Below are positions 1 through 64,000 of a DNA stretch of 64,000 nucleotides, one piece after another (position 1 is the stretch's first letter; every line of letters starts with the position of its first letter). The stretch comes from an uncultured Thermoproteales archaeon (GTDB taxonomy: Archaea; Thermoproteota; Thermoprotei; Thermofilales; B20-G17), in the NCBI GenBank assembly GCA_965368245.1, contig CBDUMD010000006.1:10217-74216 (forward strand), written 5' to 3'. A model generated the notes under the pieces. That model had not been told where the DNA came from. It searched no databases and saw only the letters and a list, made by a program, of their open reading frames with translations. The position numbers and the translations under genes are program-made.

Positions 1-164
1 CTACACTTCACTGAGATAAGCGGCTTCTTTCCCGGATATAATCTCGAAGAGCTATTAAAAATATACGGGTTTGTTGAGCAGAAACATTAAACTGTGGTGT
101 TTTGTATATTTTTGTGTCGTTATGTTTTAAGCTGAAATACTTGTAATGTGGTATCTGACTGTTT

Positions 165-300
165 TCATGGGTATGCGGGTGATGGAAGCCCCGTGGGGTA
201 TAACTTAGATGGGAGCCCCATGCCATCGGGCTCGACAGCCGCCCACAACCCCATAACCCTAACAAAAGGGTTATAGGCGAGACGGAACCCGTGAAACCAC
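165..300. ncRNA. Candidate structured non-coding RNA, class unknown
   Basis: A block of about 135 nt is visibly more G+C-rich than its A/T-rich flanks. It has perfect hairpins GAGCCC-N9-GGGCTC (213-233) and ATAACCCT-N6-AGGGTTAT (253-274). The two minus-strand ORFs covering it (8-307, 165-398) translate to W/G/H/P-rich low-complexity peptides with no family pattern. I could not align a tRNA T-loop, C/D boxes, RNase P CR-I/CR-V or an SRP motif by eye, so class and strand stay open. Confidence 0.25.
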
Positions 301-366
301 ACCACAATGAAAAATATATAAAGTGATACGGATAGAGGAAACGGGAACGCCAGCATATCTCGAAAA

Positions 367-1037
367 ATGGATCCTAACGCTGGTCCCGAAGAAAACACGA
401 AGTCTATTTTAGAGCCTGGAACGTACCTTTATGACAAAGCCATTAACTTTCTTAGGCAGGAAGTAAAAGAGCCTCAAATGTATCTAAGTATACTAGCCGC
501 CGTAGCTGAAGGCAGACAGAGGTCCAGTGAGGTTGCTTCAATGGCTAAGATAGATCCTAGAGGCCTCACCAAATACATTGTTGTACTGGAGGAGCTGGAT
601 ATACTTGAAAGGGGTTAAACCATTAGGTTACAGGAGGCCTGTAATCCTAGATTTCAAGGACCATTACTTTAGATTCTGGTTCACCTACAACTATAAGTTG
701 AGATCACTGCTGGAAGCAGGGATGATGGAAGAGGCCTATGAAGATGTTCTTAGAACCATTACCAGTAAGACCTATGGAAGTTGGCAAATGGTGGTATAAG
801 GACCTTGAGGTGGATGCTGTTGTAAGAGACCCTGGCTTAGCCACGGTTTTCGTAGAAGTGAAGTGGAGTAGTATGTGACCACAAGAAGCTAAAATAATTC
901 TAGCTGACTTGAAAAAGAAGGCATCTAAAACCAGTTTAAGTTCACCTAGAAATTACTACATACTAGTATGTAGAGAACTTATTGGAGGAGAACTGGTGGA
1001 GATAGCAGAACATGAAATTATAATGGACTTAAGATAG
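367..1037 (+). pseudogene. Decayed C-terminal half of an archaeal-ATPase family gene (wHTH + DUF234-like region), with frameshifts and an internal stop
   Basis: Consecutive pieces of one protein lie in three frames. These are 367-618 (YLSILAAVAEGRQRSSEVASMAKIDPRGLTKYIVVLEELDILE), 578-799 (ILDFKDHYFRFWF) and ~775-875 (EVGKWWYKDLEVDAVV...VFVEVKWSS). An in-frame TGA follows at 876-878, then a tail runs to the TAG at 1035-1037. The Walker-A N-terminal half is absent upstream. Confidence 0.6.
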
Positions 1038-1155
1038 CTGGAAAACGTTTTACTCTAAGCAAAGTATATGAAATTATTTCTCAATAAGTGTTTCTATAAA
1101 CGTCTAGCATTAGATCTGAAAAACTATATATTAGAGTTAAAGGGGGTTCACTCAA

Positions 1156-2352
1156 ATGCGCGCCGAGAAAGTTAGGGAAGAATTCCCCGTATTGAGGAAA
1201 TGGATTTACCTTAATACAGCCTCTCAAGGCTTGATCCCAAAGAGAACGTTTAAGAAACTTTTAGAGCCCATTTCTGTACAAGAGAAAGGAGAACTACTCG
1301 ATATCCATCTGGAAGAAAAAATCCCTATGGATGCTCGGAGGCAGGTAGCTAAGCTGATAGGTGCACACCCCGATGAAATAGCTTTAATGACCTCTACCAC
1401 TCCCGGCCTTAAAGTAGCGTTACTTATGATCAACCTTACAGAAAAAGACGAGATCCTGAGTTTTGATTTAGAGTTCCCTGGGGTATCCTCCGTCATAGAA
1501 TCTTATGCTCGGTTCAAGGGATGTAAAGTAAAGGTCGTGAAGCATAGAAATGGTTTTTATCTCCCAGAAGACTTAGAGAAGAAGATTTCGGAGAGAACTA
1601 AAGTTATTGTCTCTAGTAGCGTCCAGTGGGTTAATGGGTTGAAAATGGATCTCAAGTTCCTCAGGGAGATAGCTGATAAATGTGGGGCATATTTGATCCT
1701 AGATTCAATACAACATGTAGGTAGTATATATTTTAACGTCAATGACGTGAAGCCTGATTTTGTGGCCGTGGGTGGTGAAAAATGGCTACTATCACCATGG
1801 ATTGGCGTGGGATTCCTCTATGTTAGTCGAAGTATTCTGAATGAACTGGATTTCCCCTGTTATGGGTTAATCAATAGAGATAGACCGCCCGAAGGCTGGG
1901 AGAAATATTGGCCGAAGATCGATAAGGAACCCTGGAAGCTTTCCAGTCCCTGCAGTAAAGCTAGTAAGCTTGAATGGGGAGGAACGCCGCCAATCGCTCC
2001 CATATCGGCTTTCGCTGAATCAGTTAGGTTACTGAACGAAATAGGCATCGAAAAAATACATTGCCATAATCTGAAACTGAAAGAAAAACTTGTGGAAGAG
2101 CTTGTCGAGTACGGGGCTACAATAGTTTCATACACCGAGGATAAGGATTCATGGTCCAGTATAACTACGTTTAGATTTCACAGGGATTTTGAGAAAGATC
2201 TTATTATTGCAAGAAAGCTTCGGGAAAAAGGTATAGTCGTTTCTGTTCGTGGATGTTCAAATATAGGTGGGATAAGGGTATCACCACACTTCTACAACAC
2301 AGAGGAGGATATTGAAAAACTGGTAGAGGGGTTGAGAAAACTCCGACCTTAG
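1156..2352 (+). CDS. Class-V aminotransferase / cysteine-desulfurase-fold PLP enzyme
   Basis: The 398-aa ORF has a fold-type I class V pattern: SSSVQWVNG, LILDSIQHVG and a candidate Schiff-base Lys in GGEKWLLSP. The SD-like AAGGGGGT ends 8 nt before the ATG. TATA-like ACTATATATT lies at 1123-1132. Confidence 0.7.
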   Translation: MRAEKVREEFPVLRKWIYLNTASQGLIPKRTFKKLLEPISVQEKGELLDIHLEEKIPMDARRQVAKLIGAHPDEIALMTSTTPGLKVALLMINLTEKDEILSFDLEFPGVSSVIESYARFKGCKVKVVKHRNGFYLPEDLEKKISERTKVIVSSSVQWVNGLKMDLKFLREIADKCGAYLILDSIQHVGSIYFNVNDVKPDFVAVGGEKWLLSPWIGVGFLYVSRSILNELDFPCYGLINRDRPPEGWEKYWPKIDKEPWKLSSPCSKASKLEWGGTPPIAPISAFAESVRLLNEIGIEKIHCHNLKLKEKLVEELVEYGATIVSYTEDKDSWSSITTFRFHRDFEKDLIIARKLREKGIVVSVRGCSNIGGIRVSPHFYNTEEDIEKLVEGLRKLRP

Positions 2353-2500
2353 CTTATATTAGTATTTTCCATTAAGGGCCTATTATTATTGTCTAGAGGA
2401 AAATAAACTGGCTAAATATTTCGGAGATAAATGTTGTTTCAAAGTGTTTCATGGTGTTCCTTATAGCCATCTTCGGAAAAAATATTGTTGGTGAAAGGGC

Positions 2501-3721
2501 ATGCTGAAGAAAAGTATTGCAATAATTTTAGCATCTATTTTTCTGCTATCTCTATTCGTCCCCCAACTTGTTTTAAGGGCACAGCCAAGCATAAAGATAA
2601 CTGTTACTCCCCGCGAAGTGTTTGCAGGAGACCAGGTAGATGTAGTTGTAATCCTTCTTAATTCAAGCACCGGCAACCCGCTGCCTGAAACAAAAGTTAA
2701 CGTTATGATAAGGAACCCCGAGGGACTGGTTGTAGTTAAATTACAGTCATTAACTGATGAACAGGGAATTGTATCATTAAACGTTAAAACCGAGGAGGAT
2801 TGGCCTCCAGGGGTGTACGTTATAATAGTAACCGTGGCAGATGTGGTTCAGCTGAAAACATTCAAGATAAAGGTTCCAGAGACTAGGGAACGGTATGTAA
2901 ACACCACAAGAAGGGCCATTGAGATGATGATCAAGAAGGTTAGTATAATAGTCAACCAGACAGGCAATGAAGCTTTAAGGGAAAAACTTAATCAAGCAAT
3001 CCAGCTCTACAAGGAGGGCAATTATTCTGTTGCTTTTAAGATGCTACTGCAGGCAACCCATCAAGTCAGAAATAGGTTTAAGGCTATTCATAGGGGTAGA
3101 GAGAATGTTACTAGGGGTTTAAGCACCGCTATACAGCGTCACAAAGAAGTTATAGAAAAGCTTAAGGCTATAATCGCGAAGCTCGAGGAGAAAGGCTTCA
3201 ATGCAACGATTGCGAAAGCTCTTTTAGAAAAAGCGGAAGCACAGCTCCACAATGCTAGTGTAATGTTACACGGTGGAAAGGCGAATTTAACAGCAAGGAT
3301 TATGGCGCAAATAATGAAAAATATAGGGGACGCGTTTAGCAACCTTAAACGTCATGGAGAAAAGGTGTCGATCCAGAAAATGAAAGAACACATCGATCGT
3401 CTACTCTCAAGCAAAAACATTCCCGAGCCAGTTAAGGAAAAACTTCAGAAACTTAAAGCCTTATTAGAAACCGGAAACTTCACCAAAATGAGGGAGTTCG
3501 CCAAAAGATACCATATAGTATTAAAAGAAGCTAAAATTAGACGGTATATTATGGGAAAAGTCTGGAATATGACCGGTGTACCGAAAGGCTTAGGCAAACA
3601 TGTTGTAATCAAAGTTGGAAAAGTAGCTAAAGGGAACTTTACTGGAGGTATACCGAAAGGCGGGAACGCCACTAGAGGAAGAGGTCACAGTCAAGGTAGA
3701 CGACAGGGCCATGGAGGCTAA
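2501..3721 (+). CDS. Secreted protein: beta-sandwich domain plus long helical region (no family recognised)
   Basis: There is a signal peptide (MLKKSIAIILASIFLLSLFVPQLVLRAQP) and a ~110-aa Ig-like segment (ITVTPREVFAGDQVDVVV...VYVIIVTVADV). About 250 aa of K/E/A-rich helical sequence follows, then a Gly/Arg/His tail (GRGHSQGRRQGHGG). Confidence 0.55.
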   Translation: MLKKSIAIILASIFLLSLFVPQLVLRAQPSIKITVTPREVFAGDQVDVVVILLNSSTGNPLPETKVNVMIRNPEGLVVVKLQSLTDEQGIVSLNVKTEEDWPPGVYVIIVTVADVVQLKTFKIKVPETRERYVNTTRRAIEMMIKKVSIIVNQTGNEALREKLNQAIQLYKEGNYSVAFKMLLQATHQVRNRFKAIHRGRENVTRGLSTAIQRHKEVIEKLKAIIAKLEEKGFNATIAKALLEKAEAQLHNASVMLHGGKANLTARIMAQIMKNIGDAFSNLKRHGEKVSIQKMKEHIDRLLSSKNIPEPVKEKLQKLKALLETGNFTKMREFAKRYHIVLKEAKIRRYIMGKVWNMTGVPKGLGKHVVIKVGKVAKGNFTGGIPKGGNATRGRGHSQGRRQGHGG

Positions 3722-3769
3722 GGGTTAAATTTTTTTATCAGATTCTAAGCATATTTTCAGGTACTGTTC

Positions 3770-4624
3770 ATGAGAAAGATTCTATGTTTTCTAGTTATAC
3801 TGCTTGGTATAGGTCTCCTAATTAGAACCGAAATTTTAGGAATCCCTATTAAAACAACTCTTAAAGTATATCGGGACGGATATGTATTCGTAAACCAGAC
3901 CATAATACCTTTAGAAGTAATCGTTAATACCACGTTGCTAGGCGCCCCGAAATTTCTCCTTGTGTTGGATGAAGGGGGGTTGCCACTAGGATACCGTTTG
4001 AACAACAGCCTCTTGATAGTCTATTGTGGGGATGCCGACCGCGTTATCGTTAGCTATTATACCGCAAATATAACATCAAAGGAAGGTGCCTTATGGAGGC
4101 TCTCTCTAAACTTTACTCTGATAAATGTGGAAATAATCTTACCTAAAGGAGCAACCTTGGTGTACTCTGATCCCCTCCCCCTTAAAATACAAGCATTAAA
4201 CGAGAGTCTAGTACTCTTCTACTCTGAATCACCTTTAACAATAGAATATGTCTTGGAGATAAACTTAAACGAAACAACGGGTACAGCTGGCGAGAAAGAA
4301 GAGAAGCCTGTAGGCGGAGAAAATATTCTGCAGAATCCATATCTCATTATAGGAACCCTTTTTCTCGTGGGTTTAGCTGCCTTGACGTTAATTTTAGTTA
4401 AAAACAGAAGGAAAGATGAATTCAAGTTCCTAACCGAGGAGGAGAAATATATCCTAGAATTCCTAAGAAACAGGAAAAGAGCATTTTTAAGTGAGATAGT
4501 TAAAGCCACAGATCTACCTAAAACCACTTTATGGCGAAAGATTAAGAAACTCGAGGAGATGGGATACTTGAGAACTACTAAAACCCCACACGGGCTTTTA
4601 ATCGAATATAAACATCCTTTCTAA
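3770..4624 (+). CDS. Membrane-tethered winged-helix DNA-binding protein (extracellular domain, one TM, cytoplasmic wHTH)
   Basis: It has an N-terminal signal/anchor (MRKILCFLVILLGIGLLI) and a ~190-aa ectodomain with many N-x-S/T sequons. A TM helix (PYLIIGTLFLVGLAALTLILV) follows, then a MarR/TrmB-like wHTH (EEEKYILEFLRNRKRAFLSEIVKATDLPKTTLWRKIKKLEEMGYL). Confidence 0.6.
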   Translation: MRKILCFLVILLGIGLLIRTEILGIPIKTTLKVYRDGYVFVNQTIIPLEVIVNTTLLGAPKFLLVLDEGGLPLGYRLNNSLLIVYCGDADRVIVSYYTANITSKEGALWRLSLNFTLINVEIILPKGATLVYSDPLPLKIQALNESLVLFYSESPLTIEYVLEINLNETTGTAGEKEEKPVGGENILQNPYLIIGTLFLVGLAALTLILVKNRRKDEFKFLTEEEKYILEFLRNRKRAFLSEIVKATDLPKTTLWRKIKKLEEMGYLRTTKTPHGLLIEYKHPF

Positions 4625-4633
4625 CAGAATTTG

Positions 4634-5827
4634 CTAGTCTCTAAGGAAAAGCAGTATTATGAGTATTATAATTATCAGCATTAAGCTTGGCACCCGAAAC
4701 ACCATCCACGGGTTTATGTCGTATATTAATCCTCCGATCAAGGTGCCTAGCATTCTAGCTAAAGTACCTAGAAAACCTCTTATACCTATAGCCAGCGGTA
4801 CCAAGTCTCTGGACTCCTCCTCTGCTGCCTCCGTTATATAGGCAGATGCTATAGGCGACCAGAAGCTAGCCACAAACCCCATTATCGCCGAAGCAAAATA
4901 CAGTAACGTGATATCCCTAGCTTCCAGTATTAACAAAAAATACAGTATGCCAAATACTTCTGAAACAGCAAGAAATACTCCCCGTTTCCTAAGTTTATCG
5001 GAGATCCAGCCTATTAGAGTAAAGGTCAATATGTTGACTATGTTTGTCATCAGATTTAAATAGGAGAGATCCATCGGGGTTAGATGAAGATATTCTGCAA
5101 AGTATATTGACGTATAGGCTCCCGCTATACTCCAGCAGAAGCCATCAAGCATGAATATGAATAGTATTTTTCTGAGTTTCGGGTTCCTGAAGACGGCGGG
5201 TATGGATGTTAACTGTAGTTTGAATTCTTCACGGAGAACGCCACTTTTCTTGACTTTAATGTCGTTTTTAATCAGTGGAATCAACATTACTATAGCCAAC
5301 ATCATCGTGGTCAATGAAAACATGAAAACCGCTACGAAGCTTCCACCAGTCGCCTCATACAGCAAGCTACCTATGAAAGGGCCTATAGAGGAGGTTACCA
5401 TGTTTAGGGAGGAAATTAATCCGAAAACAAAACCCCTGTTACTGCTATCGGTGAAACGAGCTACAATTGAGGACCGCGCCGTAAAGGTTGTGGCAAATCT
5501 AAGCATTACGAAAACGCTTCCAATAGTATAGAAGAATAATGCATAGGGGGTAATGCAGACAGCTATATACGCCATTTGTGACAAAATCCCCATGGAGTAG
5601 CCCATTGCATATGACTTGAAGTACCCGTAAGAGGGTATTATGGCTGAGAAAGGTATTCTAACGAGAAGAGCTATAAGACGAGCTAATGTTTGTATTAAAC
5701 CGTAGACCTTCATTTCCATGTTTAGGGATAGAATGAAATACGGCATTATTGAGCTAGTGTAGGAAACAGCTAGACTTGAGACTACGGAAACCGCTATGAA
5801 ATAGTATAGTTTCCTAGGGATGGACAA
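4634..5827 (-). CDS. Major facilitator superfamily transporter
   Basis: The 397-aa ORF has about 12 hydrophobic helices in a 6+6 layout with a central basic loop (KNDIKVKKSGVLREE). An MFS-like loop motif is present (RFTDSSNRGFVFGL...IGPFIGSLL). Confidence 0.7.
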   Translation of the reverse strand: MSIPRKLYYFIAVSVVSSLAVSYTSSIMPYFILSLNMEMKVYGLIQTLARLIALLVRIPFSAIIPSYGYFKSYAMGYSMGILSQMAYIAVCITPYALFFYTIGSVFVMLRFATTFTARSSIVARFTDSSNRGFVFGLISSLNMVTSSIGPFIGSLLYEATGGSFVAVFMFSLTTMMLAIVMLIPLIKNDIKVKKSGVLREEFKLQLTSIPAVFRNPKLRKILFIFMLDGFCWSIAGAYTSIYFAEYLHLTPMDLSYLNLMTNIVNILTFTLIGWISDKLRKRGVFLAVSEVFGILYFLLILEARDITLLYFASAIMGFVASFWSPIASAYITEAAEEESRDLVPLAIGIRGFLGTLARMLGTLIGGLIYDINPWMVFRVPSLMLIIIILIILLFLRD

Positions 5828-5936
5828 GTAATATCACCTGTAGTATAGGCTTTACGATGGGATACACTTAATTAAACAAACTGATATTTAAAGTTCTCCT
5901 AAAAGACCATCTGTTAAGTAAAGCAGTAAAAATGGG

Positions 5937-6512
5937 TTATTGGTTTTTCGAGACTAAATATTTTTCAATTAGTCCTTCACGTTCAAGTACATTAATCCAA
6001 TCTATTGTTCCGCATTTTCGCTTCCCCTTCTTTAAGGCCTCCATAATTTCGTTAACTAGATTAGCGGTAGTTTTGCCTGTTGTATCCAGTTCATATATTA
6101 AGTCTTCTCCCAGTTTTTTGACCGCTCTTACAAGGACATAGTCCAGTATCTCAGCCTCCACATTTTCCATCACCTTCTGTTTTGGATAGTTTCGGGCCCT
6201 AAGCCTCGATTCCAGCTCCCTTGGATGAAGCCTCAAGACGATTACAAAGTCTACGCAGTCTGATGGTATTGCATCAACTAGATGTGTGTCAAGCACAACC
6301 TTATCCATCTCCTTCAACGTTTTTCCAAGGGCTTTCTTAAGTTTCTCGACATCAACAATATGTGTCTTTAAGGTCTTATCAAATCTGAGAGTGAATCCCC
6401 TTTCGATCGCGAATTCAGCGACATTTATATATTGATACCCGAGGTTCTTAGCCAGTTGTTTAGCTACAGTGGTTTTTCCAACACCAGGGGTACCTGTCAC
6501 AAGTATTTTCAT
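5937..6512 (-). CDS. Fap7 / adenylate kinase 6-like P-loop NTPase
   Basis: The P-loop GTPGVGKTT lies right after the ATG at 6512 (MKILVTGTPGVGKTTVAKQLA). The track start at 6524 is a TTG. Size (~191 aa) and layout fit archaeal Fap7. Confidence 0.7.
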   Translation of the reverse strand: MKILVTGTPGVGKTTVAKQLAKNLGYQYINVAEFAIERGFTLRFDKTLKTHIVDVEKLKKALGKTLKEMDKVVLDTHLVDAIPSDCVDFVIVLRLHPRELESRLRARNYPKQKVMENVEAEILDYVLVRAVKKLGEDLIYELDTTGKTTANLVNEIMEALKKGKRKCGTIDWINVLEREGLIEKYLVSKNQ

Positions 6513-6530
6513 TATATTATCCAACCTCTT

Positions 6531-7607
6531 CTATGGGCGTTCAATTATATTCCATGTCAGGGGATCCTCTTGCCCTATCCTCCATGCGGCTATTTTATTA
6601 ATACCATACTCTAGTGCAATACGTATTCTCAGCTCTGTACTTTTAGCTATGTTAAACCATACTTCATGCCTCAAGCCCATCACAAGGTATTTGAATGTGG
6701 CTTCCCCATTCTCCTCATCAAAGACTACTTTTGCCCCATATTGTTTAGCTAGCTCTATTGCCTGACTATATTTAAGTCCCTTGGCTCTCTGGCCCACTGG
6801 CCAGTCGTATCCGTAAAATGGTAGTCCAGCAACAATTTTCTCCTTTGGTATTGTCTGAGTAGCATATTCCAGTACGCTTCTAAACCAGTTTAATGGTGAT
6901 ATCGGGCCTGGTGACCCCGTACTCCAATGATAATCATATATCATTAATATTACAAGGTCACTATATTTACCTAGCTCCTTATAGTCGTATGCTCCCGCCC
7001 ATCCCTTATAAACTTCCTTGGTTTTGGATGCAACATCTATGCTCACTAATTTACCGCGTTTATGGAACATCTCGTAGAGTATTTTCATGAACACTGTTAA
7101 ATTATCTCTATCTTCAGGTGGAATGTTCTCGAAATCTATATTTATGCCATCATAACCTCTTTCGAGAACAAGGTCTAAAAGTTGTTGGGCAACTTTTTCT
7201 CTTAGTTTGGGATCTGAAAGGATCTTATGAACTATTTCTCTGTTAAACCCCTCGTTAGCTACGAGAGGTACCACCTTTACGCCCCATTCCTTCGACTTAT
7301 TTACAAAGTATTCATCGAAATATTTCTCTAGGATGTTTCCATTTGAGTCTACTACATACCATGTGGGGGATACCCATGTGAATTTTTCATGGTACTTGTA
7401 GTAGTTTAATGTGCTTTCCTGATCGTATTCCACGACCCAGCCGAGGAAGAAGATCTTAAATACACTTAAATTCTTGTTAGCCTTTTCGATGTCGGATAAG
7501 TCTACTTCGCCTTTACTTGTGAAACCTAATGCAAGCAGGATTGCCACTGCACCCACTATGATGCCAGTTAGAATAGTAGATAAAACCAATATAAAGATCC
7601 TATCCAT
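6531..7607 (-). CDS. Membrane-anchored glycoside hydrolase family 18-like protein (YaaH-like)
   Basis: It has an N-terminal TM anchor (IFILVLSTILTGIIVGAVAILLALGF). The GH18 catalytic strand is YDGINIDFE, a DxxDxDxE motif with the middle Asp replaced by Asn. MIYDYHWSTGSPGPISPLNW and GLPFYGYDW motifs are also present. Confidence 0.8.
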   Translation of the reverse strand: MDRIFILVLSTILTGIIVGAVAILLALGFTSKGEVDLSDIEKANKNLSVFKIFFLGWVVEYDQESTLNYYKYHEKFTWVSPTWYVVDSNGNILEKYFDEYFVNKSKEWGVKVVPLVANEGFNREIVHKILSDPKLREKVAQQLLDLVLERGYDGINIDFENIPPEDRDNLTVFMKILYEMFHKRGKLVSIDVASKTKEVYKGWAGAYDYKELGKYSDLVILMIYDYHWSTGSPGPISPLNWFRSVLEYATQTIPKEKIVAGLPFYGYDWPVGQRAKGLKYSQAIELAKQYGAKVVFDEENGEATFKYLVMGLRHEVWFNIAKSTELRIRIALEYGINKIAAWRIGQEDPLTWNIIERP

Positions 7608-7693
7608 GTTGACACCTGGTAATTAAAAGAGTGGGAACTGATAATAAAATATTTCGAAGGATTTTCATGAGAGAGAAAGAATTTTCTAAATGT

Positions 7694-10600
7694 TTATCTT
7701 CTCGAGCTACGTAGTATTAGTTTCCTCTCCTCCTCCCATGACTTTAATATATCGTTTATGGTTGTGGCTACCCTATCCATGTATTGTACTGGTATCTCTT
7801 TTTCGCCGGAGGGTTTACAGTAGAGTTCAATGCGGTAGACCTTCTCTTTGGGGCTTTTAGTGCATTTAATCTCGTTTTCAGTAATTATCCTCTTTTCCTT
7901 CTCCATGATAAACGTGTATCTGAAGAAGAACCTTTTGACTAGGGTTCCGTCGGGTAGCTCTTCTTCTTCAAGTTCCTCTAGATTCACTACTCTTTCCCTA
8001 TAGCCGGTCATAATGTCCCTTAACCTCGTGTACAGGAAGGAGAAGAATATCAAGGCTTCATCTTCCTTGACCTTGGTGGAAAATAGATACGTTTTTCCAG
8101 CATAGGTTTTAAGTATCCTTTCTTCCCGTTTGATCTTCTCCTTTTCTTCAACCTTAACCCTTCTTACCTTTGATGGAGTATACATCATGGCTGCATTAAG
8201 CGCTGGCTTGAAGGATGCTATCATTGCAACCAGTATTGATATAATTATGGCAAGTATGCTCCAATACCATTCAAGCTTCTCCCTTACCAGGAGATTTTGT
8301 GTACGTGCCGTAATGGACATTATACGGAAGGTCGTTATCCCTGCAATGTATCCTAATCCGCCTGAAATAAGCCCGTATACTATGGATTCGGCTAGAAACA
8401 GTAGTGCTATATGCATGGGGTTGAAACCAATCGCATTGAATATGAATATCTCACGTCTTCTTTCGTTCACTATACTATACATGGATAAAAGTACATTGAA
8501 TATTACTATTAGTATGGGCACTACGAAGTCTATGTTGCTTGTCAGAATGTTTTCCACTTTTTGTCCGAAGAAATATTTTAGACACCTGTCTCCCGTGTTG
8601 ATGTAAGCGAAATAGTTTTCACCCTTCCTTTCGATGAAGCTGGTGGCAAGGGACGTTAATGTATCCCGGTCCCCTAGGACGACTATCTTATATATTTGGA
8701 AAACAGACGAAATAGCAGCCTCCTTTTCTACTAGAACTTCCGTCAATAGATGCCTCCAATTCATGATCACTATGTCTGTTGAGTTGGCGGGTAAAAGCTT
8801 GCCTTTAACGCTGATAAATGGTTTTAGGGGTTCCCCGTCTATGTCGACTATCTTGTCAAGCTTGTCCTCGTCGAATATCCCAGCCACAGTATACGTTTCC
8901 TCTACAGGTATTTCGACACCGGGCCTATAGACCCTTAAGGTTACTTTATCTCCTACATCGACGCCAAGCTGCGTGGCAAGTGAAAATGGAATATATATGG
9001 AATCTGGTTGAGCCAGGGCTTCGAGGCTTCCTTTAACCAGTATTTTCGATATACCGGTTATTTTGTCTTCTACAGGTGCTAGTCCAAATATAGCTTTCAG
9101 GTTGGATACCCTGACTCCCTTCCCTTCTACTTCGATCACCAGCATTTGAGCTGGATTATTGTACACCCGTGGCGACACGTTTTCCGCACCTACTTTTTCG
9201 ACGAACCACTCGTAGTCGGAGAAGTATCCTAATGCACCTGGGATGCTTTCATTTATCGTATATTTGGCTAAAAGGGATGTTGTGGGAACATAAACGGGGT
9301 TTTCCTCGCTCCATACACCGTATACGGAGGATATCGATGCAAGTACCGTGAAAGCCCATATTAAGGCGGAAAGCGAGAAAACTGTGATGAGTGTACGTGT
9401 CTTCTTCAGCTTTGAAAACCTCTTAGCTATTGAAAATGTCATAGCCATTATAGCGCCCTTACGTATGGCTCCAGGTAGTTCAGCCTCCTTTATGTGTCTA
9501 GGCAGATAGAATATCAGGAAGGTTATCCCTAGGAATGACGACAGCACAGCTGCAAGAAACAGGTCACGTTTATTCTCCCATAGTAATGTGAATCCTGGAT
9601 ATGAGTAGGAGAATAATAGTAGGAGGAGGGCATAAAATGCTAGGAATGAATATAGCTTCTTTCTAGGATCCTCGTAGAAGTAGTATGCCATGACTACGGC
9701 GAAAACTGCAATAAAGTAAGATAAAATAGGTGCACCCTCAAGAGCTACTGTTTTGAGGAAGAATATTCTTCCAGCGACATTCTGTGTGACGATTACAAAG
9801 GCTTTCTCAAGCTTTTCTAAAATCACATCGGGTGGGCGGCCGCTTTCATACGATAATTGTGCCTCCTCGACAAGCGATAAAGCCCGTGAAAGCTCTGCTC
9901 TTTCGGGAGCAAGGTAGAATCCCATGTTCTCGAACTGCTCTATGAGCTGCTCGGCTGTCTGAACATCCCTTCTAACTTCTTCGATTATCCTTCCAAGCGA
10001 CTCATACTCCATGTCAAAGCGCGTCAAAGCTCCCGCTTCAAGTCTTAGAGGGTTTAAGGGGTCTCCGATCGTGAACACAAAGCGGTGGGCAAACTCCCTT
10101 AAGAAAGGCTCACTTCTGCGGTCAAAGACCCTTGTCTCAATGCTTACTATTGCATCGATTCCTGCAGGGATTATAACTAAGTTTTCGTCGAAAACTCCTG
10201 CTGGCAATACACCTTCCTTTACTCCCCTTCGGTAGTAGATTTTAATACCCCTTCCGCTACCGTAGGCATCTATGATCTGGGGCTTAGTTTTTATGATACC
10301 TTCTTGTGACTCCCTAGTATATGTTACTTCGCCTGAGTCGAGTACTTTTCCTATTTCAACGCCTTCCGGCGTGAGGACGATGGCACTATAGAATCCACTC
10401 CATTCTCCCCCAACGTATCTTATAACGCCTTCCACCTTTACAAAAGCTGCCGGATAAACTATTAAGGTGAGGTTCACTTCTATTAAATCCTTTACAAGCA
10501 ATTCAACCATTTCAGGTATGTGACTGAAGCCGCTTTCATCCTCCCTTAACGGGTATACTACGATTCTATAGAAGCGACCTCTCTCTAAGGTCATCTCGAA

Positions 10601-10825
10601 ATATCCATTTTCATCGCTTTTCGTGAAGTTGCCTATGGCATAGTTAGTGTCGTAGGCTACTATTATGGTGTTAGTGTGGGGTTTACCATCAGAGGTCAAC
10701 ACTCTTCCTCTTACAATAACCTGTTGCGGCCTACCCGTCGCTGGTAGTGTTGATGTAATTAAAGATAGTCCTATTATGATTATCATTATAATTGATATTA
10801 TTCCTATTTTACCATATTTCCTCAA
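7694..10825 (-). CDS. Giant FtsX/MacB-type permease fusion (CarboxypepD_reg-like ectodomain, 3 TM, FtsX 4-TM module, ~160-aa cytoplasmic tail)
   Basis: There is a signal anchor, then a carboxypeptidase-regulatory-like beta-sandwich (RGRVLTSDGKPHTNTIIVAYDTNYAIGNFTKSDENGYFEMTLERGRFYRIVVY). MacB-type TM1 is preceded by basic residues (AKRFSKLKKTRTLITVFSLSALIWAFTVLA), followed by a ~250-aa loop. The FtsX core is VNERRREIFIFNAIGFNPMHIALLFLAESIVYGLISGGLGY. The tail is 161 aa. Confidence 0.8.
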   Translation of the reverse strand: MRKYGKIGIISIIMIIIIGLSLITSTLPATGRPQQVIVRGRVLTSDGKPHTNTIIVAYDTNYAIGNFTKSDENGYFEMTLERGRFYRIVVYPLREDESGFSHIPEMVELLVKDLIEVNLTLIVYPAAFVKVEGVIRYVGGEWSGFYSAIVLTPEGVEIGKVLDSGEVTYTRESQEGIIKTKPQIIDAYGSGRGIKIYYRRGVKEGVLPAGVFDENLVIIPAGIDAIVSIETRVFDRRSEPFLREFAHRFVFTIGDPLNPLRLEAGALTRFDMEYESLGRIIEEVRRDVQTAEQLIEQFENMGFYLAPERAELSRALSLVEEAQLSYESGRPPDVILEKLEKAFVIVTQNVAGRIFFLKTVALEGAPILSYFIAVFAVVMAYYFYEDPRKKLYSFLAFYALLLLLFSYSYPGFTLLWENKRDLFLAAVLSSFLGITFLIFYLPRHIKEAELPGAIRKGAIMAMTFSIAKRFSKLKKTRTLITVFSLSALIWAFTVLASISSVYGVWSEENPVYVPTTSLLAKYTINESIPGALGYFSDYEWFVEKVGAENVSPRVYNNPAQMLVIEVEGKGVRVSNLKAIFGLAPVEDKITGISKILVKGSLEALAQPDSIYIPFSLATQLGVDVGDKVTLRVYRPGVEIPVEETYTVAGIFDEDKLDKIVDIDGEPLKPFISVKGKLLPANSTDIVIMNWRHLLTEVLVEKEAAISSVFQIYKIVVLGDRDTLTSLATSFIERKGENYFAYINTGDRCLKYFFGQKVENILTSNIDFVVPILIVIFNVLLSMYSIVNERRREIFIFNAIGFNPMHIALLFLAESIVYGLISGGLGYIAGITTFRIMSITARTQNLLVREKLEWYWSILAIIISILVAMIASFKPALNAAMMYTPSKVRRVKVEEKEKIKREERILKTYAGKTYLFSTKVKEDEALIFFSFLYTRLRDIMTGYRERVVNLEELEEEELPDGTLVKRFFFRYTFIMEKEKRIITENEIKCTKSPKEKVYRIELYCKPSGEKEIPVQYMDRVATTINDILKSWEEERKLILRSSRR

Positions 10826-10960
10826 AGTTTAAGCACCTCTAATCTCTAGCTACTTTCAAAAACACTTCTAGAAAAATAAGTTTTTCTACGCTAAAGTACA
10901 TAAAACTCATCGACTTGATGATTAACGGCTAAGAAAATTCAAATTAATATATTCGGTACA

Positions 10961-12724
10961 TTATCCACTGTTTCCGAAGCCCATACAGAGTATTAGGGAC
11001 CTCCCCCAATAGCTTTTCCTATAGGTGTTTCCGTTAATATCCCTGAAGGTCAGTCTATATTTTGGTTTTATAAGTAAAGGTGCCCTCTTGTAGCTCTCTA
11101 CAGGGACCTCAATTACATTAACCTCGTTTCCTTCCATCTCCCCGAAGAAGCATTTACGTTTTATGTTTAGACCTTCAAATTCGAGAACCATGTCGACGTC
11201 TAGGGCTTTAGAACCATGATTTTTGATTACATTTTTAAGTGTAAACAGGTGTTTGGATATGTTCCCGATTACCGTTTGGACATAAAGATAGGGTGGTGGA
11301 ATATATTTTATGGAGTTTCTTTTAAAAACATTCCTACCTGCATTTTCGCTTGAACCCTCTTTAACCAGTTTAAGCTTAACGAACGAGTACTTTTCGAATA
11401 ATGATGCCCATTTACCGTTACGGGTGAACTCTATCCTGAAGCCGATCTCCTTTCCATCGTATAGGGAAAAACCGGTTCTCTCGCTAGGGTAAATATCGAT
11501 ATCCACGGTGACCGGTTTTTTACCCCTACTTACCTTGACTTTGACATCATTTTCCCGAATAAGTCTCTCGCTCCCATACTTTGGATCATCATCCCATAGT
11601 ACCTTTTCGGGGTTGGAGCAATCTAACACATGTACCTTGACCGCCTCCTCCTTCTTTGGCTTCACATCCACTAGTATCTCGTAGTTGTCCTTTCCATGAT
11701 ACCATCCGTCTGCATTGGCATCCAGGTAGACATGTATGTTACATGTGTTGTTGACCAATATTCTAAAGGAAATTTTTTCAGGGGACCATTTAGCTGCAAT
11801 GCTAGGTGATACTTCAAAATACCTCTGCATTAGAAATCCATCGCTGATAAAAGTCCATTTTCCCTCGTGTATTGCGGTTTTAATGGGATAGAGAGGGTAT
11901 TCGTCTATTCCATCCGGTATATCGTCCCCGTCAGTGTCTGGCTTAGTTGGGTCTGAACTATAGTATATGCCCGCCATGAGCTCCCTTAAATCATCTAAAC
12001 CATCATCGTCGGTATCTTTTTTAAAGGGGTTGCTTCCGAATCTTGCCTCATCTACAGGAACCCTCGGGTCTTCGTCCGGTATCCCATCGCCATCACTGTC
12101 TTTAACCTCCCATATATCCGGGTGGGGAAAAGATAATTTGAGCCACTTTTCTTCAGGCCATGAGCGAAGTATATATGCATTAAAGTCGAAGTGTTCGCCG
12201 AAGAAGCCGGGGAGTTTCTGCGGAAAATCAGCGTGAGGGTATTCAGGCATCCCACTTAATTTAAAGAATTCATCTAGCTGGTGATGGAACTCATGTACGA
12301 AAAGCCAGGCTAACGCCCCGTTAACCTGGAAACTACTGTACCTTCTCACAGTTCCACCAGGACCCCAAACGTATCCTACTGGGTCAGGAGATTCATCGTA
12401 GACTGGTGTAGCCCATATAGCTATTACACCGTCGAAATCTCTTTCCCTATCCAAGCCAACATGTTTTAAAGCTTCGTCGACGATGGGATATACTTTATCG
12501 GGGGGCAACCACCAACCATCGAAGGAAACCTCCTTGTCCGTGATAAGCCAGGTGAAGGAAAGGTTCAGCATGCAATGCGAGTTGACCCAATAGAATCGAC
12601 GCGCCTTCTCCAGCTCGATGAAGATTTTCTCGAGCTTCCTGTTGTGAAGGGAGCCACGTTCACCATCGTGGAGAACATTGGTGAAAATGGATACCAGCAA
12701 CTCTAGGTTTACTATCTTTTTCAT
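10961..12724 (-). CDS. HExxH protein with thrombospondin-type-3-like Ca-binding repeats and a beta-sandwich C-terminal half
   Basis: The motif FVHEFHHQLDEF is present. Three Asp-rich repeats follow (DSDGDGIPDED, DTDDDGLDDL, DTDGDDIPDGIDE). The C-terminal region resembles a CBM9/DOMON-type sandwich (HVYLDANADGWYHGKDNYEILVDV). No N-terminal signal peptide is visible. AGGAGG lies upstream of the ATG. Confidence 0.5.
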   Translation of the reverse strand: MKKIVNLELLVSIFTNVLHDGERGSLHNRKLEKIFIELEKARRFYWVNSHCMLNLSFTWLITDKEVSFDGWWLPPDKVYPIVDEALKHVGLDRERDFDGVIAIWATPVYDESPDPVGYVWGPGGTVRRYSSFQVNGALAWLFVHEFHHQLDEFFKLSGMPEYPHADFPQKLPGFFGEHFDFNAYILRSWPEEKWLKLSFPHPDIWEVKDSDGDGIPDEDPRVPVDEARFGSNPFKKDTDDDGLDDLRELMAGIYYSSDPTKPDTDGDDIPDGIDEYPLYPIKTAIHEGKWTFISDGFLMQRYFEVSPSIAAKWSPEKISFRILVNNTCNIHVYLDANADGWYHGKDNYEILVDVKPKKEEAVKVHVLDCSNPEKVLWDDDPKYGSERLIRENDVKVKVSRGKKPVTVDIDIYPSERTGFSLYDGKEIGFRIEFTRNGKWASLFEKYSFVKLKLVKEGSSENAGRNVFKRNSIKYIPPPYLYVQTVIGNISKHLFTLKNVIKNHGSKALDVDMVLEFEGLNIKRKCFFGEMEGNEVNVIEVPVESYKRAPLLIKPKYRLTFRDINGNTYRKSYWGRSLILCMGFGNSG

Positions 12725-12759
12725 CGTAGTCAGCCTCCTTTACAGATACCGGAAGGCTG

Positions 12760-13314
12760 CTACTCTAGTGTTGCATGTCTCTTTAAAATATAGTCTTCGC
12801 CCCTACCAAGCCTTCTCATAAGTTCCGAGGATATGCTGTCAACAACAGCTAAGACGGCTATATCGAATAGGGAGGTGAAGGGGGCATACGACTCCCTTTC
12901 CAGAAGCTTTGTTTTACCAGGAACCCTTAAAATATGATGCGCAAGGCTGGCTAAGGTTCCCTTAGGATTGGCGGTGATGGCCACGATTTTAGCCCCAAGT
13001 TCAAGAGCTTTCCTAGCCATACAGACACTGGAGGCGGTTTCCCCACTACCAGATACGATCACCACTAGGTCTCCTATACCACAACCGGGGGTAATCGTTT
13101 CCCCTATATAGTAGGCGTCTAATCCAATGTGCATTAACCTTTGCGTAAAACATCTGGCAATGAATCCAGACCGGCCTGCACCATAGCAGAAAATTTTCTT
13201 GGCGTCAAGTATTAAATTAATTAGAGCTTCAACTTCATTGAAGTCTATTTCATCCTTCACTATCTCTAGATGCTCAATTATTTCTTCAAGTGAAAGATAG
13301 AATACGTTCGTCAT
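12760..13314 (-). CDS. SIS-domain sugar-phosphate isomerase (6-phospho-3-hexuloisomerase-like)
   Basis: The 184-aa ORF carries FCYGAGRSGFIARCFTQRLMHIGL...VVIVSGSGETASSV...GAKIVAITANP, the typical single-SIS PHI/HxlB-like pattern. Confidence 0.7.
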   Translation of the reverse strand: MTNVFYLSLEEIIEHLEIVKDEIDFNEVEALINLILDAKKIFCYGAGRSGFIARCFTQRLMHIGLDAYYIGETITPGCGIGDLVVIVSGSGETASSVCMARKALELGAKIVAITANPKGTLASLAHHILRVPGKTKLLERESYAPFTSLFDIAVLAVVDSISSELMRRLGRGEDYILKRHATLE

Positions 13315-13385
13315 ATTTACCTGTCCTCTCTTTTTATTAGAGATAAATTATAGTATTTCCGTCTTAAAAGTTTCCTGTAGAAATT

Positions 13386-14642
13386 TTAAGATAAAGGCTC
13401 CACCCTAACTCCTTCGTCGACCTTTACAACGAAGCCCCTTGAAGCCCCGGCTTTCATGGACTCCTTTATCACTCTCCTGCCAATACCTTCATCCGGCACT
13501 AACGCAATAAGTGAACCGCCAAGCCCCGCACCACTTATCTTCACCCCCAACGCACCAGCCTTTAGAGCACGCTCCCTTATTTCCTCGAGTTTAGGGAGGC
13601 TAACATCATATAAGTCCCTTAGAAGCTCATGTTGCTTGTTAATTATAGCACCTAGAAGATCCAGTTTCCCCTTTAGGGAGGCTAATTGTATCCCAAATGT
13701 TTCTAGGGTTTCGCTAAGCTTAAACGGATCCTCCCCTTCCATTATCTTTAAAGCAACTTCCGTTAACGTGTTCATCAAAATTGTGAATTTTATCCTCTTT
13801 GCCGATACTGGGTTAACCTCCTTAAGATAGGGCTCTAATTCTTCAAGCGATAATTCATCCCACCTGGGTTCATCGTACCTGTACCCTAGTTTGACCTTGA
13901 TGTGGTCCGGGACCCTTGGATTTTCCATTAATGTCTTTAATCCCTCATTTATTTCTTGTTGTCTTTTTGGATGTATCTCAACTGTTGCATGCCTTATTCC
14001 AGAATCTAGTACAACTAAATTAAGGTCCTTGAAGGGTATCTTCTCCACGTTGAAGGGTGGCTTTGTATAAAGCTTTATTACTCCCCCATATGCGGATCCA
14101 TATTGATCCAGTCTCCCACAGGGGATTTTTAATTCATCGTGTTCCGCTGTAAAAGATACTTCTGCAATATCTTTAACTGATAAGACCAGCCCGTACTCTA
14201 CGTTTAGCAGATGGGCAAACGCTACCTCAAGGGCAGCACTGCTTGCCAGCCCCGAAGCCACAGGGACATCGCTTATAACTACGACTTTCAAGCCGTAGGG
14301 AAAATATATACCTAGCTTCCTGTTGAACGCACGTACTATGCCCCTGAAATAGTTTCCGAACCAACGCCCCCTCCTCAATTTAGGTTTATTTACTGGGAAT
14401 TTGTCGCGGTAAACCCTACCCTCATTCTTAAGGTTGAGAGATTCCACCGAGAAGAATTTCTCGTCCCTGCCGAGGACGAACATATAGGTTCTTAAGTTAA
14501 TTGCCACAGGTACGACAGGTAAACCCTTATAATCTTGATGCGTGTTGAGGAAATCTGCTCTACCCGGGGCTGAGGTGCATAAAAGACCCTTCGACCCATA
14601 TTCTTGTTCTATAACCTTAATTTTTTCATGCAATGCCTCCAT
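13386..14642 (-). CDS. galK: Galactokinase (GHMP kinase)
   Basis: It has a galactokinase-like N-terminal signature GRADFLNTHQDY, GHMP motif 2 PVASGLASSAALEVA and motif 3 ISGAGLGGSLIAL. GGGGGTG lies upstream of the ATG. Confidence 0.85.
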   Translation of the reverse strand: MEALHEKIKVIEQEYGSKGLLCTSAPGRADFLNTHQDYKGLPVVPVAINLRTYMFVLGRDEKFFSVESLNLKNEGRVYRDKFPVNKPKLRRGRWFGNYFRGIVRAFNRKLGIYFPYGLKVVVISDVPVASGLASSAALEVAFAHLLNVEYGLVLSVKDIAEVSFTAEHDELKIPCGRLDQYGSAYGGVIKLYTKPPFNVEKIPFKDLNLVVLDSGIRHATVEIHPKRQQEINEGLKTLMENPRVPDHIKVKLGYRYDEPRWDELSLEELEPYLKEVNPVSAKRIKFTILMNTLTEVALKIMEGEDPFKLSETLETFGIQLASLKGKLDLLGAIINKQHELLRDLYDVSLPKLEEIRERALKAGALGVKISGAGLGGSLIALVPDEGIGRRVIKESMKAGASRGFVVKVDEGVRVEPLS

Positions 14643-14681
14643 ATCGACACCCCCATTTTCCCGAGGAACACCAAAAATCTT

Positions 14682-17600
14682 TTATTTTTCTGGCTCACCT
14701 AGTTTCATCCTGCTACTCCACTCTAAAGCTATACGCCTTATGAGTCTGGTTGTCCTGTAGACCGCTTCTTCAGGGAACGAGCATTTAACCGGTGTACACT
14801 TTAAAACTATTCCCCAGAATCTGCTTTCACGCGGTAGTTTAAGTTCCAGCTCGTTTACCGTCCGGGCCCGTATCATTCCGTCAGGATACTCGTATGAAAA
14901 GATTATTCTTCTTACCCGCCCCTCAACCCTTATCTCCTCCTCGGTGGCAAGCACGTCTTCGATAGATTCAATTCCACCTTTATATTCCTTAAATCTCTTG
15001 ATGACGAAGTCAACGAAGGATTCGGCTAGACCTGAAGGTATTTTTAATGGTATTGGAACCTCATGGGTCCCTGCAACCCTGCTGCTTTCGAGTCTAAATC
15101 TTCTCAACATGGAGGGGACCACCACGAATGCACCTTTATACGCTGGGTAGATCGAGCCTAGTATGGCTACAAGTATTGAGGCTGAAAGGGCGATAGCACC
15201 CCATGCGGCTGAAACTTTTTGCCTGACTTCAAGTGCTGTGCCAAAAAGCTGTAGGATGCGATAACTTGGAAGACTGAGAAGGTAACCTATTCCTCCCGAT
15301 AGCAATCCAGCTATAATAGCCTCTGAGACGAATAAAAATACTATGTAGGTTGGATTGACCCCTATAGACGATAAGGTCATGACCTCCCTTTTCCGTTGAT
15401 ACACCGAGGATATGAATGTCATGAAAATAGTGAGTATCACCATGGTTGCTGGAACAAGGGTGGATAAGCCTCCCTTAACTTCCAGTATATTCCCATATTC
15501 GGCCTTGTATACGGAGTTGAACGCAGTGTACCATACCTTTACCCCTAGGATAGCGAGCCTCCGTGCAAGCCCTTCAATATTTCGTTCGTCCACCACCGCT
15601 AGAATTGATGTGGGAGTTAGCTCCAATTCGTGGGCGTCGCTTAAAGATATGAAGATAACCTCGTTATCGCGCACAGGTGAAATTACCTGCGAAACCCCTT
15701 GTTCGGTTAAGTAGGTGAAGAGTTTATAGGGGTATAATACCCTTCCATCGAGATCCTTAAATTGCGCCAGTTTCGTTGAGTCGATTATGCCTACAACTTT
15801 AAAGACCTTGCCATTAAATTCAACTTCATCACCTATACTAAGTTTCAAGCTTTCAGCAAGCGAAGAGGTTAACGCTATTTCTCCAGAGCCTGTTGGATAG
15901 TCTCCAGATATAAAGGATGTAAATCCAATCAACTTCGCCTCCCTTGGACTCATGGCTACAACTCCATATATCCTCTCCTTTAATCCGTTTCCTGTAATTA
16001 AGGTACCTAGGGGTTTCTCCGCCACAAAAGATGTATACCTTACATAGTATTCTTTGACGCCTTCTTCGCCCTCCAATACAGCCAAAACCTCTTCCGGAAG
16101 CCTCGTCGGCAACTTGTAAATGGCTTCACCGACCTTCACTACACCAATGTTTTTTACTAGTAACCCATGGTATGATGGCGGGTAAACCTGTTTTAATACG
16201 ACAACCCCTCTCATCGAGGCATATGAAGTTAAAACCATTATAGCCCAGACCATGACCACCATGCTTATCATAGCTAACGTTGTTTGAAGCCTTCTTCTCC
16301 TAAGGTTTCTTTTCGCGGCAGAAAATATAGCTACTATAGCGCTCCAGAAAGCCACGCCTCTTGGAGTAGGCTTCTCTCTTATTATCTTCGGCGCAGCTTC
16401 GGCTAAGCCGAAGATAATAAAAGCAGATGCCACAGAGAGTAATGCCGCCATTTCAAGCGGGTATAGTCTGAATCCCGGATAGCTGGCGTAAACCACAATG
16501 TAGAAGAATAAATATACTAGGATAAAGATAATGGCTTGGAGCCCCTTCTTCTCCGTAACGTACAGGGCGAGTGATGTAGACACAAAAGCCAATATAAGCA
16601 TGATGAAGGGCGTAGATGAAAAGGCTTCAGAATAAGCCTCGCTTAGGATGCTATAAATGTTATCTCCTATAAGCTTTATTTCCCTTAATCCAGCGTAGAC
16701 ACTTGCAAGCCTCCCTAACTTGTAGTCTCTTTTAGCTTTATCGAGCTTGCTGAAAGCCTTGTTAAGATCACTTTTTTCAGCAGTAAGGTAGAATCCTCTT
16801 CCCTCAGCTTGCGCCAGCAATTTATCTATCTCCTTAAGGAAAGCCTCTGCGTCTTTAATCGATTTAGCCAACGTTACGTTAGAAAGGTTAATTGAATAGG
16901 TTCCACCTTTTGGTAACACCATTCCAGAAGGTGAACCTATTGAAACGCTTTTTGAAACGTATTTCGGCTTATTGTCTACAATTATCCTCCAAACGGCAGT
17001 AACATTTATTATTGTTTTTACATTGGCGGGTATTATTACATATCTAGGGTTAAATCCAAGAATATCCTGGATTAATCCTTTAACCTCTGGAGGATAGCTT
17101 CCAAAAGCCGTTATGTTTCCATTGTATGGTCCCTGGTATAACTTAAATCCCTCGACGGTCTGAACGGTGAAGCCGAGGTAATCTGCTGCCTTTTCATACT
17201 CGAATTCATAGTATTCTCCCTCAAATATCACCAGCGCCCCTGGAACCAGCTTTATCTCGAGGCTGAATCCCTTTTTAGTTAGCTCAGGTGTCTTGCAATA
17301 GACTGGTACGTAATCGTTTTCCTGTGTGAAAACATATATTCTATAGGGTTGTCCTATCGGCACGGTAGCATTAAAGAATCCATTGGAGTCCGTAGTGAAG
17401 TTATATTTGTCCATTCTATAGCCTCCTTGAACCACTATTATTGCTCCTTTTATGGGCTTCAATGTCGAGGAATCTTTAACGTAACCCGTAATACTGGCTT
17501 TTGATACGGGTATTGAGGGTTGAGCATATAGATTCATTGATGTAAGGAGGATAATTAACGTGAAACCCAGCAGGAGACCGAAAGAGAAAAACCTTTTCAT
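14682..17600 (-). CDS. Giant FtsX/MacB-type permease fusion, paralog of 7694-10825
   Basis: The architecture is the same. It has a signal peptide and a CarboxypepD_reg-like domain (ITGYVKDSSTLKPIKGAIIVVQGG...TTDSNGFFNATVPIGQPYRIYVF). The helical stalk carries the shared GFYLTAEK motif and is followed by 3 TM. MacB TM1 is AKRNLRRRRLQTTLAMISMVVMVWAIMVL. The FtsX core is VYQRKREVMTLSSIGVNPTYIVFLFVSEAIIAGLLSGGIGY. The tail is 146 aa. GGAGGTG lies 6 nt before the ATG. Confidence 0.8.
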   Translation of the reverse strand: MKRFFSFGLLLGFTLIILLTSMNLYAQPSIPVSKASITGYVKDSSTLKPIKGAIIVVQGGYRMDKYNFTTDSNGFFNATVPIGQPYRIYVFTQENDYVPVYCKTPELTKKGFSLEIKLVPGALVIFEGEYYEFEYEKAADYLGFTVQTVEGFKLYQGPYNGNITAFGSYPPEVKGLIQDILGFNPRYVIIPANVKTIINVTAVWRIIVDNKPKYVSKSVSIGSPSGMVLPKGGTYSINLSNVTLAKSIKDAEAFLKEIDKLLAQAEGRGFYLTAEKSDLNKAFSKLDKAKRDYKLGRLASVYAGLREIKLIGDNIYSILSEAYSEAFSSTPFIMLILAFVSTSLALYVTEKKGLQAIIFILVYLFFYIVVYASYPGFRLYPLEMAALLSVASAFIIFGLAEAAPKIIREKPTPRGVAFWSAIVAIFSAAKRNLRRRRLQTTLAMISMVVMVWAIMVLTSYASMRGVVVLKQVYPPSYHGLLVKNIGVVKVGEAIYKLPTRLPEEVLAVLEGEEGVKEYYVRYTSFVAEKPLGTLITGNGLKERIYGVVAMSPREAKLIGFTSFISGDYPTGSGEIALTSSLAESLKLSIGDEVEFNGKVFKVVGIIDSTKLAQFKDLDGRVLYPYKLFTYLTEQGVSQVISPVRDNEVIFISLSDAHELELTPTSILAVVDERNIEGLARRLAILGVKVWYTAFNSVYKAEYGNILEVKGGLSTLVPATMVILTIFMTFISSVYQRKREVMTLSSIGVNPTYIVFLFVSEAIIAGLLSGGIGYLLSLPSYRILQLFGTALEVRQKVSAAWGAIALSASILVAILGSIYPAYKGAFVVVPSMLRRFRLESSRVAGTHEVPIPLKIPSGLAESFVDFVIKRFKEYKGGIESIEDVLATEEEIRVEGRVRRIIFSYEYPDGMIRARTVNELELKLPRESRFWGIVLKCTPVKCSFPEEAVYRTTRLIRRIALEWSSRMKLGEPEK

Positions 17601-17615
17601 GGTGACACCTCCATT

Positions 17616-19535
17616 CTAGTAGGGTAGGACCCATAATGCTTTGGGTACGAACTGCAGTGCCACGAAAACTACGGCCCATATGGAGAATCCCATCATTACA
17701 CCGCTGTAGAATAGGTAGGCTGCGTTGGTCAACTCCTCTCCTTTGGCTCCATAGATTCTTGGAAGAATAATGTAACGTATAATGGATCCTATGGCCTGTG
17801 GGATGAGCCCAGCATATGCAATATTGTTGACGGTCATGCCAGCTAATATCGATGGGGCTAGCCACGGGATCTTAAGGAAGAAGCCTCCGAGGAAGAGCGC
17901 CGCCCCCGCTATGAATCCAGCCACCACCAAGTTCCACTTAAATATATTGTAGGAGGAGTAGATTTTAATCCATGTAGCTCGGTTTATAACCTCGTTTTCC
18001 CATGCTGTTAAGCCAGGGTATAGCGCCGAGGGTATGGGGGCAAATGACCAGTAAATACTGTACATTACTATGCCTACAACAATCGCTGCCATTGTTGCAA
18101 TAACATAGAGTGTAATGTAGTCTCTAAACTTTACTCCAAGTTGATAGCATTGCAGAAAGGTTCCCGTCCAGCCCGAAGCATTGCTTACAGGAATGAGGTC
18201 GGTGAACATTAAGGGTGAAGCAAACCATATTGAGATTGGAGCGTTTCCGCCAGCCCCCAAAACCAGCACAGCTTCCTTTAGATAAGGTATGTTTACAGGT
18301 GTGTAGCCGGTTATACCTAGGAGCCCTGTCCATACATATGATAGGATAAAGGACATTATTAACGTGAGGAAGATTAGTGGTGGTAGAGGGTATCCGGTTA
18401 ACAGGCTTATGACAATTGCTGAAAGTATTGCACAGCTGGCAAAAAGGGTGAAGAGAGACCATCCACTAGTAATCTTGGATTCACCTTTGAGCTTAAATGC
18501 TCTTGCAAGGGCCTTAGGGGATAAGAGTACAGGTAGAATTCCCAGGGCCATAGCAAACCCGAATATAACACTAACCCAAAAGTTCAATGTACTGTAGTAT
18601 ATTGCATCGGCTGTCTGCATTCCACGGGTCCATCCCCTTAATATCAAGCCTGGAGAGGGGGGAACATGCCTCCAAATGCCTTTAATCACCAGTATGTGGT
18701 TTCCGAAAAAGTAGAGGGAGAGGGCTCCTATAGCCATGGTCACCGTAACATACCAGGGTATTATTAGCCCCTGGAAGAAGCCCAGAGGATAAATGGCTAA
18801 CGAAGCCCCGGGGAACATGTTTTCTATCACGTAGTTTAAATCATACATCGACACGGAGAGAAGCCCGAGGCTATTAAATATACCCAATATAAGTCCAGTT
18901 AAAAGGGAGAATATGAATATCCTATACTGTTTTTTAAATGCAGGGTCGGCTGCTTCACCTAGGGTCGTTAAGGCCGCTACGAACGCCGATTGAACAGGGA
19001 ATTCAAGCTTCTCCTCTATGACTCTTACCCTGAAGAACAGGTATCCTAGAGACATCTCCATTATCATCGAGACTATGACCACAAAGAGTATTACGGAAAG
19101 TACTGGCATCCAGGCTGGGTGAATCAATGTCCTTACACCGTTATCCACCAGCATTATAGCGCTGGAAGGGGCCCACCATTCGGGCGGTTTAATGCCGAAG
19201 GATATCCGCGAGGGACTTTTAACAAAATAGTATACCCATGGTATTGACTGGAAGAGAACAGCTAACCCCAATACCCTGTCGACTATGGTTATTGCGAACA
19301 ACTCCTGTTTAGATAAAGGTCTTTCAGAGTACCTAGATACCTCCGCCAATATTATGATGATAATAGTGGAGGAGACCACGCCGTAGAATGCCTGGGCACC
19401 CCATTGTACGAAGCCAAACGCTAGACCGAAAGTAAGGTTACCCCATATGAGCATGGGCTCCAGTACGAAGAGGGCTAGGAAAAGGGATAGGAGAACCCTC
19501 CAGGTGAATATGGTAGCACGAGCCTCACTTCCCAT
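17616..19535 (-). CDS. Polytopic membrane protein (~16 TM), putative permease with weak OPT-superfamily resemblance
   Basis: The 639-aa ORF is almost entirely hydrophobic helices. The motif EEKLEFPVQSAFVAAL resembles the OPT L-x-FP-x-G/A motif. It is a paralog of 25826-27895 (compare IERIPFPEATLYSTLI, and C-termini RYIILPRIYG / KYIVLRFYG). GGTGAT lies upstream of the ATG. Confidence 0.6.
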   Translation of the reverse strand: MGSEARATIFTWRVLLSLFLALFVLEPMLIWGNLTFGLAFGFVQWGAQAFYGVVSSTIIIIILAEVSRYSERPLSKQELFAITIVDRVLGLAVLFQSIPWVYYFVKSPSRISFGIKPPEWWAPSSAIMLVDNGVRTLIHPAWMPVLSVILFVVIVSMIMEMSLGYLFFRVRVIEEKLEFPVQSAFVAALTTLGEAADPAFKKQYRIFIFSLLTGLILGIFNSLGLLSVSMYDLNYVIENMFPGASLAIYPLGFFQGLIIPWYVTVTMAIGALSLYFFGNHILVIKGIWRHVPPSPGLILRGWTRGMQTADAIYYSTLNFWVSVIFGFAMALGILPVLLSPKALARAFKLKGESKITSGWSLFTLFASCAILSAIVISLLTGYPLPPLIFLTLIMSFILSYVWTGLLGITGYTPVNIPYLKEAVLVLGAGGNAPISIWFASPLMFTDLIPVSNASGWTGTFLQCYQLGVKFRDYITLYVIATMAAIVVGIVMYSIYWSFAPIPSALYPGLTAWENEVINRATWIKIYSSYNIFKWNLVVAGFIAGAALFLGGFFLKIPWLAPSILAGMTVNNIAYAGLIPQAIGSIIRYIILPRIYGAKGEELTNAAYLFYSGVMMGFSIWAVVFVALQFVPKALWVLPY

Positions 19536-19546
19536 ATCACATCACC

Positions 19547-22500
19547 CTACCTACCCAACATTTTTTCAGCTTTCTTAATATAACGTGACCTATCATCCTC
19601 CCTTAAACTACGCCACATTAATATCTGGAACCTGACATCCTCTATAAGGGACCTGTTTGAGATAATCCAGCCAGCTAAGGGTCCGGTTAACCTCTTTAAA
19701 TAAAGTTCAAAATTGTACCCGGCGCCCTCCAAACTCATACCTCTCAACGCGAATATTTGCGTTATTCCCTGATCCCAGGGTGCCAGTTGGGTGCGGCCTT
19801 TAAGTTCAAGTAATTTATTTTGTTTATCCCATTTAAAGTCCAGTTCTAATATCTGGTAGCTTCCAACCCTCTCTGCTTTTCTATACTCGAGGTATTCGCG
19901 TATAAACTCCATGAAGGCCAGCGCCTCAAGGGTTGAGGCCAGTCTCAGGGGTAAGGGTATCATCCATTCATCGCCTTTAGGTTTTGTTGGCGGCTTCCAT
20001 CTTCTTTCGAGAGACGGAGTTACCAACTTTGAAGCCTTATAGGCTGGATATAGGGCTATGGAAATTATGCTAAAGAACATTATGCCTAACGTCGTCAAGG
20101 TGCCTGAAGAAGTATAGTTTGTGTATAGTCCGGCGGTCGGTATGTTTAAGAGGGCGAGGGAGGCGGAGAAAAGCAAGCTGACGACGTATCCTATTATCCC
20201 GCCCAGGAGGCCGTAGACTATCATTTCGACGAGATATAGGGTGGCTATGTGTGAGGGGGAGAGGCCTATTGAACTGAGTATTCCTATCTCTCTTACTCGT
20301 TCAACGATGGAACCTATTATAGTTGAGAGCAATACTAGAACCGCCAGTAATAATACGATAAAAGCTTCTCCTGTGCCCAGCATACGCAGGCTGGGGTTTA
20401 TGCTTAAAGTATACATTGCTCCGTCTTCCGATACCCACACGGTACCTTGCGTTATCAAGGCTATTTTCTCCGCAAGCTTCCTAATGCTTCCTTTAACCGG
20501 TTTAAATGCTATGCTTCGGACCCCAGGCAATGTGTAGGCTATTTCATAGGATTGAGAAGACGTTGCGGGTGAAAGAAGATCCTCAGCCAGCTTGAATGGA
20601 ACTATTATAACAAAGTCTGCTTGAAGTGGATCTTTGTAGGGGCTCTTAAGGTTTACTGGCGTCAGCTTCCATCGATCTATATCGTGCATTGTATCGATTA
20701 CAGTGCTATCAAAAATCCCTTTTACAACGAGTTTTACGCCAAAGAGATCAAGGGTGTCGCCTACCTTCAGTCCAAGAGCATTAGCTATATCGTCGCTTAT
20801 TATACATGTCCTGTAGTCCCATGGGTCGAACCACTCCCCAGATATTATTGCATCATCTATTTTCGTAAACAAGTTTTCCTCGGGACTTACAGCTAATATT
20901 CCACGCAAAAGCGCACTAGTGGTTTTGCCTGGAGCAGTCAAGTATATTTCCCCTCCAGGAGGATAAAGCCATGCCCGTACGGATATTATAGCTTCATCCG
21001 AGAACGCCTGTTTCAGGAACTTTACTTGCTCAAGAGGTATTACACCGAAATCCAGGGTTCTGTAGAGGACCCCTTCATATGGTATGTTCTCCAGAGGCGG
21101 CTGCCGGATTATGGCTGGTGCTATGGTGATGCTAACAGATGAGAAGGTTAGCATGGAGAAACCAACTACTACCACTGATATCAACGTCAGAGCCGTCCTC
21201 AGCGGTCTTCGGTTCATATGTCCTAGGCTGATGTTCACCGCAGCACCTATGGCGCTTGTCCTTTCGAATTCCACGAAGTGTAAGCCTATCCTCTCCTTTC
21301 TTACCTCCTTAAGTTGACCGTATCCTCTAGAGAATATTATTATGGTGGTTACCAGTCCTAGGATCATAGCGATATAGCCTGCTAGAACCATGAAAGTGTT
21401 GGTGGCCAGCATCGTTGTCGGATGTAATGCAACGAAAATCCCGTCAAACATGGCATTTACAGCTAGGAATAAAATAATCTTCCCCTTGAATGTGGCTTTC
21501 TCCCGTACTATGAGGTTTACTAAGAGCCAGGAGAAAGGTATTACAAGTATAAAATATATAACCGCCATTTGCAAGACGTCTGTAAGGAAGGTTCTAGTAG
21601 CGTAGTAGGCATTGACTTCGAATTGACGTGCAATAATCATGTGTGTAATAGCTTTATCGTACCCGTAGTTTCTTATGTAGCTCCAGGCTTGCTTCAATTC
21701 CTTTTCAGCCATATTATGGTATAGGAGGGCCAGGGCTTGGGTAGAAATGTTAGCCCATTTCACAGGGGCAAGCCTGAACTCATCTAGATACCATGTTTCC
21801 TGTGCTAAACGTAGTGGAGCATACGATATCCACATGTTTTCTCCAGGCTTTAGCACAAATCCTGAGCCCTCAGGGGCTGGCTCCTTTATCCCTGCTATTA
21901 AGCCTGAGGGTTGTAACGGTACAACGGTGACCATCCAACCGAAGCTTCCAGCCGTAATGGCGTAGACGGAAGACCTATAGGCAAGGATTTCCAGCGGAAT
22001 ATTAGGAGGAACATATATGACCTCGTCGTAGCTGTCAAATGTTCTTCCATAGTAGTATGGCTGTGGAATATAGTGTGTACGTGCATCTAGCGCCCAATGG
22101 GATAATATTGCTACAAGAGTTGTGCTGAACCCTGAACCAAATATGGTTATGCGGCTTACGTTAAAGCTCATTGATTGCGTAAAATCTGTATGAACTGAGT
22201 GTATTAATAGACTTCCCATACCCATGGAACCGGGACCAGAATATGGGCTTAAACCTATGATACGACCGTTTTCATCGAGGTAGAAACCAGTGAATAATAC
22301 TCTATCATTGTAACGGAAACCTATAAAGTTTGCCTCCCCGTTCTCGTTGGTTTTAGCTATCATTATAAAGGGGAAGGTGGCTCTCGGGGAAACCATCGTT
22401 GTACCTATCGGTGCTGCAACCACTAATGCCCCTTCAACCGGCGAGTATTGTGCCGTCTTCACATCATACCGCCATATTCTTATAGTTAGACTACAGAATC

Positions 22501-24010
22501 CTAGGTCGGGTAGATTTATCCTCCTGTAAATTGGCGTTGCCAAAGGGTTCCAGAAAGGAGCCGAGAGAATCTTCGAGAGCACTGCCTCCAGAACCTCCAG
22601 TTGAGGTAGAAGGTTAAAGTAGTTTAGTTTATCGTATGTATCGAAAGGTGTTGTTAAATAGGGGTACAATGATCTAGCTGTTCTAAAGGTTATTCCGAGC
22701 CCCCCAGCAACGGTCCACGGCTCTACATCTAACATGGCTGGGTAAAGATCTCCCACCTCTGAAAGCAGGTTTAATAGGGTTTGGTATAGTTCCTCTCCAG
22801 GTGGAGCCGTCACAAGCACATTGTAGAAGTTATAGCTTTTTCCGGTAAGTTCCTTAAGCTCCTTTACTGCATCGTTTGCCATCTGCCTGATCCAACTATA
22901 TCTAATGAGCATCCCTGTCTGGGTGTCAACAGTCCAGTATCCGTAGCCAAAGTTTCTAAGGGAAACGGAATCGCTGGCCGTAGATATATCTAGGCTTATC
23001 ATTAACTTTACTTTTCGCATGAAACCTTTGTTTTCTTCCAGCTCTCTGAAACGTGCTTCAGTGAAGTATCGTGGTCCGGCCAGATACTGCCAGTGTCCTC
23101 CAAAGGCTACTAAAACTATGGTTCTTGGTGGAGGATTCTCCCTTAGAACTCTAGCTAATTCGAGCAATAGGGCTATGCTAATACTATCGCTGGCCCCGGG
23201 GGAAACTGCAGGCACCACCGAGAAGGTATCGTAATGGGCGGCAATTATCACGTATTCCTCCTTCAGTCTCGGATCTGTACCCGGTATTATAGTCCAGATA
23301 TTGTAGCCTTCCTTTTCCTCCCAAGACATTTTGGAGTTAACGGTGGCCTTCACCCCTCTTTTACTGGCTTCCTTAAGAATCTCCCCTACAGTGTGGTTCA
23401 CGTAGAGCCTTGGGAAGCCCGTGGGAATACTGATTATCTTGTATTCACCGAATGTTCTGGGAACAGCTTTCTCGATTACGGGTGTTTCTATGAAAATAAC
23501 AGCTTTTGCTCCTAACATGGGAAGTAGACGCCAATCCCACAGCGAATCGTAATCCACTAGAACAATGCTTCCATTAATTTCCTGGCCTTCAAGCTCCTCT
23601 AATGTTGCTTTACCGACATAAACTAGTCGACCGGAAACATTTAGAGCGTTGGCTGGATCTATACCCGTAGGGTAAAACATATGTGCCTTAAATACTGTTC
23701 CATCCTCTAATCTAATGTAAGCATACTGTTCGATCGGAACTACCACAGTAAACTCTTCTCTTGTAACGTTAAGCCCTAAACTATAAAGATAGTTGTAAAT
23801 GTAGTCTGCTGCCGTATAAAAGCCTTCGTAGCCGGTGAACCTTGATTGAAGACCAGTAAAGAATTTTAGATGTTTATCTATGTTTTCCAGGCTTAACGGA
23901 ATTATCCTCCATTCGCCGCTGGGTTGAGAATATATGCTCAATGGCTGTATAAACCCTATTAAAACAAGCATTATAAGGATTAACACCATTAAGTTTGATC
24001 TGTTTTTCAT
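19547..24010 (-). CDS. Giant fusion: M28-peptidase-like/PA ectodomain, multi-TM block, FtsX/MacB-type module and ~158-aa cytoplasmic tail
   Basis: It has a signal peptide and a PA-like insert (GSIVLVDYDSLWDWRLLPMLGAKAVIFIE). The M28 pattern is IIAAHYDT...PGASDSISIALLLELARVL...VLVAFGGHWQYLAGPRYF. MacB TM1 is LGHMNRRPLRTALTLISVVVVGF. The FtsX core is IVERVREIGILSSIGLSPSHIATLYLVEMIVYGLLGGIIGY. The ATG at 24010 lies 1 nt after the upstream stop. The track start at 24019 is a GTG. Confidence 0.8.
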   Translation of the reverse strand: MKNRSNLMVLILIMLVLIGFIQPLSIYSQPSGEWRIIPLSLENIDKHLKFFTGLQSRFTGYEGFYTAADYIYNYLYSLGLNVTREEFTVVVPIEQYAYIRLEDGTVFKAHMFYPTGIDPANALNVSGRLVYVGKATLEELEGQEINGSIVLVDYDSLWDWRLLPMLGAKAVIFIETPVIEKAVPRTFGEYKIISIPTGFPRLYVNHTVGEILKEASKRGVKATVNSKMSWEEKEGYNIWTIIPGTDPRLKEEYVIIAAHYDTFSVVPAVSPGASDSISIALLLELARVLRENPPPRTIVLVAFGGHWQYLAGPRYFTEARFRELEENKGFMRKVKLMISLDISTASDSVSLRNFGYGYWTVDTQTGMLIRYSWIRQMANDAVKELKELTGKSYNFYNVLVTAPPGEELYQTLLNLLSEVGDLYPAMLDVEPWTVAGGLGITFRTARSLYPYLTTPFDTYDKLNYFNLLPQLEVLEAVLSKILSAPFWNPLATPIYRRINLPDLGFCSLTIRIWRYDVKTAQYSPVEGALVVAAPIGTTMVSPRATFPFIMIAKTNENGEANFIGFRYNDRVLFTGFYLDENGRIIGLSPYSGPGSMGMGSLLIHSVHTDFTQSMSFNVSRITIFGSGFSTTLVAILSHWALDARTHYIPQPYYYGRTFDSYDEVIYVPPNIPLEILAYRSSVYAITAGSFGWMVTVVPLQPSGLIAGIKEPAPEGSGFVLKPGENMWISYAPLRLAQETWYLDEFRLAPVKWANISTQALALLYHNMAEKELKQAWSYIRNYGYDKAITHMIIARQFEVNAYYATRTFLTDVLQMAVIYFILVIPFSWLLVNLIVREKATFKGKIILFLAVNAMFDGIFVALHPTTMLATNTFMVLAGYIAMILGLVTTIIIFSRGYGQLKEVRKERIGLHFVEFERTSAIGAAVNISLGHMNRRPLRTALTLISVVVVGFSMLTFSSVSITIAPAIIRQPPLENIPYEGVLYRTLDFGVIPLEQVKFLKQAFSDEAIISVRAWLYPPGGEIYLTAPGKTTSALLRGILAVSPEENLFTKIDDAIISGEWFDPWDYRTCIISDDIANALGLKVGDTLDLFGVKLVVKGIFDSTVIDTMHDIDRWKLTPVNLKSPYKDPLQADFVIIVPFKLAEDLLSPATSSQSYEIAYTLPGVRSIAFKPVKGSIRKLAEKIALITQGTVWVSEDGAMYTLSINPSLRMLGTGEAFIVLLLAVLVLLSTIIGSIVERVREIGILSSIGLSPSHIATLYLVEMIVYGLLGGIIGYVVSLLFSASLALLNIPTAGLYTNYTSSGTLTTLGIMFFSIISIALYPAYKASKLVTPSLERRWKPPTKPKGDEWMIPLPLRLASTLEALAFMEFIREYLEYRKAERVGSYQILELDFKWDKQNKLLELKGRTQLAPWDQGITQIFALRGMSLEGAGYNFELYLKRLTGPLAGWIISNRSLIEDVRFQILMWRSLREDDRSRYIKKAEKMLGR

Positions 24011-24011
24011 T

Positions 24012-25655
24012 TTAACCACCTGAAACAGAAATCTTCAAGCCTTCTCCTCCAAAAACACTCCTCATATACCTTAAGACCGTTACAGCATCTTCATTTAATA
24101 TCAATCTTACCGCAAAAAGATAACTATACGTACCTTCATCTAAAAGAACAAAACCTCTCGGAACAACCTTCCTTTCAGAAGCATAAGGTTCTGCATTAGG
24201 ATCCTGACCATCGTAACATAGCATACGTTCATGTATGCCTGCTATAAAGACTAAGTCTGCGGCTGGATCGTTGGAAGGCACCTCTCCAAGCCAATCGTAC
24301 CACGGGAACTTGTGTAAAGTTATATGCCAGTAGCCGAGAGGATTAGCAGGATCGTTCCCCAACAGCATTATACCCACCCCTTCATCATAGTCTCTAAGGG
24401 CTGCAACAGGGTGCTTTATCCAAAGGTCGTTTCCAGGGTATGGTGGAGAATAAAGGTCCCCTGTATCTGTTAAAAAGAACAATGCACGCCAAACAGAAAG
24501 CTGGGGGATAGCCATGTTGCCCATACCCGATGGATTATAGTATCTGTAGTCGGCTTCACCCGGAGCGGGTTTACCAGCGTTAGGTCCAACTGTAAATTCA
24601 TGCGTAACGTACACGACTGCACGGTAAAGCATGTAAGGGCGATTCACCGGCACAGCAAAGAACTCGTACGTATAACCCTCGGTTTTAAGGTTCCATCTTC
24701 TAGCGTAGACGGCGAAAAGCGGGCCAACCGAGTCTATCCACATTTTTGTTTTCATCAAATACGCGTACATTTTTCCGTTGCCGTCATCGAAGTAGGCGTC
24801 GATCATCCCATGAAAGAAGCTGAGACCAGACCTTGTGGAGTTGGCGGGTCTATACATTTTTGCGAAATTGACTTCTTCACTCCCAAAGTAGTCTATGTTG
24901 CCGTGGTAATATTCTGTCTCGTTGAAACGTACTTTAATAACCCCGTTGTAGATCACAGTATACCCCTCAAACCTTTCAATCTTCAAGCTAGGTGTAGAAG
25001 AATTAGAGTAGGAGGATTCTTCTCCAAAAACAATAGTGAAGCTTTTTAATCCACCAGGAGGGACCTCTAAGGGGAAGCTTATTACTGCTGTTTTTACGTA
25101 TCCCGACTGGTATGTTACTATGCCCCACATCTGGTTTAATACTTCAACACCGTTTTCATCCAAAACCCTAACCTCGCCAGGCTTAACCTCACCATCAGCA
25201 AAAAACAGTTCGAAGCTAGCGATCTCATCCAACGGCTTGTTTTCATAGTTCTCGAAAACTACGTTTATTTTAGTTAGCGTAGGGGATTTTTTCTTTACCT
25301 CGACCCTACCCTGACTGGTGTCTATCGAAATCGTATATTCACCGCCATTCCATGGGTAATAAATTTCAATGTATTTTGTTTCGCCAGGATATATGATGAT
25401 CCATCTTGAAGACCACGATGAAAAGCTTACACCGTTAACTGAAACAGCGTTTATGGTAACATTATCGTTACCTTTATTCTTCAAGTAAACCCTTATGGTC
25501 CTCAGGATCTTCCATCCATCGTTCTTAACCAAAAATTCTACCCTTTCAATGGATACATTTACCTGTGAAAACGGGTTATAAATAAATACAAAACCAAGCA
25601 CAAGTAATAAAATTACTGCAGAAACCATCAATACTGTTTTTGAGGGAAATTTCAC
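24012..25655 (-). CDS. N-terminally anchored extracellular beta-sandwich protein (no family recognised), paralog of 32868-34490
   Basis: There is a TM/signal anchor (TVLMVSAVILLLVLGFVFIY), then a CARDB-like segment (LKNKGNDNVTINAVSVNG). Long blocks are collinear with the 540-aa paralog (NQMWGIVTYQSGYVKTAVISFPLEVPPGGLKSF vs SQMWGIVTYESGYVKTAIISFHVSIPPGGEKTF). The start is GTG, preceded by AGGGGGTGTG. Confidence 0.6.
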   Translation of the reverse strand: MKFPSKTVLMVSAVILLLVLGFVFIYNPFSQVNVSIERVEFLVKNDGWKILRTIRVYLKNKGNDNVTINAVSVNGVSFSSWSSRWIIIYPGETKYIEIYYPWNGGEYTISIDTSQGRVEVKKKSPTLTKINVVFENYENKPLDEIASFELFFADGEVKPGEVRVLDENGVEVLNQMWGIVTYQSGYVKTAVISFPLEVPPGGLKSFTIVFGEESSYSNSSTPSLKIERFEGYTVIYNGVIKVRFNETEYYHGNIDYFGSEEVNFAKMYRPANSTRSGLSFFHGMIDAYFDDGNGKMYAYLMKTKMWIDSVGPLFAVYARRWNLKTEGYTYEFFAVPVNRPYMLYRAVVYVTHEFTVGPNAGKPAPGEADYRYYNPSGMGNMAIPQLSVWRALFFLTDTGDLYSPPYPGNDLWIKHPVAALRDYDEGVGIMLLGNDPANPLGYWHITLHKFPWYDWLGEVPSNDPAADLVFIAGIHERMLCYDGQDPNAEPYASERKVVPRGFVLLDEGTYSYLFAVRLILNEDAVTVLRYMRSVFGGEGLKISVSGG

Positions 25656-25825
25656 GAATCACACCCCCTGGGCGGGAGCCTAGCTCGGGCATTCATTCTA
25701 AGGAAACCCTCAAACTACAATATAAAGTTTTCCGAAAAAGCCTCTTGAAAAGGGGTGTACGTTAATATATGGTCACAGGTAAATTGTGTATAGAATCTAG
25801 ACAAAACAAAAAATATACTTAGTTT

Positions 25826-27895
25826 TTAGGGTATGTAACCGTACCAGCGTAAGGCAAGGTACGTTCTTCTAAACACGCTTACGACAGTGAAGCCTCCCAG
25901 GAATCCTACACAGAACGGAACGATGTATTTAGTGTAGGGCGATGAGCCGTAGAATCTGAGTACAATATACTTTATTATCCATGCTACAAGGATGGGGAAA
26001 GCTCCGCCAGTCGCGTTGTCTATAACACCCCACGATGTTCCCATCACTACGCCGACTGGATTGAGGAACGCCAGTGCTGGAACCATTGTGCGGACGACCA
26101 TTAACACAGCAACTATTATTATTCCTATGAACCATCTAAGCGCCTGCTCATAGACTGGTATTCTGTAGAGCATCCATCCCTGGGGATCCACGATTCTAGG
26201 ATCATCGATGCCCCAGTTTACCACGAACCATTTAACGTAGCTTGGGATGTTGTTGAAGCCTACGCTGTAAACCAGGTTTATCATGTAGAGGAAGGTTACG
26301 ACAACCACTATTATTGCTGCAATGAATCCGACTAGGAATATGTCTCTGGAGTCGGTTTTAGTGTCCGCGCCGACTTTAAATGCCATCATGGCGTTGGCTA
26401 GGGTATGGCTGGTGTTTCCGTTGCATCCCCAGACCTCTATCGTAGCGTACGACATAAACATTGTGGTAAAGGCGTTTGGATCTACTGATCCAAGGTCAGA
26501 TACGTAAAACAGGTTTGATGCCGTCCACGGAATAACCAGTGCATCGTATTCGCCGTGCATGGGGAATATACCGAATTCAGCATAAGCCCTCGAAAAGCCT
26601 AGGAACCAGATTATTACTATTATTGGAAGTATGAAAGCAGACCACACATTGGCTCCCATGGCTAGAAATAGGGCAAACATCATGATGAAGCCTATACCCA
26701 GGAGAAGATATGCCACCGTGTAGCTTACTGGTTCACCAGGTTCCCTAGGTGCTCTTTTTACGGCGGCATCGAAGGTTCTTCTAATATACTTCCACGACAA
26801 AAACAATGGAACTATGCCTAGACCAAGGATTTCACCGAAGTAGATGTTTCTCATGGATATCGGTAGGTTCCAGACAATGTAATTGAGCGCGTTGTGGAGG
26901 GTGCCGGGGTCTGTGGGAAGTATACCCATGTAGTATAATATGGGTGGTAGTACGAAGTATACTATATACCAGACCAGCCATGTGGAGAACAATACGTCGA
27001 GCGGCACGAGGAGGAAGAAGGTAACCCAGTTCGGCGAGATACTTATAAGGGGATAGCTTCCTGGAAGAACGGTGTCCAATCCTAGAACGGACTTAAAGTC
27101 TGTTCTGACATATCCATGTAACATGCCCCAGTCAACCCAGCCATACCATATGGTTAAGATATGGGGTAGACGCCAAAGAATTCCAGCCAGTATGCCTACG
27201 AAGATCATCTTTATGAAAATCTTGTTTTCTGGTTTATCGGTGCTTGTGGAAGTTATTAGTGTGGAGTATAATGTGGCTTCAGGGAACGGTATTCTTTCAA
27301 TCTCTATCCACTGTTTTCTTAGGATGGAGCCTAGACCCATAAACAATATAAGCCAGCCGATATAGAAGGTTAGCCACATTGCTATTGGACCGCTAAGGGC
27401 ACCCCACGGTGTGGGTCCTCCATCTGCTGCCATATTGTATAGCTCTGGGCTAGGCATCCACCATATGCTGGGTCTAAGGTATGATAAAGCTTCGTAGCCT
27501 CCATGTGCCAGAGCAAAGAATAAGCCCATGCTGGGCCAGTAGAAGAACCATCCCCATGCCGTTGAAAGCTGTATTGCTGCAAATATCATGGCAAATTCCT
27601 TTTCATTTAAATATAGTCTTCTCCCCGCTTTTCCCGAGAGAACTTTCAGAACGTAGTTTACTACAGCCAATATGAGCATTGCCGGAAGTACACGAACCAC
27701 TCTCGGTATAAGGGTGTTCCAACCCCATCCAGCACCATTATAGTCGATGGAGCCAAGCCACCCAGTTACGCTGGCCAGCTGAGGGGCATAAGTCCCCCAT
27801 ATATTGTAAAACGTTATTATCAGTGAAATTATTATTGCCAAAATTAATGGCACTATTGGAAAAGCCTTCCTAACCTCAGTTTTAGGAGCGGACAT
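25826..27895 (-). CDS. Polytopic membrane protein (~16 TM), paralog of 17616-19535, putative permease
   Basis: The 689-aa ORF is very hydrophobic and Trp/Tyr-rich. It shares motifs with the 639-aa protein (see that entry). AGGGGGTG lies 9 nt before the ATG, with TATA-like elements 50-75 nt upstream. Confidence 0.6.
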   Translation of the reverse strand: MSAPKTEVRKAFPIVPLILAIIISLIITFYNIWGTYAPQLASVTGWLGSIDYNGAGWGWNTLIPRVVRVLPAMLILAVVNYVLKVLSGKAGRRLYLNEKEFAMIFAAIQLSTAWGWFFYWPSMGLFFALAHGGYEALSYLRPSIWWMPSPELYNMAADGGPTPWGALSGPIAMWLTFYIGWLILFMGLGSILRKQWIEIERIPFPEATLYSTLITSTSTDKPENKIFIKMIFVGILAGILWRLPHILTIWYGWVDWGMLHGYVRTDFKSVLGLDTVLPGSYPLISISPNWVTFFLLVPLDVLFSTWLVWYIVYFVLPPILYYMGILPTDPGTLHNALNYIVWNLPISMRNIYFGEILGLGIVPLFLSWKYIRRTFDAAVKRAPREPGEPVSYTVAYLLLGIGFIMMFALFLAMGANVWSAFILPIIVIIWFLGFSRAYAEFGIFPMHGEYDALVIPWTASNLFYVSDLGSVDPNAFTTMFMSYATIEVWGCNGNTSHTLANAMMAFKVGADTKTDSRDIFLVGFIAAIIVVVVTFLYMINLVYSVGFNNIPSYVKWFVVNWGIDDPRIVDPQGWMLYRIPVYEQALRWFIGIIIVAVLMVVRTMVPALAFLNPVGVVMGTSWGVIDNATGGAFPILVAWIIKYIVLRFYGSSPYTKYIVPFCVGFLGGFTVVSVFRRTYLALRWYGYIP

Positions 27896-27961
27896 TCAAA
27901 TACACCCCCTTTAGAGGGGTTTTAGAAAATTAGTTGCGAAACAACATATTTAAGCTTTAGG

Positions 27962-27992
27962 CAAAAATTTAAATATCGGTTTTGAAAAACCG
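27962..27992 (-). terminator. Candidate terminator or boundary element after galT (inverted repeat plus T-run)
   Basis: The 7+7 inverted repeat CGGTTTT-GA-AAAACCG (27977-27992) lies 24 nt downstream of the galT stop. On the transcribed strand it is followed by ATATTTAAATTTTTG, which contains a T5 run. Confidence 0.3.
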
Positions 27993-28016
27993 TTGAGAAT
28001 TCTTCGAGACGTTTCT

Positions 28017-29027
28017 CTATGATTGAACCATAGCACCAAGGGCTTTATAGCCTTCTTTTTTCTTAAGATCATTCAAGGCTTTGTTAACTGCTTTCTTCAA
28101 CTGCATAGCCCGTTCTTCAGGTAGCCCATCGTATGTAAAGACGCCAGCACCCCATTCAATGCCAGCAGCATACTTAAGTTTATTTGCATCTCTATTAGGA
28201 GGATAAAATTCTATATGTAAATGGTAGTATTTGTATTCACCTCCATCCGTTGGGCTTTGATGCACAGCCATAATATATGGAAGATTCATATCGAAAAGCA
28301 TGTTATAGGCTTTTGTAATGACCTTTAGTGCATCGGCCAAGGAGTAACGTTCTTCCTCCGTTAACATGGGCAGATTCTGTACGTGTCTTCTAGGATACAC
28401 ATGTACCTCGTAAGGCCACATAGCGAAGAAAGGCAGAAACACGGTGAAATCAGCGTTTTCATAGAGAATTCTAGACTTGCTCTCGTATTCAAGCTCCAGG
28501 ATCCTACAGAATAAACATCTTCCATTTTCCTTATAGAATTTCCTAGAGTTATCCAACTCCCTTTTAACCCTAGGAGGGATGAAAGGTAAAGCATATATTT
28601 GTGAATGGGGATGGTGCAACGAAACCCCTATTGCAGCTCCCTTGTTTCTAAACTCGAAAACGTATTTTATTTTGGGATCTCTGCCTAATTCTACGTACCT
28701 CTGGCTGAACGCATCTATAACCTCCTTTAAATGCTCAAGACTTAGGTCGCATAAATCCCCCTCATGCATGGGGGTTTCTATCACAACTTCGCAGTAACCG
28801 TATCCAGGCTTAACACAATAAATGTCCTTAGAAGAGGACGCGACTTCAGCGTCAACCCTTAAGGCCGGATACCTGTTTGGGAGCACTAGAACCCTCCATC
28901 CCTCCCCTGTTTCCTCCGACCCTGGGCAGAAGGGACAGTAGTTCGGCCTCCATGGACGTTTCTCCCTTTTAGCTGCAACAATTATCCATTCACCGAGAAT
29001 AGGATTCCATCTTAACTCGTTCGTCAT
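28017..29027 (-). CDS. galT: Galactose-1-phosphate uridylyltransferase
   Basis: It has the zinc knuckle CPFCPG and the HIT-type active site HHPHSQI. A second-half-domain HLHIEF is also present. The likely start is the ATG at 29027 (MTNELRW), preceded by AGGTGA. The track start GTG at 29036 abuts the galE stop. Confidence 0.85.
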   Translation of the reverse strand: MTNELRWNPILGEWIIVAAKREKRPWRPNYCPFCPGSEETGEGWRVLVLPNRYPALRVDAEVASSSKDIYCVKPGYGYCEVVIETPMHEGDLCDLSLEHLKEVIDAFSQRYVELGRDPKIKYVFEFRNKGAAIGVSLHHPHSQIYALPFIPPRVKRELDNSRKFYKENGRCLFCRILELEYESKSRILYENADFTVFLPFFAMWPYEVHVYPRRHVQNLPMLTEEERYSLADALKVITKAYNMLFDMNLPYIMAVHQSPTDGGEYKYYHLHIEFYPPNRDANKLKYAAGIEWGAGVFTYDGLPEERAMQLKKAVNKALNDLKKKEGYKALGAMVQS

Positions 29028-29036
29028 CAACGTCAC

Positions 29037-29987
29037 CTAACCTGTTTCCAGCTCCTCCAAGAGACTTGTAACAGTAAGTTCAACGGATTCCCGGCTATTG
29101 TGTTTTGGAGTCCATCCAAGTTTTCTAAGCTTTTGCACGCTTAAAAGCATGTACTTTACATCTCCCTTCCAGCCCCGCCCTCCATCAACGCCCCCAGTAG
29201 TGTAGAGTTCAACGTTTTTTAATCCCATTTTATCTACCACTATCTTAGCGATATCCATTACAGATACGGAGTCTTCAGATCCTATATTAAATACATCGTA
29301 TTCCTTCTCGACGCTCCTCCATAGGAATATTGTCGCATCTACAGCGTCGGTGACATAAAGATAGGATTTTCTCTGAGTTCCATCCCCCAGAATTTCTAGT
29401 CGTCTTGGATTCCGTTTAAGTTTCATTATGAAATCGTATATTACGCCATGCCTCAATCGGGGACCCACGATGTTAGCGTATCTGAGAGATAGGCCTCTAA
29501 GACCGTAGGTGTGAACATAGGACGATATCAGGGATTCGCATGCGAGTTTAGAAGCCCCGTAAACGGATATTGGTTCAAGGGGGGTATAGTTTTCAGGTGT
29601 TGGCATGACTTTAGCGTCACCGTAAACCGTAGACGAGGATGCAAACACTATATTTCTTACATCGTATTTCCTCATAGCCTCAAGAACTATAAAGGTACCT
29701 AGAATATTGTTTTCAAAGTGGACTCTTGGTATACCTATCCTAACTTCCGGGTTAGCGGCGTAATGGAAGACCGTATCACAATCCTTTACTGCTTTCCACA
29801 CATCCCTAGTCCTTCTTATATCCCCCTTAATTAAACGAAAGTTTCTATGTTTTAATGCATGCTTCAGGTTGTCGGTCGTCCCAGAGGTTAGGTTGTCAAG
29901 GCATACAACTTCGTACCCCTCCGCTAAGAGTCTATCAACCAAATGGCTTCCAATGAATCCAGCTCCACCTGTAACGAGAACCTTCAT
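29037..29987 (-). CDS. galE: UDP-glucose 4-epimerase (NAD-dependent epimerase/dehydratase)
   Basis: It has the Rossmann motif [17 protein letters not shown] and the catalytic YGASK (YxxxK). It is 316 aa and sits immediately upstream of galT. Confidence 0.8.
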
Positions 29988-30148
29988 TGGAGACCCTCAT
30001 ACCCCTAAGTAAGTTTACCCGTTTAAACTTTTCGAAAACAACCTTAAGCCCCCAGATCTACTCTTCCATATTGGAAAGAAAAGGCTTCCAGATCCTACAA
30101 GAAAATATAGATTCTATAGTTGAAAGTATTTTAAGGATAGAGAATCCA

Positions 30149-32818
30149 TTAAATTATTTTTATTTTAGGTGATATACATACTACGTGGTCGTAGTGCGGT
30201 GTTCCGGCTGAATCCACCATTAAACCTAGTTCAAAGCTTTTCCCAGAGTATTTGCTTAAATCTAGCTTGATGTCTACGAGTCGCCCGTCGTATTTTTTAT
30301 ATGTTTCATAAAGCTTCTCAACCGCTTTACCTTCCTTAGCCAATATAGAGAACTTTATACCATCACTTTTTTCCATCCCATGCTTAAATCCGACCTTAGC
30401 CTCGAAAACGGCTTTCCTATGAGGTGGTAGCACTACTTTAAACCATCCTCTTATGAATCCACCCTCAACGCCTTTAGGATGTAGGTAAAGACACTTTTCC
30501 TCCCCGCCCTCCTCGTTTTTCACAATGGTTATCCTGTTTATACCTTCAGCCCAAAAAGCATTTCCCCACTTTAATGTGCCATCGTTGTTCTCCCATATCG
30601 CTTCTTCAGCAAGCTCCATTAAATCTATCTCGTTTAGATCAAACCTTAAGTACCATTCAACTTCGGGTCGTGTAAGCTCAAGCTTCAACTCTAAGAAACC
30701 TTCCCGCACCTCTACTCCACTTGAAGCTTCTTTTAGACTATAGTTTCCGGGAACATAGACTAGTATTGTCGCCTTTTTACGGCCTATATTCCTTAATGTG
30801 CCCCGGAGTTCCATAGTGTAATCATTCCAGGATGTGTTTTTAAGGTCCAGAAATCCCTGGGTTATATGTGTGTCAACCGATATAACTTGGGGTCTATGAA
30901 GAAGGGGTTTAAAGGCTATAATCTTGCAGGATGTTGGAGGCAGTTTAACTATCATCTTTTTTCTATACACTCCTAGGAGCTTTTGTTCCCAAAAATCAAA
31001 TGCAATATATCTTCTGTCATTGAAGCCTAGTTTCTCGAAATCGAGGACTACTATATCTGGTTCATCGCTCCAGTTGAACACGCCTATGACATATTCTTCG
31101 TCCCCGATTTTAAGTCGCCATACTTGGGGGGTATCCGATTTAAAGAGATCCAGGGGCTCTGCATGGACTCCGGTAGGTGGGAAAATTTTCTCCAGTATGT
31201 TCAGTCGTTCTTCCTTAAGTTTATACAGTATATCGCTGTGCATCGTCACGCCGCCTGAAAGGGCGACTATTGAAGCCCATGCCCTTGCCTGATCTAAAGT
31301 CAGAGGCTCTCTAACTATGATACAGTCGGGATCGTTATGCCATATCGTTTTATGTAAGTGGAATCTTCTAGCAACATACCTTGTGCACAGTGCAATCCAA
31401 CTCCATTCCGTGAAAATATCAGCTCCTATCCTCATTCCATCAACATACTCTATGCTGTAGTTTAGGGGTGCTCCGCAACCTAGAATATACACCTTGTCTC
31501 CAACTGCCTCCCTTATAACTTTTAGTGCATTACGGTATGCTTCCACCACCGTGGTTTCTTCGTTAAATCGTTTTCCAGGAATGGTGGAGTAGTGGAGGAA
31601 ATCTATTTTAATGTACTCGTAGCCCCAGTCTTCAACTATCTTCTTGAAAAGTTTATGAAGCCAGTTTAGAACTTCGGGGTGGGTTAGATCTAGAGCGTAT
31701 ATCTTCAGGTTACCCCATCCCGTGAAAGCGACCTTAGGTTCATTTGTTTTACTGTCTTTTACAAGCCAGTCTGGATGATTCTTGTATATGGTTGATTCAT
31801 GGCTTACTATGAAGGGGGCCAGCCAGAGACCTGGCTTAAGTCCCTTTTCTTTAATCCTGTCTGCAAGCCATTTCATTCCATGTGGAAACTTCTCGTTTGG
31901 TTCCCATTCGCCTATTGTCTGCTCCCATCCATCATCTATCTGAAAGAAGGCTCCATCTACTTTTCCAAAGAGCCGTGCTGCTAAATCAATATTCTTCAGG
32001 ATCTCCTCCTCGCTGATGTTCAGGTAGTATTCGTACCATGAGCACCAGCCGGAAGGAGGATTAAATTTATATCTTGGAGGGTGGTTTAGGGCAAGAAGTT
32101 TCGCATACATTTTCATTGCAGAGAGCCAGTCTCTACAATAAACTACTGCAAGGGTTTCGGTTTGAATGCTAGTAACTTTTCCATCTTCCACATTACACTC
32201 AGCTGTAAGCACAGGTTCATGGTCTTTCGGCCACTCTAGCTTAACAGTTGTGCCCCACTTTCTGGAGGTGATGAAACCTACAACCATCCCATCGTTTACC
32301 CTGATGTTACTTAAAGCTATGTTCCAGGGAGAGTCACCCGAACACCCTTCACATACCTTAAACCTTTTGGGTAACGCCCAAGAGTGGTAATTATCTGCAA
32401 TAGCATACGTTTCCCCCATGAATGTCGCATATGGTATGGTGCTCTTTAAGAGAAGAACCTTATTTACCGCACCCTTGCTAAGGGTAATGTTTGACTCTAT
32501 GGTTAATAACGGTTTCTCGGCATAGAACTTCAAATTATATAATATATATAATGTATTATTACTAAAAACTGCAGTTATCTTTTTTCCATAACCAAGATTA
32601 TCTTTAAATTCGTCAATGGAAACGGAAGGTGTCATCTCTTTACACGTATGTGTTTTTTCAGCTGTCTCCACGGAGACCTCCGATGACCGTATAAGCCAGC
32701 GACCATCTTTTGTAGCAAGCCCCCAGGTTCCCGTTGAGGGGTTGATGAAAAGTTTAAGCCATTGGTTTTCAAGGATTATTTCTCTCTCTTCTTTAAATGT
32801 GGATTTAACTTTAGGCAT
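30149..32818 (-). CDS. GH36 alpha-galactosidase with ~190-aa C-terminal extension
   Basis: The melibiase pattern is present: WCSWYEYY, FFQIDDGWE, GLKPGLWLAPF, YIKIDFLH, GCGAP and WHNDPDC. No signal peptide is visible. The extra C-terminal beta-rich region begins after ~aa 700. Confidence 0.85.
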   Translation of the reverse strand: MPKVKSTFKEEREIILENQWLKLFINPSTGTWGLATKDGRWLIRSSEVSVETAEKTHTCKEMTPSVSIDEFKDNLGYGKKITAVFSNNTLYILYNLKFYAEKPLLTIESNITLSKGAVNKVLLLKSTIPYATFMGETYAIADNYHSWALPKRFKVCEGCSGDSPWNIALSNIRVNDGMVVGFITSRKWGTTVKLEWPKDHEPVLTAECNVEDGKVTSIQTETLAVVYCRDWLSAMKMYAKLLALNHPPRYKFNPPSGWCSWYEYYLNISEEEILKNIDLAARLFGKVDGAFFQIDDGWEQTIGEWEPNEKFPHGMKWLADRIKEKGLKPGLWLAPFIVSHESTIYKNHPDWLVKDSKTNEPKVAFTGWGNLKIYALDLTHPEVLNWLHKLFKKIVEDWGYEYIKIDFLHYSTIPGKRFNEETTVVEAYRNALKVIREAVGDKVYILGCGAPLNYSIEYVDGMRIGADIFTEWSWIALCTRYVARRFHLHKTIWHNDPDCIIVREPLTLDQARAWASIVALSGGVTMHSDILYKLKEERLNILEKIFPPTGVHAEPLDLFKSDTPQVWRLKIGDEEYVIGVFNWSDEPDIVVLDFEKLGFNDRRYIAFDFWEQKLLGVYRKKMIVKLPPTSCKIIAFKPLLHRPQVISVDTHITQGFLDLKNTSWNDYTMELRGTLRNIGRKKATILVYVPGNYSLKEASSGVEVREGFLELKLELTRPEVEWYLRFDLNEIDLMELAEEAIWENNDGTLKWGNAFWAEGINRITIVKNEEGGEEKCLYLHPKGVEGGFIRGWFKVVLPPHRKAVFEAKVGFKHGMEKSDGIKFSILAKEGKAVEKLYETYKKYDGRLVDIKLDLSKYSGKSFELGLMVDSAGTPHYDHVVCISPKIKII

Positions 32819-32867
32819 GGCGTTGAAATAAAAATTTCCATTAATTTAACCTTTATGGTATACTTTA

Positions 32868-34490
32868 TCAATCCTTAAAACTTGCCTCTACAAGTAACGT
32901 GGCTTTCCTTTCAAGCATCTCCTGCAACTCCGTTGAAATACTCTTTTTGATAACTGCTTTCACCTTCATGACCCAGCTATATGTTCCAGGTTCAATGGAT
33001 ATTCCGTTCCCTCTCCAGGGATCCGACTGCTCCCCTGAATAACATAGCAGATATTTATGGACTCCAGCTATGAAGGACAAGTCTTTGGCATATTTGTAGC
33101 CTCCAATTTCACTGGTGGAGGGGGAGGGTTTGTCGCCTCCCCATATATGCCATGGAAACTTTTGTTTTGAAATATGCCAGTAACCTATTGGGTTGACCTC
33201 ATCGTTGGAAATCAACTGAACGCCTACACCGGTCTCATGGTCGACACATGATGCAATAGGTTTCTCGGCGGGAACATCCATACCTGGGTATAGGGGTGAA
33301 TAGATGTCTCCTTCAGCTGTAAGGAAGAAGTCTGCACCTTTAACTGCTAAGTGCCCTATAGCGAAGCTTCCCATTCCAGCGGGATTATATATCGTGTATT
33401 CTCCCTCGCCTGCTAATGCCCCCAATCCAATATTCTTTACAGCATCGATAACAAACCTATAGTATATTGATGTACTGTTTTGCGGTATAGCGTAAAAGTC
33501 GTACGCTGTCCCCAGGTCCCTGAGCTTCCATGAGCGCTTCACAACCACTAGTAACGGACCTTTAGATTCTATGGAGATTTCCGTCTTCATTATTATGGCG
33601 AACATTTTTCCGCTGGAGTCGAGAACCGAGTCTAGGAAACCGTGGAAGAAGTAGAGTTCGGAGAGGGTGGCTTCAGGTGGTTTAAATATTTCAGCGAAAT
33701 TGTAGCTTCCTTCCACATCCCCGAAATAGTCTATGGAGCCGTGATATCTATCACTGTTATTAAAGCCTACTATAATACGGCCGTTAATCACCCTGATATA
33801 CTCATCGCTCTCTTCAACTAAAATATTAGGGTTACTTTCATATGCTTTAGGCTCAACTCCAAGAGTTATAGCGAAGGTTTTCTCGCCACCAGGTGGAATC
33901 GACACATGAAAGCTTATTATAGCTGTCTTAACGTACCCGCTCTCATATGTCACTATACCCCACATTTGGCTCGCGACTTCCTCGCCGTATTCGTTGAATA
34001 CTTTAATGCCCTTGGGTTTACACTCCCCATCCGAGAAATACGTCTCAAAGGAGAAGACGCCTTCCCATACATCTCCACCGACGTTCGTAAGCTTCAGCAG
34101 TATTTTGCTGAACTGTGGGGACTTAGCCTTCAGTATACCTTCTCCACCGCTGGTAGATATCTTCACAGAATACTGTGTCGAGCTTTTCCATGGATAATAG
34201 ATATAGATGAATGTAGATTCTTTGGGCGTCAGAACCCTACTTCCACTAGTCCATCGGTTTACCGATTTACCGTTTACCTCGACACCTGTGATCGTTACAT
34301 TTTCAGAGCCTGTATTAGTGATCTTCGCTTTGATGACCCTGGATATCCTCCATCCTTCTACGTTAACCTCGAAGGAAAGAGACTCTACTGAAATATTGGA
34401 TCGACTTTGCAGAGACATGTATAGGAAAGCGCCTAAAGCCACCAAGAAAATAGTTATCAAAACTAAGAGAACCTTGATCTTAAATTGCAT
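32868..34490 (-). CDS. N-terminally anchored extracellular beta-sandwich protein, paralog of 24012-25655
   Basis: It has a TM anchor (KVLLVLITIFLVALGAFLYM) and ITNTGSENVTITGVEVNG, and is collinear with the 547-aa protein. GGAGGGAAGG lies before the ATG. TATA-like CTTATATACATT lies ~50 nt upstream. Confidence 0.6.
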   Translation of the reverse strand: MQFKIKVLLVLITIFLVALGAFLYMSLQSRSNISVESLSFEVNVEGWRISRVIKAKITNTGSENVTITGVEVNGKSVNRWTSGSRVLTPKESTFIYIYYPWKSSTQYSVKISTSGGEGILKAKSPQFSKILLKLTNVGGDVWEGVFSFETYFSDGECKPKGIKVFNEYGEEVASQMWGIVTYESGYVKTAIISFHVSIPPGGEKTFAITLGVEPKAYESNPNILVEESDEYIRVINGRIIVGFNNSDRYHGSIDYFGDVEGSYNFAEIFKPPEATLSELYFFHGFLDSVLDSSGKMFAIIMKTEISIESKGPLLVVVKRSWKLRDLGTAYDFYAIPQNSTSIYYRFVIDAVKNIGLGALAGEGEYTIYNPAGMGSFAIGHLAVKGADFFLTAEGDIYSPLYPGMDVPAEKPIASCVDHETGVGVQLISNDEVNPIGYWHISKQKFPWHIWGGDKPSPSTSEIGGYKYAKDLSFIAGVHKYLLCYSGEQSDPWRGNGISIEPGTYSWVMKVKAVIKKSISTELQEMLERKATLLVEASFKD

Positions 34491-34774
34491 GCAACCTTCC
34501 CTCCGAAAGGGTTAATGAATTATCGTTCTTGAATGTATATAAGTTTTAGGAAGCAACCTAAAGAAGAACATTGTTTCGCCGTAGGAAGGTTGAGATAAGG
34601 CCTTTGAGAAACAATGTGGGTGGTGTTGTTGTAACAGCTTACAGGATAGGTGCGTTAACAAAGTTCTCGCAACTGGTTTTACGGCTCCTTGAAATGGAAA
34701 TAATAGTGGCCAGTGGAACATGGACTGGCTATTGAAAAAGATGCATGGAACATAGATAATGCATAATGCATGTT

Positions 34775-37075
34775 TCAGACATTCATTAAAGCCACAGTAT
34801 AAATGTTTTTATTTTTGAGTACTGCTTTAACGCTGTTGAATCCCTTATGGAGCACCATCCTTTTGATCTCAGAACCCTCCCGATCCAGTAAAGACAATTT
34901 TTGGGGATGGCTTGATCTAATGAACAAGGTTGCGTCAAGTTTATTGTTCTCCAAGACATGGTAGGATAAATCTATGTAAAGTCCCCTGTATTTAAGGTTT
35001 TTAACACCGTATCTTCCACCTATAGACATGAATTTAGATGGTAGATTAGGGTAGAGACGAAAGCCTTCACCATCGGTAAATAGGGTTTCCTGGAATCCCA
35101 GCAGGTATCTTAGCAGGATAACTATTGTAAAAGCCCCCCACCCGTAACCTTCAACCCCACCGAACTTAAGTTCAGGCCACTCCCACTTTTCGTAGCTGAC
35201 CCCCGGTAGTGGACGATTTCTTCTAAGTCTCCTGGAGTCCTCAGCCGAGTATATTATTGAAACCAATCTAAACGCCGTATCTGAAAGAAAATCGATTAAC
35301 GAACCCGTTTTTTCGCTAGCTTTTAACACTGCTTCGAAAAACGGATATGTGAGGGAAGGCCAGTCTAGAGTATTTACCCCGACAGACTTCCTAAAGCGTT
35401 TTAAGAGTAGTTGGGGATCTCGGAGAAGGTGGAGATATTTTTCTTCATCTACCAAATCCATAAATATAGGTGTCATATGCAGGGGGTCGGTGTAAGGGGT
35501 AAAATCCTCCTCTTTAAGATCGTAATCGTGGTACCATTCATGATGCCAAAGGACACTAAGCTTTGTTTTATACTTCTCCTCAATCTTACTCCAATAGTTG
35601 TCCTCTTTTTCTCCAAGTCCCAGTATTTTCGCATAGTATCTCATGCATCTAGCCGCATGCGCCATAACCGCCTGTAGCTCGACAACACGTATATGTTCTA
35701 TAGATTCCCCGCCCTTACCGCCCTTAATGCCATATCTAGGAGCATTGTCTTCGCCGCTCTCCCAACTACATTTATAGTGTAGAAATCCCTCTTCATCCAC
35801 CCTCTCTTCAAGCCACCAGACGAGGAAGCTCTTCCAGAGAGGATACATCTTCCTTAGCCAATCTACGTCACCGTTCCTCTCGTATATTAGTAGGTAGCTG
35901 TAGAAGGGTAAACACCATGCTGGCGAGGTTCCACAACGACTTCCATCGTCTGCAACCATGTTGAAAGTTCCATCAGCATGAACACAGGGGACGTTTGGTG
36001 CTAGAGCGTCACTGAAAAGCCCATATAAGACTTCTTTTGCTGTGGCTGGGTCGGAGTAGCTTAGCATTAGCATGTCGATAGAGGCTTCGGCAACCACGTT
36101 TCTCGGCCAGTTTACATGCATTATATCCCATTTGTGTTTAAACACGCCTCGAGACGGGAAAACCATCATTCTTAAGGTTTCAAAATCGTAGATGAAACCG
36201 TTTTTCCAGGATTCAGGCCAATCGCCAACCAGCTGTACACCCTTTTCCCAGAAGTCAGCATCCTCCCTTACCTTAGCTTCATATACTTCCCGTAGGTTAT
36301 TGAATAATTTAGATATCTTTTTGCATCCTCCATTCAAGTCCTCCGTTCTATGTAGTATTATAGCAAGCTTCTTTACAGAGTTAGCTGGAATCTCAAGCAT
36401 ATACTCCATTATCGCAGCAACGTAGTTTTGTGCATGCAGGTCCCTGCAACCCGGGCTGTATCCGCCTTTCGTTATGTTTCTAGTCTCTTTAAGGCTCCTT
36501 GAAAACAGTATCTTCTTTGGCCTTAAACTTCCAGACATAATTAAGTTGAGTCTTCTATCATAGTCGTCTTTTCCGAGGAGAGAAATGAAGGCACAGCCTA
36601 TTTCATCATTTATCCCTATTGACATGGATTTTCCTTTATATGACAAATCTCCTATTCCGTAGACGTTTATCGTCCTCATTTCCCCTGACTTGTTTTCGGC
36701 CGTAAATAGACAAACCAGAGTATTACCGTCGAGCAGGGTAAATGCACATTCAAATACTAGATCCTCATACTCCCATTTCTGGGAAATAATGTTTTTAGTA
36801 TGGTAGTTTGAATACAGTTCTACACCCTCTTCCTCAAAATCCTTCTGCATATGGAAAAGCTTGTCCCCTACACGTACAGCCACCCCTAGGCTGGCAATGT
36901 ATACTGCGTTTTTAGGGGTTATAAACCACCAGAAATTAACCAGCCATCCGAACCTCAAAGCCTCTAGCGATCTTACCACTCCACTGGGCTTCTTAGGCCA
37001 TACATGATCCACGTTTTGAAGTACACCAAAAGGCGTGAACTTACGTCCTTCCCAGATTGTGGAGAGAGTCTTCAT
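34775..37075 (-). CDS. GH63-like / MGH1-like (alpha/alpha)6 glycoside hydrolase, cytoplasmic
   Basis: The 766-aa ORF has no signal peptide. The clan GH-G pattern is CSWESGEDNAPRYG (compare W-E-S-G-M-D-N-S-P-R), with preceding helical repeats (PAWCLPFYSYLLIYERNGDVDWL). Confidence 0.6.
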   Translation of the reverse strand: MKTLSTIWEGRKFTPFGVLQNVDHVWPKKPSGVVRSLEALRFGWLVNFWWFITPKNAVYIASLGVAVRVGDKLFHMQKDFEEEGVELYSNYHTKNIISQKWEYEDLVFECAFTLLDGNTLVCLFTAENKSGEMRTINVYGIGDLSYKGKSMSIGINDEIGCAFISLLGKDDYDRRLNLIMSGSLRPKKILFSRSLKETRNITKGGYSPGCRDLHAQNYVAAIMEYMLEIPANSVKKLAIILHRTEDLNGGCKKISKLFNNLREVYEAKVREDADFWEKGVQLVGDWPESWKNGFIYDFETLRMMVFPSRGVFKHKWDIMHVNWPRNVVAEASIDMLMLSYSDPATAKEVLYGLFSDALAPNVPCVHADGTFNMVADDGSRCGTSPAWCLPFYSYLLIYERNGDVDWLRKMYPLWKSFLVWWLEERVDEEGFLHYKCSWESGEDNAPRYGIKGGKGGESIEHIRVVELQAVMAHAARCMRYYAKILGLGEKEDNYWSKIEEKYKTKLSVLWHHEWYHDYDLKEEDFTPYTDPLHMTPIFMDLVDEEKYLHLLRDPQLLLKRFRKSVGVNTLDWPSLTYPFFEAVLKASEKTGSLIDFLSDTAFRLVSIIYSAEDSRRLRRNRPLPGVSYEKWEWPELKFGGVEGYGWGAFTIVILLRYLLGFQETLFTDGEGFRLYPNLPSKFMSIGGRYGVKNLKYRGLYIDLSYHVLENNKLDATLFIRSSHPQKLSLLDREGSEIKRMVLHKGFNSVKAVLKNKNIYTVALMNV

Positions 37076-37153
37076 GAACTAACCTTAATCAACTGCCTCT
37101 ATAAAATTTACGCAAGGTAGCAGAAACACCATTAGATTCATCGTAAAAGCATC

Positions 37154-37765
37154 TTAATCGAGGCTTGACAGCAATTCTTTAAGCCGCCTTACCCTTCCTT
37201 GTACTGCTTCATTCTCCTTAAATTCCTTCGCTATCTTCGTTAAAAGGCGCTTTATCTTGCCTTTAAGATCGCTTCCAACAAGTTCATGTATTCTATTCCA
37301 GTCAATGATATCATAATATTGTGTCATAAGCCATAATGCATCTTCCAGATCCTTAAGCGATCCCAGTACAAGTACTTTAGCCACAATGTTCTCCTCTAGC
37401 CTGGCCATCTTTAAATCAACGCATTCTATGTGAACTTGTACAGCTGTATTTAATGTTTCAAAGTCTAGTCTATTTTTGGCTATCTTGAAGTCCAATCTAC
37501 ACTCCTCGGTTAAAACCGTGAAGTGTCCTTGATCCCTGTAGGCTCCCAAAGCCTCCTCTAACCTCAAATCATATCCCGCTCTCCTCAATCCTTCAACCAG
37601 TTTCTCTATCTCGTCGGGACTATTGATCTCTATAAGGTAATCCACGTCCTCGGTCACCCTTCTTACACCCATTAGAATACAAGCTACTCCTCCAACAAGC
37701 GTGTATCTAATTCCTATCCCATTCAATATACTGGCAACCCTTACTGCATGCTCCAAGAAGCTCAT
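37154..37765 (-). CDS. Minimal Pol-beta-fold nucleotidyltransferase-like protein
   Basis: LVGGVACILMGVRRVTEDVDYLI fits the G-[GS]-x9-13-D-x-D signature. It is 203 aa and overlaps the upstream 70-aa ORF by 4 nt (ATGA). Confidence 0.5.
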   Translation of the reverse strand: MSFLEHAVRVASILNGIGIRYTLVGGVACILMGVRRVTEDVDYLIEINSPDEIEKLVEGLRRAGYDLRLEEALGAYRDQGHFTVLTEECRLDFKIAKNRLDFETLNTAVQVHIECVDLKMARLEENIVAKVLVLGSLKDLEDALWLMTQYYDIIDWNRIHELVGSDLKGKIKRLLTKIAKEFKENEAVQGRVRRLKELLSSLD

Positions 37766-37974
37766 TTAAACAACTCCTCCTTAAACATTTTAATAAACTT
37801 GGTTTCACCTATCTTTCTAGCATAGAGTCGCACCAGCCAAGACATTATCCAGGCTGCTTCCACGTTTCCATGCTTAAGACCCAAATCTTCTTTAACTTTT
37901 CTTCTAGCTTCCTCTAGATTCTTAAGCCCCTTAATCCACTCTAAATTTTTCTCGATAATTTCCTGGTAATTCAT
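37762..37974 (-). CDS. Small helical protein translationally coupled to the nucleotidyltransferase-like gene
   Basis: The 70-aa ORF starts with ATG, and its stop overlaps the downstream start. No family was recognised and no HEPN Rx4-6H motif is present. Confidence 0.4.
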   Translation of the reverse strand: MNYQEIIEKNLEWIKGLKNLEEARRKVKEDLGLKHGNVEAAWIMSWLVRLYARKIGETKFIKMFKEELFK

Positions 37975-38057
37975 ACTACTACAAAACTGTTACTTCACCA
38001 TTAATATAAGGCTAATTATTTTCTTGAAATACTGTAAAGCTGCTTTAAATGGGAATA

Positions 38058-38528
38058 TCAAATATAAAATATTTTTAGCTTGAGTATTGAATTACCCCAA
38101 TCGTCTATTCTCCAGGCAGCCAGTTTCGGCTCTAATCCTGGTTTGTAGGCTATAATTAACCATACTTCGCCCGGGCACTCCATCATCCTATGTCTATCAC
38201 TTAAGGAGGGTAGAGGACTCTCCCTGTTGTGGCTGTGAAATAATCCTATATACTGGTACCCCCTTTTCCTGCCCTGAATTATCTTCTCCATCCACTCTAG
38301 TTCACTAAACCAGAAGGCTTTACTAGATGCAAGGATATTTCTAAGTTCGTCAACATAAGTTACACGGGCTGTTTCACCCTTAATCTCGCCCATTAATATT
38401 CCGCAAGCCTCTATAGGGAATTTATCGGCTATTATTTTAACGATAAAGTCTACAACCTGGCGAGGTAGAAGTACGCTATATATCTTCAATGGAAAACCGA
38501 AAACCGTCCCCTCAACAACATCGTCCAT
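38058..38528 (-). CDS. JAB/MPN (JAMM) metalloprotease
   Basis: The JAMM motif is complete: the Glu in PIEACGILMGE and HSHNRESPLPSLSD, which equals H-x-H-x7-S-x2-D. It is 156 aa. Confidence 0.8.
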   Translation of the reverse strand: MDDVVEGTVFGFPLKIYSVLLPRQVVDFIVKIIADKFPIEACGILMGEIKGETARVTYVDELRNILASSKAFWFSELEWMEKIIQGRKRGYQYIGLFHSHNRESPLPSLSDRHRMMECPGEVWLIIAYKPGLEPKLAAWRIDDWGNSILKLKIFYI

Positions 38529-38625
38529 AACTATGTTACCAGCTCCCCTTAAGAAATATCTTCATAGGCTTTAATTATCTATCGGCTTAAAAGTGTTCAA
38601 AGTAGTAAAGTAAAAGTATTTCAGA

Positions 38626-41004
38626 TCAAGGTGTCATGTTTTTACGGGACTGAAGTATTATGGCAAAAACTATACCTGCTATAACTGCCGCTATAAGTAT
38701 AAATGTTGGTAGGGTTTTAAGCAGAGGATTTTCCCTCACCTCGGCGAAGACAAGCTCCCTACTTTCTGAAACGTAGGTATTACCTTTCTTGCCTAACAAT
38801 ATTACCTCATACCTTATTTTCGTTGTATCCCTGCCTGGAATGTATGCTGAAAAGGTGTTTCCACTGTTTTTAACCATGGATTTCATAAATGGAGACGAAC
38901 CATTTAAAGTATATTTTATCCATACAGCTTGTACGCTTGAGGAATCCTCCACCTCTACCGTTATGTTTAACCCGTATAGATTTATCGCTTTATTTCCCTC
39001 CCTTATTCTCATTTCAATGAATTTTTCATGGATTTCCTTGATGGCTAAATCCTCGTGTTCAGGATCCGTTCCCACGTATAGGATTCCATAGGTTAATGCT
39101 GGCTTATAGTTTTCGTTACCATTATGGTAGAAAGCAATATCGTATATCCCCTGCTTCAACGGGGGTAAGGTGAATACAGCAACCCCGTTTGCATCGGTTT
39201 TTGCCACATCCATCTCCCGCCATCCAGCATCCGTTTTAACGCTAATTTTCGTCTCAACCCCTGTAACTGGATTTCCATGTTCATCGACGAGCCTAACCGT
39301 TATATTGGACGATACCCCGGGATCGACCTTAACTGGAGTATACTCGAAATACGTGTTTAAGCCTCTGAGCACTAGGAGGGGGTCGCCGTATATCACTACC
39401 CCGAGCCCCCAGCTATGTTTAACGGAATTTATGTAAAAGCGAGTCTGCTGGGTCCAAGGATCATCGGTAAACCTGTAGTTAAGCCAATATAGGAAAGAAT
39501 CCCCTATGTTGAGCCCTTCACCCAGCTTCCAGTAGAACATCCAGGCTTCAAGTATACCTTCGCTCTTGGTAGATCCTATAGTGGTCAAAGTATATCCGTC
39601 GCCTATTATAAAGCTTAGTGCATGACAATAGCTTTCATTGAAGTTCGCAAAACCACATGTAGACATGACGTACACCAGGCTTCCAGGTTTAAGTCTACGT
39701 GACCCTTCATGGTTCCTTCCCTCAAAGCTTTCGCCCCCTCCCCCGGCAAATGAAAATCCTCCATGTATCCAGCCAGTGGTCAACTCGTATCCCGAGAGAA
39801 GATAGTGTTTAAATTCCATGCCATGAATAGAGTAATCGCTTTCAAAACCCCCTATAACATCCACCCTTGAATAATTCTTGTATACAGTTAGCACTTCATC
39901 AGCGAGATCAGCTACCCATGCTCTCCAATCCTTATCGGATGCAACTAAGGCTCTATGTGGTATCCTTATTAAACCAGCGTAGTAGGCATGTAGCTTTTCA
40001 AAGTATTTTTGAAGATAACTTATGGGGAAGGCTGAGGGAGGACGTATCATCGCCACCCATATTTCAAGTCCATTAGTGTTGTTCCACCAGTCTATCCACC
40101 CTCTTTCATTAAAGTGGAAATATCCGTCAAGATCCTCGTAGTATCGGGTGGAATAATATGAATAGGTTTTATTGTCATCGGTTACCCCGCCCATCAGCGG
40201 GAAAGGCATGTTTCCCACAAGTATAGCACCTTTAACCCTGGGTGTTGTATTGAAGTATAGTTGACGAAGAAGGTTTCTGACTTCATGTATGTTTTTAAAG
40301 GAGCCTGTAAACACCCTTATTTCTGTCCCATACTTGAAGCCTACATCTCTGATATATGTGTCAATCCACTTTTTAAGCAGCTTATACTCGTTTGTTTTAA
40401 CAAGTAAAGCCACAAAGCCTTCTTTAAGTATTTGGGAGGGCATCTGAGAAAGCTTTATCTTAACATAAGGATGATAGAGGTTGTTCATCCAGTTAAACCA
40501 TTCGCCTTTCTCAAGTATAGTCACATTGTAGGTTATCTCTATCTCAAACTCGTTGCATCCACAGGTATGAGGCCAATGGGCGAAGGCTAACGTGTAGTTT
40601 CCAGCCCTCATCCTCCAGACTAATGTAGGATTTTGCATGTGCTGTGTCTGGGCTACGAGAGGAGTATACTTGGCCCACCATTCGGTTTCATCATATGGAA
40701 TATAACCTGTCCATATTTCAATAGTGAAATCAGTATGGTTGCCCGTATCCGCTGATATTATGACAATTTTGCCTTCAAGTTCCTTGGGTATGTGCCACCA
40801 TACTATTCCTAAAACAACATCACCAACCTTGCTTATCGGTTTTGGCCCTACCCTACACTTATATGTACCGTTAGAAGGAATAACAATTTTTTCGTTAGAT
40901 GCCGCGACAGTCGTATAGAACTGTCTTAAATCTTCGTTAACAACTGAGGGAATATAGATTGAAAAAATAATTATCAGAAGAATGAGAACAATGCTCTTGT
41001 TCAT
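38626..41004 (-). CDS. Large surface protein with signal peptide and C-terminal TM anchor; possible clan-CD (C25-like) peptidase core plus Ig-like domains
   Basis: It has a signal peptide (MNKSIVLILLIIIFSIYIPSVVNE) and a C-terminal anchor (LPTFILIAAVIAGIVFAIILQSRKN). A CarboxypepD_reg/Ig-like segment is present (ITVRLVDEHGNPVTGVETKISVKTDAGWREMDVAKTDANGVAVF). A candidate His-Gly (TTGWIHGG) and a Cys after a hydrophobic strand (LVYVMSTCGF) suggest a dyad. The peptidase call is tentative. Confidence 0.45.
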   Translation of the reverse strand: MNKSIVLILLIIIFSIYIPSVVNEDLRQFYTTVAASNEKIVIPSNGTYKCRVGPKPISKVGDVVLGIVWWHIPKELEGKIVIISADTGNHTDFTIEIWTGYIPYDETEWWAKYTPLVAQTQHMQNPTLVWRMRAGNYTLAFAHWPHTCGCNEFEIEITYNVTILEKGEWFNWMNNLYHPYVKIKLSQMPSQILKEGFVALLVKTNEYKLLKKWIDTYIRDVGFKYGTEIRVFTGSFKNIHEVRNLLRQLYFNTTPRVKGAILVGNMPFPLMGGVTDDNKTYSYYSTRYYEDLDGYFHFNERGWIDWWNNTNGLEIWVAMIRPPSAFPISYLQKYFEKLHAYYAGLIRIPHRALVASDKDWRAWVADLADEVLTVYKNYSRVDVIGGFESDYSIHGMEFKHYLLSGYELTTGWIHGGFSFAGGGGESFEGRNHEGSRRLKPGSLVYVMSTCGFANFNESYCHALSFIIGDGYTLTTIGSTKSEGILEAWMFYWKLGEGLNIGDSFLYWLNYRFTDDPWTQQTRFYINSVKHSWGLGVVIYGDPLLVLRGLNTYFEYTPVKVDPGVSSNITVRLVDEHGNPVTGVETKISVKTDAGWREMDVAKTDANGVAVFTLPPLKQGIYDIAFYHNGNENYKPALTYGILYVGTDPEHEDLAIKEIHEKFIEMRIREGNKAINLYGLNITVEVEDSSSVQAVWIKYTLNGSSPFMKSMVKNSGNTFSAYIPGRDTTKIRYEVILLGKKGNTYVSESRELVFAEVRENPLLKTLPTFILIAAVIAGIVFAIILQSRKNMTP

Positions 41005-41072
41005 GTTTCAATCCCAAAAAATATTAGCGTTTCAGAGGATTTTTAAGTCTTGCGAAAAACTGTCCAATGAGG

Positions 41073-43247
41073 CTAACCGACCTTTATTTTTAGACCTACA
41101 CTTCCACACGGTCTAAGGTCTAGAGCCTCCTCGATGACAGAAGTTTCCTTACCTCCGGCTCCGGGCTGTATAACTCTAAACTTTATTTTTAAAGGCTTGT
41201 TTGAAAGGTTCTCAGCCTCTACTTTCAATATGCTTCTGGAAAGTCTCTTGATCACAAAGTTCAAACTATGGTCCCTAAACCTTAGGTTTCTGAGGGATAT
41301 TTTATCCCAGCTCTCTGGTACACGTATTTCAAGCACCAGGGCCCCTGTTTTAGCATCAGGTTTTAACCCTAGTATACCTTCAGTCAAAAGGTGTATAACA
41401 GGTGCCGATGAAAAACCTTGTATAAACTGTCCCTTCTCTCGACTACAATCATATTCATAATATTCATTGATTTTACCTGGATCAGAGGCTTTATAAGCCA
41501 ACTCAACTAATGATTTAAGAAGCTTATATCCGAGGTCGAATACGCCGTACTTAAGTGCACTTAAACCTACTATCCAGGTGTATAGGGGCCATACAGAACC
41601 CTCATAGTATCCTTCTTTAATCCTACCAGTATATCTGAAGATCCTTACACCACAATCCGTTACTAGGTCGGATTTTTCTATGACCTCTAAAACCCGTCTA
41701 CCCCTCTCAGGGGAAGTTAACTCAAAGAACAAAGGTAATGCATCATAAGGTGCTGGAATAATCTCCGGTTTAGGGTGAAGCCTATCATAATAGAATCCCT
41801 CGCTTTCACTCCAAAAAGCCTCCTCAAACCTCCTATGTAGATCCTCGTAGAGTTGCCTGTACGCCTTAGCCTTCGCTTCATCACCTAAGACCTTTGCAAT
41901 AAGCGAGACAGCTTTCAATGCTAGGATTCGAAGTGCATTGACCTCCATGCACGCCCCTTTCCGCTTCCCTGCAGTTATTTCGTCCCAAGCTATCAGCATT
42001 TTCTCTGGAAAAACCTCTATGAAACCGTCACCGTCGGTGTCGAGGCTCTCAAGGAACTCTAGGGCTTTCAATATTCTTTCATAGTTTCTCTCTAAAAGTC
42101 CTTTGTCTCCACTCCAAAGATATGTATGCCAGAGAGCAAGGATCCAGAGGGGTGTAGCGGAGACGTGCATATAGCCCGTGTAGAGCCCGCGACTATTGAC
42201 CTCAGGTATTAAGACGAGTTCATGAGGTATCTGTCCATTCTCCTTTGAATAAGCTGCCATAGTCTCCAGATGTTTCTTGGATAAATCGCTTAACCCAATG
42301 GTGTTGGCAGCATGGGCTAGTAGCGCTCCATCACCTGTAAAAAACCATGTAAACCTGGGTATTCCAGCGAACCATCCTTCACCAACACTTGTGTGAGAAA
42401 AGAGGAGCAGTAGTACATATTTTGATGTCAAGTACACCTTGTTGAGCCTGGGGTCAGGAGTCTCTATTGTAAGGGTGTTGGAAAGCATTTCTTCATAATA
42501 GCTTGTTACTAGCCTAAATTCCTCCTCCCAGTTTTTATAGGCGTATGCGAAGTTTTCCTCCGCCTCTTTTAAATCCCTCCCAGCCGCAACAATTAACACT
42601 AGATCCTCGCCTTCTTTAGCTTTGGAAATTATACTGAAATTCCCCTTTCTAGAGACTTTACATTCCGAAGTATCGGTGAAGCCTGTGGTTACATGTATCT
42701 GCTTAGAGCTGAACACTACATGTTTACGGTCATCCTCAATGATACTATATTTCTCTAGGGGTATTTCCCCCCAAGGCCACATGTAACGGAAACCGGTTTC
42801 ACCTTCAACAACTAGCTCCAAAACACATCCCTTTCCCCCCTTAATCCTGAAAACAATGTAGAGAATCGGCTTATCCAGCGATATGTAATCTATTCTCTCG
42901 ATCTTAACCCCGTTTATAGAATAGAGGTGCCCCTTCCAGCCCAGTCCACTAACGTATTTTACTGCATTTTTACTAAGTGGTATACATCCATCATCAGTGT
43001 ATAAACTAATGTTTAATCTTCTGATACACCGTAAAAAATCGTACCAGAAGCCTATTCTATCCCTTCCCTCTCCCTCACCTTTTATCTGTTCTACTCGCCC
43101 ATCTTGAAACGACACAAAAAAGGCCACATGACCTTTGACCGCCGAGAGCCCATTAAAGTCCTTTTCCTTCACCCATAACGATGGATGTTCAGTATTATAG
43201 GATTCATTGGATTTCTCGAGAATATCCCAAGCTTCCTTCAGAAGCAA
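41073..43247 (-). CDS. Amylo-alpha-1,6-glucosidase / GDE_C-type (alpha/alpha)6 glycoside hydrolase
   Basis: GDE_C-like motifs are present: WFAGIPRFTWFFTGDGAL, NGQIPHEL, LIAWDEITAGKRKGACMEVNAL and GSVWPLYTW. No signal peptide is visible. The start is uncertain, since the track start is TTG and there is no nearby ATG. Confidence 0.6.
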   Translation of the reverse strand: MLLKEAWDILEKSNESYNTEHPSLWVKEKDFNGLSAVKGHVAFFVSFQDGRVEQIKGEGEGRDRIGFWYDFLRCIRRLNISLYTDDGCIPLSKNAVKYVSGLGWKGHLYSINGVKIERIDYISLDKPILYIVFRIKGGKGCVLELVVEGETGFRYMWPWGEIPLEKYSIIEDDRKHVVFSSKQIHVTTGFTDTSECKVSRKGNFSIISKAKEGEDLVLIVAAGRDLKEAEENFAYAYKNWEEEFRLVTSYYEEMLSNTLTIETPDPRLNKVYLTSKYVLLLLFSHTSVGEGWFAGIPRFTWFFTGDGALLAHAANTIGLSDLSKKHLETMAAYSKENGQIPHELVLIPEVNSRGLYTGYMHVSATPLWILALWHTYLWSGDKGLLERNYERILKALEFLESLDTDGDGFIEVFPEKMLIAWDEITAGKRKGACMEVNALRILALKAVSLIAKVLGDEAKAKAYRQLYEDLHRRFEEAFWSESEGFYYDRLHPKPEIIPAPYDALPLFFELTSPERGRRVLEVIEKSDLVTDCGVRIFRYTGRIKEGYYEGSVWPLYTWIVGLSALKYGVFDLGYKLLKSLVELAYKASDPGKINEYYEYDCSREKGQFIQGFSSAPVIHLLTEGILGLKPDAKTGALVLEIRVPESWDKISLRNLRFRDHSLNFVIKRLSRSILKVEAENLSNKPLKIKFRVIQPGAGGKETSVIEEALDLRPCGSVGLKIKVG

Positions 43248-43508
43248 ATCTCTTACCCAATCAAACTTTTGTCCGGAAAACTATAAAATATTTTAGCCAA
43301 AGTGCTTCACAGTAGGCTCCACGTAACTGGAATATTAAATATCTACGCCCCTGAAGGTTGTCGGTAGAGTTGCTCCAGGAAGGTTTTTAACCCAGTTGTC
43401 TATATAATTGCCAGGAGTATTAGAGGGATTTAACCCAAATGGAAGTCAAGACAACTTGTATTAAATCTGAATTATCATAGAAGCCAGGGATGCTAGGGGC
43501 GGTTCGCC

Positions 43509-44489
43509 ATGTTTGTTATATGGTTAATAACCTCTAGATGCAACCTCAACTGTTCACACTGTTACGTGAAGGGAAGGGATCTAGGGCAAGAACTTCCTCC
43601 AAATGAAGCTCTTACATTAGCAGAAAAAATAGTGGAGCTGGGCGCCGACTCGGTTAACATTACTGGTGGCGAGCCTCTACTCCGAAGAGATCTTTTTAAG
43701 ATTATAGATTACTTTAGAGAACATGGTCTCAGAGTGTCGGTGTTCAGCAACCTTACACTTCTCACTGAAAAAATAGCCAGAAATCTTGCTAGACGGGAAA
43801 TCACCATCTATACAAGTATAGATGGAGCGCGACCGGAGACACATGAGCTGATAAGGGGAAGAGGCACGTGGCATCCTACAATGAAAGGTATAAGGATGCT
43901 GATAGATCTAGGGGTTACTGTACGCTCATGCTTCACCATAACTAAATACAATTACAGAGAGGCTGGAGATTATCTTGTATTCTCGAGGGATCTAGGAGTT
44001 GATTACATGTCCCTGATACCAGTTATACCTTCAACTAAGAGAGCTAAAAACGCTATGCCATCTAACAAACAAGTGTATGAAGCAATAAAACTCGCTGAAA
44101 ATACAGCAAAAAACGAAGATATATATGCTTCAATATGGTGTGCACCGTTCGCCGGACTATATGTTTCTGATAAACACCTTTACGTAGGGAAGTGTCCAGC
44201 ATACACCACCCTAGATGTCGGGCCGGATGGACGGGTGCTTTTGTGCGATACATTGGATTTAACCATAGGGAACATTCTTACCGATAAACCTGATAAAATC
44301 ATAGAAGACTATAAACATCATCCACTAGAAGCTAGATCACCTATACCCATAGCCTGTAATAACTGTGCCATCAAGATGGATTGCCAAGGAGGATGTATTG
44401 CTAGAAGGTTGCTTTTAAAGAACTTAGATTACCGCGACCCGCTCTGCAGTTCATTTCAATATAATGATTTCCTTAAAAATGCTGGCTAA
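43509..44489 (+). CDS. Radical SAM enzyme with C-terminal SPASM-like Cys cluster
   Basis: The CxxxCxxC motif lies at the N-terminus (SRCNLNCSHCY). A GGEPLL SAM-binding motif is present. The C-terminal cluster is CDTLDL...ACNNCAIKMDCQGGCIARR. Confidence 0.75.
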   Translation: MFVIWLITSRCNLNCSHCYVKGRDLGQELPPNEALTLAEKIVELGADSVNITGGEPLLRRDLFKIIDYFREHGLRVSVFSNLTLLTEKIARNLARREITIYTSIDGARPETHELIRGRGTWHPTMKGIRMLIDLGVTVRSCFTITKYNYREAGDYLVFSRDLGVDYMSLIPVIPSTKRAKNAMPSNKQVYEAIKLAENTAKNEDIYASIWCAPFAGLYVSDKHLYVGKCPAYTTLDVGPDGRVLLCDTLDLTIGNILTDKPDKIIEDYKHHPLEARSPIPIACNNCAIKMDCQGGCIARRLLLKNLDYRDPLCSSFQYNDFLKNAG

Positions 44490-44571
44490 ATATAGTGTCT
44501 AGACCTCGTTTTCTATCACACTTTTGCTTTGATAGATGATATATCATAAGTGGATTCAAGGACGCCGAATT

Positions 44572-45090
44572 CTAGATTTTAGTATGACATCTGTCCTTTA
44601 GCTTTTCCTCAATCCATTGATAATATTCCTGGAGAGTTCTCCTGCTTATGGGTATTACTATGCTTAGGTGTTTCACTCTAGCTAGTTTTCTGTCAATAGT
44701 GTATATTATTGACGCTCCTAAGCTGTCTGCAAGGCTTATGAGATAGCCGTCCCATCCCTCAACTTTAAACCGTACGGCATTCTTAAGGGCAGTTATTGCA
44801 TGGTCAACTGATACATCGGATATGAGAGATGGATGCCGTAACTCAAGCGTCTTCAACAGTTCCGTTTTTGCCTGTTCCTTTTCCACTTTTAGATACCTAG
44901 TCAATATGTGGTATGCACCTATGAAACCGGTCACGGGTATTTTTGCATTTATTTCACCTAGAAAGATTTTTTCGAGAAAATCTATGGCTTCATTTTTCGC
45001 AGGGTTTTCGCAGTGACTAAGTACTATTAGACCTACATCAACCACGCCTAGAGCCCAAGCTTTGCTAGCGCCCAATACTCTAGTGCCCAT
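44572..45090 (-). CDS. vapC: PIN-domain protein (VapC-like toxin)
   Basis: Acidic PIN positions are seen in VVDVGLIV, WDGYLISLA and IYTIDRKLA. It lies immediately downstream of, and overlaps, an AbrB-type antitoxin gene. The real start is probably internal to the annotated ORF. Confidence 0.55.
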   Translation of the reverse strand: MGTRVLGASKAWALGVVDVGLIVLSHCENPAKNEAIDFLEKIFLGEINAKIPVTGFIGAYHILTRYLKVEKEQAKTELLKTLELRHPSLISDVSVDHAITALKNAVRFKVEGWDGYLISLADSLGASIIYTIDRKLARVKHLSIVIPISRRTLQEYYQWIEEKLKDRCHTKI

Positions 45091-45341
45091 TTATCCTCCC
45101 TCTCCTCCTTCTCGACGAAGCATTTTGGAGCCTTTGCTCTAAGTTCTTTAAATCTCCTCCTTACTGCATCTTCATTTACTTGGATTTTCTTCCTGACCAC
45201 TACTCGACCCTCCTCGATGACCCATTCTACGTGGTCTCCTTCCCTTATACCCAAGATTTTTCTTATAGGGCTTGGTATCACCGTCCTACCCATTTTATCT
45301 ACTTTAGTTGTGATCAAAATATTCACCATGGAATATTCCAT
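45048..45341 (-). CDS. vapB: AbrB/SpoVT-family antitoxin (VapB-like)
   Basis: A swapped-hairpin AbrB motif is present (KVDKMGRTVIPSPIRKILGIREGDHVEWVIEEGRVVVRK). Confidence 0.7.
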   Translation of the reverse strand: MEYSMVNILITTKVDKMGRTVIPSPIRKILGIREGDHVEWVIEEGRVVVRKKIQVNEDAVRRRFKELRAKAPKCFVEKEEREDKWALEYWALAKLGL

Positions 45342-45480
45342 GGTATAACATATTAATCTTACTGAATAGGTTAAGACTGGAGAAGAAGTAGCACTTCCAA
45401 TATTCTTCTAGTAGCCGGTACTCAATACATGCTACTTTAAGGTAGTAAGTTGAGGTAGATAAATTAAAATAATTATCGTA

Positions 45481-47358
45481 TCAGCTTTTTGAACTTTGGG
45501 AAAGTATCATATCAAGTATTAGAGTGGACCAGCCGAAATCTATTGTTCCTAAAGGTTCACCGGTGGCGCTGTTATAGTTCTCGTTGCACGTTGGCCCCTC
45601 AGCCATTATGTCGAGGACCTTTTCCAAGAGCATATCGGCGACCTCGTTATAGCCGTATTCTTTAAGCCCGTTAAAGACAAACCATATGGGGTTTATCCAG
45701 CTTCTTCCTCTCCAATAGCCTTTTGGATCATATTTGGGATTATCTGCGCTTACGGTTGGCAAAGGAAAGGTTGTCCAAAATTCCTTGCTGTTTAGCAGGT
45801 GTTCCACCATCTTTTTGGCTTGCGCTGGGGTTGCTATTCCAGCAAACATAGGGTAGAAGCTTGCAGGGGTTTTAACAGGGATCCTTTTATGGTCTTCCTC
45901 GTATATGTCTAGGAAAAGTCCTAGATCCTCATCCCACATGTATCGCTGTATACCTTCCCTTGTCTTCTCTGCTAGTTTCTCATAGTATGAGGCATCTTCC
46001 TCATTTCCAAGTATTCTAGATAACTTTGCTATGGTTTTTCTCTGAATATATATGAAAACATTGAGATCTATGGCCTCCACGGGAGCCATCGTGATCCTCC
46101 CGTACATAGCCTTGTATTTCTCCGGATCTTTTCGATATTTTTCTATAGCTTCATCCCATCTAACAGCATCATCCCACCCAGACTCCAGATAATCGACGTA
46201 TGATATTAGCTCGTCTCTATCGTAGTCTCTTTTATTTCTAAACCATTCATCGTACCTCATCAAGTATGGCAACACTTTTTTAACGTATTCTAGGTCTCTG
46301 GAGACTTCATATATACGATCCACCGCTATGGCTAAAACAGGTGGCTGAGTCGTCCATGGAACATAGTCATCTATACCCCACACGGCCTTACACAGCTTAC
46401 GTGAAAGGAACACCTCGTGAGGTATCCTTCCATCTTCCTGCTGGTTTAGGAAAAGGTTTAAAAGCTCGCTTTTCGCAAGTTCCACGTCATAGTTTGAAAG
46501 CACTATTGAATGGAAGCCCGAGTCCCAAAGCCAATGGTGTAGGAAAAGGTACTTTGAAGGCATAGTGAACCTATGTTTTAGTCTATCGTGCCAAGGTATC
46601 TCAACGCCGTTCAGGAGGATCACGTACCAGCAATAGTAGTAGAGTTTTTTGTATCTTTCATTCAACTGCACTTTAGGGACTTTAGAGAACAGTCTTTCAA
46701 CCTCCCTCCTCCTTTTCTCGATTAACGCATCGGGGTCCTCGTAGTATGATTCTGACTCCTCCACCGCAGTCTTCCTTGAGGGTCCACCTGTCACCACGAT
46801 TTTTATCGTGAAGGGCTGTTTCTGTTTCATGTAAAGACGATAGAATAAGCCGCCCTTCCTCCTTGATACCGCATCTACCCTAAAGTCGCCATAGACGTTC
46901 ACAAAGTATTTTTTATCATAGCTGAAGAGAAGACTTCTATCCATACTTTCCCATTCCAATTCGACAAGACTACACATCTTTTCAACAAGCCTTTCACTGA
47001 AATAGTGGAAGGGTCTCATAAACCCCTCTAAGAAGACTTCTATAGACCCCTCGTAGTCTCTGCCTTGAATTGAAAGCTTATAGAACACAGTGTCTTTGTA
47101 GACCGAGGATGTAACCGTAGCCTTAGTGTAGCGACCTTCATACGTCTCGGAGATAACATGGGGGGTCCATTTTCTGGAAACGAAAGTCAGCTGGTCCCTT
47201 CCCTTCCCCGTGAGAATTAGGGGTCTTAAAAGTGGGCGGGCATAGAAGTATTCCCCGTAAACGTAAAAGTCGATACCAGCGTCCTTAGACCATATGGATG
47301 TTATGTTACCGCAGAGGTGATATTTATCGCTTCTAGTAAGCTCATCTAGTGGACTCAT
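45481..47358 (-). CDS. GH63/GH37-clan (alpha/alpha)6 glycoside hydrolase (MGH1/trehalase-like), cytoplasmic
   Basis: Motifs present are HHWLWDSGFHSIVL, YLESGWDDAVRWD, GRSWINPIWFVFNGLKEYGY and ENYNSATGEPLGTIDFGWST. No signal peptide is visible. Confidence 0.65.
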   Translation of the reverse strand: MSPLDELTRSDKYHLCGNITSIWSKDAGIDFYVYGEYFYARPLLRPLILTGKGRDQLTFVSRKWTPHVISETYEGRYTKATVTSSVYKDTVFYKLSIQGRDYEGSIEVFLEGFMRPFHYFSERLVEKMCSLVELEWESMDRSLLFSYDKKYFVNVYGDFRVDAVSRRKGGLFYRLYMKQKQPFTIKIVVTGGPSRKTAVEESESYYEDPDALIEKRRREVERLFSKVPKVQLNERYKKLYYYCWYVILLNGVEIPWHDRLKHRFTMPSKYLFLHHWLWDSGFHSIVLSNYDVELAKSELLNLFLNQQEDGRIPHEVFLSRKLCKAVWGIDDYVPWTTQPPVLAIAVDRIYEVSRDLEYVKKVLPYLMRYDEWFRNKRDYDRDELISYVDYLESGWDDAVRWDEAIEKYRKDPEKYKAMYGRITMAPVEAIDLNVFIYIQRKTIAKLSRILGNEEDASYYEKLAEKTREGIQRYMWDEDLGLFLDIYEEDHKRIPVKTPASFYPMFAGIATPAQAKKMVEHLLNSKEFWTTFPLPTVSADNPKYDPKGYWRGRSWINPIWFVFNGLKEYGYNEVADMLLEKVLDIMAEGPTCNENYNSATGEPLGTIDFGWSTLILDMILSQSSKS

Positions 47359-47544
47359 ACTGCTCCACCGTTTTTAACGTATTCTAAAAGTCTATTACAG
47401 ATTTTTAAACTCTAACGAAACCGTTAAATGTTTGCCTTTCCTCCTGTAGTCCAAGTAACTGTATATGTATCGGCCGTTAGCGTGGCTCAACGCCTTAAAC
47501 GTTGCTCTCCATTAGGTTAGGCTCAGCGATTCCGGGAGTCCATA

Positions 47545-47552
47545 TTTATAAA
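47545..47552 (+). promoter_or_regulatory. TATA box for pcp (leaderless transcript predicted)
   Basis: TTTATAAA is centred ~27 nt upstream of the ATG at 47575, the spacing typical of archaeal leaderless mRNAs. Confidence 0.5.
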
Positions 47553-47574
47553 AGATTTTTCGGTGTTAATCTAC

Positions 47575-48231
47575 ATGCAAAAACACGCGGATAAATTCAT
47601 ACTTTTGACGGGGTTTGAGCCCTGGAATGGGGAGAAATATAATCCTACAATGGATGTTGTTGAAGAGCTTGCTGGAAGCGTTTTAAGTGGATGTAAAGTG
47701 CTTGGATACGTGCTTCCGGTGTCGTATAGGAGGGTTAAAGATACCCTTCCAGCCCTTATACTAGAGAAGAAGCCTTTAGTAGCACTTCATTTGGGTCTTG
47801 CTCCCGGTTCTCCGGTAATCTCGGTGGAGAAGGTGGCTTTAAACATAATGGCTACTGGACCCGACAGCGACGGCTATAAGCCCTCTGGTGAACCCATCTA
47901 TTCCGATGGCCCAGTAGCCTATTTTTCTACCATACCCGTGGACATGATAGTGGAGTCGCTTAGGAGAAACGGGATCCCTGCAAGAAAATCTTTCTTTGCT
48001 GGAACATTCCTCTGCAACTACGCTTTATACATCTCATTGCATACAGTAGAGATGTATGGTCTCGAAACCCTCGTTGGGTTCATGCATATACCTTATACAC
48101 CTAAGCAAGCAACAGAAAAAGCCAGTCCCACCCCTAGCATGTGCCTTCACCTTATGGTTGAAGCTGTAAAAATAGCTTTAGAAACCGCCTTAAGATACGT
48201 TGGGGAGAACAGCAACCAGGTTAAAAAATAA
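47575..48231 (+). CDS. pcp: Pyrrolidone-carboxylate peptidase (pyroglutamyl peptidase I)
   Basis: Motifs present are ILLTGFEPW, the catalytic Cys in GTFLCNYALY and His in GFMHIPY. The length is ~218 aa from the ATG at 47575. The track start GTG at 47563 is less likely. Confidence 0.85.
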   Translation: MQKHADKFILLTGFEPWNGEKYNPTMDVVEELAGSVLSGCKVLGYVLPVSYRRVKDTLPALILEKKPLVALHLGLAPGSPVISVEKVALNIMATGPDSDGYKPSGEPIYSDGPVAYFSTIPVDMIVESLRRNGIPARKSFFAGTFLCNYALYISLHTVEMYGLETLVGFMHIPYTPKQATEKASPTPSMCLHLMVEAVKIALETALRYVGENSNQVKK

Positions 48232-48241
48232 GGTTCACAGG

Positions 48242-49195
48242 TTAGTCGTCAGGGCAGGTTAATTTCTCCATTAAAACCAATTCACTCCCCCTAACTTCGT
48301 GGGGAAACTTTTCTTTAATAAAATCTTCATATATATCCTTCTCTACAAACATGTGCAACCTCTCGAAACCCTTTCTCCTTGCCCTATAGCAAACCAGGCT
48401 TAATGCTTCCGGCAGGTTCCCTAAATCATCTATCCAGAAAATAAGTCTAGCGTCCCTTCTTTTACGCCAGAGACTCTCAATAATGTACATGGCTTCATAC
48501 TTTGGGAGATATCCTTCATCGAAAACTATCCTGGTTTCTTTCAATGCGAAAATCCATCGGCTTTTAAGCCAAATAGTATACGCCGACCCTATTCTAGGGG
48601 AGATAAAATACATTTCCCTAAGTGCATTATAGTTGTCTGGAAATGGTTCCCTTTTACCCCTACCCTCCAAATTTTTACAGTGGCCTACCTTTATGATAAT
48701 GTACGTTATTTCGAAGGCCGTCTTATTTAAGCCGCATTTCCTGTAAAAGGGTATTGCATCCCTTTCAGGCCATACGCTTAAAGTGTTGCAGTGTTTTTTC
48801 ATCGCAAGTTTACGTGCCTTGTCGATTAAAGCCCTCCCAATCCCCTTTCTCCTATAATTTTTATGGATAAAAAGTATGTCGATAAAAGCTGTTTTACCTA
48901 GGACGCTCCTTTCATCCCCTATGTACAGTTCTAGTTCACCTACAATTTTTCCATCCAATTCCGCCACCAGGGGATACTGTCCCGAGGTAAGGACATAGTT
49001 CAAGTGCACAGCACATGTCTCAACGCTCATCCATGGTCCTCCATGCTCAAAACGCTCCTCCACGCTGAGCTCCTCGTATCTCGCTTCCACGCGTTCACCG
49101 TCCTCCCATTTAAACCATCTATCTATGTCTGAGCAATGAACCTCCGTTATTCCTGCGACATCGTCTAGGGTGGCTGGCCGGATTTTAAGTAACAT
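48242..49195 (-). CDS. GNAT-family N-acetyltransferase with extra C-terminal domain
   Basis: The acetyl-CoA motif is IHKNYRRKGIGRALIDKARKLA. The ATG is preceded by GGTGAT TAA, so the stop of the upstream gene lies 4 nt away. Confidence 0.7.
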   Translation of the reverse strand: MLLKIRPATLDDVAGITEVHCSDIDRWFKWEDGERVEARYEELSVEERFEHGGPWMSVETCAVHLNYVLTSGQYPLVAELDGKIVGELELYIGDERSVLGKTAFIDILFIHKNYRRKGIGRALIDKARKLAMKKHCNTLSVWPERDAIPFYRKCGLNKTAFEITYIIIKVGHCKNLEGRGKREPFPDNYNALREMYFISPRIGSAYTIWLKSRWIFALKETRIVFDEGYLPKYEAMYIIESLWRKRRDARLIFWIDDLGNLPEALSLVCYRARRKGFERLHMFVEKDIYEDFIKEKFPHEVRGSELVLMEKLTCPDD

Positions 49196-49199
49196 TTAA

Positions 49200-50969
49200 T
49201 CACCCCTTATCTTGGAAAGCAAACGATAGATCGACTATATTGCTTCGAGTTAAAGTTCTATTGAATATTCTATGTAGCAGTGAGGACTTCAACTCGAGGA
49301 GTAAGGTGGCTAGGAACGCTAGCCCAGCCAAGAATTCTCCTATTCCAGGGGAAACCGGGATCCATCTACCTATAAACGCTACCAGGGATCCCTCCACAAA
49401 CAATGTCACCAAGCTTAGCGCCGAGATTAGGATGGGTCTTTTGAGATAGAGGCCTATACCCGCCACTGCCGCAACTGTTAAAACGAAATAGGGGAACAGG
49501 TTTAACAGTCCCAGGTATACCCCGTACCTTTCAATGAACTCCGGGAGCGAGATCTCAAACCTATCTTTCAACACCAGGAACGGTGTAAATAAACTGATTA
49601 TATAAAATAAATAGGCCGTTAGATGTAGCGCGTCTTCAACATTTCGTTTAATCACCTTAGAGAAGCATTGAGTGAAGAGGATTATAATAATTATTAAATG
49701 TAGTATTATTGTTGGTCCTCCCCTGTTAAATATTGAGGTGGACTGTAGAAAACCTTCCGAACCAGCCTCCACATACATGTTGAGCGGAAAAAGGATAGGC
49801 AACGAAAAATCCAGGAGGAAACCTTTATTTAGATTAAGGTTCATCCAAGGGAAACCTTTTAGAGCTGGCCTAAAGTAGAGGTTAAACCCTACATATTTTG
49901 GAGATGTACACTCTATTTTAAAGAACAAGGGATCCCTGTTTACTGTCCAATGTAGTTTACCGACCTCCTCACCGTAAAACACTTGCTTAAGAAAATTTAT
50001 TGCTTGACCCAGCCAGCCGGGATACTCTCTAAAATGGTTCCAATTAGCAGCGATATGTAGTATTTTTACCTGCGATCCGATATCAGCGTAAGTTGAATGC
50101 AGGGACTCGAGTGTAAAGAATTCATCGTTGGATGAGAATAGGATTAGTATAGGGCAGGTTATGTTCCGAGCATAATGTAAAGGATCAATGTATTCAACTA
50201 CTTTCACTAGCTTCTCCAAAGACTCATCTAAAGGTATCATGGTGTTAGCTAATCCTCCGGCTCTCACAATGTGGATAAAATCGCCTGAAGCAACTATAGG
50301 TATAGCCGCTTTAACCCTGCGGTCTGTAGCAGCCACAAGGTAGCTTACAACACCTCCCATGGAAGCCCCTGAAATAGCCAACTTCCCTGGATCCACCAGT
50401 CCGCTTTCCCCTAGAACTGTTAAACCTCTCCGTGCAGCAGATACTACAAGATAGAACAAGAGCGATTCAGCTCCCTCGCTCATATTCGCCACACTATAAG
50501 GTGAAGGACGGGGACCCTCAGACCTACCGTGCCCCGGAGCGTCTATAGCCAACACTACGAAATTTTCCTTGGCTACCGCTAAAGCATATCCCATCATGCT
50601 TTCATGGGTTCCACCATATCCATGAACTAGAACAACCCCCGGAAGTCCTTTAACATCTTTAGGATACACCATGACGGCATAAACCTTAAGCATCCGTCCT
50701 GAAAATACGGCTCCATTATAGGTGATTTCACGTATCACAAGTTTTCTTCCATTGTACTCTAAGCTTTTTTCAGATAGAATATTGACGCCTAGGTTGACGT
50801 AGGGGTCAAAGTTTCTCCAAAAACTGTGGTCCCAGACTATTTTCACAGATGGATACTGTTTGAAGCCCGGATTAGTTAAATGCCACACAACTAGGGCAAG
50901 ATAAATGGAGGTTAATGCCGCTAAAATTATTCCCGAGGCTAGTTTCAAATATTTTTTGCGTCTATACAT
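49200..50969 (-). CDS. Alpha/beta hydrolase (S9/dienelactone-hydrolase-like) fused to a C-terminal multi-TM domain
   Basis: It has an N-terminal TM helix and an oxyanion-region HGYGG. The nucleophile elbow is GASMGG. About 6 further hydrophobic helices follow in the last ~200 aa. Confidence 0.65.
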   Translation of the reverse strand: MYRRKKYLKLASGIILAALTSIYLALVVWHLTNPGFKQYPSVKIVWDHSFWRNFDPYVNLGVNILSEKSLEYNGRKLVIREITYNGAVFSGRMLKVYAVMVYPKDVKGLPGVVLVHGYGGTHESMMGYALAVAKENFVVLAIDAPGHGRSEGPRPSPYSVANMSEGAESLLFYLVVSAARRGLTVLGESGLVDPGKLAISGASMGGVVSYLVAATDRRVKAAIPIVASGDFIHIVRAGGLANTMIPLDESLEKLVKVVEYIDPLHYARNITCPILILFSSNDEFFTLESLHSTYADIGSQVKILHIAANWNHFREYPGWLGQAINFLKQVFYGEEVGKLHWTVNRDPLFFKIECTSPKYVGFNLYFRPALKGFPWMNLNLNKGFLLDFSLPILFPLNMYVEAGSEGFLQSTSIFNRGGPTIILHLIIIIILFTQCFSKVIKRNVEDALHLTAYLFYIISLFTPFLVLKDRFEISLPEFIERYGVYLGLLNLFPYFVLTVAAVAGIGLYLKRPILISALSLVTLFVEGSLVAFIGRWIPVSPGIGEFLAGLAFLATLLLELKSSLLHRIFNRTLTRSNIVDLSFAFQDKG

Positions 50970-51045
50970 GGTGTTTAATATTTAATATATAATGAATTTA
51001 AATAATAACTGTTCATTCCATGTATACTTAAAGGGAGGAGAAGTT

Positions 51046-51756
51046 ATGGTCTTGTTACCAAGGGAATTTCTGGAATGGAACTACTTTGCGAGACGTAAGC
51101 TTCTAGAAGAAACACTACTAGGGGGAATAAAAGACGTTAACAGGTTTTTCCTAGAGTTTACCCGACATAACCCGGTTCTCTGTACCGCCGCAATTGGAGA
51201 AGATGGAGTAATTGAGGTTAATGGAAAAGTAGTTGGTATAGGCTATGTGGTTAAAGAAAAGTATCTTGGGGAAGTTATAAGGGAGTTTGAGGAGCATTTA
51301 AGGGCAACCGACGAGAAGTATGTCGAGTGTCGTGGTGATAAAGTAAAGCTAAATGAACTTTATAAGGAGCATTCAAGAAGAGGTTTGAAATTACTGCTAA
51401 AGAATATTTATCTCGAGCGAGAGAAAGCAGAAGAGAAAATGGATTTCGAGAAACTTGCCACAATAGAATTAGCCCTTAGGATCCCCCATTCATCAAAACA
51501 CACATGGAACCTCGTTAAGAAATCCAGTAAAGCCTGTCTTGTATTCTTCCAGCCGCCCTCAGTAAGCTTTGAAATTAAAGGTGAGATAAGTATACATCTA
51601 GATGATAAATATCATAAATACGTTAACCTGGTGCACGACGCCTATCATTACACTCCTCCAGAGAAAAGGGGAAACCGGCCAGTATACATATTCCATGTAA
51701 GTGAAATATATGATAACAGTCCCACGCCCCGAGGCTTCGGCAGAAAAATAACCTGA
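51046..51756 (+). CDS. Hypothetical protein
   Basis: The ORF has GGGAGGAG 6 nt before the ATG at 51046. The track start at 50992 lacks an RBS. No family was recognised with confidence. Confidence 0.45.
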   Translation: MVLLPREFLEWNYFARRKLLEETLLGGIKDVNRFFLEFTRHNPVLCTAAIGEDGVIEVNGKVVGIGYVVKEKYLGEVIREFEEHLRATDEKYVECRGDKVKLNELYKEHSRRGLKLLLKNIYLEREKAEEKMDFEKLATIELALRIPHSSKHTWNLVKKSSKACLVFFQPPSVSFEIKGEISIHLDDKYHKYVNLVHDAYHYTPPEKRGNRPVYIFHVSEIYDNSPTPRGFGRKIT

Positions 51757-51800
51757 AATTTAGTGGAAAATAACCAGTCCCCTAACCACATTGCAACAAG

Positions 51801-51810
51801 ATATTTATAT
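51801..51810 (+). promoter_or_regulatory. TATA box for the vapBC pair (leaderless)
   Basis: ATATTTATAT is centred ~26 nt upstream of the ATG at 51832. Confidence 0.45.
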
Positions 51811-51831
51811 GTGATATCACATAATTCACAT

Positions 51832-52101
51832 ATGCCAAATATTACTTTGTCTATACCAGAAGAAGTATATAGGAAGATGAAGAGGTATTCTGAAGTCAAA
51901 TGGAGTGAAGTAGCTAGAAAGGCTATTATGGAGTATCTTAGGAAACTTGAAGGAACTGTTAGTAGCGAAGAACTTCTAGAGGAACTTGGAGAAGATTTTG
52001 CTAGAGAACTTCGAGAGATAAGCCTGGAGAAAGCTGCCAACTACTATGAGAAAGCGAGGGAAGCCGAATGGAAAAGATACTCTACGATACATGCTCGTTA
52101 A
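51832..52101 (+). CDS. vapB: VapB-like antitoxin
   Basis: [36 protein letters not shown] is typical of archaeal VapB-type antitoxins. It overlaps the downstream PIN gene by 34 nt. Confidence 0.6.
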
Positions 52102-52436
52102 TAGCGAAATACAGGAAGGGTATTAGAGTCCTCGAAGGCTTTACCACAATACTAAATGTAATAGAGTTTCCTAAAGCACTTGAGGTCAAGAAACTTATGA
52201 TAATATATCCCAGTACTGAAGATTATAGGCTAGCAATATTACTATCAAAGGATTTACTTAAGATGGGGAAACCCGTCCCAGCGGTGGACATAACTATTGC
52301 CGCAGTAGCCTTGAATAGAAATCTAGTGTTAGAGACAAGCGATAAACATTTCAAGATAATAAGAGAGATTAATAGAGAACTTAAGTTAAGGCTAGTGGAT
52401 GAATATAAGTGCTCCTGCACCGATGACTTTAGCTAA
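52068..52436 (+). CDS. vapC: PIN-domain toxin VapC
   Basis: PIN acidic residues are seen in [18 protein letters not shown] and LETSDKHF. It is 122 aa. Confidence 0.7.
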
Positions 52437-52515
52437 CTAAAACATTTTAATTCCAGTAACCTCGTTTCTCTCCAGGATACTTCTATTATGAGGATGAATT
52501 ACCTTCATTATCAGG

Positions 52516-53451
52516 TTATCCTAGAGCGGTTCTAGCGATTTCCAGCATTTTTCTTACGGCGTCGACGGCGTTAACGCCGAAAACATAGACTACTGGTTCG
52601 ATGCCGTAACCTCCTTTATCTACAAGAACATCGAAGCCAGGGCCGTGACTTCTTAAAGCTTTAGAATAATCTTTGAGGGAGCGGGCTCCACCATGTTTTT
52701 TGAGGAAAACGACGTTTAGATCCAGTTTACGTAAAGCCTTCTCAACCCTTTTGTCGTATTTAATGCAGGTTATAGCTTTAAGCTTTGGGTCAATCTTTAA
52801 ACCTTCTAGAAGTATACTTGCCAAGTGTCTTGAGCCTCCAAACTCAGGCGGTGTGTAAGCTACCAACATCCCTCTGGCTTCCGTAAGTCTACCAGGAAAT
52901 GCAGCTATGTCTTTTATCGACTTTGCATTACTAACAGCCATAGCTATGTTCGTTCTTACTTCAGGTATAAATTTAAGCAAAATCCTGCTATTACTGGTGG
53001 CTAGACTCAGCGCATCCACTAAATTACGTAAGACAACGACTCGTTCACTGCTTTCTTTAACCTCCTTGGAAAAAAGTTTTTCACAGATATTACATTCACT
53101 TAACTCCGGTATACGGAATTTATGAAGTATACATATGCTTCCTGAAATCCTTTGAGATGCACAGTATCTACATATAATGGCTATAAGTTTACTTGGTCTG
53201 TAGGACCCTTGCACAAGAGCATCCGCTATTCTCCTGGCCAATCTTTCCAGCTCCTCTTCATTGAACCACTTTAAATCGCCTTTTAAAATACTCTTGTACT
53301 TTACTGCGGCTGAGGGTGTTACCTTCAGGAGACGTGCAACCCTACTTATGCTTAAACCTTTTTCCTCCACCAGGATCCTGATTATTCTGGCACGAACTTG
53401 GGGTAAAAAATAGCGTGTGACTATTTCGCATGGAGGCCTCATGTCAACCAA
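52516..53451 (-). CDS. HTH-ThiN fusion (ThiN-type thiamine-phosphate synthase family with N-terminal DNA-binding domain)
   Basis: The N-terminal HTH is GLSISRVARLLKVTPSAAVKY. The ThiN-like pattern is VRTNIAMA...AAFPGRL...FGGSRHLASILL...GGYGIEPVVYVFG. Confidence 0.55.
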   Translation of the reverse strand: MVDMRPPCEIVTRYFLPQVRARIIRILVEEKGLSISRVARLLKVTPSAAVKYKSILKGDLKWFNEEELERLARRIADALVQGSYRPSKLIAIICRYCASQRISGSICILHKFRIPELSECNICEKLFSKEVKESSERVVVLRNLVDALSLATSNSRILLKFIPEVRTNIAMAVSNAKSIKDIAAFPGRLTEARGMLVAYTPPEFGGSRHLASILLEGLKIDPKLKAITCIKYDKRVEKALRKLDLNVVFLKKHGGARSLKDYSKALRSHGPGFDVLVDKGGYGIEPVVYVFGVNAVDAVRKMLEIARTALG

Positions 53452-53580
53452 GATAAATATCTGTAAGAAGATGAAAAATTTAACGTTACAAACCTTTCCA
53501 TAAGGAGACCATGGTACATCATGTGGAAGGCGGAAACAAAGACATATATATCCAAAGATATTATAGTAGACTTGTAGAAT

Positions 53581-54831
53581 ATGTATGTTTTTAATAGACG
53601 TAAAAGAGATCGTCTAATTATTATAGCCATTCCGGTAGAGGATGCTAGCTTCGATTCATTCGTGTCGGATCTAGAGAAAGCGCCATATTTTATTATAGCC
53701 TATATTAGAGGTAAACGTCTCGAAGACTTCAAGGTTATTCCAAGAACAATGATCAGGAAAGAGAATGCTATAGAGGTAATCAACTTTCTAGAGCGATATA
53801 ATATAAGGTATATTTTAGCTCCTCCCCCATCTATGAGGATTGTCGAGTACCTCTATGCTAGCGGTATATCGTTGATCCAGGCTGAACGTGGTTTACCTGT
53901 TATCGAAATACTTAAAGAAAAGGGATTAATCGAAGAAACATTGTATCCACCCGAGGAGATATCTAAAATCATCTCAGTTAAGCCAACTGTAGATGAAAGT
54001 CTTAAGGGAAGCATCAACGACTTTAAGCAAAAAGTTTCTAGGGCAGAGAAAAAGAGTAATCGGGTCTGGCTCTCCTCCACGGCAACTTCATTTGCTTTTC
54101 TCCTTATCGGCGCTTTAGCTCCCCCGTCTTCACCGCTTAGAGGCTTTTCTATGCTGGGGTTCATATTATTGTTCTTAGGAGGGATAATAGTTTCTGCAAA
54201 CATTTATAATAGGCAAGTTGATTGGGTTTTTAAGGAACGCTTTAATGTCCCAGGGAACGTGTCTCTCGAGAAAATATCAAAGCTTCTCGCTAATCAGCTG
54301 TCTAAATACGGTTTTCTAAAGGCTTCTCTTAGACCATCCAAAGACAAAATAGATGCATTTATTTCGGTTAAAGCCAGCTACAGTGAAGAGGGAATAATTA
54401 AAGAAGAGATTTTACCTGTCAGGTTAACTATAACTAGGGAGGGAGAGAGAACCATATCTGTTAACATTGTATCATCGATTAAACCTTCACTGGCAAAGAT
54501 CGTGGAAAAAGAGTTAATTAGAGCAAACACGGTAATTATAGATGCGCTACATAAACTTGAAGAAGCGTTTGTAGAAGAACAACAACGTTTAGCTATATCC
54601 ACCATGGTGTTCGGGGATTTTAGGTCGTTTAACAGGTTCTTGGAGGAGAAAGGAGTATTTGTTGGCGCAGTGAAATGTCCCCAATGTAGAGAAACAATAT
54701 ATTTACCTAGAGAGGGCTATACAGCCAGGTGTTGGCGCTGCGGCAGAAACTTTTCCCCAAGGGATATTTTCAGCATCATTGTCGAAAACATAAGAGAAGC
54801 AGAAAAAGAGGCTAAATTAACCACCATTTAA
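53581..54831 (+). CDS. Membrane protein with C-terminal zinc ribbon (no family recognised)
   Basis: Two central TM helices are present (FAFLLIGALAPP..., GFILLFLGGIIVSANIY). The C-terminal ribbon is CPQCRETIYLPREGYTARCWRCGRNF. The N-terminal ~110 aa are alpha/beta-like. Confidence 0.5.
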   Translation: MYVFNRRKRDRLIIIAIPVEDASFDSFVSDLEKAPYFIIAYIRGKRLEDFKVIPRTMIRKENAIEVINFLERYNIRYILAPPPSMRIVEYLYASGISLIQAERGLPVIEILKEKGLIEETLYPPEEISKIISVKPTVDESLKGSINDFKQKVSRAEKKSNRVWLSSTATSFAFLLIGALAPPSSPLRGFSMLGFILLFLGGIIVSANIYNRQVDWVFKERFNVPGNVSLEKISKLLANQLSKYGFLKASLRPSKDKIDAFISVKASYSEEGIIKEEILPVRLTITREGERTISVNIVSSIKPSLAKIVEKELIRANTVIIDALHKLEEAFVEEQQRLAISTMVFGDFRSFNRFLEEKGVFVGAVKCPQCRETIYLPREGYTARCWRCGRNFSPRDIFSIIVENIREAEKEAKLTTI

Positions 54832-54864
54832 ACAGTCCTATAAATTATAGATCACACTTAAAAC

Positions 54865-55752
54865 CTACATAGCAAGCTGTTCAAGCCAGCCTAAAGCAGT
54901 TGTTTTCACCTCTTCTACACTCATTTTAGCTATTTCCTCAATAGTCCTCGTCCTTTCTAAATGCTTGATATACTGGCATCCTAGATAATATCCGGTCTGG
55001 CTCACACCATCAATGTTGAGCCATGAGCCATAGAAGTCGTTCACCGACCTGGATTCTGCCACCCTTTCCAGGTATTTTAAAGCTAAGTATCTGATGTTCC
55101 TTTCACACCATTGAAGCCAAGACTTGTTTGAAGCCATCCTCCACTCCTCTCCACCGAGAATTAAGTGCTCACAACGGGTGGCGAATCCTTCACTATATAA
55201 AAGAAAAAGAGGATCCTCCTCTAGCCTTTCAAAGTCCTTTGGCATCAGACCTCTCAACACCATATGTGCAATATGCGATAACTCGTGTATAGTTAACCCT
55301 TCTAGCGACCTCCTTGTATGCCATTTAAGTTCAGCAATGTTTTCTAACCCGAAGAGCACAGCATAATGGTTGCTGTAAGCGGTAGCCCAGCCAGCTCCAC
55401 ACCCCGTTCCCACATAGATTACAAACACTATGTTAAAGTCCCTTTTCCAGAAATCTTTAAACTTTTTGTATGCCCTTGGAATGACTTCCCGTAGATTACA
55501 CCAGGCCTTCCTGATTTCTGGAAAAAGTTTAGGTAGATTTGGAAGTACCCTTTCCTTAGCTATCTTCCTCCAGTCTAGACCCATGCCCTCGTAGTTTTCC
55601 ACCTGTAGTTTAAAAAGCTCTGGATACTTTGACATATACTGTTTCTCCCATTCCTCCAGCTGGTGGTCAACATCCTTGTGTCCAACTTTCCTCCAATACT
55701 CTATGAACGAAGGAAAGGTGTCGACAACCCTGTAGCCCATTCCCCGCACCAA
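54865..55752 (-). CDS. Putative zinc metallopeptidase (HExxH, DUF2268-like)
   Basis: LTIHELSHIAH is present. It is 295 aa and cytoplasmic. The family assignment is tentative. Confidence 0.4.
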   Translation of the reverse strand: MVRGMGYRVVDTFPSFIEYWRKVGHKDVDHQLEEWEKQYMSKYPELFKLQVENYEGMGLDWRKIAKERVLPNLPKLFPEIRKAWCNLREVIPRAYKKFKDFWKRDFNIVFVIYVGTGCGAGWATAYSNHYAVLFGLENIAELKWHTRRSLEGLTIHELSHIAHMVLRGLMPKDFERLEEDPLFLLYSEGFATRCEHLILGGEEWRMASNKSWLQWCERNIRYLALKYLERVAESRSVNDFYGSWLNIDGVSQTGYYLGCQYIKHLERTRTIEEIAKMSVEEVKTTALGWLEQLAM

Positions 55753-55761
55753 TATACATGG

Positions 55762-56328
55762 TTAGGTGGATCGCCGCGCCATAAGGAATTTCCCGACAAT
55801 ATAGAATCCTCGTCCCCAATTATGTAGTGGAATGTTTACCCCCGGTATCTTCCAGCCCTTCCTTATACTAAAGGCTTCTTTAGAAGCCTTAGCGTTAACC
55901 ACTTCCCCAATAAATATGGTTGTGTCGCCGCTCTCCACCTCTAAGACAAGTTTACATTCCAGGAAAGCTAAGGAGTCTAAGAGCACCGGTGCCTTAACCT
56001 TTTCCCCTTCACCCACCTTTAAGCCCAACTTCTCGACTTTATTTATTTCCCAGCCACTTGTAGACCCCAGAAAGTAGACGTCATCTATTCGCTCAATTGG
56101 ATATATGTTTACCGTAAACTCCCTATACTTCTTTATAAGCTCGTTCGTAAAGCTGTCAACACCCACAGCCACAACAACCCGCGGCGGCTCCTCAGACACC
56201 GGTGTAACCCATGAAGCAGCCATAAAGTTTACCACTTCATCGAACCTTCCTGCACCTATAATATATGCAGGTCTAGGATGCAGTAGAAGATAAAACTTAT
56301 CCATAACCTCAAGCATTTCCCCACACAT
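55762..56328 (-). CDS. Flavin reductase-like FMN-binding split-barrel protein
   Basis: NFMAASWVTPVSEEPPRVVVAVG is typical of the Flavin_Reduct family. GGTGAT lies 5 nt before the ATG. Confidence 0.7.
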   Translation of the reverse strand: MCGEMLEVMDKFYLLLHPRPAYIIGAGRFDEVVNFMAASWVTPVSEEPPRVVVAVGVDSFTNELIKKYREFTVNIYPIERIDDVYFLGSTSGWEINKVEKLGLKVGEGEKVKAPVLLDSLAFLECKLVLEVESGDTTIFIGEVVNAKASKEAFSIRKGWKIPGVNIPLHNWGRGFYIVGKFLMARRST

Positions 56329-56469
56329 AGATTATCACCAGCAAAGACTATTTATCCGTTTACACGAACCTAGTTTAACAGCCGGAAAAATATTTTATGG
56401 GAACAATAATCCCAGCCTTGCGCGGGTCGCGTAGAAGTAGTGAACAACCCGCATATATAAGCCCTACTT

Positions 56470-57183
56470 TTAGAGGATTTCGAATAGTGCGTAGTCTAGC
56501 CAAACAAAGATTGGCCAGGTTAGGGCGAGTGCTTTAGTAAGTGCTTCAAGAAGTAGAATACGCTTCTCAAAGAACCCTGTTCTAACGAGCAATATGTAAA
56601 CTAAAGTTATTGTAGCTAAAGAAATGTAAGAGAACCTTATTAGTGCATGAAGGATGTTTCCAGCATATAGGAGACTTAATCCAAGGAATACAATGAAAAA
56701 ACACAGGAGAAGGGTGGCTTCTAGAGGAGCGTGAACAGGCTTTTTCTCATGCTTTCTCCCCACCTTTACTGCTATCCTCTTATATTTATATGCCCTGAAC
56801 GCTATTATGAGCCCACATAGTATGTTGTAGGCTAGCAGAGTGTAAAGAAAAGCGTTTACCGAGATAACTTCAGTTAAGCTTAATCTCGTGTCATATATTG
56901 TAAGAAAAGGCGATTGAGGGGGAAGAAGCCTATAGAGAAGGAAGAGGGAGAGGGGCACTGAAAAGTAAAAGAGAACAGACCCTCTTCGGGAGAGAAAGCC
57001 TTCATGAACCATGATTTCCCCCAAGTAAACTAAGCCCATCCCACTTACAAAGACGGATACCCGTAGTACATCGCTTAAGCACAATTCATCAACTAATACT
57101 TTAAGAATAGCAAAGGCAACTAATAGCCTTAAGCCCAGCAATACCTCCTTTCTTCCAAACTTCATGCTAAATCCCTTAACCAC
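56470..57183 (-). CDS. Integral membrane protein (about 7 TM), unknown function
   Basis: The 237-aa ORF has hydrophobic helices throughout. No motif was recognised. Confidence 0.5.
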   Translation of the reverse strand: MVKGFSMKFGRKEVLLGLRLLVAFAILKVLVDELCLSDVLRVSVFVSGMGLVYLGEIMVHEGFLSRRGSVLFYFSVPLSLFLLYRLLPPQSPFLTIYDTRLSLTEVISVNAFLYTLLAYNILCGLIIAFRAYKYKRIAVKVGRKHEKKPVHAPLEATLLLCFFIVFLGLSLLYAGNILHALIRFSYISLATITLVYILLVRTGFFEKRILLLEALTKALALTWPIFVWLDYALFEIL

Positions 57184-57224
57184 TACATAGTCCAGCTACA
57201 TGCATATCTGCTTTAAATAAATAC

Positions 57225-57683
57225 TTAAGGGCATACAAGAACATTTTCCCACTGTGAGCACTGACAATTACTAAGGCAACTTTGTATCTGTTCATACGCT
57301 TCCTGACACACTAAACATTCATCTGTATGCTCTAATGCATAAAAACCAGCTGTACTGCATGAAAGTATTATTGCATAAATAGTACCTGCGCTTGGAGATA
57401 TAATTGATATTAATGAACCAGCGACACATGAAATGAGAGATGTAATTAGCTGTATACATTTTTTACATGCATCTCGAATATCGGGACCATAATACTGTTC
57501 TAAGCAATCTCCAACACATGATTTCCATTGGGAATCAATGCATCTTTTTCCCTCGTGGCATTCTGGTTCAGTTGCTGCAGTTGGTTGTATTAGTGTTGGT
57601 GTGGTTAGTGCTGTCCATTGTATAAGCGTTGATGAAGCTAGTATTGCTAGAATTATTATAGCATAAAAGCCTACTTTTCTCAT
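57225..57683 (-). CDS. Small exported cysteine-rich protein (14 Cys) with hydrophobic core segment
   Basis: It has a signal peptide (MRKVGFYAIIILAILASS). Two Cys-rich blocks (CHEGKRC...CVGDC...CKKC and CLVC...CLSNCQC...VCP) flank a ~40-aa hydrophobic stretch. Local G+C is ~30-38% on the two 60-nt lines I counted, against ~42% on one counted control line. Confidence 0.55.
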   Translation of the reverse strand: MRKVGFYAIIILAILASSTLIQWTALTTPTLIQPTAATEPECHEGKRCIDSQWKSCVGDCLEQYYGPDIRDACKKCIQLITSLISCVAGSLISIISPSAGTIYAIILSCSTAGFYALEHTDECLVCQEAYEQIQSCLSNCQCSQWENVLVCP

Positions 57684-57792
57684 ATTTTCACCTGAATATT
57701 ATATTTCTCAAATATTATTTATGTTTTTATGTTTACAATTGTTAAATACTCTAACTTTGATTCGCTTTAATGTTCTCTTACGGGTTTTCCGT

Positions 57793-58938
57793 TTATGTTG
57801 ATAGTATGTATAGTGATATTACCATTAGAAGCACGCCCTCTATTGTTGATAGAATCCAAGTATATTTTGTTCGGAAAACCTTTAATTTTCTTATGGCTGC
57901 ACCTAAAGCTAGGACGAGAGCTAGTATTGCTATTAATGGTGCTATGAAAATCGCGTTATATAGTGCTAGTAGGGCGAGTACGTCTAAGGGTGGTAGTGTG
58001 CCCATAAGCGATAAAGCTACTAAGTAGGGTCCACTGGTACACGGCAACAAAGTTAAGCTAACGATAACCCCCACCGTAAAAGCCATTACCGCGGATAGAG
58101 GCTTCGATGAAACAAGCTTATCAACCTCCCTCCTAGCAAAGCCTGGAACCAGGCTTAGAGGCTTTCCCCTAACAGCACTAAACATAGAGCCAACTCCTAT
58201 AAGGATTCCTAGAAACGCTATAATGTACTTGGCTTGAGGATAGACTACAAAAACCCTAACAACATTCAAACCTACCAGCAGATAGACTAAGTAAACGGCC
58301 AAGATAAACGATAAGCCTGATGCGAGTGTTCTATGCCTCCCCGCGGCATGCAGGGTAACAAGTAGTAGTGCTGTAAAGACCGCGAAGGTGCATGGGTTTA
58401 CGGAGTCTGCTAAAGCACAAGCCAATACAAATGGCAGTATCCTACCAACCTCTTCTTCAACCCAAATCCTCTCAACGCTTTCAGGGTTTGTGAAAAACTT
58501 GGTCAGTAAGCCTACAAGCTTCTCATCAAGAATAGATTCGCCATCCTTAGTCACTAATAGAACTCCCTTCTCAGGAAGCTTTCTCGAAAGCTTCTCCCAG
58601 AAGTCCACTTTATGAAATCCTACTACAACAGCCCTAATCCTCCCGTTAGCGAATACTCCCGTAAGCGGTATAGGCCTGCTAGAAGAATTCGGTAAAATAA
58701 ACTCGTATATTTTGGCGAGGACTAGAGCATACTCGCGTTTCTCAACAATATCGTAGAAGGTTAAAGAGTCTTCACCGAAATGGGAGGCTAGGAGTGTTTT
58801 AAGCATACTGCAGGCTGGGCAACCGCCTGTCCCGAAAACGTAGAAATGTAGGGTTTGGGGAGAAGCCCTTAAAACCGTTAAAACTAACACTGTGGCAAAC
58901 ATACATGTCATGAAAGCCAGGAGGCTTCTGGAAGCCAT
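57793..58938 (-). CDS. Thioredoxin-like domain fused to a CcdA/DsbD-type transmembrane thiol-disulfide electron conduit
   Basis: There is a signal peptide, then the thioredoxin-fold CxxC (GTGGCPACSMLK). The membrane domain carries the two CcdA/DsbD hallmark Pro-Cys motifs (ADSVNPCTFAVF and LTLLPCTSGPYL). Confidence 0.7.
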   Translation of the reverse strand: MASRSLLAFMTCMFATVLVLTVLRASPQTLHFYVFGTGGCPACSMLKTLLASHFGEDSLTFYDIVEKREYALVLAKIYEFILPNSSSRPIPLTGVFANGRIRAVVVGFHKVDFWEKLSRKLPEKGVLLVTKDGESILDEKLVGLLTKFFTNPESVERIWVEEEVGRILPFVLACALADSVNPCTFAVFTALLLVTLHAAGRHRTLASGLSFILAVYLVYLLVGLNVVRVFVVYPQAKYIIAFLGILIGVGSMFSAVRGKPLSLVPGFARREVDKLVSSKPLSAVMAFTVGVIVSLTLLPCTSGPYLVALSLMGTLPPLDVLALLALYNAIFIAPLIAILALVLALGAAIRKLKVFRTKYTWILSTIEGVLLMVISLYILST

Positions 58939-58943
58939 ACTTC

Positions 58944-59372
58944 TTACCCCTGCACATAGGCGATATAGGAGTGAGTAAAGTCAATAAACTCTATGTTATA
59001 GTTTTCAATTTTGGTGAGAGCTACGATCACTATTCCAACGATCTTTGCTTCACCAAACTCCCCTCTACTCCCCCCAGTCCTTGTTTGAGCACTATCGAGG
59101 TCAAAAGTGAATACTCTTGAGGGAGGCTTTATATCATTAAAATCCTTCACCACTCCAATCCATATGTTAGCATAACATGTAGCTATAGTCGCTTCTCCTA
59201 CAGTCTGTAGCATGAGAGGCTTATCAGTCCAGAAACCAATGCTAACATGCTGTGAAAGCCTTTTAATAGGCCACTCTCTGAGGGCAATGGTAATGTTCTT
59301 GACAACGAGTCTAGCATCATTCTTATAGGCTGGTAAAGGCCCCCCAAAAAGGAATAAAAATAAAGGTACCAT
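58944..59372 (-). CDS. Hypothetical protein (possibly the downstream part of a frameshifted gene)
   Basis: The 142-aa ORF overlaps the 3' end of 59323-59601 by 50 nt. The overlap contains a C6A5 homopolymer (59340-59350). Confidence 0.35.
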   Translation of the reverse strand: MVPLFLFLFGGPLPAYKNDARLVVKNITIALREWPIKRLSQHVSIGFWTDKPLMLQTVGEATIATCYANIWIGVVKDFNDIKPPSRVFTFDLDSAQTRTGGSRGEFGEAKIVGIVIVALTKIENYNIEFIDFTHSYIAYVQG

Positions 59373-59601
59373 TCGCCCTCCAGCAGCTAAGATTTCTGAG
59401 AAACTTCCTTAAATCACTAATCCTATACTCACTATAAGCCAAAACCTCTTTTAATGGAAAAGCTTCAACAACTTTAGGCGAAGATCGAGGCCAAAGCCTT
59501 GAAACTATCAGGCTCCAGTCCGTTATAAGCATGGGAACTACAGCTACCACTAACACTACTATAAAAATGTAAATCCAAAACCAGTTCGCCCTTCCCCGCA
59601 C
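59323..59601 (-). CDS. Small membrane-anchored hypothetical protein (possibly the upstream part of a frameshifted gene)
   Basis: The start is GTG, preceded by AGGGGGTG. An N-terminal TM helix is present (NWFWIYIFIVVLVVAVVPMLI). Confidence 0.4.
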   Translation of the reverse strand: MRGRANWFWIYIFIVVLVVAVVPMLITDWSLIVSRLWPRSSPKVVEAFPLKEVLAYSEYRISDLRKFLRNLSCWRANGTFIFIPFWGAFTSL

Positions 59602-59680
59602 TACAACACACCCCCTAACTACACCTTACTGCTTAACGATATTGGCTTTTGCATAAAAATATTATTAACAAATAAAAATG

Positions 59681-59696
59681 AAGGCTATATAGCCTT
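59681..59696. promoter_or_regulatory. Perfect 16-bp palindrome containing a TATA core
   Basis: AAGGCTATATAGCCTT is its own reverse complement. It lies 80-95 nt upstream of the GTG start at 59601, in a 400-bp intergenic region. Confidence 0.3.
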
Positions 59697-60001
59697 GCCA
59701 TAGGTGTAATCCAAGGTTTCTAACTAAAATGGAAAACTTAAACTAATTATAGTTCCAGAGCCTTCTAACCATAGACATGCAAGACAAAGAGGGGTTTATA
59801 AGGAGAAGTTTTCATGGTTCTGCCTCAGCCCTGCGCGGTTATTTCATCGTTCAAACCTCTCGAGCCTCTTCATCGATACCAGACATCTCTTTATAATTTA
59901 AAGCCACATGGGATTTATTTAAAATTTTGTACTATAGGTGGAAGGTTTATAAGTTTTGTAATACAATATGTATTACGGTGCGCTGATCGGCTAGCGTCGT
60001 A

Positions 60002-60250
60002 GTGTCCGTTAGGATTCTTAGGGAACTTAAGGAGAGACTCGACAAGTTGAACATCAATGTGTCAGTGAGGTTATTAGAGGTCTTCTCAAGAAGTACGTTG
60101 AGAAGGCTGAGTTAAAGCGGCTTGAAGAGCGGTTAATGAGAATTAGGAAACGCCGTAGTAGGGTCACAAAGCTCATGAGACTAGGATTGAACAAGGAGGA
60201 GCTCATGTTACTATTTGGGTGGAAAATGATAAATGTATATTCTTATCTAG
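60002..60250 (+). pseudogene. Frameshifted ribbon-helix-helix antitoxin-like gene
   Basis: GTG-VSVRILRELKERLDKLNINVS then loses frame. The expected continuation (EVIRGLLKKYVEKAELKRLEERLMRIRK...) is in another frame, consistent with a 2-nt insertion (tca GT gag gtt) near 60064-60070. Confidence 0.45.
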
Positions 60251-61004
60251 AAGGAGTTTAAGCCTCCGAGGCAATGAGCATCTCTTCACGCCCTAGAATT
60301 TTAGCCGCGTACAATAGTGTTTGCCCTCACATCTTCAACGGCTATCTTGTAATCTTCCGCTATCTCTTTGGGTTTCACCCCTGTGGCCGGGAACTCTAGT
60401 ATTAGGTCTATGGTTATTCTAGTACCGCGTATTACAGGCTTGCTAGCCATGACTCGTGAGTTAATAGTAATCCTATTGAGGAGCTCCTCCAAGCGTAACT
60501 CACCTACTCTTGGTAATGTACCAAGTTAGATAACTATATTCTTTATCTCTAGAAAGCTCGATTTCACACTATAGCATGTAAAGGCGATATATTGTCCTTT
60601 CTCGCATCAAACTTCTAGAGGTGACTCGATTGAAAGTAAAATATTTGGTGGGAAGTCTCAAAAGATTAAGGTTAATGACTTCCTATTAACATTCTTAGAG
60701 AATGTTGGTAACCGTTGCGGGAATGTTATAATAGTGATCTATTAAAAGTACTATACATAGCACATGAATCTATAAGATTCAACGAATTGCTTGATAAACT
60801 CTACACGCTAGAGGCTGAGATTTACTCAAGATATTATCTAGACATATTAATGAGATGCCCAATATATGGGAGAAATATTCTAAAGCTTTGACTGAGTGTA
60901 TAAATTCTCCAAGTGAAAACTATTAGCTAATGTAGAGGTAATCAATGAAAAGAGGATAGTATCACCTCACGAAGTCTTGGTTAAAGCGACCAATACACGA
61001 ATTC
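60233..61004. repeat. Inverted-repeat arm A (diverged copy of 63421-63848, interrupted by ~341 extra bp at 60555-60895)
   Basis: The reverse complement of 63421-63848 aligns by eye to 60233-60554 and 60896-61004 at roughly 75-80% identity. One example is GATAAAGAATATAGTTATCTA near the DUF433 start. Another is CACGAAGTCTT(A/G)GTTAAAGCG...ACACGAATTC at the outer end. Confidence 0.7.
60258..60492 (-). pseudogene. DUF433-family gene copy with 3'-proximal frameshift
   Basis: MEELLNRITINSRVMASKPVIRGTRITIDLIL... is ~75% identical to the intact copy at 63590-63823. A 1-nt indel relative to that copy (caaacact vs taacatt) gives a premature TAA at 60301. The remainder (AAKILGREEMLIASEA) is readable in the shifted frame. 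Confidence 0.6.
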
Positions 61005-61058
61005 AAAATTGAGGGTTTTGGCTATAAGGAAATCTATCAGAATCTCTAGGCTATACGC

Positions 61059-61454
61059 TCACTCCAGTTCTAAGAGACCCCTTAATAGAGACGTTATCTC
61101 CTGGGGTGCTTCGTGCTCATTATACCTGTAAAACCTGAACCTGCCCCTAACTTCGACTCTCACAAGGTTGCACCCCTTCAGCGCCCTTAAGTGATGGGAT
61201 ACAAGAGTCTGATCAACGTTGAGCAGTTTAGTTAGTAGGCATACTGGTAAGGGTTTCTGAACGAGAAACAGGAGGATTTTAAGTCTAAGTGGGTTTGCAA
61301 TCGCCGAGAAAAACTTACTAATGTTGTTGATAGTCCTTTGATCGATGGTTTTCAGCACCTCTTCTCTATTGTTCAAGCATATTCTTAACAGCTCCTTCCT
61401 GCATGAATCTTTATCCAGAGATTCTATGACCTCCCTCAAACCGACCTTCTTCAT
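61059..61454 (-). CDS. ArsR/SmtB-family winged-helix transcription regulator
   Basis: FSAIANPLRLKILLFLVQKPLPVCLLTKLLNVDQTLVSHHLRALKGCNLV is present. It is divergent from the ferredoxin gene across an 84-93-nt spacer. Confidence 0.75.
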   Translation of the reverse strand: MKKVGLREVIESLDKDSCRKELLRICLNNREEVLKTIDQRTINNISKFFSAIANPLRLKILLFLVQKPLPVCLLTKLLNVDQTLVSHHLRALKGCNLVRVEVRGRFRFYRYNEHEAPQEITSLLRGLLELE

Positions 61455-61547
61455 AAGCTAGTCCTCAATCATATTATCCACCCGCTACCTTTATATATTA
61501 GTTATGAAAAATCCTTCATATGAAATATTCTTCATAGGGTGTGTTCA

Positions 61548-61943
61548 ATGGGCGAGGAAGTTCAAGTTAGAGAAAAGGATGTTCTCGGCAGAGTAATAAA
61601 GGATTTATCGAATACGGAATGGTGGGGGATACCAAGGAAAGAGATCCCATGGTATCCTCAGGTAGACTACGAGAAGTGCATTGGATGTGGTCTCTGCTTC
61701 ATGACCTGTGGTAGAGTAGTTTATGATTGGGATCTCAAGCAAATGAGACCTATTGTAGCTAGGCCGTATAACTGCTTGGTTGGATGTAGTACATGTGCTA
61801 ATCTCTGTCCAAGAGAAGCTATAAACTTCCCTTCGCTCGAAGTACTCAGGAAGTATAGGGATCTCGGGAAAGCTGTAGTTAAGGCAAGAAAGAGGCTTAA
61901 AGAGTTGAGACAACGACTCTTCAAGCACGACAATGGAATCTGA
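61548..61943 (+). CDS. 4Fe-4S dicluster ferredoxin-domain protein
   Basis: The cluster motifs are CIGCGLCFMTC and CLVGCSTCANLCP. The ATG at 61548 is preferred over the GTG at 61539. Confidence 0.7.
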   Translation: MGEEVQVREKDVLGRVIKDLSNTEWWGIPRKEIPWYPQVDYEKCIGCGLCFMTCGRVVYDWDLKQMRPIVARPYNCLVGCSTCANLCPREAINFPSLEVLRKYRDLGKAVVKARKRLKELRQRLFKHDNGI

Positions 61944-62648
61944 CTTTAAAAGCCATTAATTAATTGTCATTGTCAGAAAAATACAGTGCTATGACCAAAA
62001 AGCCGTTATAATAGGGGTGTATTCATTTTCGTGTAGATACCTTAAGTAGCTGTTCTCAAGGGCATCTTCTAGAGCTTACCATCAATGTAAAACTTTAGGT
62101 CTTCGAGAACTCTCCTTATAATCTCACCGATATTGATGGTAGGCTCATTTTCTGATAATATATAACAGCCTAGCGCATTAACTAGGCTCATTATGGAATC
62201 GTCGCTGAATAATTTTCAGGGAAGTTTCTAGTCGCTGAATTTTTGATGAGGAGTTTTCATAATAATCCTGTGTCAATTCATTGGAAGTTATGATGAGAAC
62301 TCAGATGAACAAGAGGTGATAGAGATCGTTACTACCCGCCATGGGCCTCTAAACCTTTATACATGAATCTGATAAAACTCTTACTAAACGGTCGAGTGCG
62401 TTAATTATCCTTTTATCTTCAGCCCTGATGAAGATAAAAAGTAGACGCCTCAGAAGGACCATGCTGTCTTTACTGCCAACTTCTCGTGTTCCAGAGACTA
62501 TGCTAACCACGCTTCCCCTTGTATCTCAAGACTTTAGCTGCATATAATAGTACCGTTGATATTGTTCTTCAATATTTACCTTAAGAGTATACAATGATTG
62601 CGATTAATTAGTGTGTCAACGATATCCTGTCAAGCTTTAGAATGTCTT

Positions 62649-63053
62649 TTATAATACATCTACAGGTTCTATTCTCTTTATATCAGTTTTATCAAAATGT
62701 TTGTCGAAACTTATGATACCCTTCATCTTATACTTCTTAACGATATAGTAGTTGATAGCATCATCGAAGTCTAGATTAAACTTTCTCATGACCTCTAGAA
62801 CGTGGACGTCATCTATGGGCAATGTGGTTATAACAGTTAGACCTCTGAATGTCGAAAGTAGAGTTAGGAAGAGCTTTAGCTCTCCGATCTTACCATATCT
62901 TATCATTATTAATTCAATGGAGTATAAGCTGAAGCGAGATATGGAGGCTTCTATTTCCCCTCTTCTAACTTTCTCAAGGAACTCCTCGCACTCCTTATAT
63001 CTCTCCTGCTCCAGTAAGACTTCAAGGATTATGTTGGCATCTATGAGGAACAT
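62649..63053 (-). CDS. vapC: PIN-domain toxin VapC
   Basis: MFLIDANIILEVL, DFDDAINY and ISFDKHFD are present. It is 134 aa and overlaps the upstream antitoxin gene by 13 nt. Confidence 0.75.
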   Translation of the reverse strand: MFLIDANIILEVLLEQERYKECEEFLEKVRRGEIEASISRFSLYSIELIMIRYGKIGELKLFLTLLSTFRGLTVITTLPIDDVHVLEVMRKFNLDFDDAINYYIVKKYKMKGIISFDKHFDKTDIKRIEPVDVL

Positions 63054-63304
63054 TCTCTTACCCAGAGCTTAAGGGCTTTATGTTGGAGTTCAACCGATGT
63101 GACTTTCAATTCCTTCAATAACCCCCTTATGTCCTTAACGCTTAGATCCTCTCTTTGGAGTAGATCTATACGCTCAATAAAATCCTTAATAGCTAATTCG
63201 ACTGCAGACTTTAACGATCCCTTTTTATAACCGAAGATCTTGTACGCTCTTTCTTTAAACAATTTCAGTAACTCCTCATCTAATGTGACCTTTAATTCTC
63301 CCAT
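63041..63304 (-). CDS. vapB: VapB-like antitoxin
   Basis: The 87-aa ORF is translationally coupled to the PIN gene. Its N-terminal beta-strand and helix pattern (LKVTLDEELLKLFKERAYK) is RHH-like. Confidence 0.55.
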   Translation of the reverse strand: MGELKVTLDEELLKLFKERAYKIFGYKKGSLKSAVELAIKDFIERIDLLQREDLSVKDIRGLLKELKVTSVELQHKALKLWVRECSS

Positions 63305-63420
63305 TTTCCCAAATCCCCTTATGGGAGTAGGGGTTGAAGATATAAATGTTTTTCTCTACTTAGACAACTATCAGGGACAAGCTTAGTGTAGAGAACTTAA
63401 TGAACTTGCCATTGAAGGTG

Positions 63421-63848
63421 CGAATTCGTGTCTCGGCCGCTTTAACTAAGACTTCGTGAAGTGATGCTCATATTTTTCATTACCTACCTTTACCTTAGCT
63501 AATAGCTTTTCATTTAGAGATTTATACTGTTTTCTAGACGATAAAGAATATAGTTATCTAGCTCGATATATCAAATAGGTGAGTTTCACTTGGAGGAGCT
63601 CCTCGATAGGATTACTATTGATCCACGAGTCATGGCCGGTAAGCCTGTAATTCGCGGTACTAGGATAACTGTAGACCTAATACTAGAACTCCTAGCTGCA
63701 GGAATGAAGCCTGAAGAGATTGCAGAAGATTATAGGATAAGCATCGAGGATGTGAGAGTAACATTATTATACGCGGCTAAGATTCTGGGACGTGAGGAGA
63801 TACTTATTGCCTCAGAAACTTAGACTTCTTCTAGACGAGAATATGGGC
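63421..63848. repeat. Inverted-repeat arm B (partner of 60233-61004)
   Basis: See arm A. This arm includes the upstream region, the intact DUF433 gene and the first codons of the DUF5615-like remnant. Confidence 0.7.
63590..63823 (+). CDS. DUF433-family protein (antitoxin-like)
   Basis: ITIDPRVMAGKPVIRGTRITVDLILELLAAGMKPEEIAEDY is the DUF433 core pattern. The start is TTG. Confidence 0.7.
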   Translation: MEELLDRITIDPRVMAGKPVIRGTRITVDLILELLAAGMKPEEIAEDYRISIEDVRVTLLYAAKILGREEILIASET

Positions 63849-63899
63849 ATAAGAGTGTACGAGGAGCTTAAGAGAAGAGGTTTTGATGTACATGCCTAG
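63807..63899 (+). pseudogene. Truncated DUF5615 (Mut7-C/PIN-like) gene remnant
   Basis: PQKLRLLLDENMGIRVYEELKRRGFDVHA then TAG. This matches only the N-terminal ~30 aa of the ~110-aa partner usually encoded after DUF433. The overlap with the DUF433 stop is typical of the pair. Confidence 0.5.
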
Positions 63900-64000
63900 A
63901 CATAAAGTTGATAGTCGATCTAATTCATCACGAAGTATTACACGGTCTAGTGCGTTTAAATAATATCAGCATTTCCCATGAGCTTGAGGAGAGGATAATT

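Follow-up and report, generated by a model that had tools for sequence, protein, structure and literature searches.

We report that a giant FtsX-type membrane protein paired with an OPT-like permease (permease B below), with or without a second such permease (A), forms a widespread uncharacterized gene unit in Archaea and Bacteria, and that in the clade of the uncultured hot-spring archaeon studied here, a member of the Thermoprotei, this cassette seems to share an operon with Leloir genes. When GTDB species genomes were scanned, 414 stretches proved to encode a relative of the giants, spread over both domains of life, and the best 80 of these include Armatimonadota, Latescibacterota, Omnitrophota and others; the system is thus not specific to archaea, contrary to what the first-pass annotation of this DNA had supposed. 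Permease B adjoins a giant in 39/43 archaeal loci and is present in 26/37 bacterial loci, so that the predicted co-occurrence of FtsX giants and OPT-like proteins does extend beyond the present genome. We found no literature on DUF6785 or on the combination of FtsX, OPT and M28, and NCBIfam returned only far-sub-threshold matches for the cassette proteins, in keeping with the proposal that the cassette was so far undescribed.

Within the 64-kb stretch of DNA analyzed here (the window), every open reading frame from 4634 to 43247 lies on the minus strand, including the whole array at 7694-34490. The features of the array and its edge, in 5' to 3' order on that strand, are as follows.

32868..34490, minus strand: 540-aa anchored protein, paralog 1, 5' of the GH36 gene (one N-terminal TM segment)
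30149..32818, minus strand: GH36-type alpha-galactosidase, 889 aa (Pfam Melibiase 75.1 bits, Melibiase_C)
29037..29987, minus strand: GalE, UDP-glucose 4-epimerase-like (Pfam Epimerase 193 bits)
28017..29036, minus strand: GalT, galactose-1-phosphate uridylyltransferase (Pfam GalP_UDP_transf, GalP_UDP_tr_C)
25826..27895, minus strand: permease A, 689 aa, polytopic, DUF6785, an OPT-superfamily branch (102.3 bits)
25721..25731, minus strand: BRE/TATA-like element AAAACTTTATA, 5' of the 547-1490-639-972-GalK unit
24012..25655, minus strand: 547-aa anchored protein, paralog 2 (hydropathy, paralog alignment)
19547..24019, minus strand: giant 1, 1490 aa (Pfam Peptidase_M28 48.8, FtsX 53.7, MacB_PCD 23.4 bits)
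17616..19535, minus strand: permease B, 639 aa, polytopic, divergent OPT-superfamily family without a Pfam model (family-level OPT matches)
14682..17600, minus strand: giant 2, 972 aa (Pfam FtsX 36.9 bits, MacB_PCD 40.1 bits, CarboxypepD_reg)
13386..14642, minus strand: GalK, galactokinase (Pfam GHMP_kinases_N, GHMP_kinases_C, GalKase_gal_bdg)
12760..13314, minus strand: SIS-domain sugar-phosphate isomerase-like protein (Pfam SIS 63.6 bits)
10961..12724, minus strand: 587-aa protein with HEFHH and two TSP3-like DxDxDG repeats, no TM segment (Pfam, hydropathy, motif search)
7694..10825, minus strand: giant 3, 1043 aa (FtsX 43.2 bits, CarboxypepD_reg)
6531..7607, minus strand: GH18 (GH85/EndoS-like) glycosidase with an N-terminal TM anchor (Pfam Glyco_hydro_18 99.4 bits)
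10874-10884, 27948-27958, 30022-30032, 32844-32854 and 34537-34547: further BRE/TATA-like elements, by likeness to AAAACTTTATA

Pfam and ORF calls confirm the genes, strand and domains first annotated for the array, among them galK, galT, galE, the GH36 alpha-galactosidase, the GH18 and the HExxH/TSP3 protein (587 aa). The single-strand run with GGAGG/GGTGAT-type spacers was also recovered: gaps between genes range from -8 to 284 nt, and GGAGG/GGTG-type motifs lie directly 5' of the start codon in many array genes. GalE and GalT are separated by 0 nt, and the run from the 547-aa gene through giant 1, permease B, giant 2, GalK and SIS to the 587-aa gene has successive gaps of -8 (an 8-nt overlap with the start of giant 1), 11, 15, 39, 71 and 35 nt. 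The BRE/TATA-like pattern matches 15 times in the window; six of these matches, one of them belonging to giant 3, sit 26-76 nt 5' of minus-strand starts and coincide with the six largest gaps of the array, the same gaps from which the pattern was derived post hoc.

Other Thermoproteota MAGs and metagenome contigs carry the full arrangement too, with 56-68% identity. GalK starts 39 nt 3' of giant 2, and the orthologous genes share a 4-nt overlap in a relative (L009); on this basis the glycan link in the present clade is real. The GalK-SIS order is retained in L009 and L014, where a 577-aa gene occupies the relative position of the 587-aa gene (a match by position alone), and L007 carries an ortholog of the 547-aa protein at the matching position. 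The GH36 enzyme has no N-terminal hydrophobic segment or signal peptide, which makes it cytoplasmic, and its substrate must therefore be imported. The GH18, which begins 86 nt 3' of giant 3, does have an N-terminal hydrophobic helix, and three MGH1-like (MGH1/GH63-like) glycosidases are found among the neighboring genes. MFS transporters, which could be the actual sugar importers, are encoded at 4634-5827 and, outside the window, immediately upstream of it.

The giants have the Type VII ABC (MacB/LolCE/YbbP) fold. All three score above the Pfam FtsX cut-off of 25.5 bits, with a weaker MacB_PCD match in giant 1 than in giant 2, and each has ~8 TM segments, arranged 1 + 3 + 1 + 3, followed after TM8 by a conserved cytoplasmic alpha/beta tail of ~150 aa. 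Their identification as MacB/FtsX proteins therefore stands (Pfam, AF2/Foldseek), but the single terminal 4-TM module originally ascribed to them does not; the first 4-TM module does not resemble FtsX significantly in sequence (hhalign E 0.18). Giant 2 consists of an N-terminal TM, a CarboxypepD_reg beta-sandwich ectodomain, a helical stalk, 3 TM, 1 TM, MacB_PCD, a 3-TM FtsX module and the tail, and its AF2 model (pLDDT 79.8, pTM 0.64) retrieves in Foldseek MacB 5gko (E 1.6e-11), LolCDE, YbbAP over 700 columns, HrtBA and FtsEX. Giant 3 is a full-length paralog of giant 2 (24% identical, 1082 aligned columns), with a weak NCBIfam LolCE match at residues 463-654. In giant 1, with hydropathy in support of the topology, the order is an N-terminal TM, a PA/M28-like ectodomain, 3 TM, 1 TM, a MacB-type periplasmic core, a 3-TM FtsX module and the tail, and its PDB sequence matches include YtrF, MacB and LolC. 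We ruled out that its M28 ectodomain is a canonical peptidase: in an alignment to aminopeptidase 2ek8, GGHWQ stands in place of the catalytic Glu-Glu, leaving a pseudo-peptidase, and in bacterial members the domain loses zinc ligands too. Of the beta-sandwich or peptidase-like ectodomains initially envisaged, the first kind is thus found in giant 2 (CarboxypepD_reg, AF2), but the second only in non-canonical form. A basic stretch precedes a TM helix in all three giants, as described, and the ER(R/K/V)RE(I/V)-x4-(A/S)IG core attributed to each occurs in giant 3 (ERRREI...AIG) and giant 1 (ERVREI...SIG), but the pattern has no match in giant 2.

Judged by sequence comparison, both 16-TM proteins fall into the OPT transporter superfamily as divergent members, which agrees with their proposed role as permeases. 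Permease A has about 14-16 TM segments by hydropathy, and members of its family match DUF6785 (24/25), DUF6784 (17/25) and OPT (2/25). The 639-aa permease B of the window has no Pfam match of its own; 16/48 members of its family match Pfam OPT (best E 7e-18). The two had been called paralogs, and the relation is distant in the pairwise comparison (25% over 262 aa, E 2e-5), but the families align over their full length (hhalign probability 100%, E 8.9e-42). OPT-family transporters of known function are importers and, to our knowledge, wherever the substrate has been established it is a peptide or a metal chelate and not a sugar. For most prokaryotic OPT members the predicted role is that of a peptide porter, and context-based prediction of oligosaccharide-specific members has a precedent (PMC3061005).

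The two anchored proteins are indeed paralogs (42% identical, N-terminal TM), but the expectation that their family accompanies the cassette fails outside a small clade. Searched exhaustively, 1.84 billion proteins yielded 10 representatives, and in L004 a 551-aa homolog adjoins a GH20 gene away from any giant. The 540-aa protein has no Pfam match, and its AF2 model is confident only for residues 33-210, which form two beta-sandwiches; in Foldseek, this N-terminal part resembles FlaG and AAP-pilin-like folds. The 540-aa family is a very small accessory confined to its lineage.

These features could also be read as a scavenging system in which oligopeptides or glycopeptides set free outside the cell enter through the OPT-like permeases, and the nearby cytoplasmic and anchored glycosidases, among them ENGase-like GH18, GH36, GH38 and MGH1/GH63-like enzymes, strip the glycans. 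Oligopeptides are the canonical substrate class of the OPT superfamily, giant 1 carries an aminopeptidase-like M28/PA domain, bacterial loci contain a PqqD-like peptide-binding domain and M16 peptidases, and the anchored GH18, GH38 neighbors and MGH1-like glycosidases would fit N-glycan trimming, as would the GH20 of L004. Against this, the M28 domain is the pseudo-peptidase described above, neither an active peptidase nor an amino-acid catabolic gene is present in the 27-kb array or among the 25 most frequent Pfam families of archaeal neighborhoods, and the tight operonic partners here are GalK and the Leloir genes. We therefore regard peptide scavenging as improbable.

A six-frame scan of the 64 kb found no LSGGQ motif and one Walker A, in an AAA_18 kinase-like protein (5937-6524), while no window ORF of at least 150 aa matches ABC_tran, SBP or BPD_transp. 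The reported lack of an ABC ATPase or solute-binding protein (SBP) was thus upheld and holds for the flanks of about 14 kb as well, with no ABC ATPase within about 78 kb of contig; like the system ATPase, the mini-FtsX described below is absent from the window. A MacB-type ATPase and a ~205-aa mini-FtsX lie beside the giant-permease pair, or beside a giant of the 972 type, in Armatimonadota and in some archaea, among them a Heimdallarchaeon. These system ATPases form one tight orthogroup, 57-72% identical to one another, whereas their identity to generic MacB-type ATPases is 43-54%. Of the well-flanked bacterial loci, 13/18 contain an ABC ATPase, 11 of them with mini-FtsX, and ABC ATPases also lie beside the Heimdallarchaeon (L076) and Bathyarchaeia (L018) cassettes; in L005, L095 and L096, 972-type giants directly adjoin mini-FtsX and an ABC ATPase. 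The initial proposal had expected neither a cognate ABC ATPase nor an SBP beside syntenic loci: the ATPase orthogroup with mini-FtsX was found there, in bacteria and some archaea, but no annotated syntenic locus holds an SBP. Since the motor adjoins the cassette in other organisms, the ATPase of the present system is probably unlinked and encoded elsewhere in the genome.

Alternatively, the giants of Thermoproteota could be truly ATPase-independent, having lost the ABC partner to become passive scaffolds that show binding ectodomains beside proton-driven OPT-like permeases. This would agree with the window and flanks and with the scarcity of ABC genes in archaea, where any ABC gene lies within 10 kb in only 3/43 loci and any ABC ATPase near only 3/15 well-flanked ones (one of unrelated type). 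The ATPase-free arrangement also recurs in Thermoproteota MAGs, Bathyarchaeia and Brockarchaeota among them, and in several bacterial phyla such as Ratteibacteria, Latescibacterota and Gemmatimonas; the cytoplasmic tail could occupy the cytoplasmic face, and the ADOP family name sets a precedent for "orphan" duplicated FtsX permeases. However, the tail is shared by members with an adjacent ATPase (e.g., P0010 and P0012), and archaea also carry the dedicated orthogroup (L005, L018, L076 and L094-L096). L094 directly shows the ATPase paired with a mini-FtsX away from any giant, and therefore that unlinked arrangements exist. Moreover, the FtsX motif ER..E[IV]......G[LM][SA]P is kept in at least 36/43 archaeal giants, nearly all without a linked ATPase, and we take this motif to lie at the TM2-TM3 coupling helix. 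In YbbP, the coupling helix contacts the ABC subunit (PMC12646458). This conservation indicates that the family is not intrinsically ATPase-less, and ATPase independence seems unlikely.

Genomic context bears on the nature of the cargo. Archaeal neighborhoods are heterogeneous overall. Cassettes of other archaea abut GH38 (L011, L092) or GH31 (L056) genes, a heparinase II/III-like lyase (L087) or a CBM_4_9 protein (L088). Bacterial loci have no CAZyme or sugar context and instead hold PqqD-like proteins, redoxins, aminotransferases and M16 peptidases, with Lgt nearby. The sugar-linked apparatus of the first-pass annotation is therefore supported here by the GalK/Leloir arrangement and in other archaea by different CAZymes, but not in bacteria. 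Conservation across many phyla with unrelated neighbors, among them the Lgt, redoxin and PqqD-like genes, would suit a housekeeping role at the cell surface, for instance the extraction or export of an envelope component that is lipid-, peptide- or glycan-linked, modeled on the tasks of LolCDE, YbbAP-TesA and FtsEX; for such a role the sugar-gene position would be incidental. Characterized Type VII ABC systems all work on the membrane's outer face and none import (PMC12646458). The pairing of giant 3 with an anchored hydrolase, the GH18, resembles the logic of YbbAP-TesA and FtsEX-EnvC. Yet relatives show translational coupling of GalK to the giant together with a conserved Leloir/GH36 arrangement, different CAZymes lie beside the cassette in independent archaeal lineages, and OPT-family transporters of known function import; we find an envelope role distinctly unlikely.

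The reading we favor, to which we give slightly less than an even chance, is a galactoside-catabolic cluster with a built-in membrane cassette whose ATP-driven giants hand an oligomer to OPT-like permeases. The catabolic part would comprise the cytoplasmic GH36, GalK, GalT, GalE and the SIS protein, and the cassette, in order, permease A, the anchored protein, the giant with the dead PA/M28 ectodomain, permease B and the beta-sandwich giant, the third giant being paired with the anchored GH18. The giants would act as mechanotransmission devices powered by an ATPase encoded elsewhere in the genome, with large ectodomains that may bind an oligomer outside the cell or keep a surface hydrolase in place before substrate is handed over to the permeases; we infer this physical coupling of giant and permease from gene adjacency alone. 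In the present clade the cargo would probably be an alpha-galactoside oligosaccharide, which the cytoplasmic GH36 would cut after import to supply the Leloir pathway. Classical archaeal sugar ABC importers are SBP-based, in contrast to the present window, and here the giants would take the place of the solute-binding protein. The presence of the cassette inside a galactose operon hints at a new route of sugar uptake.

The three FtsX/MacB-type giants of the array (giant 1, 1490 aa; giant 2, 972 aa; giant 3, 1043 aa) represent an unnamed, widespread cassette in which a giant is paired with an OPT-like permease, together with a module of a MacB-type ABC ATPase and a small FtsX protein (mini-FtsX); here, three giants have been recruited into a galactoside operon. 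Every plausible gene ORF of at least 100 aa between 4634 and 43247 lies on the minus strand, as the first-pass annotation had described for the array, and the sugar genes it had named (galK, galT, galE and a GH36 alpha-galactosidase) were all confirmed by Pfam.

Genes of the array and adjoining it
5937-6524, minus strand, AAA_18 adenylate-kinase-like gene, 6 nt after the GH18 gene
6531-7607, minus strand, GH18 (Pfam)
10961-12724, minus strand, 587-aa protein with HEFHH and two TSP3-like calcium-binding repeats (DSDGDGIPD, DTDDDGLDD)
12760-13314, minus strand, SIS protein (Pfam)
13386-14642, minus strand, GalK (Pfam)
24012-25655, minus strand, 547-aa protein, no Pfam match
28017-29036, minus strand, GalT (Pfam)
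29037-29987, minus strand, GalE (Pfam)
30149-32818, minus strand, Melibiase/GH36 enzyme (Pfam)
32868-34490, minus strand, 540-aa protein, no Pfam match

The 587-aa protein does contain the HExxH motif and DxDxDG repeats ascribed to it; it has no TM segment and no clear signal peptide and, like the 540-, 547- and 639-aa proteins, matches no Pfam family. A 577-aa gene in two related loci (L009, L014) occupies the same place downstream of GalK, SIS and PfkB, a correspondence of position only.

The 547-, 1490-, 639- and 972-aa genes, GalK, SIS and the 587-aa gene follow one another at gaps of -8, 11, 15, 39, 71 and 35 nt, and at L009 the giant and GalK genes share 4 nt. Many array start codons have an SD-like GGAGG/GGTG motif ahead of them, in line with the GGAGG/GGTGAT spacer motifs noted earlier. 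BRE/TATA-like elements (AAARSTTWWWW, a pattern derived post hoc) occur only in the six larger gaps of the array, 26-76 nt upstream of the 540-aa, GH36, GalE, 689-aa, 547-aa and 1043-aa genes; a first, stricter promoter pattern showed no enrichment.

BRE/TATA-like elements for minus-strand genes
10874-10884, minus strand, BRE/TATA-like element
25721-25731, minus strand, BRE/TATA-like element
27948-27958, minus strand, BRE/TATA-like element
30022-30032, minus strand, BRE/TATA-like element
32844-32854, minus strand, BRE/TATA-like element
34537-34547, minus strand, BRE/TATA-like element

These elements suggest six transcription units with similar promoters. Since the remaining gaps are short and the elements are confined to the larger ones, giants appear from the sequence to be co-transcribed with GalK, an apparent operonic link to the Leloir genes.

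All three giants carry the FtsX C-terminal 3-TM domain (43.2 bits for giant 3, 36.9 for giant 2 and 53.7 for giant 1, against a Pfam cut-off of 25.5) and the basic stretch attributed to each. Rather than ending in one 4-TM module as proposed, each giant has about eight TM segments, arranged 1 + 3 + 1 + 3 and followed by a cytoplasmic tail of ~150 aa (hydropathy and AF2 model); likewise, the ER(R/K/V)RE(I/V) core was found in the 1043- and 1490-aa giants and not in the 972-aa giant, which the pattern does not match. The 972-aa giant matches MacB_PCD (40.1 bits, cut-off 27) and CarboxypepD_reg, the 1490-aa giant matches MacB_PCD weakly (23.4 bits, under the cut-off of 27) and Peptidase_M28 clearly (48.8 bits, cut-off 21.3), and the 1043-aa giant has a weak CarboxypepD_reg match and a MacB core region represented only by an NCBIfam LolCE stretch (463-654). 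The proteins are paralogs: the 972-aa giant shares 24% identity with the 1043-aa giant over the full length, and 25% with the 1490-aa giant over 576 aa beginning at the first TM cluster.

AF2 models the 972-aa giant (mean pLDDT 79.8, pTM 0.64) with, from N to C terminus, a TM helix, a beta-sandwich ectodomain (34-238), a long helical stalk, three TM helices, an amphipathic helix with TM5, an alpha/beta periplasmic domain (459-709), three further TM helices and an alpha/beta tail (840-967). In a Foldseek search of the PDB the model matched MacB (5gko, E 1.6e-11), LolCDE, YbbAP, HrtBA and FtsEX, with a pneumococcal Spr0693-5-type transporter (5xu1) also among the matches; E. coli YbbP aligned over 700 columns (E 5e-8), and TM-scores were low because of the multi-domain arrangement. 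On the strength of these matches to MacB, LolCDE, YbbAP, HrtBA and FtsEX, the giants are assigned to the Type VII ABC-fold permeases. Their two modules did not align significantly with each other (hhalign E 0.18), so it is from topology and fold that we infer a "tandem FtsX" duplication.

The giants share with MacB, LolCDE and FtsEX the FtsX and MacB_PCD matches, the ER..E motif and PDB matches in both sequence and fold, and the ATPases of their relatives are of the LolD/MacB type. MacB, LolCDE and FtsEX are dimerising 4-TM subunits whose genes lie beside an ATPase gene, and we know of none with an OPT partner, a PA/M28 domain or a location in a sugar operon. Weak matches to ADOP, a family of duplicated FtsX-type permeases (NCBIfam TIGR03434), were also seen in the giants (E 6e-7 to 8e-3). 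ADOP are called 'orphan' because no ATPase gene adjoins them. Membership was rejected, the giants scoring 14-28 bits against a family cut-off of 622, and their ectodomains, taxonomic range and neighbours are all different. Another likeness is to E. coli YbbAP-TesA, a system of the Type VII ABC class (PDB 9GE6-9GE8; PMC12646458), where a single-chain permease has large extracytoplasmic domains (Porter/Sabre) and two copies of the 4-TM MacB-type module within one chain, as topology and fold suggest for the giants, and works with a hydrolase on the outside of the membrane. YbbP has 10 TM and its FtsX/PCD copies can both be recognised, against ~8 TM in the giants, where this is true of the second module alone. 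The ATPase partner of YbbP is named (YbbA), whereas no ATPase is found at the window locus; the giants further differ in a first loop that is beta-sandwich or PA/M28-like, in the extra cytoplasmic tail after TM8, and in having an OPT-like permease as constant neighbour.

The M28 region of giant 1 aligns to the PA-domain aminopeptidase 2ek8, and PDB 6hc6 was matched as well. Where 2ek8 reads FGAEENGLIGS, giant 1 reads FGGHWQYLAGP, the Glu-Glu of FGAEENG, which is catalytic and zinc-binding, being replaced by GGHWQ. This GGH(W/H)Q is kept in archaeal relatives, with H309 and Q311 invariant in the five-sequence giant alignment A3, and bacterial giants such as P0011 and P0012 also lack the Asp zinc ligand and, in one case, the His, as read by eye. 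The pairing of a catalytic Glu-Glu with a full zinc-ligand set that marks active M28 enzymes was not found in the giant 1 ectodomain, which is best read as a non-catalytic PA/M28-like module. Inactive ectodomains of the transferrin receptor type likewise combine PA and M28 folds without Glu-Glu, are membrane-anchored and are presumed to be binding modules; giant 1 is not known to be related to them in sequence past the shared M28 fold.

The two permeases, A (689 aa) and B (639 aa), had been described as 16-TM paralogs. They are indeed paralogous, but only distantly (25% identity over 262 aa), and a Kyte-Doolittle scan, which reads hydropathy only, gives ~14-16 hydrophobic peaks. Protein A belongs to DUF6785 (102.3 bits), and family alignments built from 25 A-family and 48 B-family sequences match each other over 611 columns (hhalign probability 100%, E 8.9e-42). 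Pfam OPT is hit by 16 of the 48 B members (best E 7e-18) and 2 of the 25 A members (best E 5e-15). By these profile matches both families are divergent OPT-superfamily proteins, B at the family level only and A as a DUF6785 member; a PDB sequence search with both profiles gave no informative match. They resemble the OPT family (PF03169; TC 2.A.67; PMC3061005) in being polytopic, with a hydropathy profile that could fit ~16 TM, in their length of 630-690 aa and in their family-level Pfam OPT matches, and depart from it in that B has no Pfam match of its own and A is filed as DUF6785/DUF6784. A survey of OPT proteins describes no constant pairing with an FtsX giant (PMC3061005).

The anchored 540/547-aa paralogs form a small family, with five clusters in a word-indexed search and 10 representatives among 1.84 billion proteins in an exhaustive phmmer search. 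The AF2 model of the 540-aa protein is poor (mean pLDDT 48.9). Two beta-sandwiches and a helix at the N terminus are its only confident parts, the conserved C-terminal 300 aa being left without a model, and the Foldseek matches, to FlaG and to archaeal pilin folds, come from this N-terminal region (helix and beta-sandwich) alone. NCBIfam gives the family a weak match to the bindosome protein BasC. Its members adjoin differing glycosidase genes, GH36 in the window and GH20 in L004 (homolog L004:10001-11656).

To map the distribution of the system, we scanned one genome per GTDB species with A3 and found 414 stretches that encode a giant relative. The best 80 of the 414 come, among Archaea, from Thermoproteota (including Thermofilaceae, Desulfurococcaceae, Bathyarchaeia and Brockarchaeota) and one Heimdallarchaeon, and among Bacteria from Armatimonadota (including Chthonomonas and Capsulimonadaceae), Latescibacterota, Omnitrophota, Ratteibacteria, a Gemmatimonas MAG and a Firmicutes MAG. 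The presence of syntenic giant loci in Armatimonadota and other bacterial phyla weakens the claim that the system is archaeal. A census of these 80 loci by ORF calling and phmmer, with A and B labels assigned by best phmmer E-value, gave the following counts.

Census of the best 80 loci (feature; 43 archaeal loci; 37 bacterial loci)
B adjacent to giant; 39/43; 17/37
B present; 41/43; 26/37
A present; 22/43; 2/37
ABC ATPase within 10 kb, all loci; 3/43; 15/37
ABC ATPase within 10 kb, loci flanked by 6 kb or more on each side; 3/15; 13/18

The conserved core, from these counts, is therefore the giant plus B, with or without A. Close relatives (L001, L009, L014; 56-68% identity) keep the gene order of the window: 540-type, GH36, GalE, GalT, A, giant-M28, B, giant-972-type, GalK, SIS, PfkB and the 577-aa protein. 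A second contig type, L007, reads A, 539-aa protein, giant, B, second giant. A Latescibacterota chromosome (OZ244937.1; L080:7475-~19000) carries a tandem duplication, A, giant, A, giant, with neither a B-type permease nor an ABC ATPase within 10 kb.

Within the 64 kb, a six-frame scan found one Walker A, in the AAA_18 kinase-like gene, and no LSGGQ, bearing out the reported lack of an ABC ATPase; none was found either in the 8.8 kb before and 4.9 kb after the window, so that the search covered about 78 kb of the 107.6-kb contig. The cognate ATPase expected of a Type VII ABC system, missing at the window locus, is present at loci of relatives. The bacterial ATPase is usually accompanied by a mini-FtsX of ~210 aa (11 of the 13 well-flanked ATPase loci), and ahead of these two there often stand a 337-aa protein that matches no Pfam family and a PqqD-like protein. 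A 972-type giant directly adjoins mini-FtsX and ATPase in L005, L095 and L096, and at L097 giant-M28, B, an FtsX-domain protein and an ATPase follow one another. The system ATPases of Armatimonadota, Heimdallarchaeon L076 and Bathyarchaeia L018 are 57-72% identical to the L005 ATPase, generic MacB-type ATPases from a metagenome scan only 43-54%, and by these identities they form one tight orthogroup; the ATPase of L085, one of the three archaeal cases, is of an unrelated type.

A Bathyarchaeia-like metagenome contig (L094:5776-8082) encodes two orthogroup ATPases and a mini-FtsX with no giant within ~6 kb; unlinked arrangements therefore exist. Beside these ATPases lies a 108-aa protein conserved with L076. 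A phmmer match to "F540" had made L094 a candidate for the window's own lineage, which we rejected: BLAST showed no real F540 homology, and one of its ATPases is 88% identical to that of L018.

At least 36 of the 43 archaeal giants, nearly all without a linked ATPase, retain the FtsX motif ER..E[IV]......G[LM][SA]P, and the cytoplasmic tail is present with or without an adjoining ATPase. We take the ER..E motif to lie at the TM2-TM3 coupling helix of FtsX-family structures. In YbbP, the coupling helix touches the ABC subunit (PMC12646458). The empty 78 kb would suit giants that are truly ATPase-free scaffolds, an unlikely reading beside the conserved motif; the "ATPase-less" label is likewise weakened by the MacB-type ATPase and mini-FtsX of syntenic loci. 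We consider it fairly probable that the giants belong to an ABC-type system whose ATPase, in the window archaeon, is unlinked rather than absent.

No window ORF of at least 150 aa has a Pfam match to SBP, BPD_transp or ABC_tran families, which upholds the earlier statement that solute-binding proteins are lacking. The GH36 and MGH1-like glycosidases carry no signal sequences, and their substrates must therefore be imported. At 34775-47358, "downstream of the array", lie three MGH1-like/GH63-like glycosidases (766, 724 and 625 aa), all apparently cytoplasmic, with a secreted 792-aa Big_1/invasin-like protein, a JAB-domain protein and a DUF2204 nucleotidyltransferase. Alternative candidates for sugar import are the MFS transporters encoded at 4634-5827 and directly upstream of the window. 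The far end (~59000-64000 and the next 5 kb, L175:1-6300) holds many small PIN-domain/antitoxin-like genes and a Phage_int_SAM_1 fragment, and looks like a toxin-antitoxin and integrase-remnant island.

Elsewhere in Archaea, the cassette adjoins GH38 and an alkaline-phosphatase-superfamily protein (L011, L092), GH31 (L056), a heparinase II/III-like lyase (L087), a CBM_4_9 protein (L088) or a DUF6259 protein (L023). A ~340-aa protein comes after B in several archaeal loci (L011:11958-12983, L019:10697-11731, L092:16347-17393), and that of L011 matches the Phosphodiest and Sulfatase Pfam families; the GH38 alpha-mannosidase comes next in L011 and L092. A constant transporter cassette with varying CAZymes resembles the logic of a polysaccharide-utilisation locus. 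Archaeal SBP-dependent sugar ABC importers and Bacteroidota SusC/D PULs also set an uptake cassette beside variable CAZymes and cytoplasmic catabolic enzymes, a likeness of logic only: the window has no SBP, BPD_transp-type permease or TonB-dependent transporter, and the components are unrelated. Archaeal neighbourhoods are otherwise heterogeneous, as they might be around an envelope maintenance or export cassette with merely incidental sugar neighbours; beside the apparent co-transcription with GalK, we regard that account as quite improbable.

The bacterial neighbourhoods have no CAZymes among their top families; found there are redoxins, aminotransferases, M16 peptidase pairs, Lgt and PqqD-like proteins. 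In Armatimonadota, giant and B are followed by the conserved 337-aa protein, a ~148-aa PqqD-like (RiPP-recognition-type) protein, mini-FtsX and the system ATPase (L026, L028, L030, L048 (16484-19314), L050, L058, L071, L072, L074, L081, L083), and thioredoxin/AhpC-like redoxins and M16 peptidase pairs recur near the giant and B pair, a setting that suggests for the bacterial version a role related to peptides. Prokaryotic OPT members are biochemically uncharacterised and mostly predicted to be peptide porters, which would fit peptide or glycopeptide scavenging; for OPT subcluster 4C, xylo-oligosaccharide uptake has been predicted from gene context (PMC3061005). Scavenging of this kind is an unlikely explanation of the cassette.

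One far-reaching reading is that giant and OPT-like permease form a composite uptake machine, in which an ectodomain-bearing, MacB-fold mechanotransducer would feed captured extracellular oligomers to OPT permeases. In Archaea this would amount to SBP-free, PUL-like glycan import beside varied CAZymes (GH36, GH31, GH38, lyases), and the Thermoproteota version might work with no ATPase dedicated to it. As part of the same joint claim, which is possible rather than probable, the ectodomain would be a large, catalytically dead PA/M28 or beta-sandwich domain, and the class a previously unrecognised one. In the explanation that we favour, at slightly under even odds, the giants would act as mechanotransmission devices whose ectodomains bind substrate or hold surface hydrolases, with A and B as translocation pathways, and the cargo in the window clade would be an alpha-galactoside. 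The OPT-like permeases could be powered by the proton gradient and the giants by a trans-encoded ATPase. The succession of giant 3 and an anchored GH18 may recall YbbAP-TesA and FtsEX-EnvC, and by this analogy the GH18 may be the hydrolase partner of the 1043-aa giant in the YbbAP-TesA manner. The GH18, which has GH85/EndoS-like similarity, has an N-terminal membrane anchor and its gene lies 86 nt downstream of that of the giant.

The building blocks, Type VII ABC/FtsX permeases and OPT transporters, are already known. Not described in the searchable sources are the near-obligate pairing of giant and OPT-like permease, the 8-TM giant with dead PA/M28 ectodomain and conserved tail, and the dedicated ATPase and mini-FtsX orthogroup; our literature search found nothing on DUF6785 or on the FtsX, OPT and M28 combination, and nothing relevant on orphan FtsX or Chthonomonas. 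What the first-pass annotation observed is confirmed and its interpretation partly supported, an undescribed glycan-linked uptake apparatus being plausible. Two of the loci (L058, L093) are labelled Chthonomonas calidirosea, a species with a cultured type strain, which could open the question to experiment. Should the OPT-like partners import oligosaccharides, they would constitute a new glycan-uptake route in Archaea and give this branch of prokaryotic OPT homologs its first substrate class; if the giants work without an ATPase, they would challenge the view of the MacB fold as always ATP-driven.

Follow-up and report, generated by a model that had tools for sequence, protein, structure and literature searches.

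Bacterial aminopeptidases such as those of Aneurinibacillus AM-1 (2ek8), B. subtilis (BSAP/YwaD, 6hc6) and P. aeruginosa (PaAP, 8ack) combine a PA insert with the M28 alpha/beta fold and are soluble, secreted proteins with an intact H-D-E-D-H dinuclear site and Glu-Glu (EE) pair. An M28-type fold is also found in TfR1, nicalin and nicastrin, which are eukaryotic, membrane-anchored, single-pass proteins that have lost catalytic residues and serve as extracytoplasmic binding modules. The type VII ABC (mechanotransmission) systems MacB, LolCDE, FtsEX-EnvC, YbbAP-TesA and YtrEF contain an FtsX four-helix module with an extracytoplasmic domain, raised by helical extensions, between TM1 and TM2. FtsEX-EnvC and YbbAP-TesA act on extracytoplasmic partners, i.e., the dead peptidase-like activator EnvC and the hydrolase TesA, respectively (PMC7668044, PMC12646458). 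Characterised members of the OPT family (TC 2.A.67) are, in the accounts consulted, proton-coupled symporters that work alone. To our knowledge, neither an accessory receptor nor an FtsX partner of an OPT has been described, and no characterised type VII system has an OPT-superfamily permease as an obligatory neighbour.

The protein described here resembles each of these systems in part. With the bacterial aminopeptidases it has in common the PA insert and M28 fold, the HxD motif, the bridging Asp, the fourth Asp and a TPxDT motif, but EE is replaced by His-Trp, the last His by Val, and the whole sits as the head on a polytopic membrane protein of 1490 aa. Like TfR1, nicalin and nicastrin, it presents an M28-type fold outside the cytoplasm after loss of catalytic residues, but three ligand positions survive, a conserved His occupies the general-base position and an FtsX module is present. 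It shares with the type VII systems the four-helix FtsX module, whose TM1 and TM2 flank an extracytoplasmic domain, as well as helical extensions and an ER-x-x-EI-G loop; unlike them, it carries a peptidase-like part fused in cis as a second ectodomain of ~800 aa, with its own anchor before and three extra TM helices after, and the archaeal loci have no adjacent ATPase. The OPT-like genes with which it is paired likewise differ from the characterised OPTs that work alone. Nothing was found in the published literature on an M28-FtsX fusion architecture, on DUF6785 or on an OPT together with MacB in archaea, in agreement with a preliminary description of this DNA in which the fusion was not known as characterised.

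Domain architecture of the fusion protein

The target gene, at positions 19547–24019 of the window (i.e., the whole 64-kb stretch of DNA that was analysed), lies on the minus strand, as do its own parts and the three neighbouring genes located below, and encodes 1490 aa from a GTG start. The public record P0001 ('hypothetical protein DRJ47_04820, Thermoprotei archaeon') starts three codons later and is 1487 aa long. An artefact, pseudogene or chimeric assembly was ruled out because the ORF was intact, an identical public protein existed and hundreds of homologues were full-length. The stretch 22580–23930, to which the preliminary description applied, corresponded to residues ~30–480. From N- to C-terminus, the protein consisted of a membrane anchor, a PA and M28 ectodomain, beta-sandwich domains, a helical stalk, three TM helices, a MacB/FtsX module and a cytoplasmic tail.

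The N-terminal hydrophobic helix (aa ~8–29, 23933–23998), a signal anchor or TM1, was seen in a Kyte-Doolittle scan and as helix 8–29 of an AF2 model, and was followed by the PA and M28 aminopeptidase-fold ectodomain (aa ~36–485, 22565–23914). Pfam search of the target returned Peptidase_M28 (PF04389) at aa 240–354 with an E-value of 8.9e-13 (48.8 bits against a cut-off of 21.3), a match that spanned only positions 1–103 of the 193 in the profile. With the target sequence as phmmer query, the best PDB match was the PA-containing aminopeptidase 2ek8 (E 3e-8), and a family profile built from 56 sequences matched the same entry more strongly (E 3.7e-34, as opposed to 1.4e-16 for nicalin and 1.1e-14 for TfR1). 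The AF2 model of aa 1–815 (pLDDT 88.8, pTM 0.89) gave as top Foldseek matches 2ek8 (E 4.5e-27), BSAP and PaAP, then TfR1 and GCPII, every one a PA-containing M28 protein. The PA insert (aa ~125–235, 23315–23647) aligned with the PA region of 2ek8; PF02225 was recorded for several homologues, with no significant Pfam match in the target alone. The ectodomain belongs to the M28 fold family and to its PA-domain-containing subgroup, as the preliminary description had claimed. By both profile and Foldseek it was nearer to bacterial aminopeptidases than to the eukaryotic non-catalytic TfR, nicalin and nicastrin, the Pfam Nicastrin match in the target reaching only E 0.055.

The ectodomain was followed by beta-sandwich middle domains (aa ~500–731, 21827–22522) and a long helical hairpin or stalk leading into the membrane (aa 734–814, 21578–21820), both from AF2, and by three TM helices (aa ~820–896, 21332–21562) found in part by Kyte-Doolittle scan, so placed that the N-terminal anchor and these helices form a 1+ectodomain+3 topology. 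The MacB/FtsX-type module (aa ~939–1332, 20024–21205) had the order TM, extracytoplasmic MacB_PCD-like domain (aa ~965–1215) and three TMs, the last three carrying an ER-x-REI-G coupling-loop motif. Its FtsX part, the fusion partner named in the preliminary description, was recognised by Pfam (PF02687, E 2.7e-14, aa 1219–1332), while MacB_PCD (PF12704) scored 23.4 bits (E 8e-5) in the target, under its cut-off of 27, and was recorded for many homologues. The family profile matched MacB (E 7e-20) and YtrF (E 5.8e-16, covering profile positions 913–1306) and ran through the MacB periplasmic domain at E 2.9e-4; Foldseek of the module gave LolCDE/MacB at E ~2e-9. The four-TM module with its domain between TM1 and TM2 was evident from Pfam, profile, Foldseek and TM scan alike. 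In the family profile the ER-x-REI-G loop aligned with the corresponding MacB segment, which carries the coupling helix. The membrane part comprises eight TM helices, and the C-terminal half is a MacB/FtsX (type VII ABC) module.

An internal FtsX duplication was rejected. Profile-profile comparison of the TM region at aa 805–935 with FtsX at aa 1205–1345 gave a probability of 0.7%, Pfam gave no FtsX match in the former region at E<=10, and the TM2-TM3 loop of the first bundle left no room for a coupling helix. The 1+3/1+3 layout is a topological resemblance to YbbP only. No Pfam family matched the middle beta domains, the first TM bundle or the cytoplasmic C-terminal alpha/beta domain (aa 1340–1490, 19550–20002), which had nearly invariant W/R/Q/L/W columns and weak START/Bet v1-like Foldseek matches (E 0.03–0.1). 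Two paralogous FtsX proteins were encoded elsewhere in the window.

Active-site positions

Translation and alignment placed the first His ligand at His262, in the HYD motif of AAHYDT at aa 260–265 (23234–23236), and the bridging Asp at Asp278, in PGASDSIS (GASDSIS from aa 275; 23186–23188), so that the segment 23186–23236, which includes Asp264, retains both residues reported in the preliminary description. His309 and Trp310 (23090–23095), within AFGGHWQYLAG at aa 305–315, stood in place of the M28 EE pair of general base and metal ligand, the general-base Glu being His309. In the phmmer alignment the query segment 'fgghwqylag' lay under 'FGAEENGLIG' of 2ek8 with the L-x-G anchor in register and His309-Trp310 exactly under Glu-Glu. 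Neither a shifted EE pair nor a region unlike M28 was found by Pfam, 2ek8 alignment or Foldseek. The fourth ligand position was retained as Asp344 of ISLD (aa 341–344, 22988–22990). At the last position (22721–22726) the 56-sequence profile aligned the family segment 'ldsEpf' to 'SDHESF' of 2ek8, and the His ligand is therefore Ser in the family and Val432 of LDVE (aa 430–433) in the target, with Glu433 next to it. Thus, inspection of all five M28 ligands (His, bridging Asp, Glu, Asp and His) bore out the EE loss and went beyond it: the target keeps three, Glu having become Trp310 and the last His Val432.

The three retained residues match the half-site formed in Aeromonas aminopeptidase by His97/Asp117/Asp179, and since they are kept, a mononuclear metal site, and hence catalysis, is possible in the target. 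Against the family profile, 2anp, which we take to be the E151H entry of that enzyme, scored slightly above wild type. Loss of the EE pair alone is no proof of inactivity, because a 'functional E151H' Aeromonas aminopeptidase appears in the title of Bzymek et al. 2005, as cited in PMC3426542 and PMC4320195. These observations bear on an alternative that we consider rather unlikely, according to which the head remains catalytic, as a mononuclear metallo-aminopeptidase of atypical kind or as another hydrolase, and trims extracellular peptides for OPT import, with one metal on His262, Asp278 and Asp344, His309 as general base and the FtsX part only as anchor or regulator. Such an enzyme would fit the half-site kept in the target and its closest relatives, the strong conservation of the general-base-position His, the nearest structural relatives being active bacterial aminopeptidases rather than TfR or nicalin, and the adjacency of OPT genes, with which peptide scavenging would agree. 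The E151H variant, however, retains the full dinuclear site and the target does not.

Distribution and conservation of the family

Ectodomain relatives formed at least 527 clusters at 50% identity and occurred in 294 stretches of GTDB species-representative genomes; nearly all of the best-scoring relatives were ~1450–1550 aa long. The same fusion, sought in other archaea, was found in Thermoprotei, Bathyarchaeia and Brockarchaeota and also in Armatimonadota, several copies per genome being common. Far from being an archaeal oddity, the target belongs to a large family, so far uncharacterised, that spans archaea and Armatimonadota.

Conservation was scanned in 224 proteins, ~217 of which were members of the fusion family. 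None of these members carried the EE pair, the seven carriers all being non-fused canonical M28 enzymes, and two of the five ligands were missing from every family member examined, which also speaks against a working enzyme. His309 was present in 177 of the 224 proteins (about 82% of the ~217 fusion members), and in 25/25 bacterial and 47/55 archaeal members; Asp264 was present in 224/224. Position 310 was mostly aromatic, and Asp344 and Glu433 were mostly conserved. Random decay does not account for the His at the general-base position, which is conserved at ~80–100%, and the pocket remains under constraint across the family. Less constancy was seen at the half-site itself: position 262 was Tyr in about 35% of members, and position 278 was Glu, Ser, Asn or Pro in most. 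In the bacterial members both His262 and Asp278 were absent (25/25, with Tyr/Ser instead) while His309 was kept, so chemistry shared by the family cannot depend on a His262/Asp278 metal site. A clade that has lost the first His and the bridging Asp yet keeps His309 favours a binding pocket over a shared metal centre.

Conserved gene neighbourhood

Separated from the target by 11 nt, the next gene downstream (17616–19535), also on the minus strand, encoded a polytopic membrane protein of 639 aa with ~13–15 hydrophobic segments. Direct Pfam search and PDB sequence search of this product gave no match; its probable assignment to the OPT superfamily came from a full-length BLAST match (E 2.5e-35) to a 643-aa protein of a related locus (L001) that scored 45.2 bits on PF03169 against a cut-off of 25.8. 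An OPT-like gene lay no more than 3 kb from the fusion gene in 34/34 archaeal loci and 14/15 bacterial ones; in most, the distance was less than 200 bp and the strand was shared. A second membrane protein, of 689 aa (25826–27895), was assigned to DUF6785 (Pfam E 3.1e-29), a remote OPT relative (OPT E 0.015), and a DUF6785 gene was within 3 kb in 27 of the 34 archaeal loci. Between this gene and the target, overlapping the target start by 8 nt, was a lineage-specific gene for a 547-aa protein with a single TM anchor (24012–25655), a paralogue of 32868–34490. It was dropped as a conserved partner and placed outside the conserved module because it was absent from relative loci, including that of the closest relative (L009), and had no family or PDB match.

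No ABC ATPase was found in the 64-kb window, among most ORFs of at least 150 aa, or in the 10 kb upstream, and of the 34 archaeal loci only one had such a gene nearby. In 12/15 bacterial (Armatimonadota) loci a LolD/MacB/FtsE-type ATPase was encoded 4.2–5.3 kb downstream, and it scored also against bacteriocin- and darobactin-export ATPase models. The Armatimonadota operons also conserved a gene for a PqqD-like peptide chaperone of the RiPP recognition element type. Together with the export of toxins and bacteriocins by MacB-family exporters, these genes recall a system in which the MacB-type module exports a peptide, the PqqD-like protein delivers the precursor inside and the M28-like head binds or matures it outside. 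We regard this as very improbable: the archaeal loci, including the window, lacked both the PqqD-like and the ATPase genes, neither a precursor peptide gene nor a maturase gene was seen, and OPT-family proteins are, in the accounts consulted, generally importers.

Wider surroundings differed between lineages, the conserved part being the OPT, DUF6785 and ATPase genes; those in the window were sugar-related (galactose genes, glycosidases) rather than peptide-related and included glycoprotein-type glycosidases (GH18/85-like and GH63-like). LysM domains were present in some bacterial relatives, and an AnmK or class A PBP gene adjoined bacterial relatives. FtsEX controls hydrolases through the catalytically dead, peptidase-like EnvC (PMC7668044), and by analogy the fusion protein might be a machine for envelope remodelling or recycling, with a head that binds or activates an envelope hydrolase, or binds peptide stems or S-layer glycoprotein, and an OPT-like permease that recycles the released fragments. 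The glycosidases, LysM domains and AnmK or PBP genes would suit such a role, which we nevertheless hold to be improbable given that the archaeal hosts have no peptidoglycan, that no conserved candidate partner hydrolase lay beside the gene and that conservation of the neighbourhood did not extend past the three gene types named above.

Proposed function

The best reading is a substrate-capturing pseudo-peptidase, or a non-canonical peptidase, on a type VII ABC-like engine that would serve OPT permeases. More specifically, we infer, with a probability a little under one half, that the non-canonical head captures an extracellular ligand for OPT-type uptake and that the FtsX module couples the head to the cytoplasm. 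The head, with its dinuclear site dismantled and raised on a stalk above the eight-TM part, would no longer be a canonical two-zinc aminopeptidase, and the remodelled pocket (His309, Asp344, Glu433 and the aromatic residue at 310) may capture its ligand outside the cell. Peptide or glycopeptide N-termini are the most probable ligands, a peptide theme being common to the M28 fold, the OPT family and the PqqD-like gene of the bacterial operons. The sugar-related, rather than peptide-related, surroundings in the window count against this proposal. Once captured or released, the ligand would enter the cell through the co-transcribed OPT-superfamily permease and, in archaea, through its DUF6785 paralogue as well.

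The FtsX module, for whose work on an extracytoplasmic part FtsEX-EnvC and YbbAP-TesA are precedents, would transmit conformational changes between cytoplasm and head, driven by a LolD/MacB-type ATPase that is found in the operon in Armatimonadota and would be encoded elsewhere in the target archaeon. Since no ABC ATPase was found in the window or 10 kb upstream, and only one of the 34 archaeal loci had one nearby, ATP-driven mechanotransmission is an assumption for archaea, and the term mechanically coupled, used in the preliminary description, rests for the target archaeon on analogy and the bacterial operons. The proposal made there, of a binding module or altered chemistry so coupled, is partly supported; it agrees with the evidence, which does not separate the two options.

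A bolder version of ligand capture, which we think unlikely, is a receptor-coupled uptake machine common to thermophilic archaea and Armatimonadota, i.e., a type VII mechanotransducer whose pseudo-aminopeptidase 'catcher' is docked on one or two OPT-superfamily secondary transporters that it gates or feeds. Such a machine would be a functional analogue, made from unrelated parts, of binding-protein-dependent or SusCD/TonB-type capture, and the archaeal form may do without a dedicated ATPase.

The near-invariant OPT pairing suggests a route to peptides or related nutrients for the poorly understood archaea of the Thermoprotei, Bathyarchaeia and Brockarchaeota and for Armatimonadota, and capture for OPT-type uptake would extend type VII mechanotransmission to archaea, to import and to a pseudo-enzyme fused in cis. 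With a His conserved where M28 enzymes have their general-base Glu, the family lends itself to a clean test of whether M28 scaffolds can be turned to binding or to single-metal or metal-free chemistry. This large family at present carries annotations that read only 'M28 family peptidase' or 'FtsX-like permease'.

Domain organization of the target protein

The target gene (19547-24019, minus strand) encodes 1490 amino acids and encloses the ectodomain region at 22580-23930; a public twin ("hypothetical protein DRJ47_04820, Thermoprotei archaeon") is identical and three residues shorter. A hydrophobic N-terminal anchor (aa 8-29) is followed by a PA+M28 head (aa ~36-485), beta-sandwich domains belonging to no Pfam family (aa ~500-731), a helical hairpin of ~80 residues (aa 734-814), three TM helices (aa ~820-896), a cytoplasmic linker and a complete MacB/FtsX module (aa ~939-1332) composed of one TM helix, an extracytoplasmic domain of ~250 aa and three further TM helices. 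Pfam matches to Peptidase_M28 (aa 240-354, E 8.9e-13) and FtsX (aa 1219-1332, E 2.7e-14) lie within this single ORF, and the protein joins a degenerate PA+M28 head to a MacB/FtsX module; the preliminary description had already proposed the fusion to FtsX.

In its membrane part the target has a genuine FtsX/MacB module. The MacB_PCD score was below the Pfam threshold; a family profile built from 56 sequences matched MacB (E 7e-20), YtrF (E 5.8e-16, spanning the whole module) and LolF/C/E, with alignment to MacB of an ER-x-REI-G loop after the first of the final three TM helices, and Foldseek matched the module to LolCDE/MacB (E ~2e-9). The 1+3/1+3 helix layout recalls pseudosymmetric YbbP (PMC12646458); no sequence similarity was detectable between the target's two membrane halves. 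The C-terminal 150 aa (aa 1340-1490; 19550-20002, minus strand) form a conserved cytoplasmic alpha/beta tail in which Trp/Arg/Gln/Leu/Trp columns are nearly invariant across relatives; it had no Pfam match, and Foldseek related it only weakly to lipid-binding folds of START/Bet v1 type (E 0.03-0.1).

Catalytic positions of the head

The PA+M28 assignment is secure because of both alignment and structural evidence. Phmmer against PDB sequences aligned aa 126-322 to 2ek8, a PA-containing aminopeptidase from Aneurinibacillus (E 3e-8, rising to 3.7e-34 with the family profile), and an AlphaFold2 model of aa 1-815 with the family alignment as input (pLDDT 88.8, pTM 0.89) had an M28-like fold whose top Foldseek matches in the PDB were 2ek8 (E 4.5e-27) and the B. 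subtilis and P. aeruginosa counterparts BSAP and PaAP, then transferrin receptor 1 and GCPII. Alignment and model bear out the PA insert and, together with Pfam, the M28 scaffold read earlier from sequence, and the head belongs to M28 by fold and homology. Bacterial PA-aminopeptidases are nearer relatives of the head than TfR, nicalin and nicastrin are, so M28 "retirement" or repurposing took place here independently.

Three of the five metal ligands are kept, namely His262 (AAHYDT) and Asp278 (PGASDSIS), the first His and bridging Asp already recognized, together with Asp344 (ISLD). The segment AFGGHWQYLAG, with His309-Trp310 encoded at 23090-23095 (minus strand), aligned as "fgghwqylag" under "FGAEENGLIG" of 2ek8; the L-x-G anchor is in register, which places His309 under the general-base Glu and Trp310 under the Glu ligand. 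The reported replacement of Glu-Glu by His-Trp thus stands: the pair is not shifted, nor is the region other than M28-like. In the C-terminal half, family "ldsEpf" paired with "SDHESF" of 2ek8, so the last His ligand is Ser in the family and Val432 in the target (LDVE), in which Glu433 pairs with a Glu also found in 2ek8. In Aeromonas aminopeptidase numbering (Chevrier et al. 1994), the target keeps the His97/Asp117/Asp179 half-site and loses the Glu152/His256 half-site.

Among 224 scanned proteins, including seven non-fused M28 enzymes from distant matches, Asp264 was invariant (224/224), Asp344 and Glu433 were mostly retained, and the last-His position was Ser, Ala or Thr. At position 309, 177 proteins had His and 21 had Tyr; residue 310 was Trp in 88, Tyr in 37, Phe in 25 and His in 24; and Glu-Glu was confined to the seven canonical non-fused enzymes. 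In archaeal members residue 262 was His or Tyr and residue 278 was Glu (80%) or Asp, and 47 of 55 carried His309; bacterial members (n=25) all had His309, with Phe310, and additionally lacked the first His and bridging Asp (Tyr/Phe262, Ser/Asn/Ala278). The target pattern, His-Asp-His-Trp-Asp, is a minority variant, the one that retains the most ligands. From these residues the canonical dinuclear centre is missing family-wide and a remodelled pocket is conserved; since His at the general-base position is strongly constrained, this pocket is not in free decay. On its defining catalytic features the head does not rank as an active co-catalytic M28 peptidase. That the head is an atypical peptidase, mononuclear or non-canonical in some other way, feeding an oligopeptide transporter (OPT) superfamily permease, is a less favored, rather unlikely reading. 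A "functional E151H" Aeromonas aminopeptidase has reportedly been described, to judge from the title of Bzymek et al. 2005 (cited in PMC3426542 and PMC4320195), so a missing Glu-Glu pair is by itself no proof of inactivity.

Extent and gene neighbourhood of the fusion family

A word-indexed search returned ~75 clusters with the ~1500-aa M28+FtsX architecture, and exhaustive HMMER with the ectodomain alone matched, at E<=1e-30, at least 527 representatives of clusters drawn at 50% identity; of the best 150, nearly all were 1450-1550 aa long. Among GTDB species representatives, at least 294 matched stretches encoded ectodomain relatives, commonly several per genome, in Thermoprotei, Thermofilaceae, Desulfurococcaceae, Bathyarchaeia, Brockarchaeota, "Thaumarchaeota" MAGs and, among bacteria, Armatimonadota (Chthonomonas, Fimbriimonadia). 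Literature searches found no paper on DUF6785, none that links OPT to FtsX, and none on the M28+FtsX fusion, of which the preliminary description likewise knew no characterization. The family draws its weight from this large size and from unusually clean synteny.

The gene neighbourhood is the most informative new result. Eleven nt downstream of the target lies a gene for a polytopic membrane protein of 639 aa (17616-19535, minus strand), homologous (E 2.5e-35) to a protein above the Pfam OPT threshold; upstream lies a DUF6785 gene (25826-27895, minus strand; Pfam E 3.1e-29) whose product is a remote, full-length OPT relative (E 0.015). This trio, or a pair from it, recurs in individual Thermoprotei, Bathyarchaeia and Armatimonadota contigs. 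Among GTDB loci flanked on each side by at least 2.5 kb, an OPT-like gene lay within 3 kb in 34/34 archaeal and 14/15 bacterial loci, mostly at <200 bp on the same strand; linkage to these putative OPT-superfamily permeases is obligatory. Corresponding figures were 27/34 and 0/15 for DUF6785 within 3 kb and 1/34 and 12/15 for any ABC ATPase in the flanks. In bacteria a type VII ATPase, of LolD/MacB/FtsE type (TIGR02211, E 6e-69), goes with the operon; it is encoded 4.2-5.3 kb downstream, past a 309-aa gene and one for a PqqD-like protein. No ABC ATPase, the partner expected of a type VII ABC permease, was found among the scanned ORFs of the window (most of those of at least 150 aa) or in the 10 kb upstream.

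An operon of M28-FtsX, OPT-like, 309-aa protein, 139-aa PqqD-like protein and LolD/MacB-type ATPase genes is conserved at the bacterial locus L007 (10001-22199) and at the Armatimonadota loci L031, L042, L045, L054, L059, L063, L065, L067, L077, L080, L087 and L089. Three same-MAG sets of loci (L010/L017, L049/L056/L071 and L050/L064) carry two to three paralogous M28-FtsX + OPT-like modules each; such copies in archaeal genomes suggest diversification for different ligands.

Predicted function

We class the target as a predicted mechanotransducer of the type VII ABC-like kind, which has a pseudo-peptidase head fused in cis and an OPT-like protein for a partner. In the reading we favor, with a probability of roughly 45%, peptide-like ligands would be caught outside the cell by the head and brought in by the OPT-like permease, while the FtsX module would tie cytoplasmic events to head movement; in archaea, ATP hydrolysis would be supplied by a trans-encoded ATPase. 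Type VII ABC systems couple the cytoplasm to EnvC or TesA in such a manner (PMC7668044, PMC12646458). An envelope-remodelling or recycling device, by analogy with FtsEX-EnvC, seems improbable; it would accord with the bacterial relatives of ~2400 aa that bear LysM domains and with AnmK or PBP neighbours of bacterial relatives. Peptide export or maturation, which the PqqD-like gene suggests, is more doubtful still.

Other genes of the window

The surroundings of the target look like a galactoside/glycoprotein utilisation locus (6531-7607, 12760-14642, 28017-32818, 34775-37075, 41073-43247, 45481-47358 and 47563-50969). Its genes encode a GH18/GH85-like endoglycosidase, SIS, GalK, GalT, an epimerase, a melibiase-like GH, three MGH1/GH63-like hydrolases, a pyroglutamyl peptidase and an S9/S33-type hydrolase. 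This proximity of Leloir, alpha-galactosidase-like, GH18/85-like and GH63-like genes, a context not conserved in other lineages, would be compatible with glycopeptides as ligands of the target.

A 547-aa gene (24012-25655, minus strand), which shares 8 nt with the target at the latter's start codon, was rejected as a family partner, being a local insertion. Its product and that of 32868-34490 (minus strand), which precedes a GH36-like alpha-galactosidase gene, are paralogous (42% identity) extracellular proteins of ~545 aa with a single anchor, for which no family or PDB match was found. Two further FtsX-domain giants, of 972 aa (14682-17600, minus strand) and 1043 aa (7694-10825, minus strand), share the target layout of anchor, ectodomain, three TM helices and FtsX module, with a CarboxypepD_reg-like head instead of PA-M28; no ATPase gene was found near either. 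Upstream of the latter, a 587-aa protein without TM segments (10961-12724, minus strand) contains Asp-rich repeats (DSDGDGIPDEDP, DTDDDGLDD and DTDGDDIPDGIDE) that resemble calcium-binding thrombospondin-type-3-like motifs.
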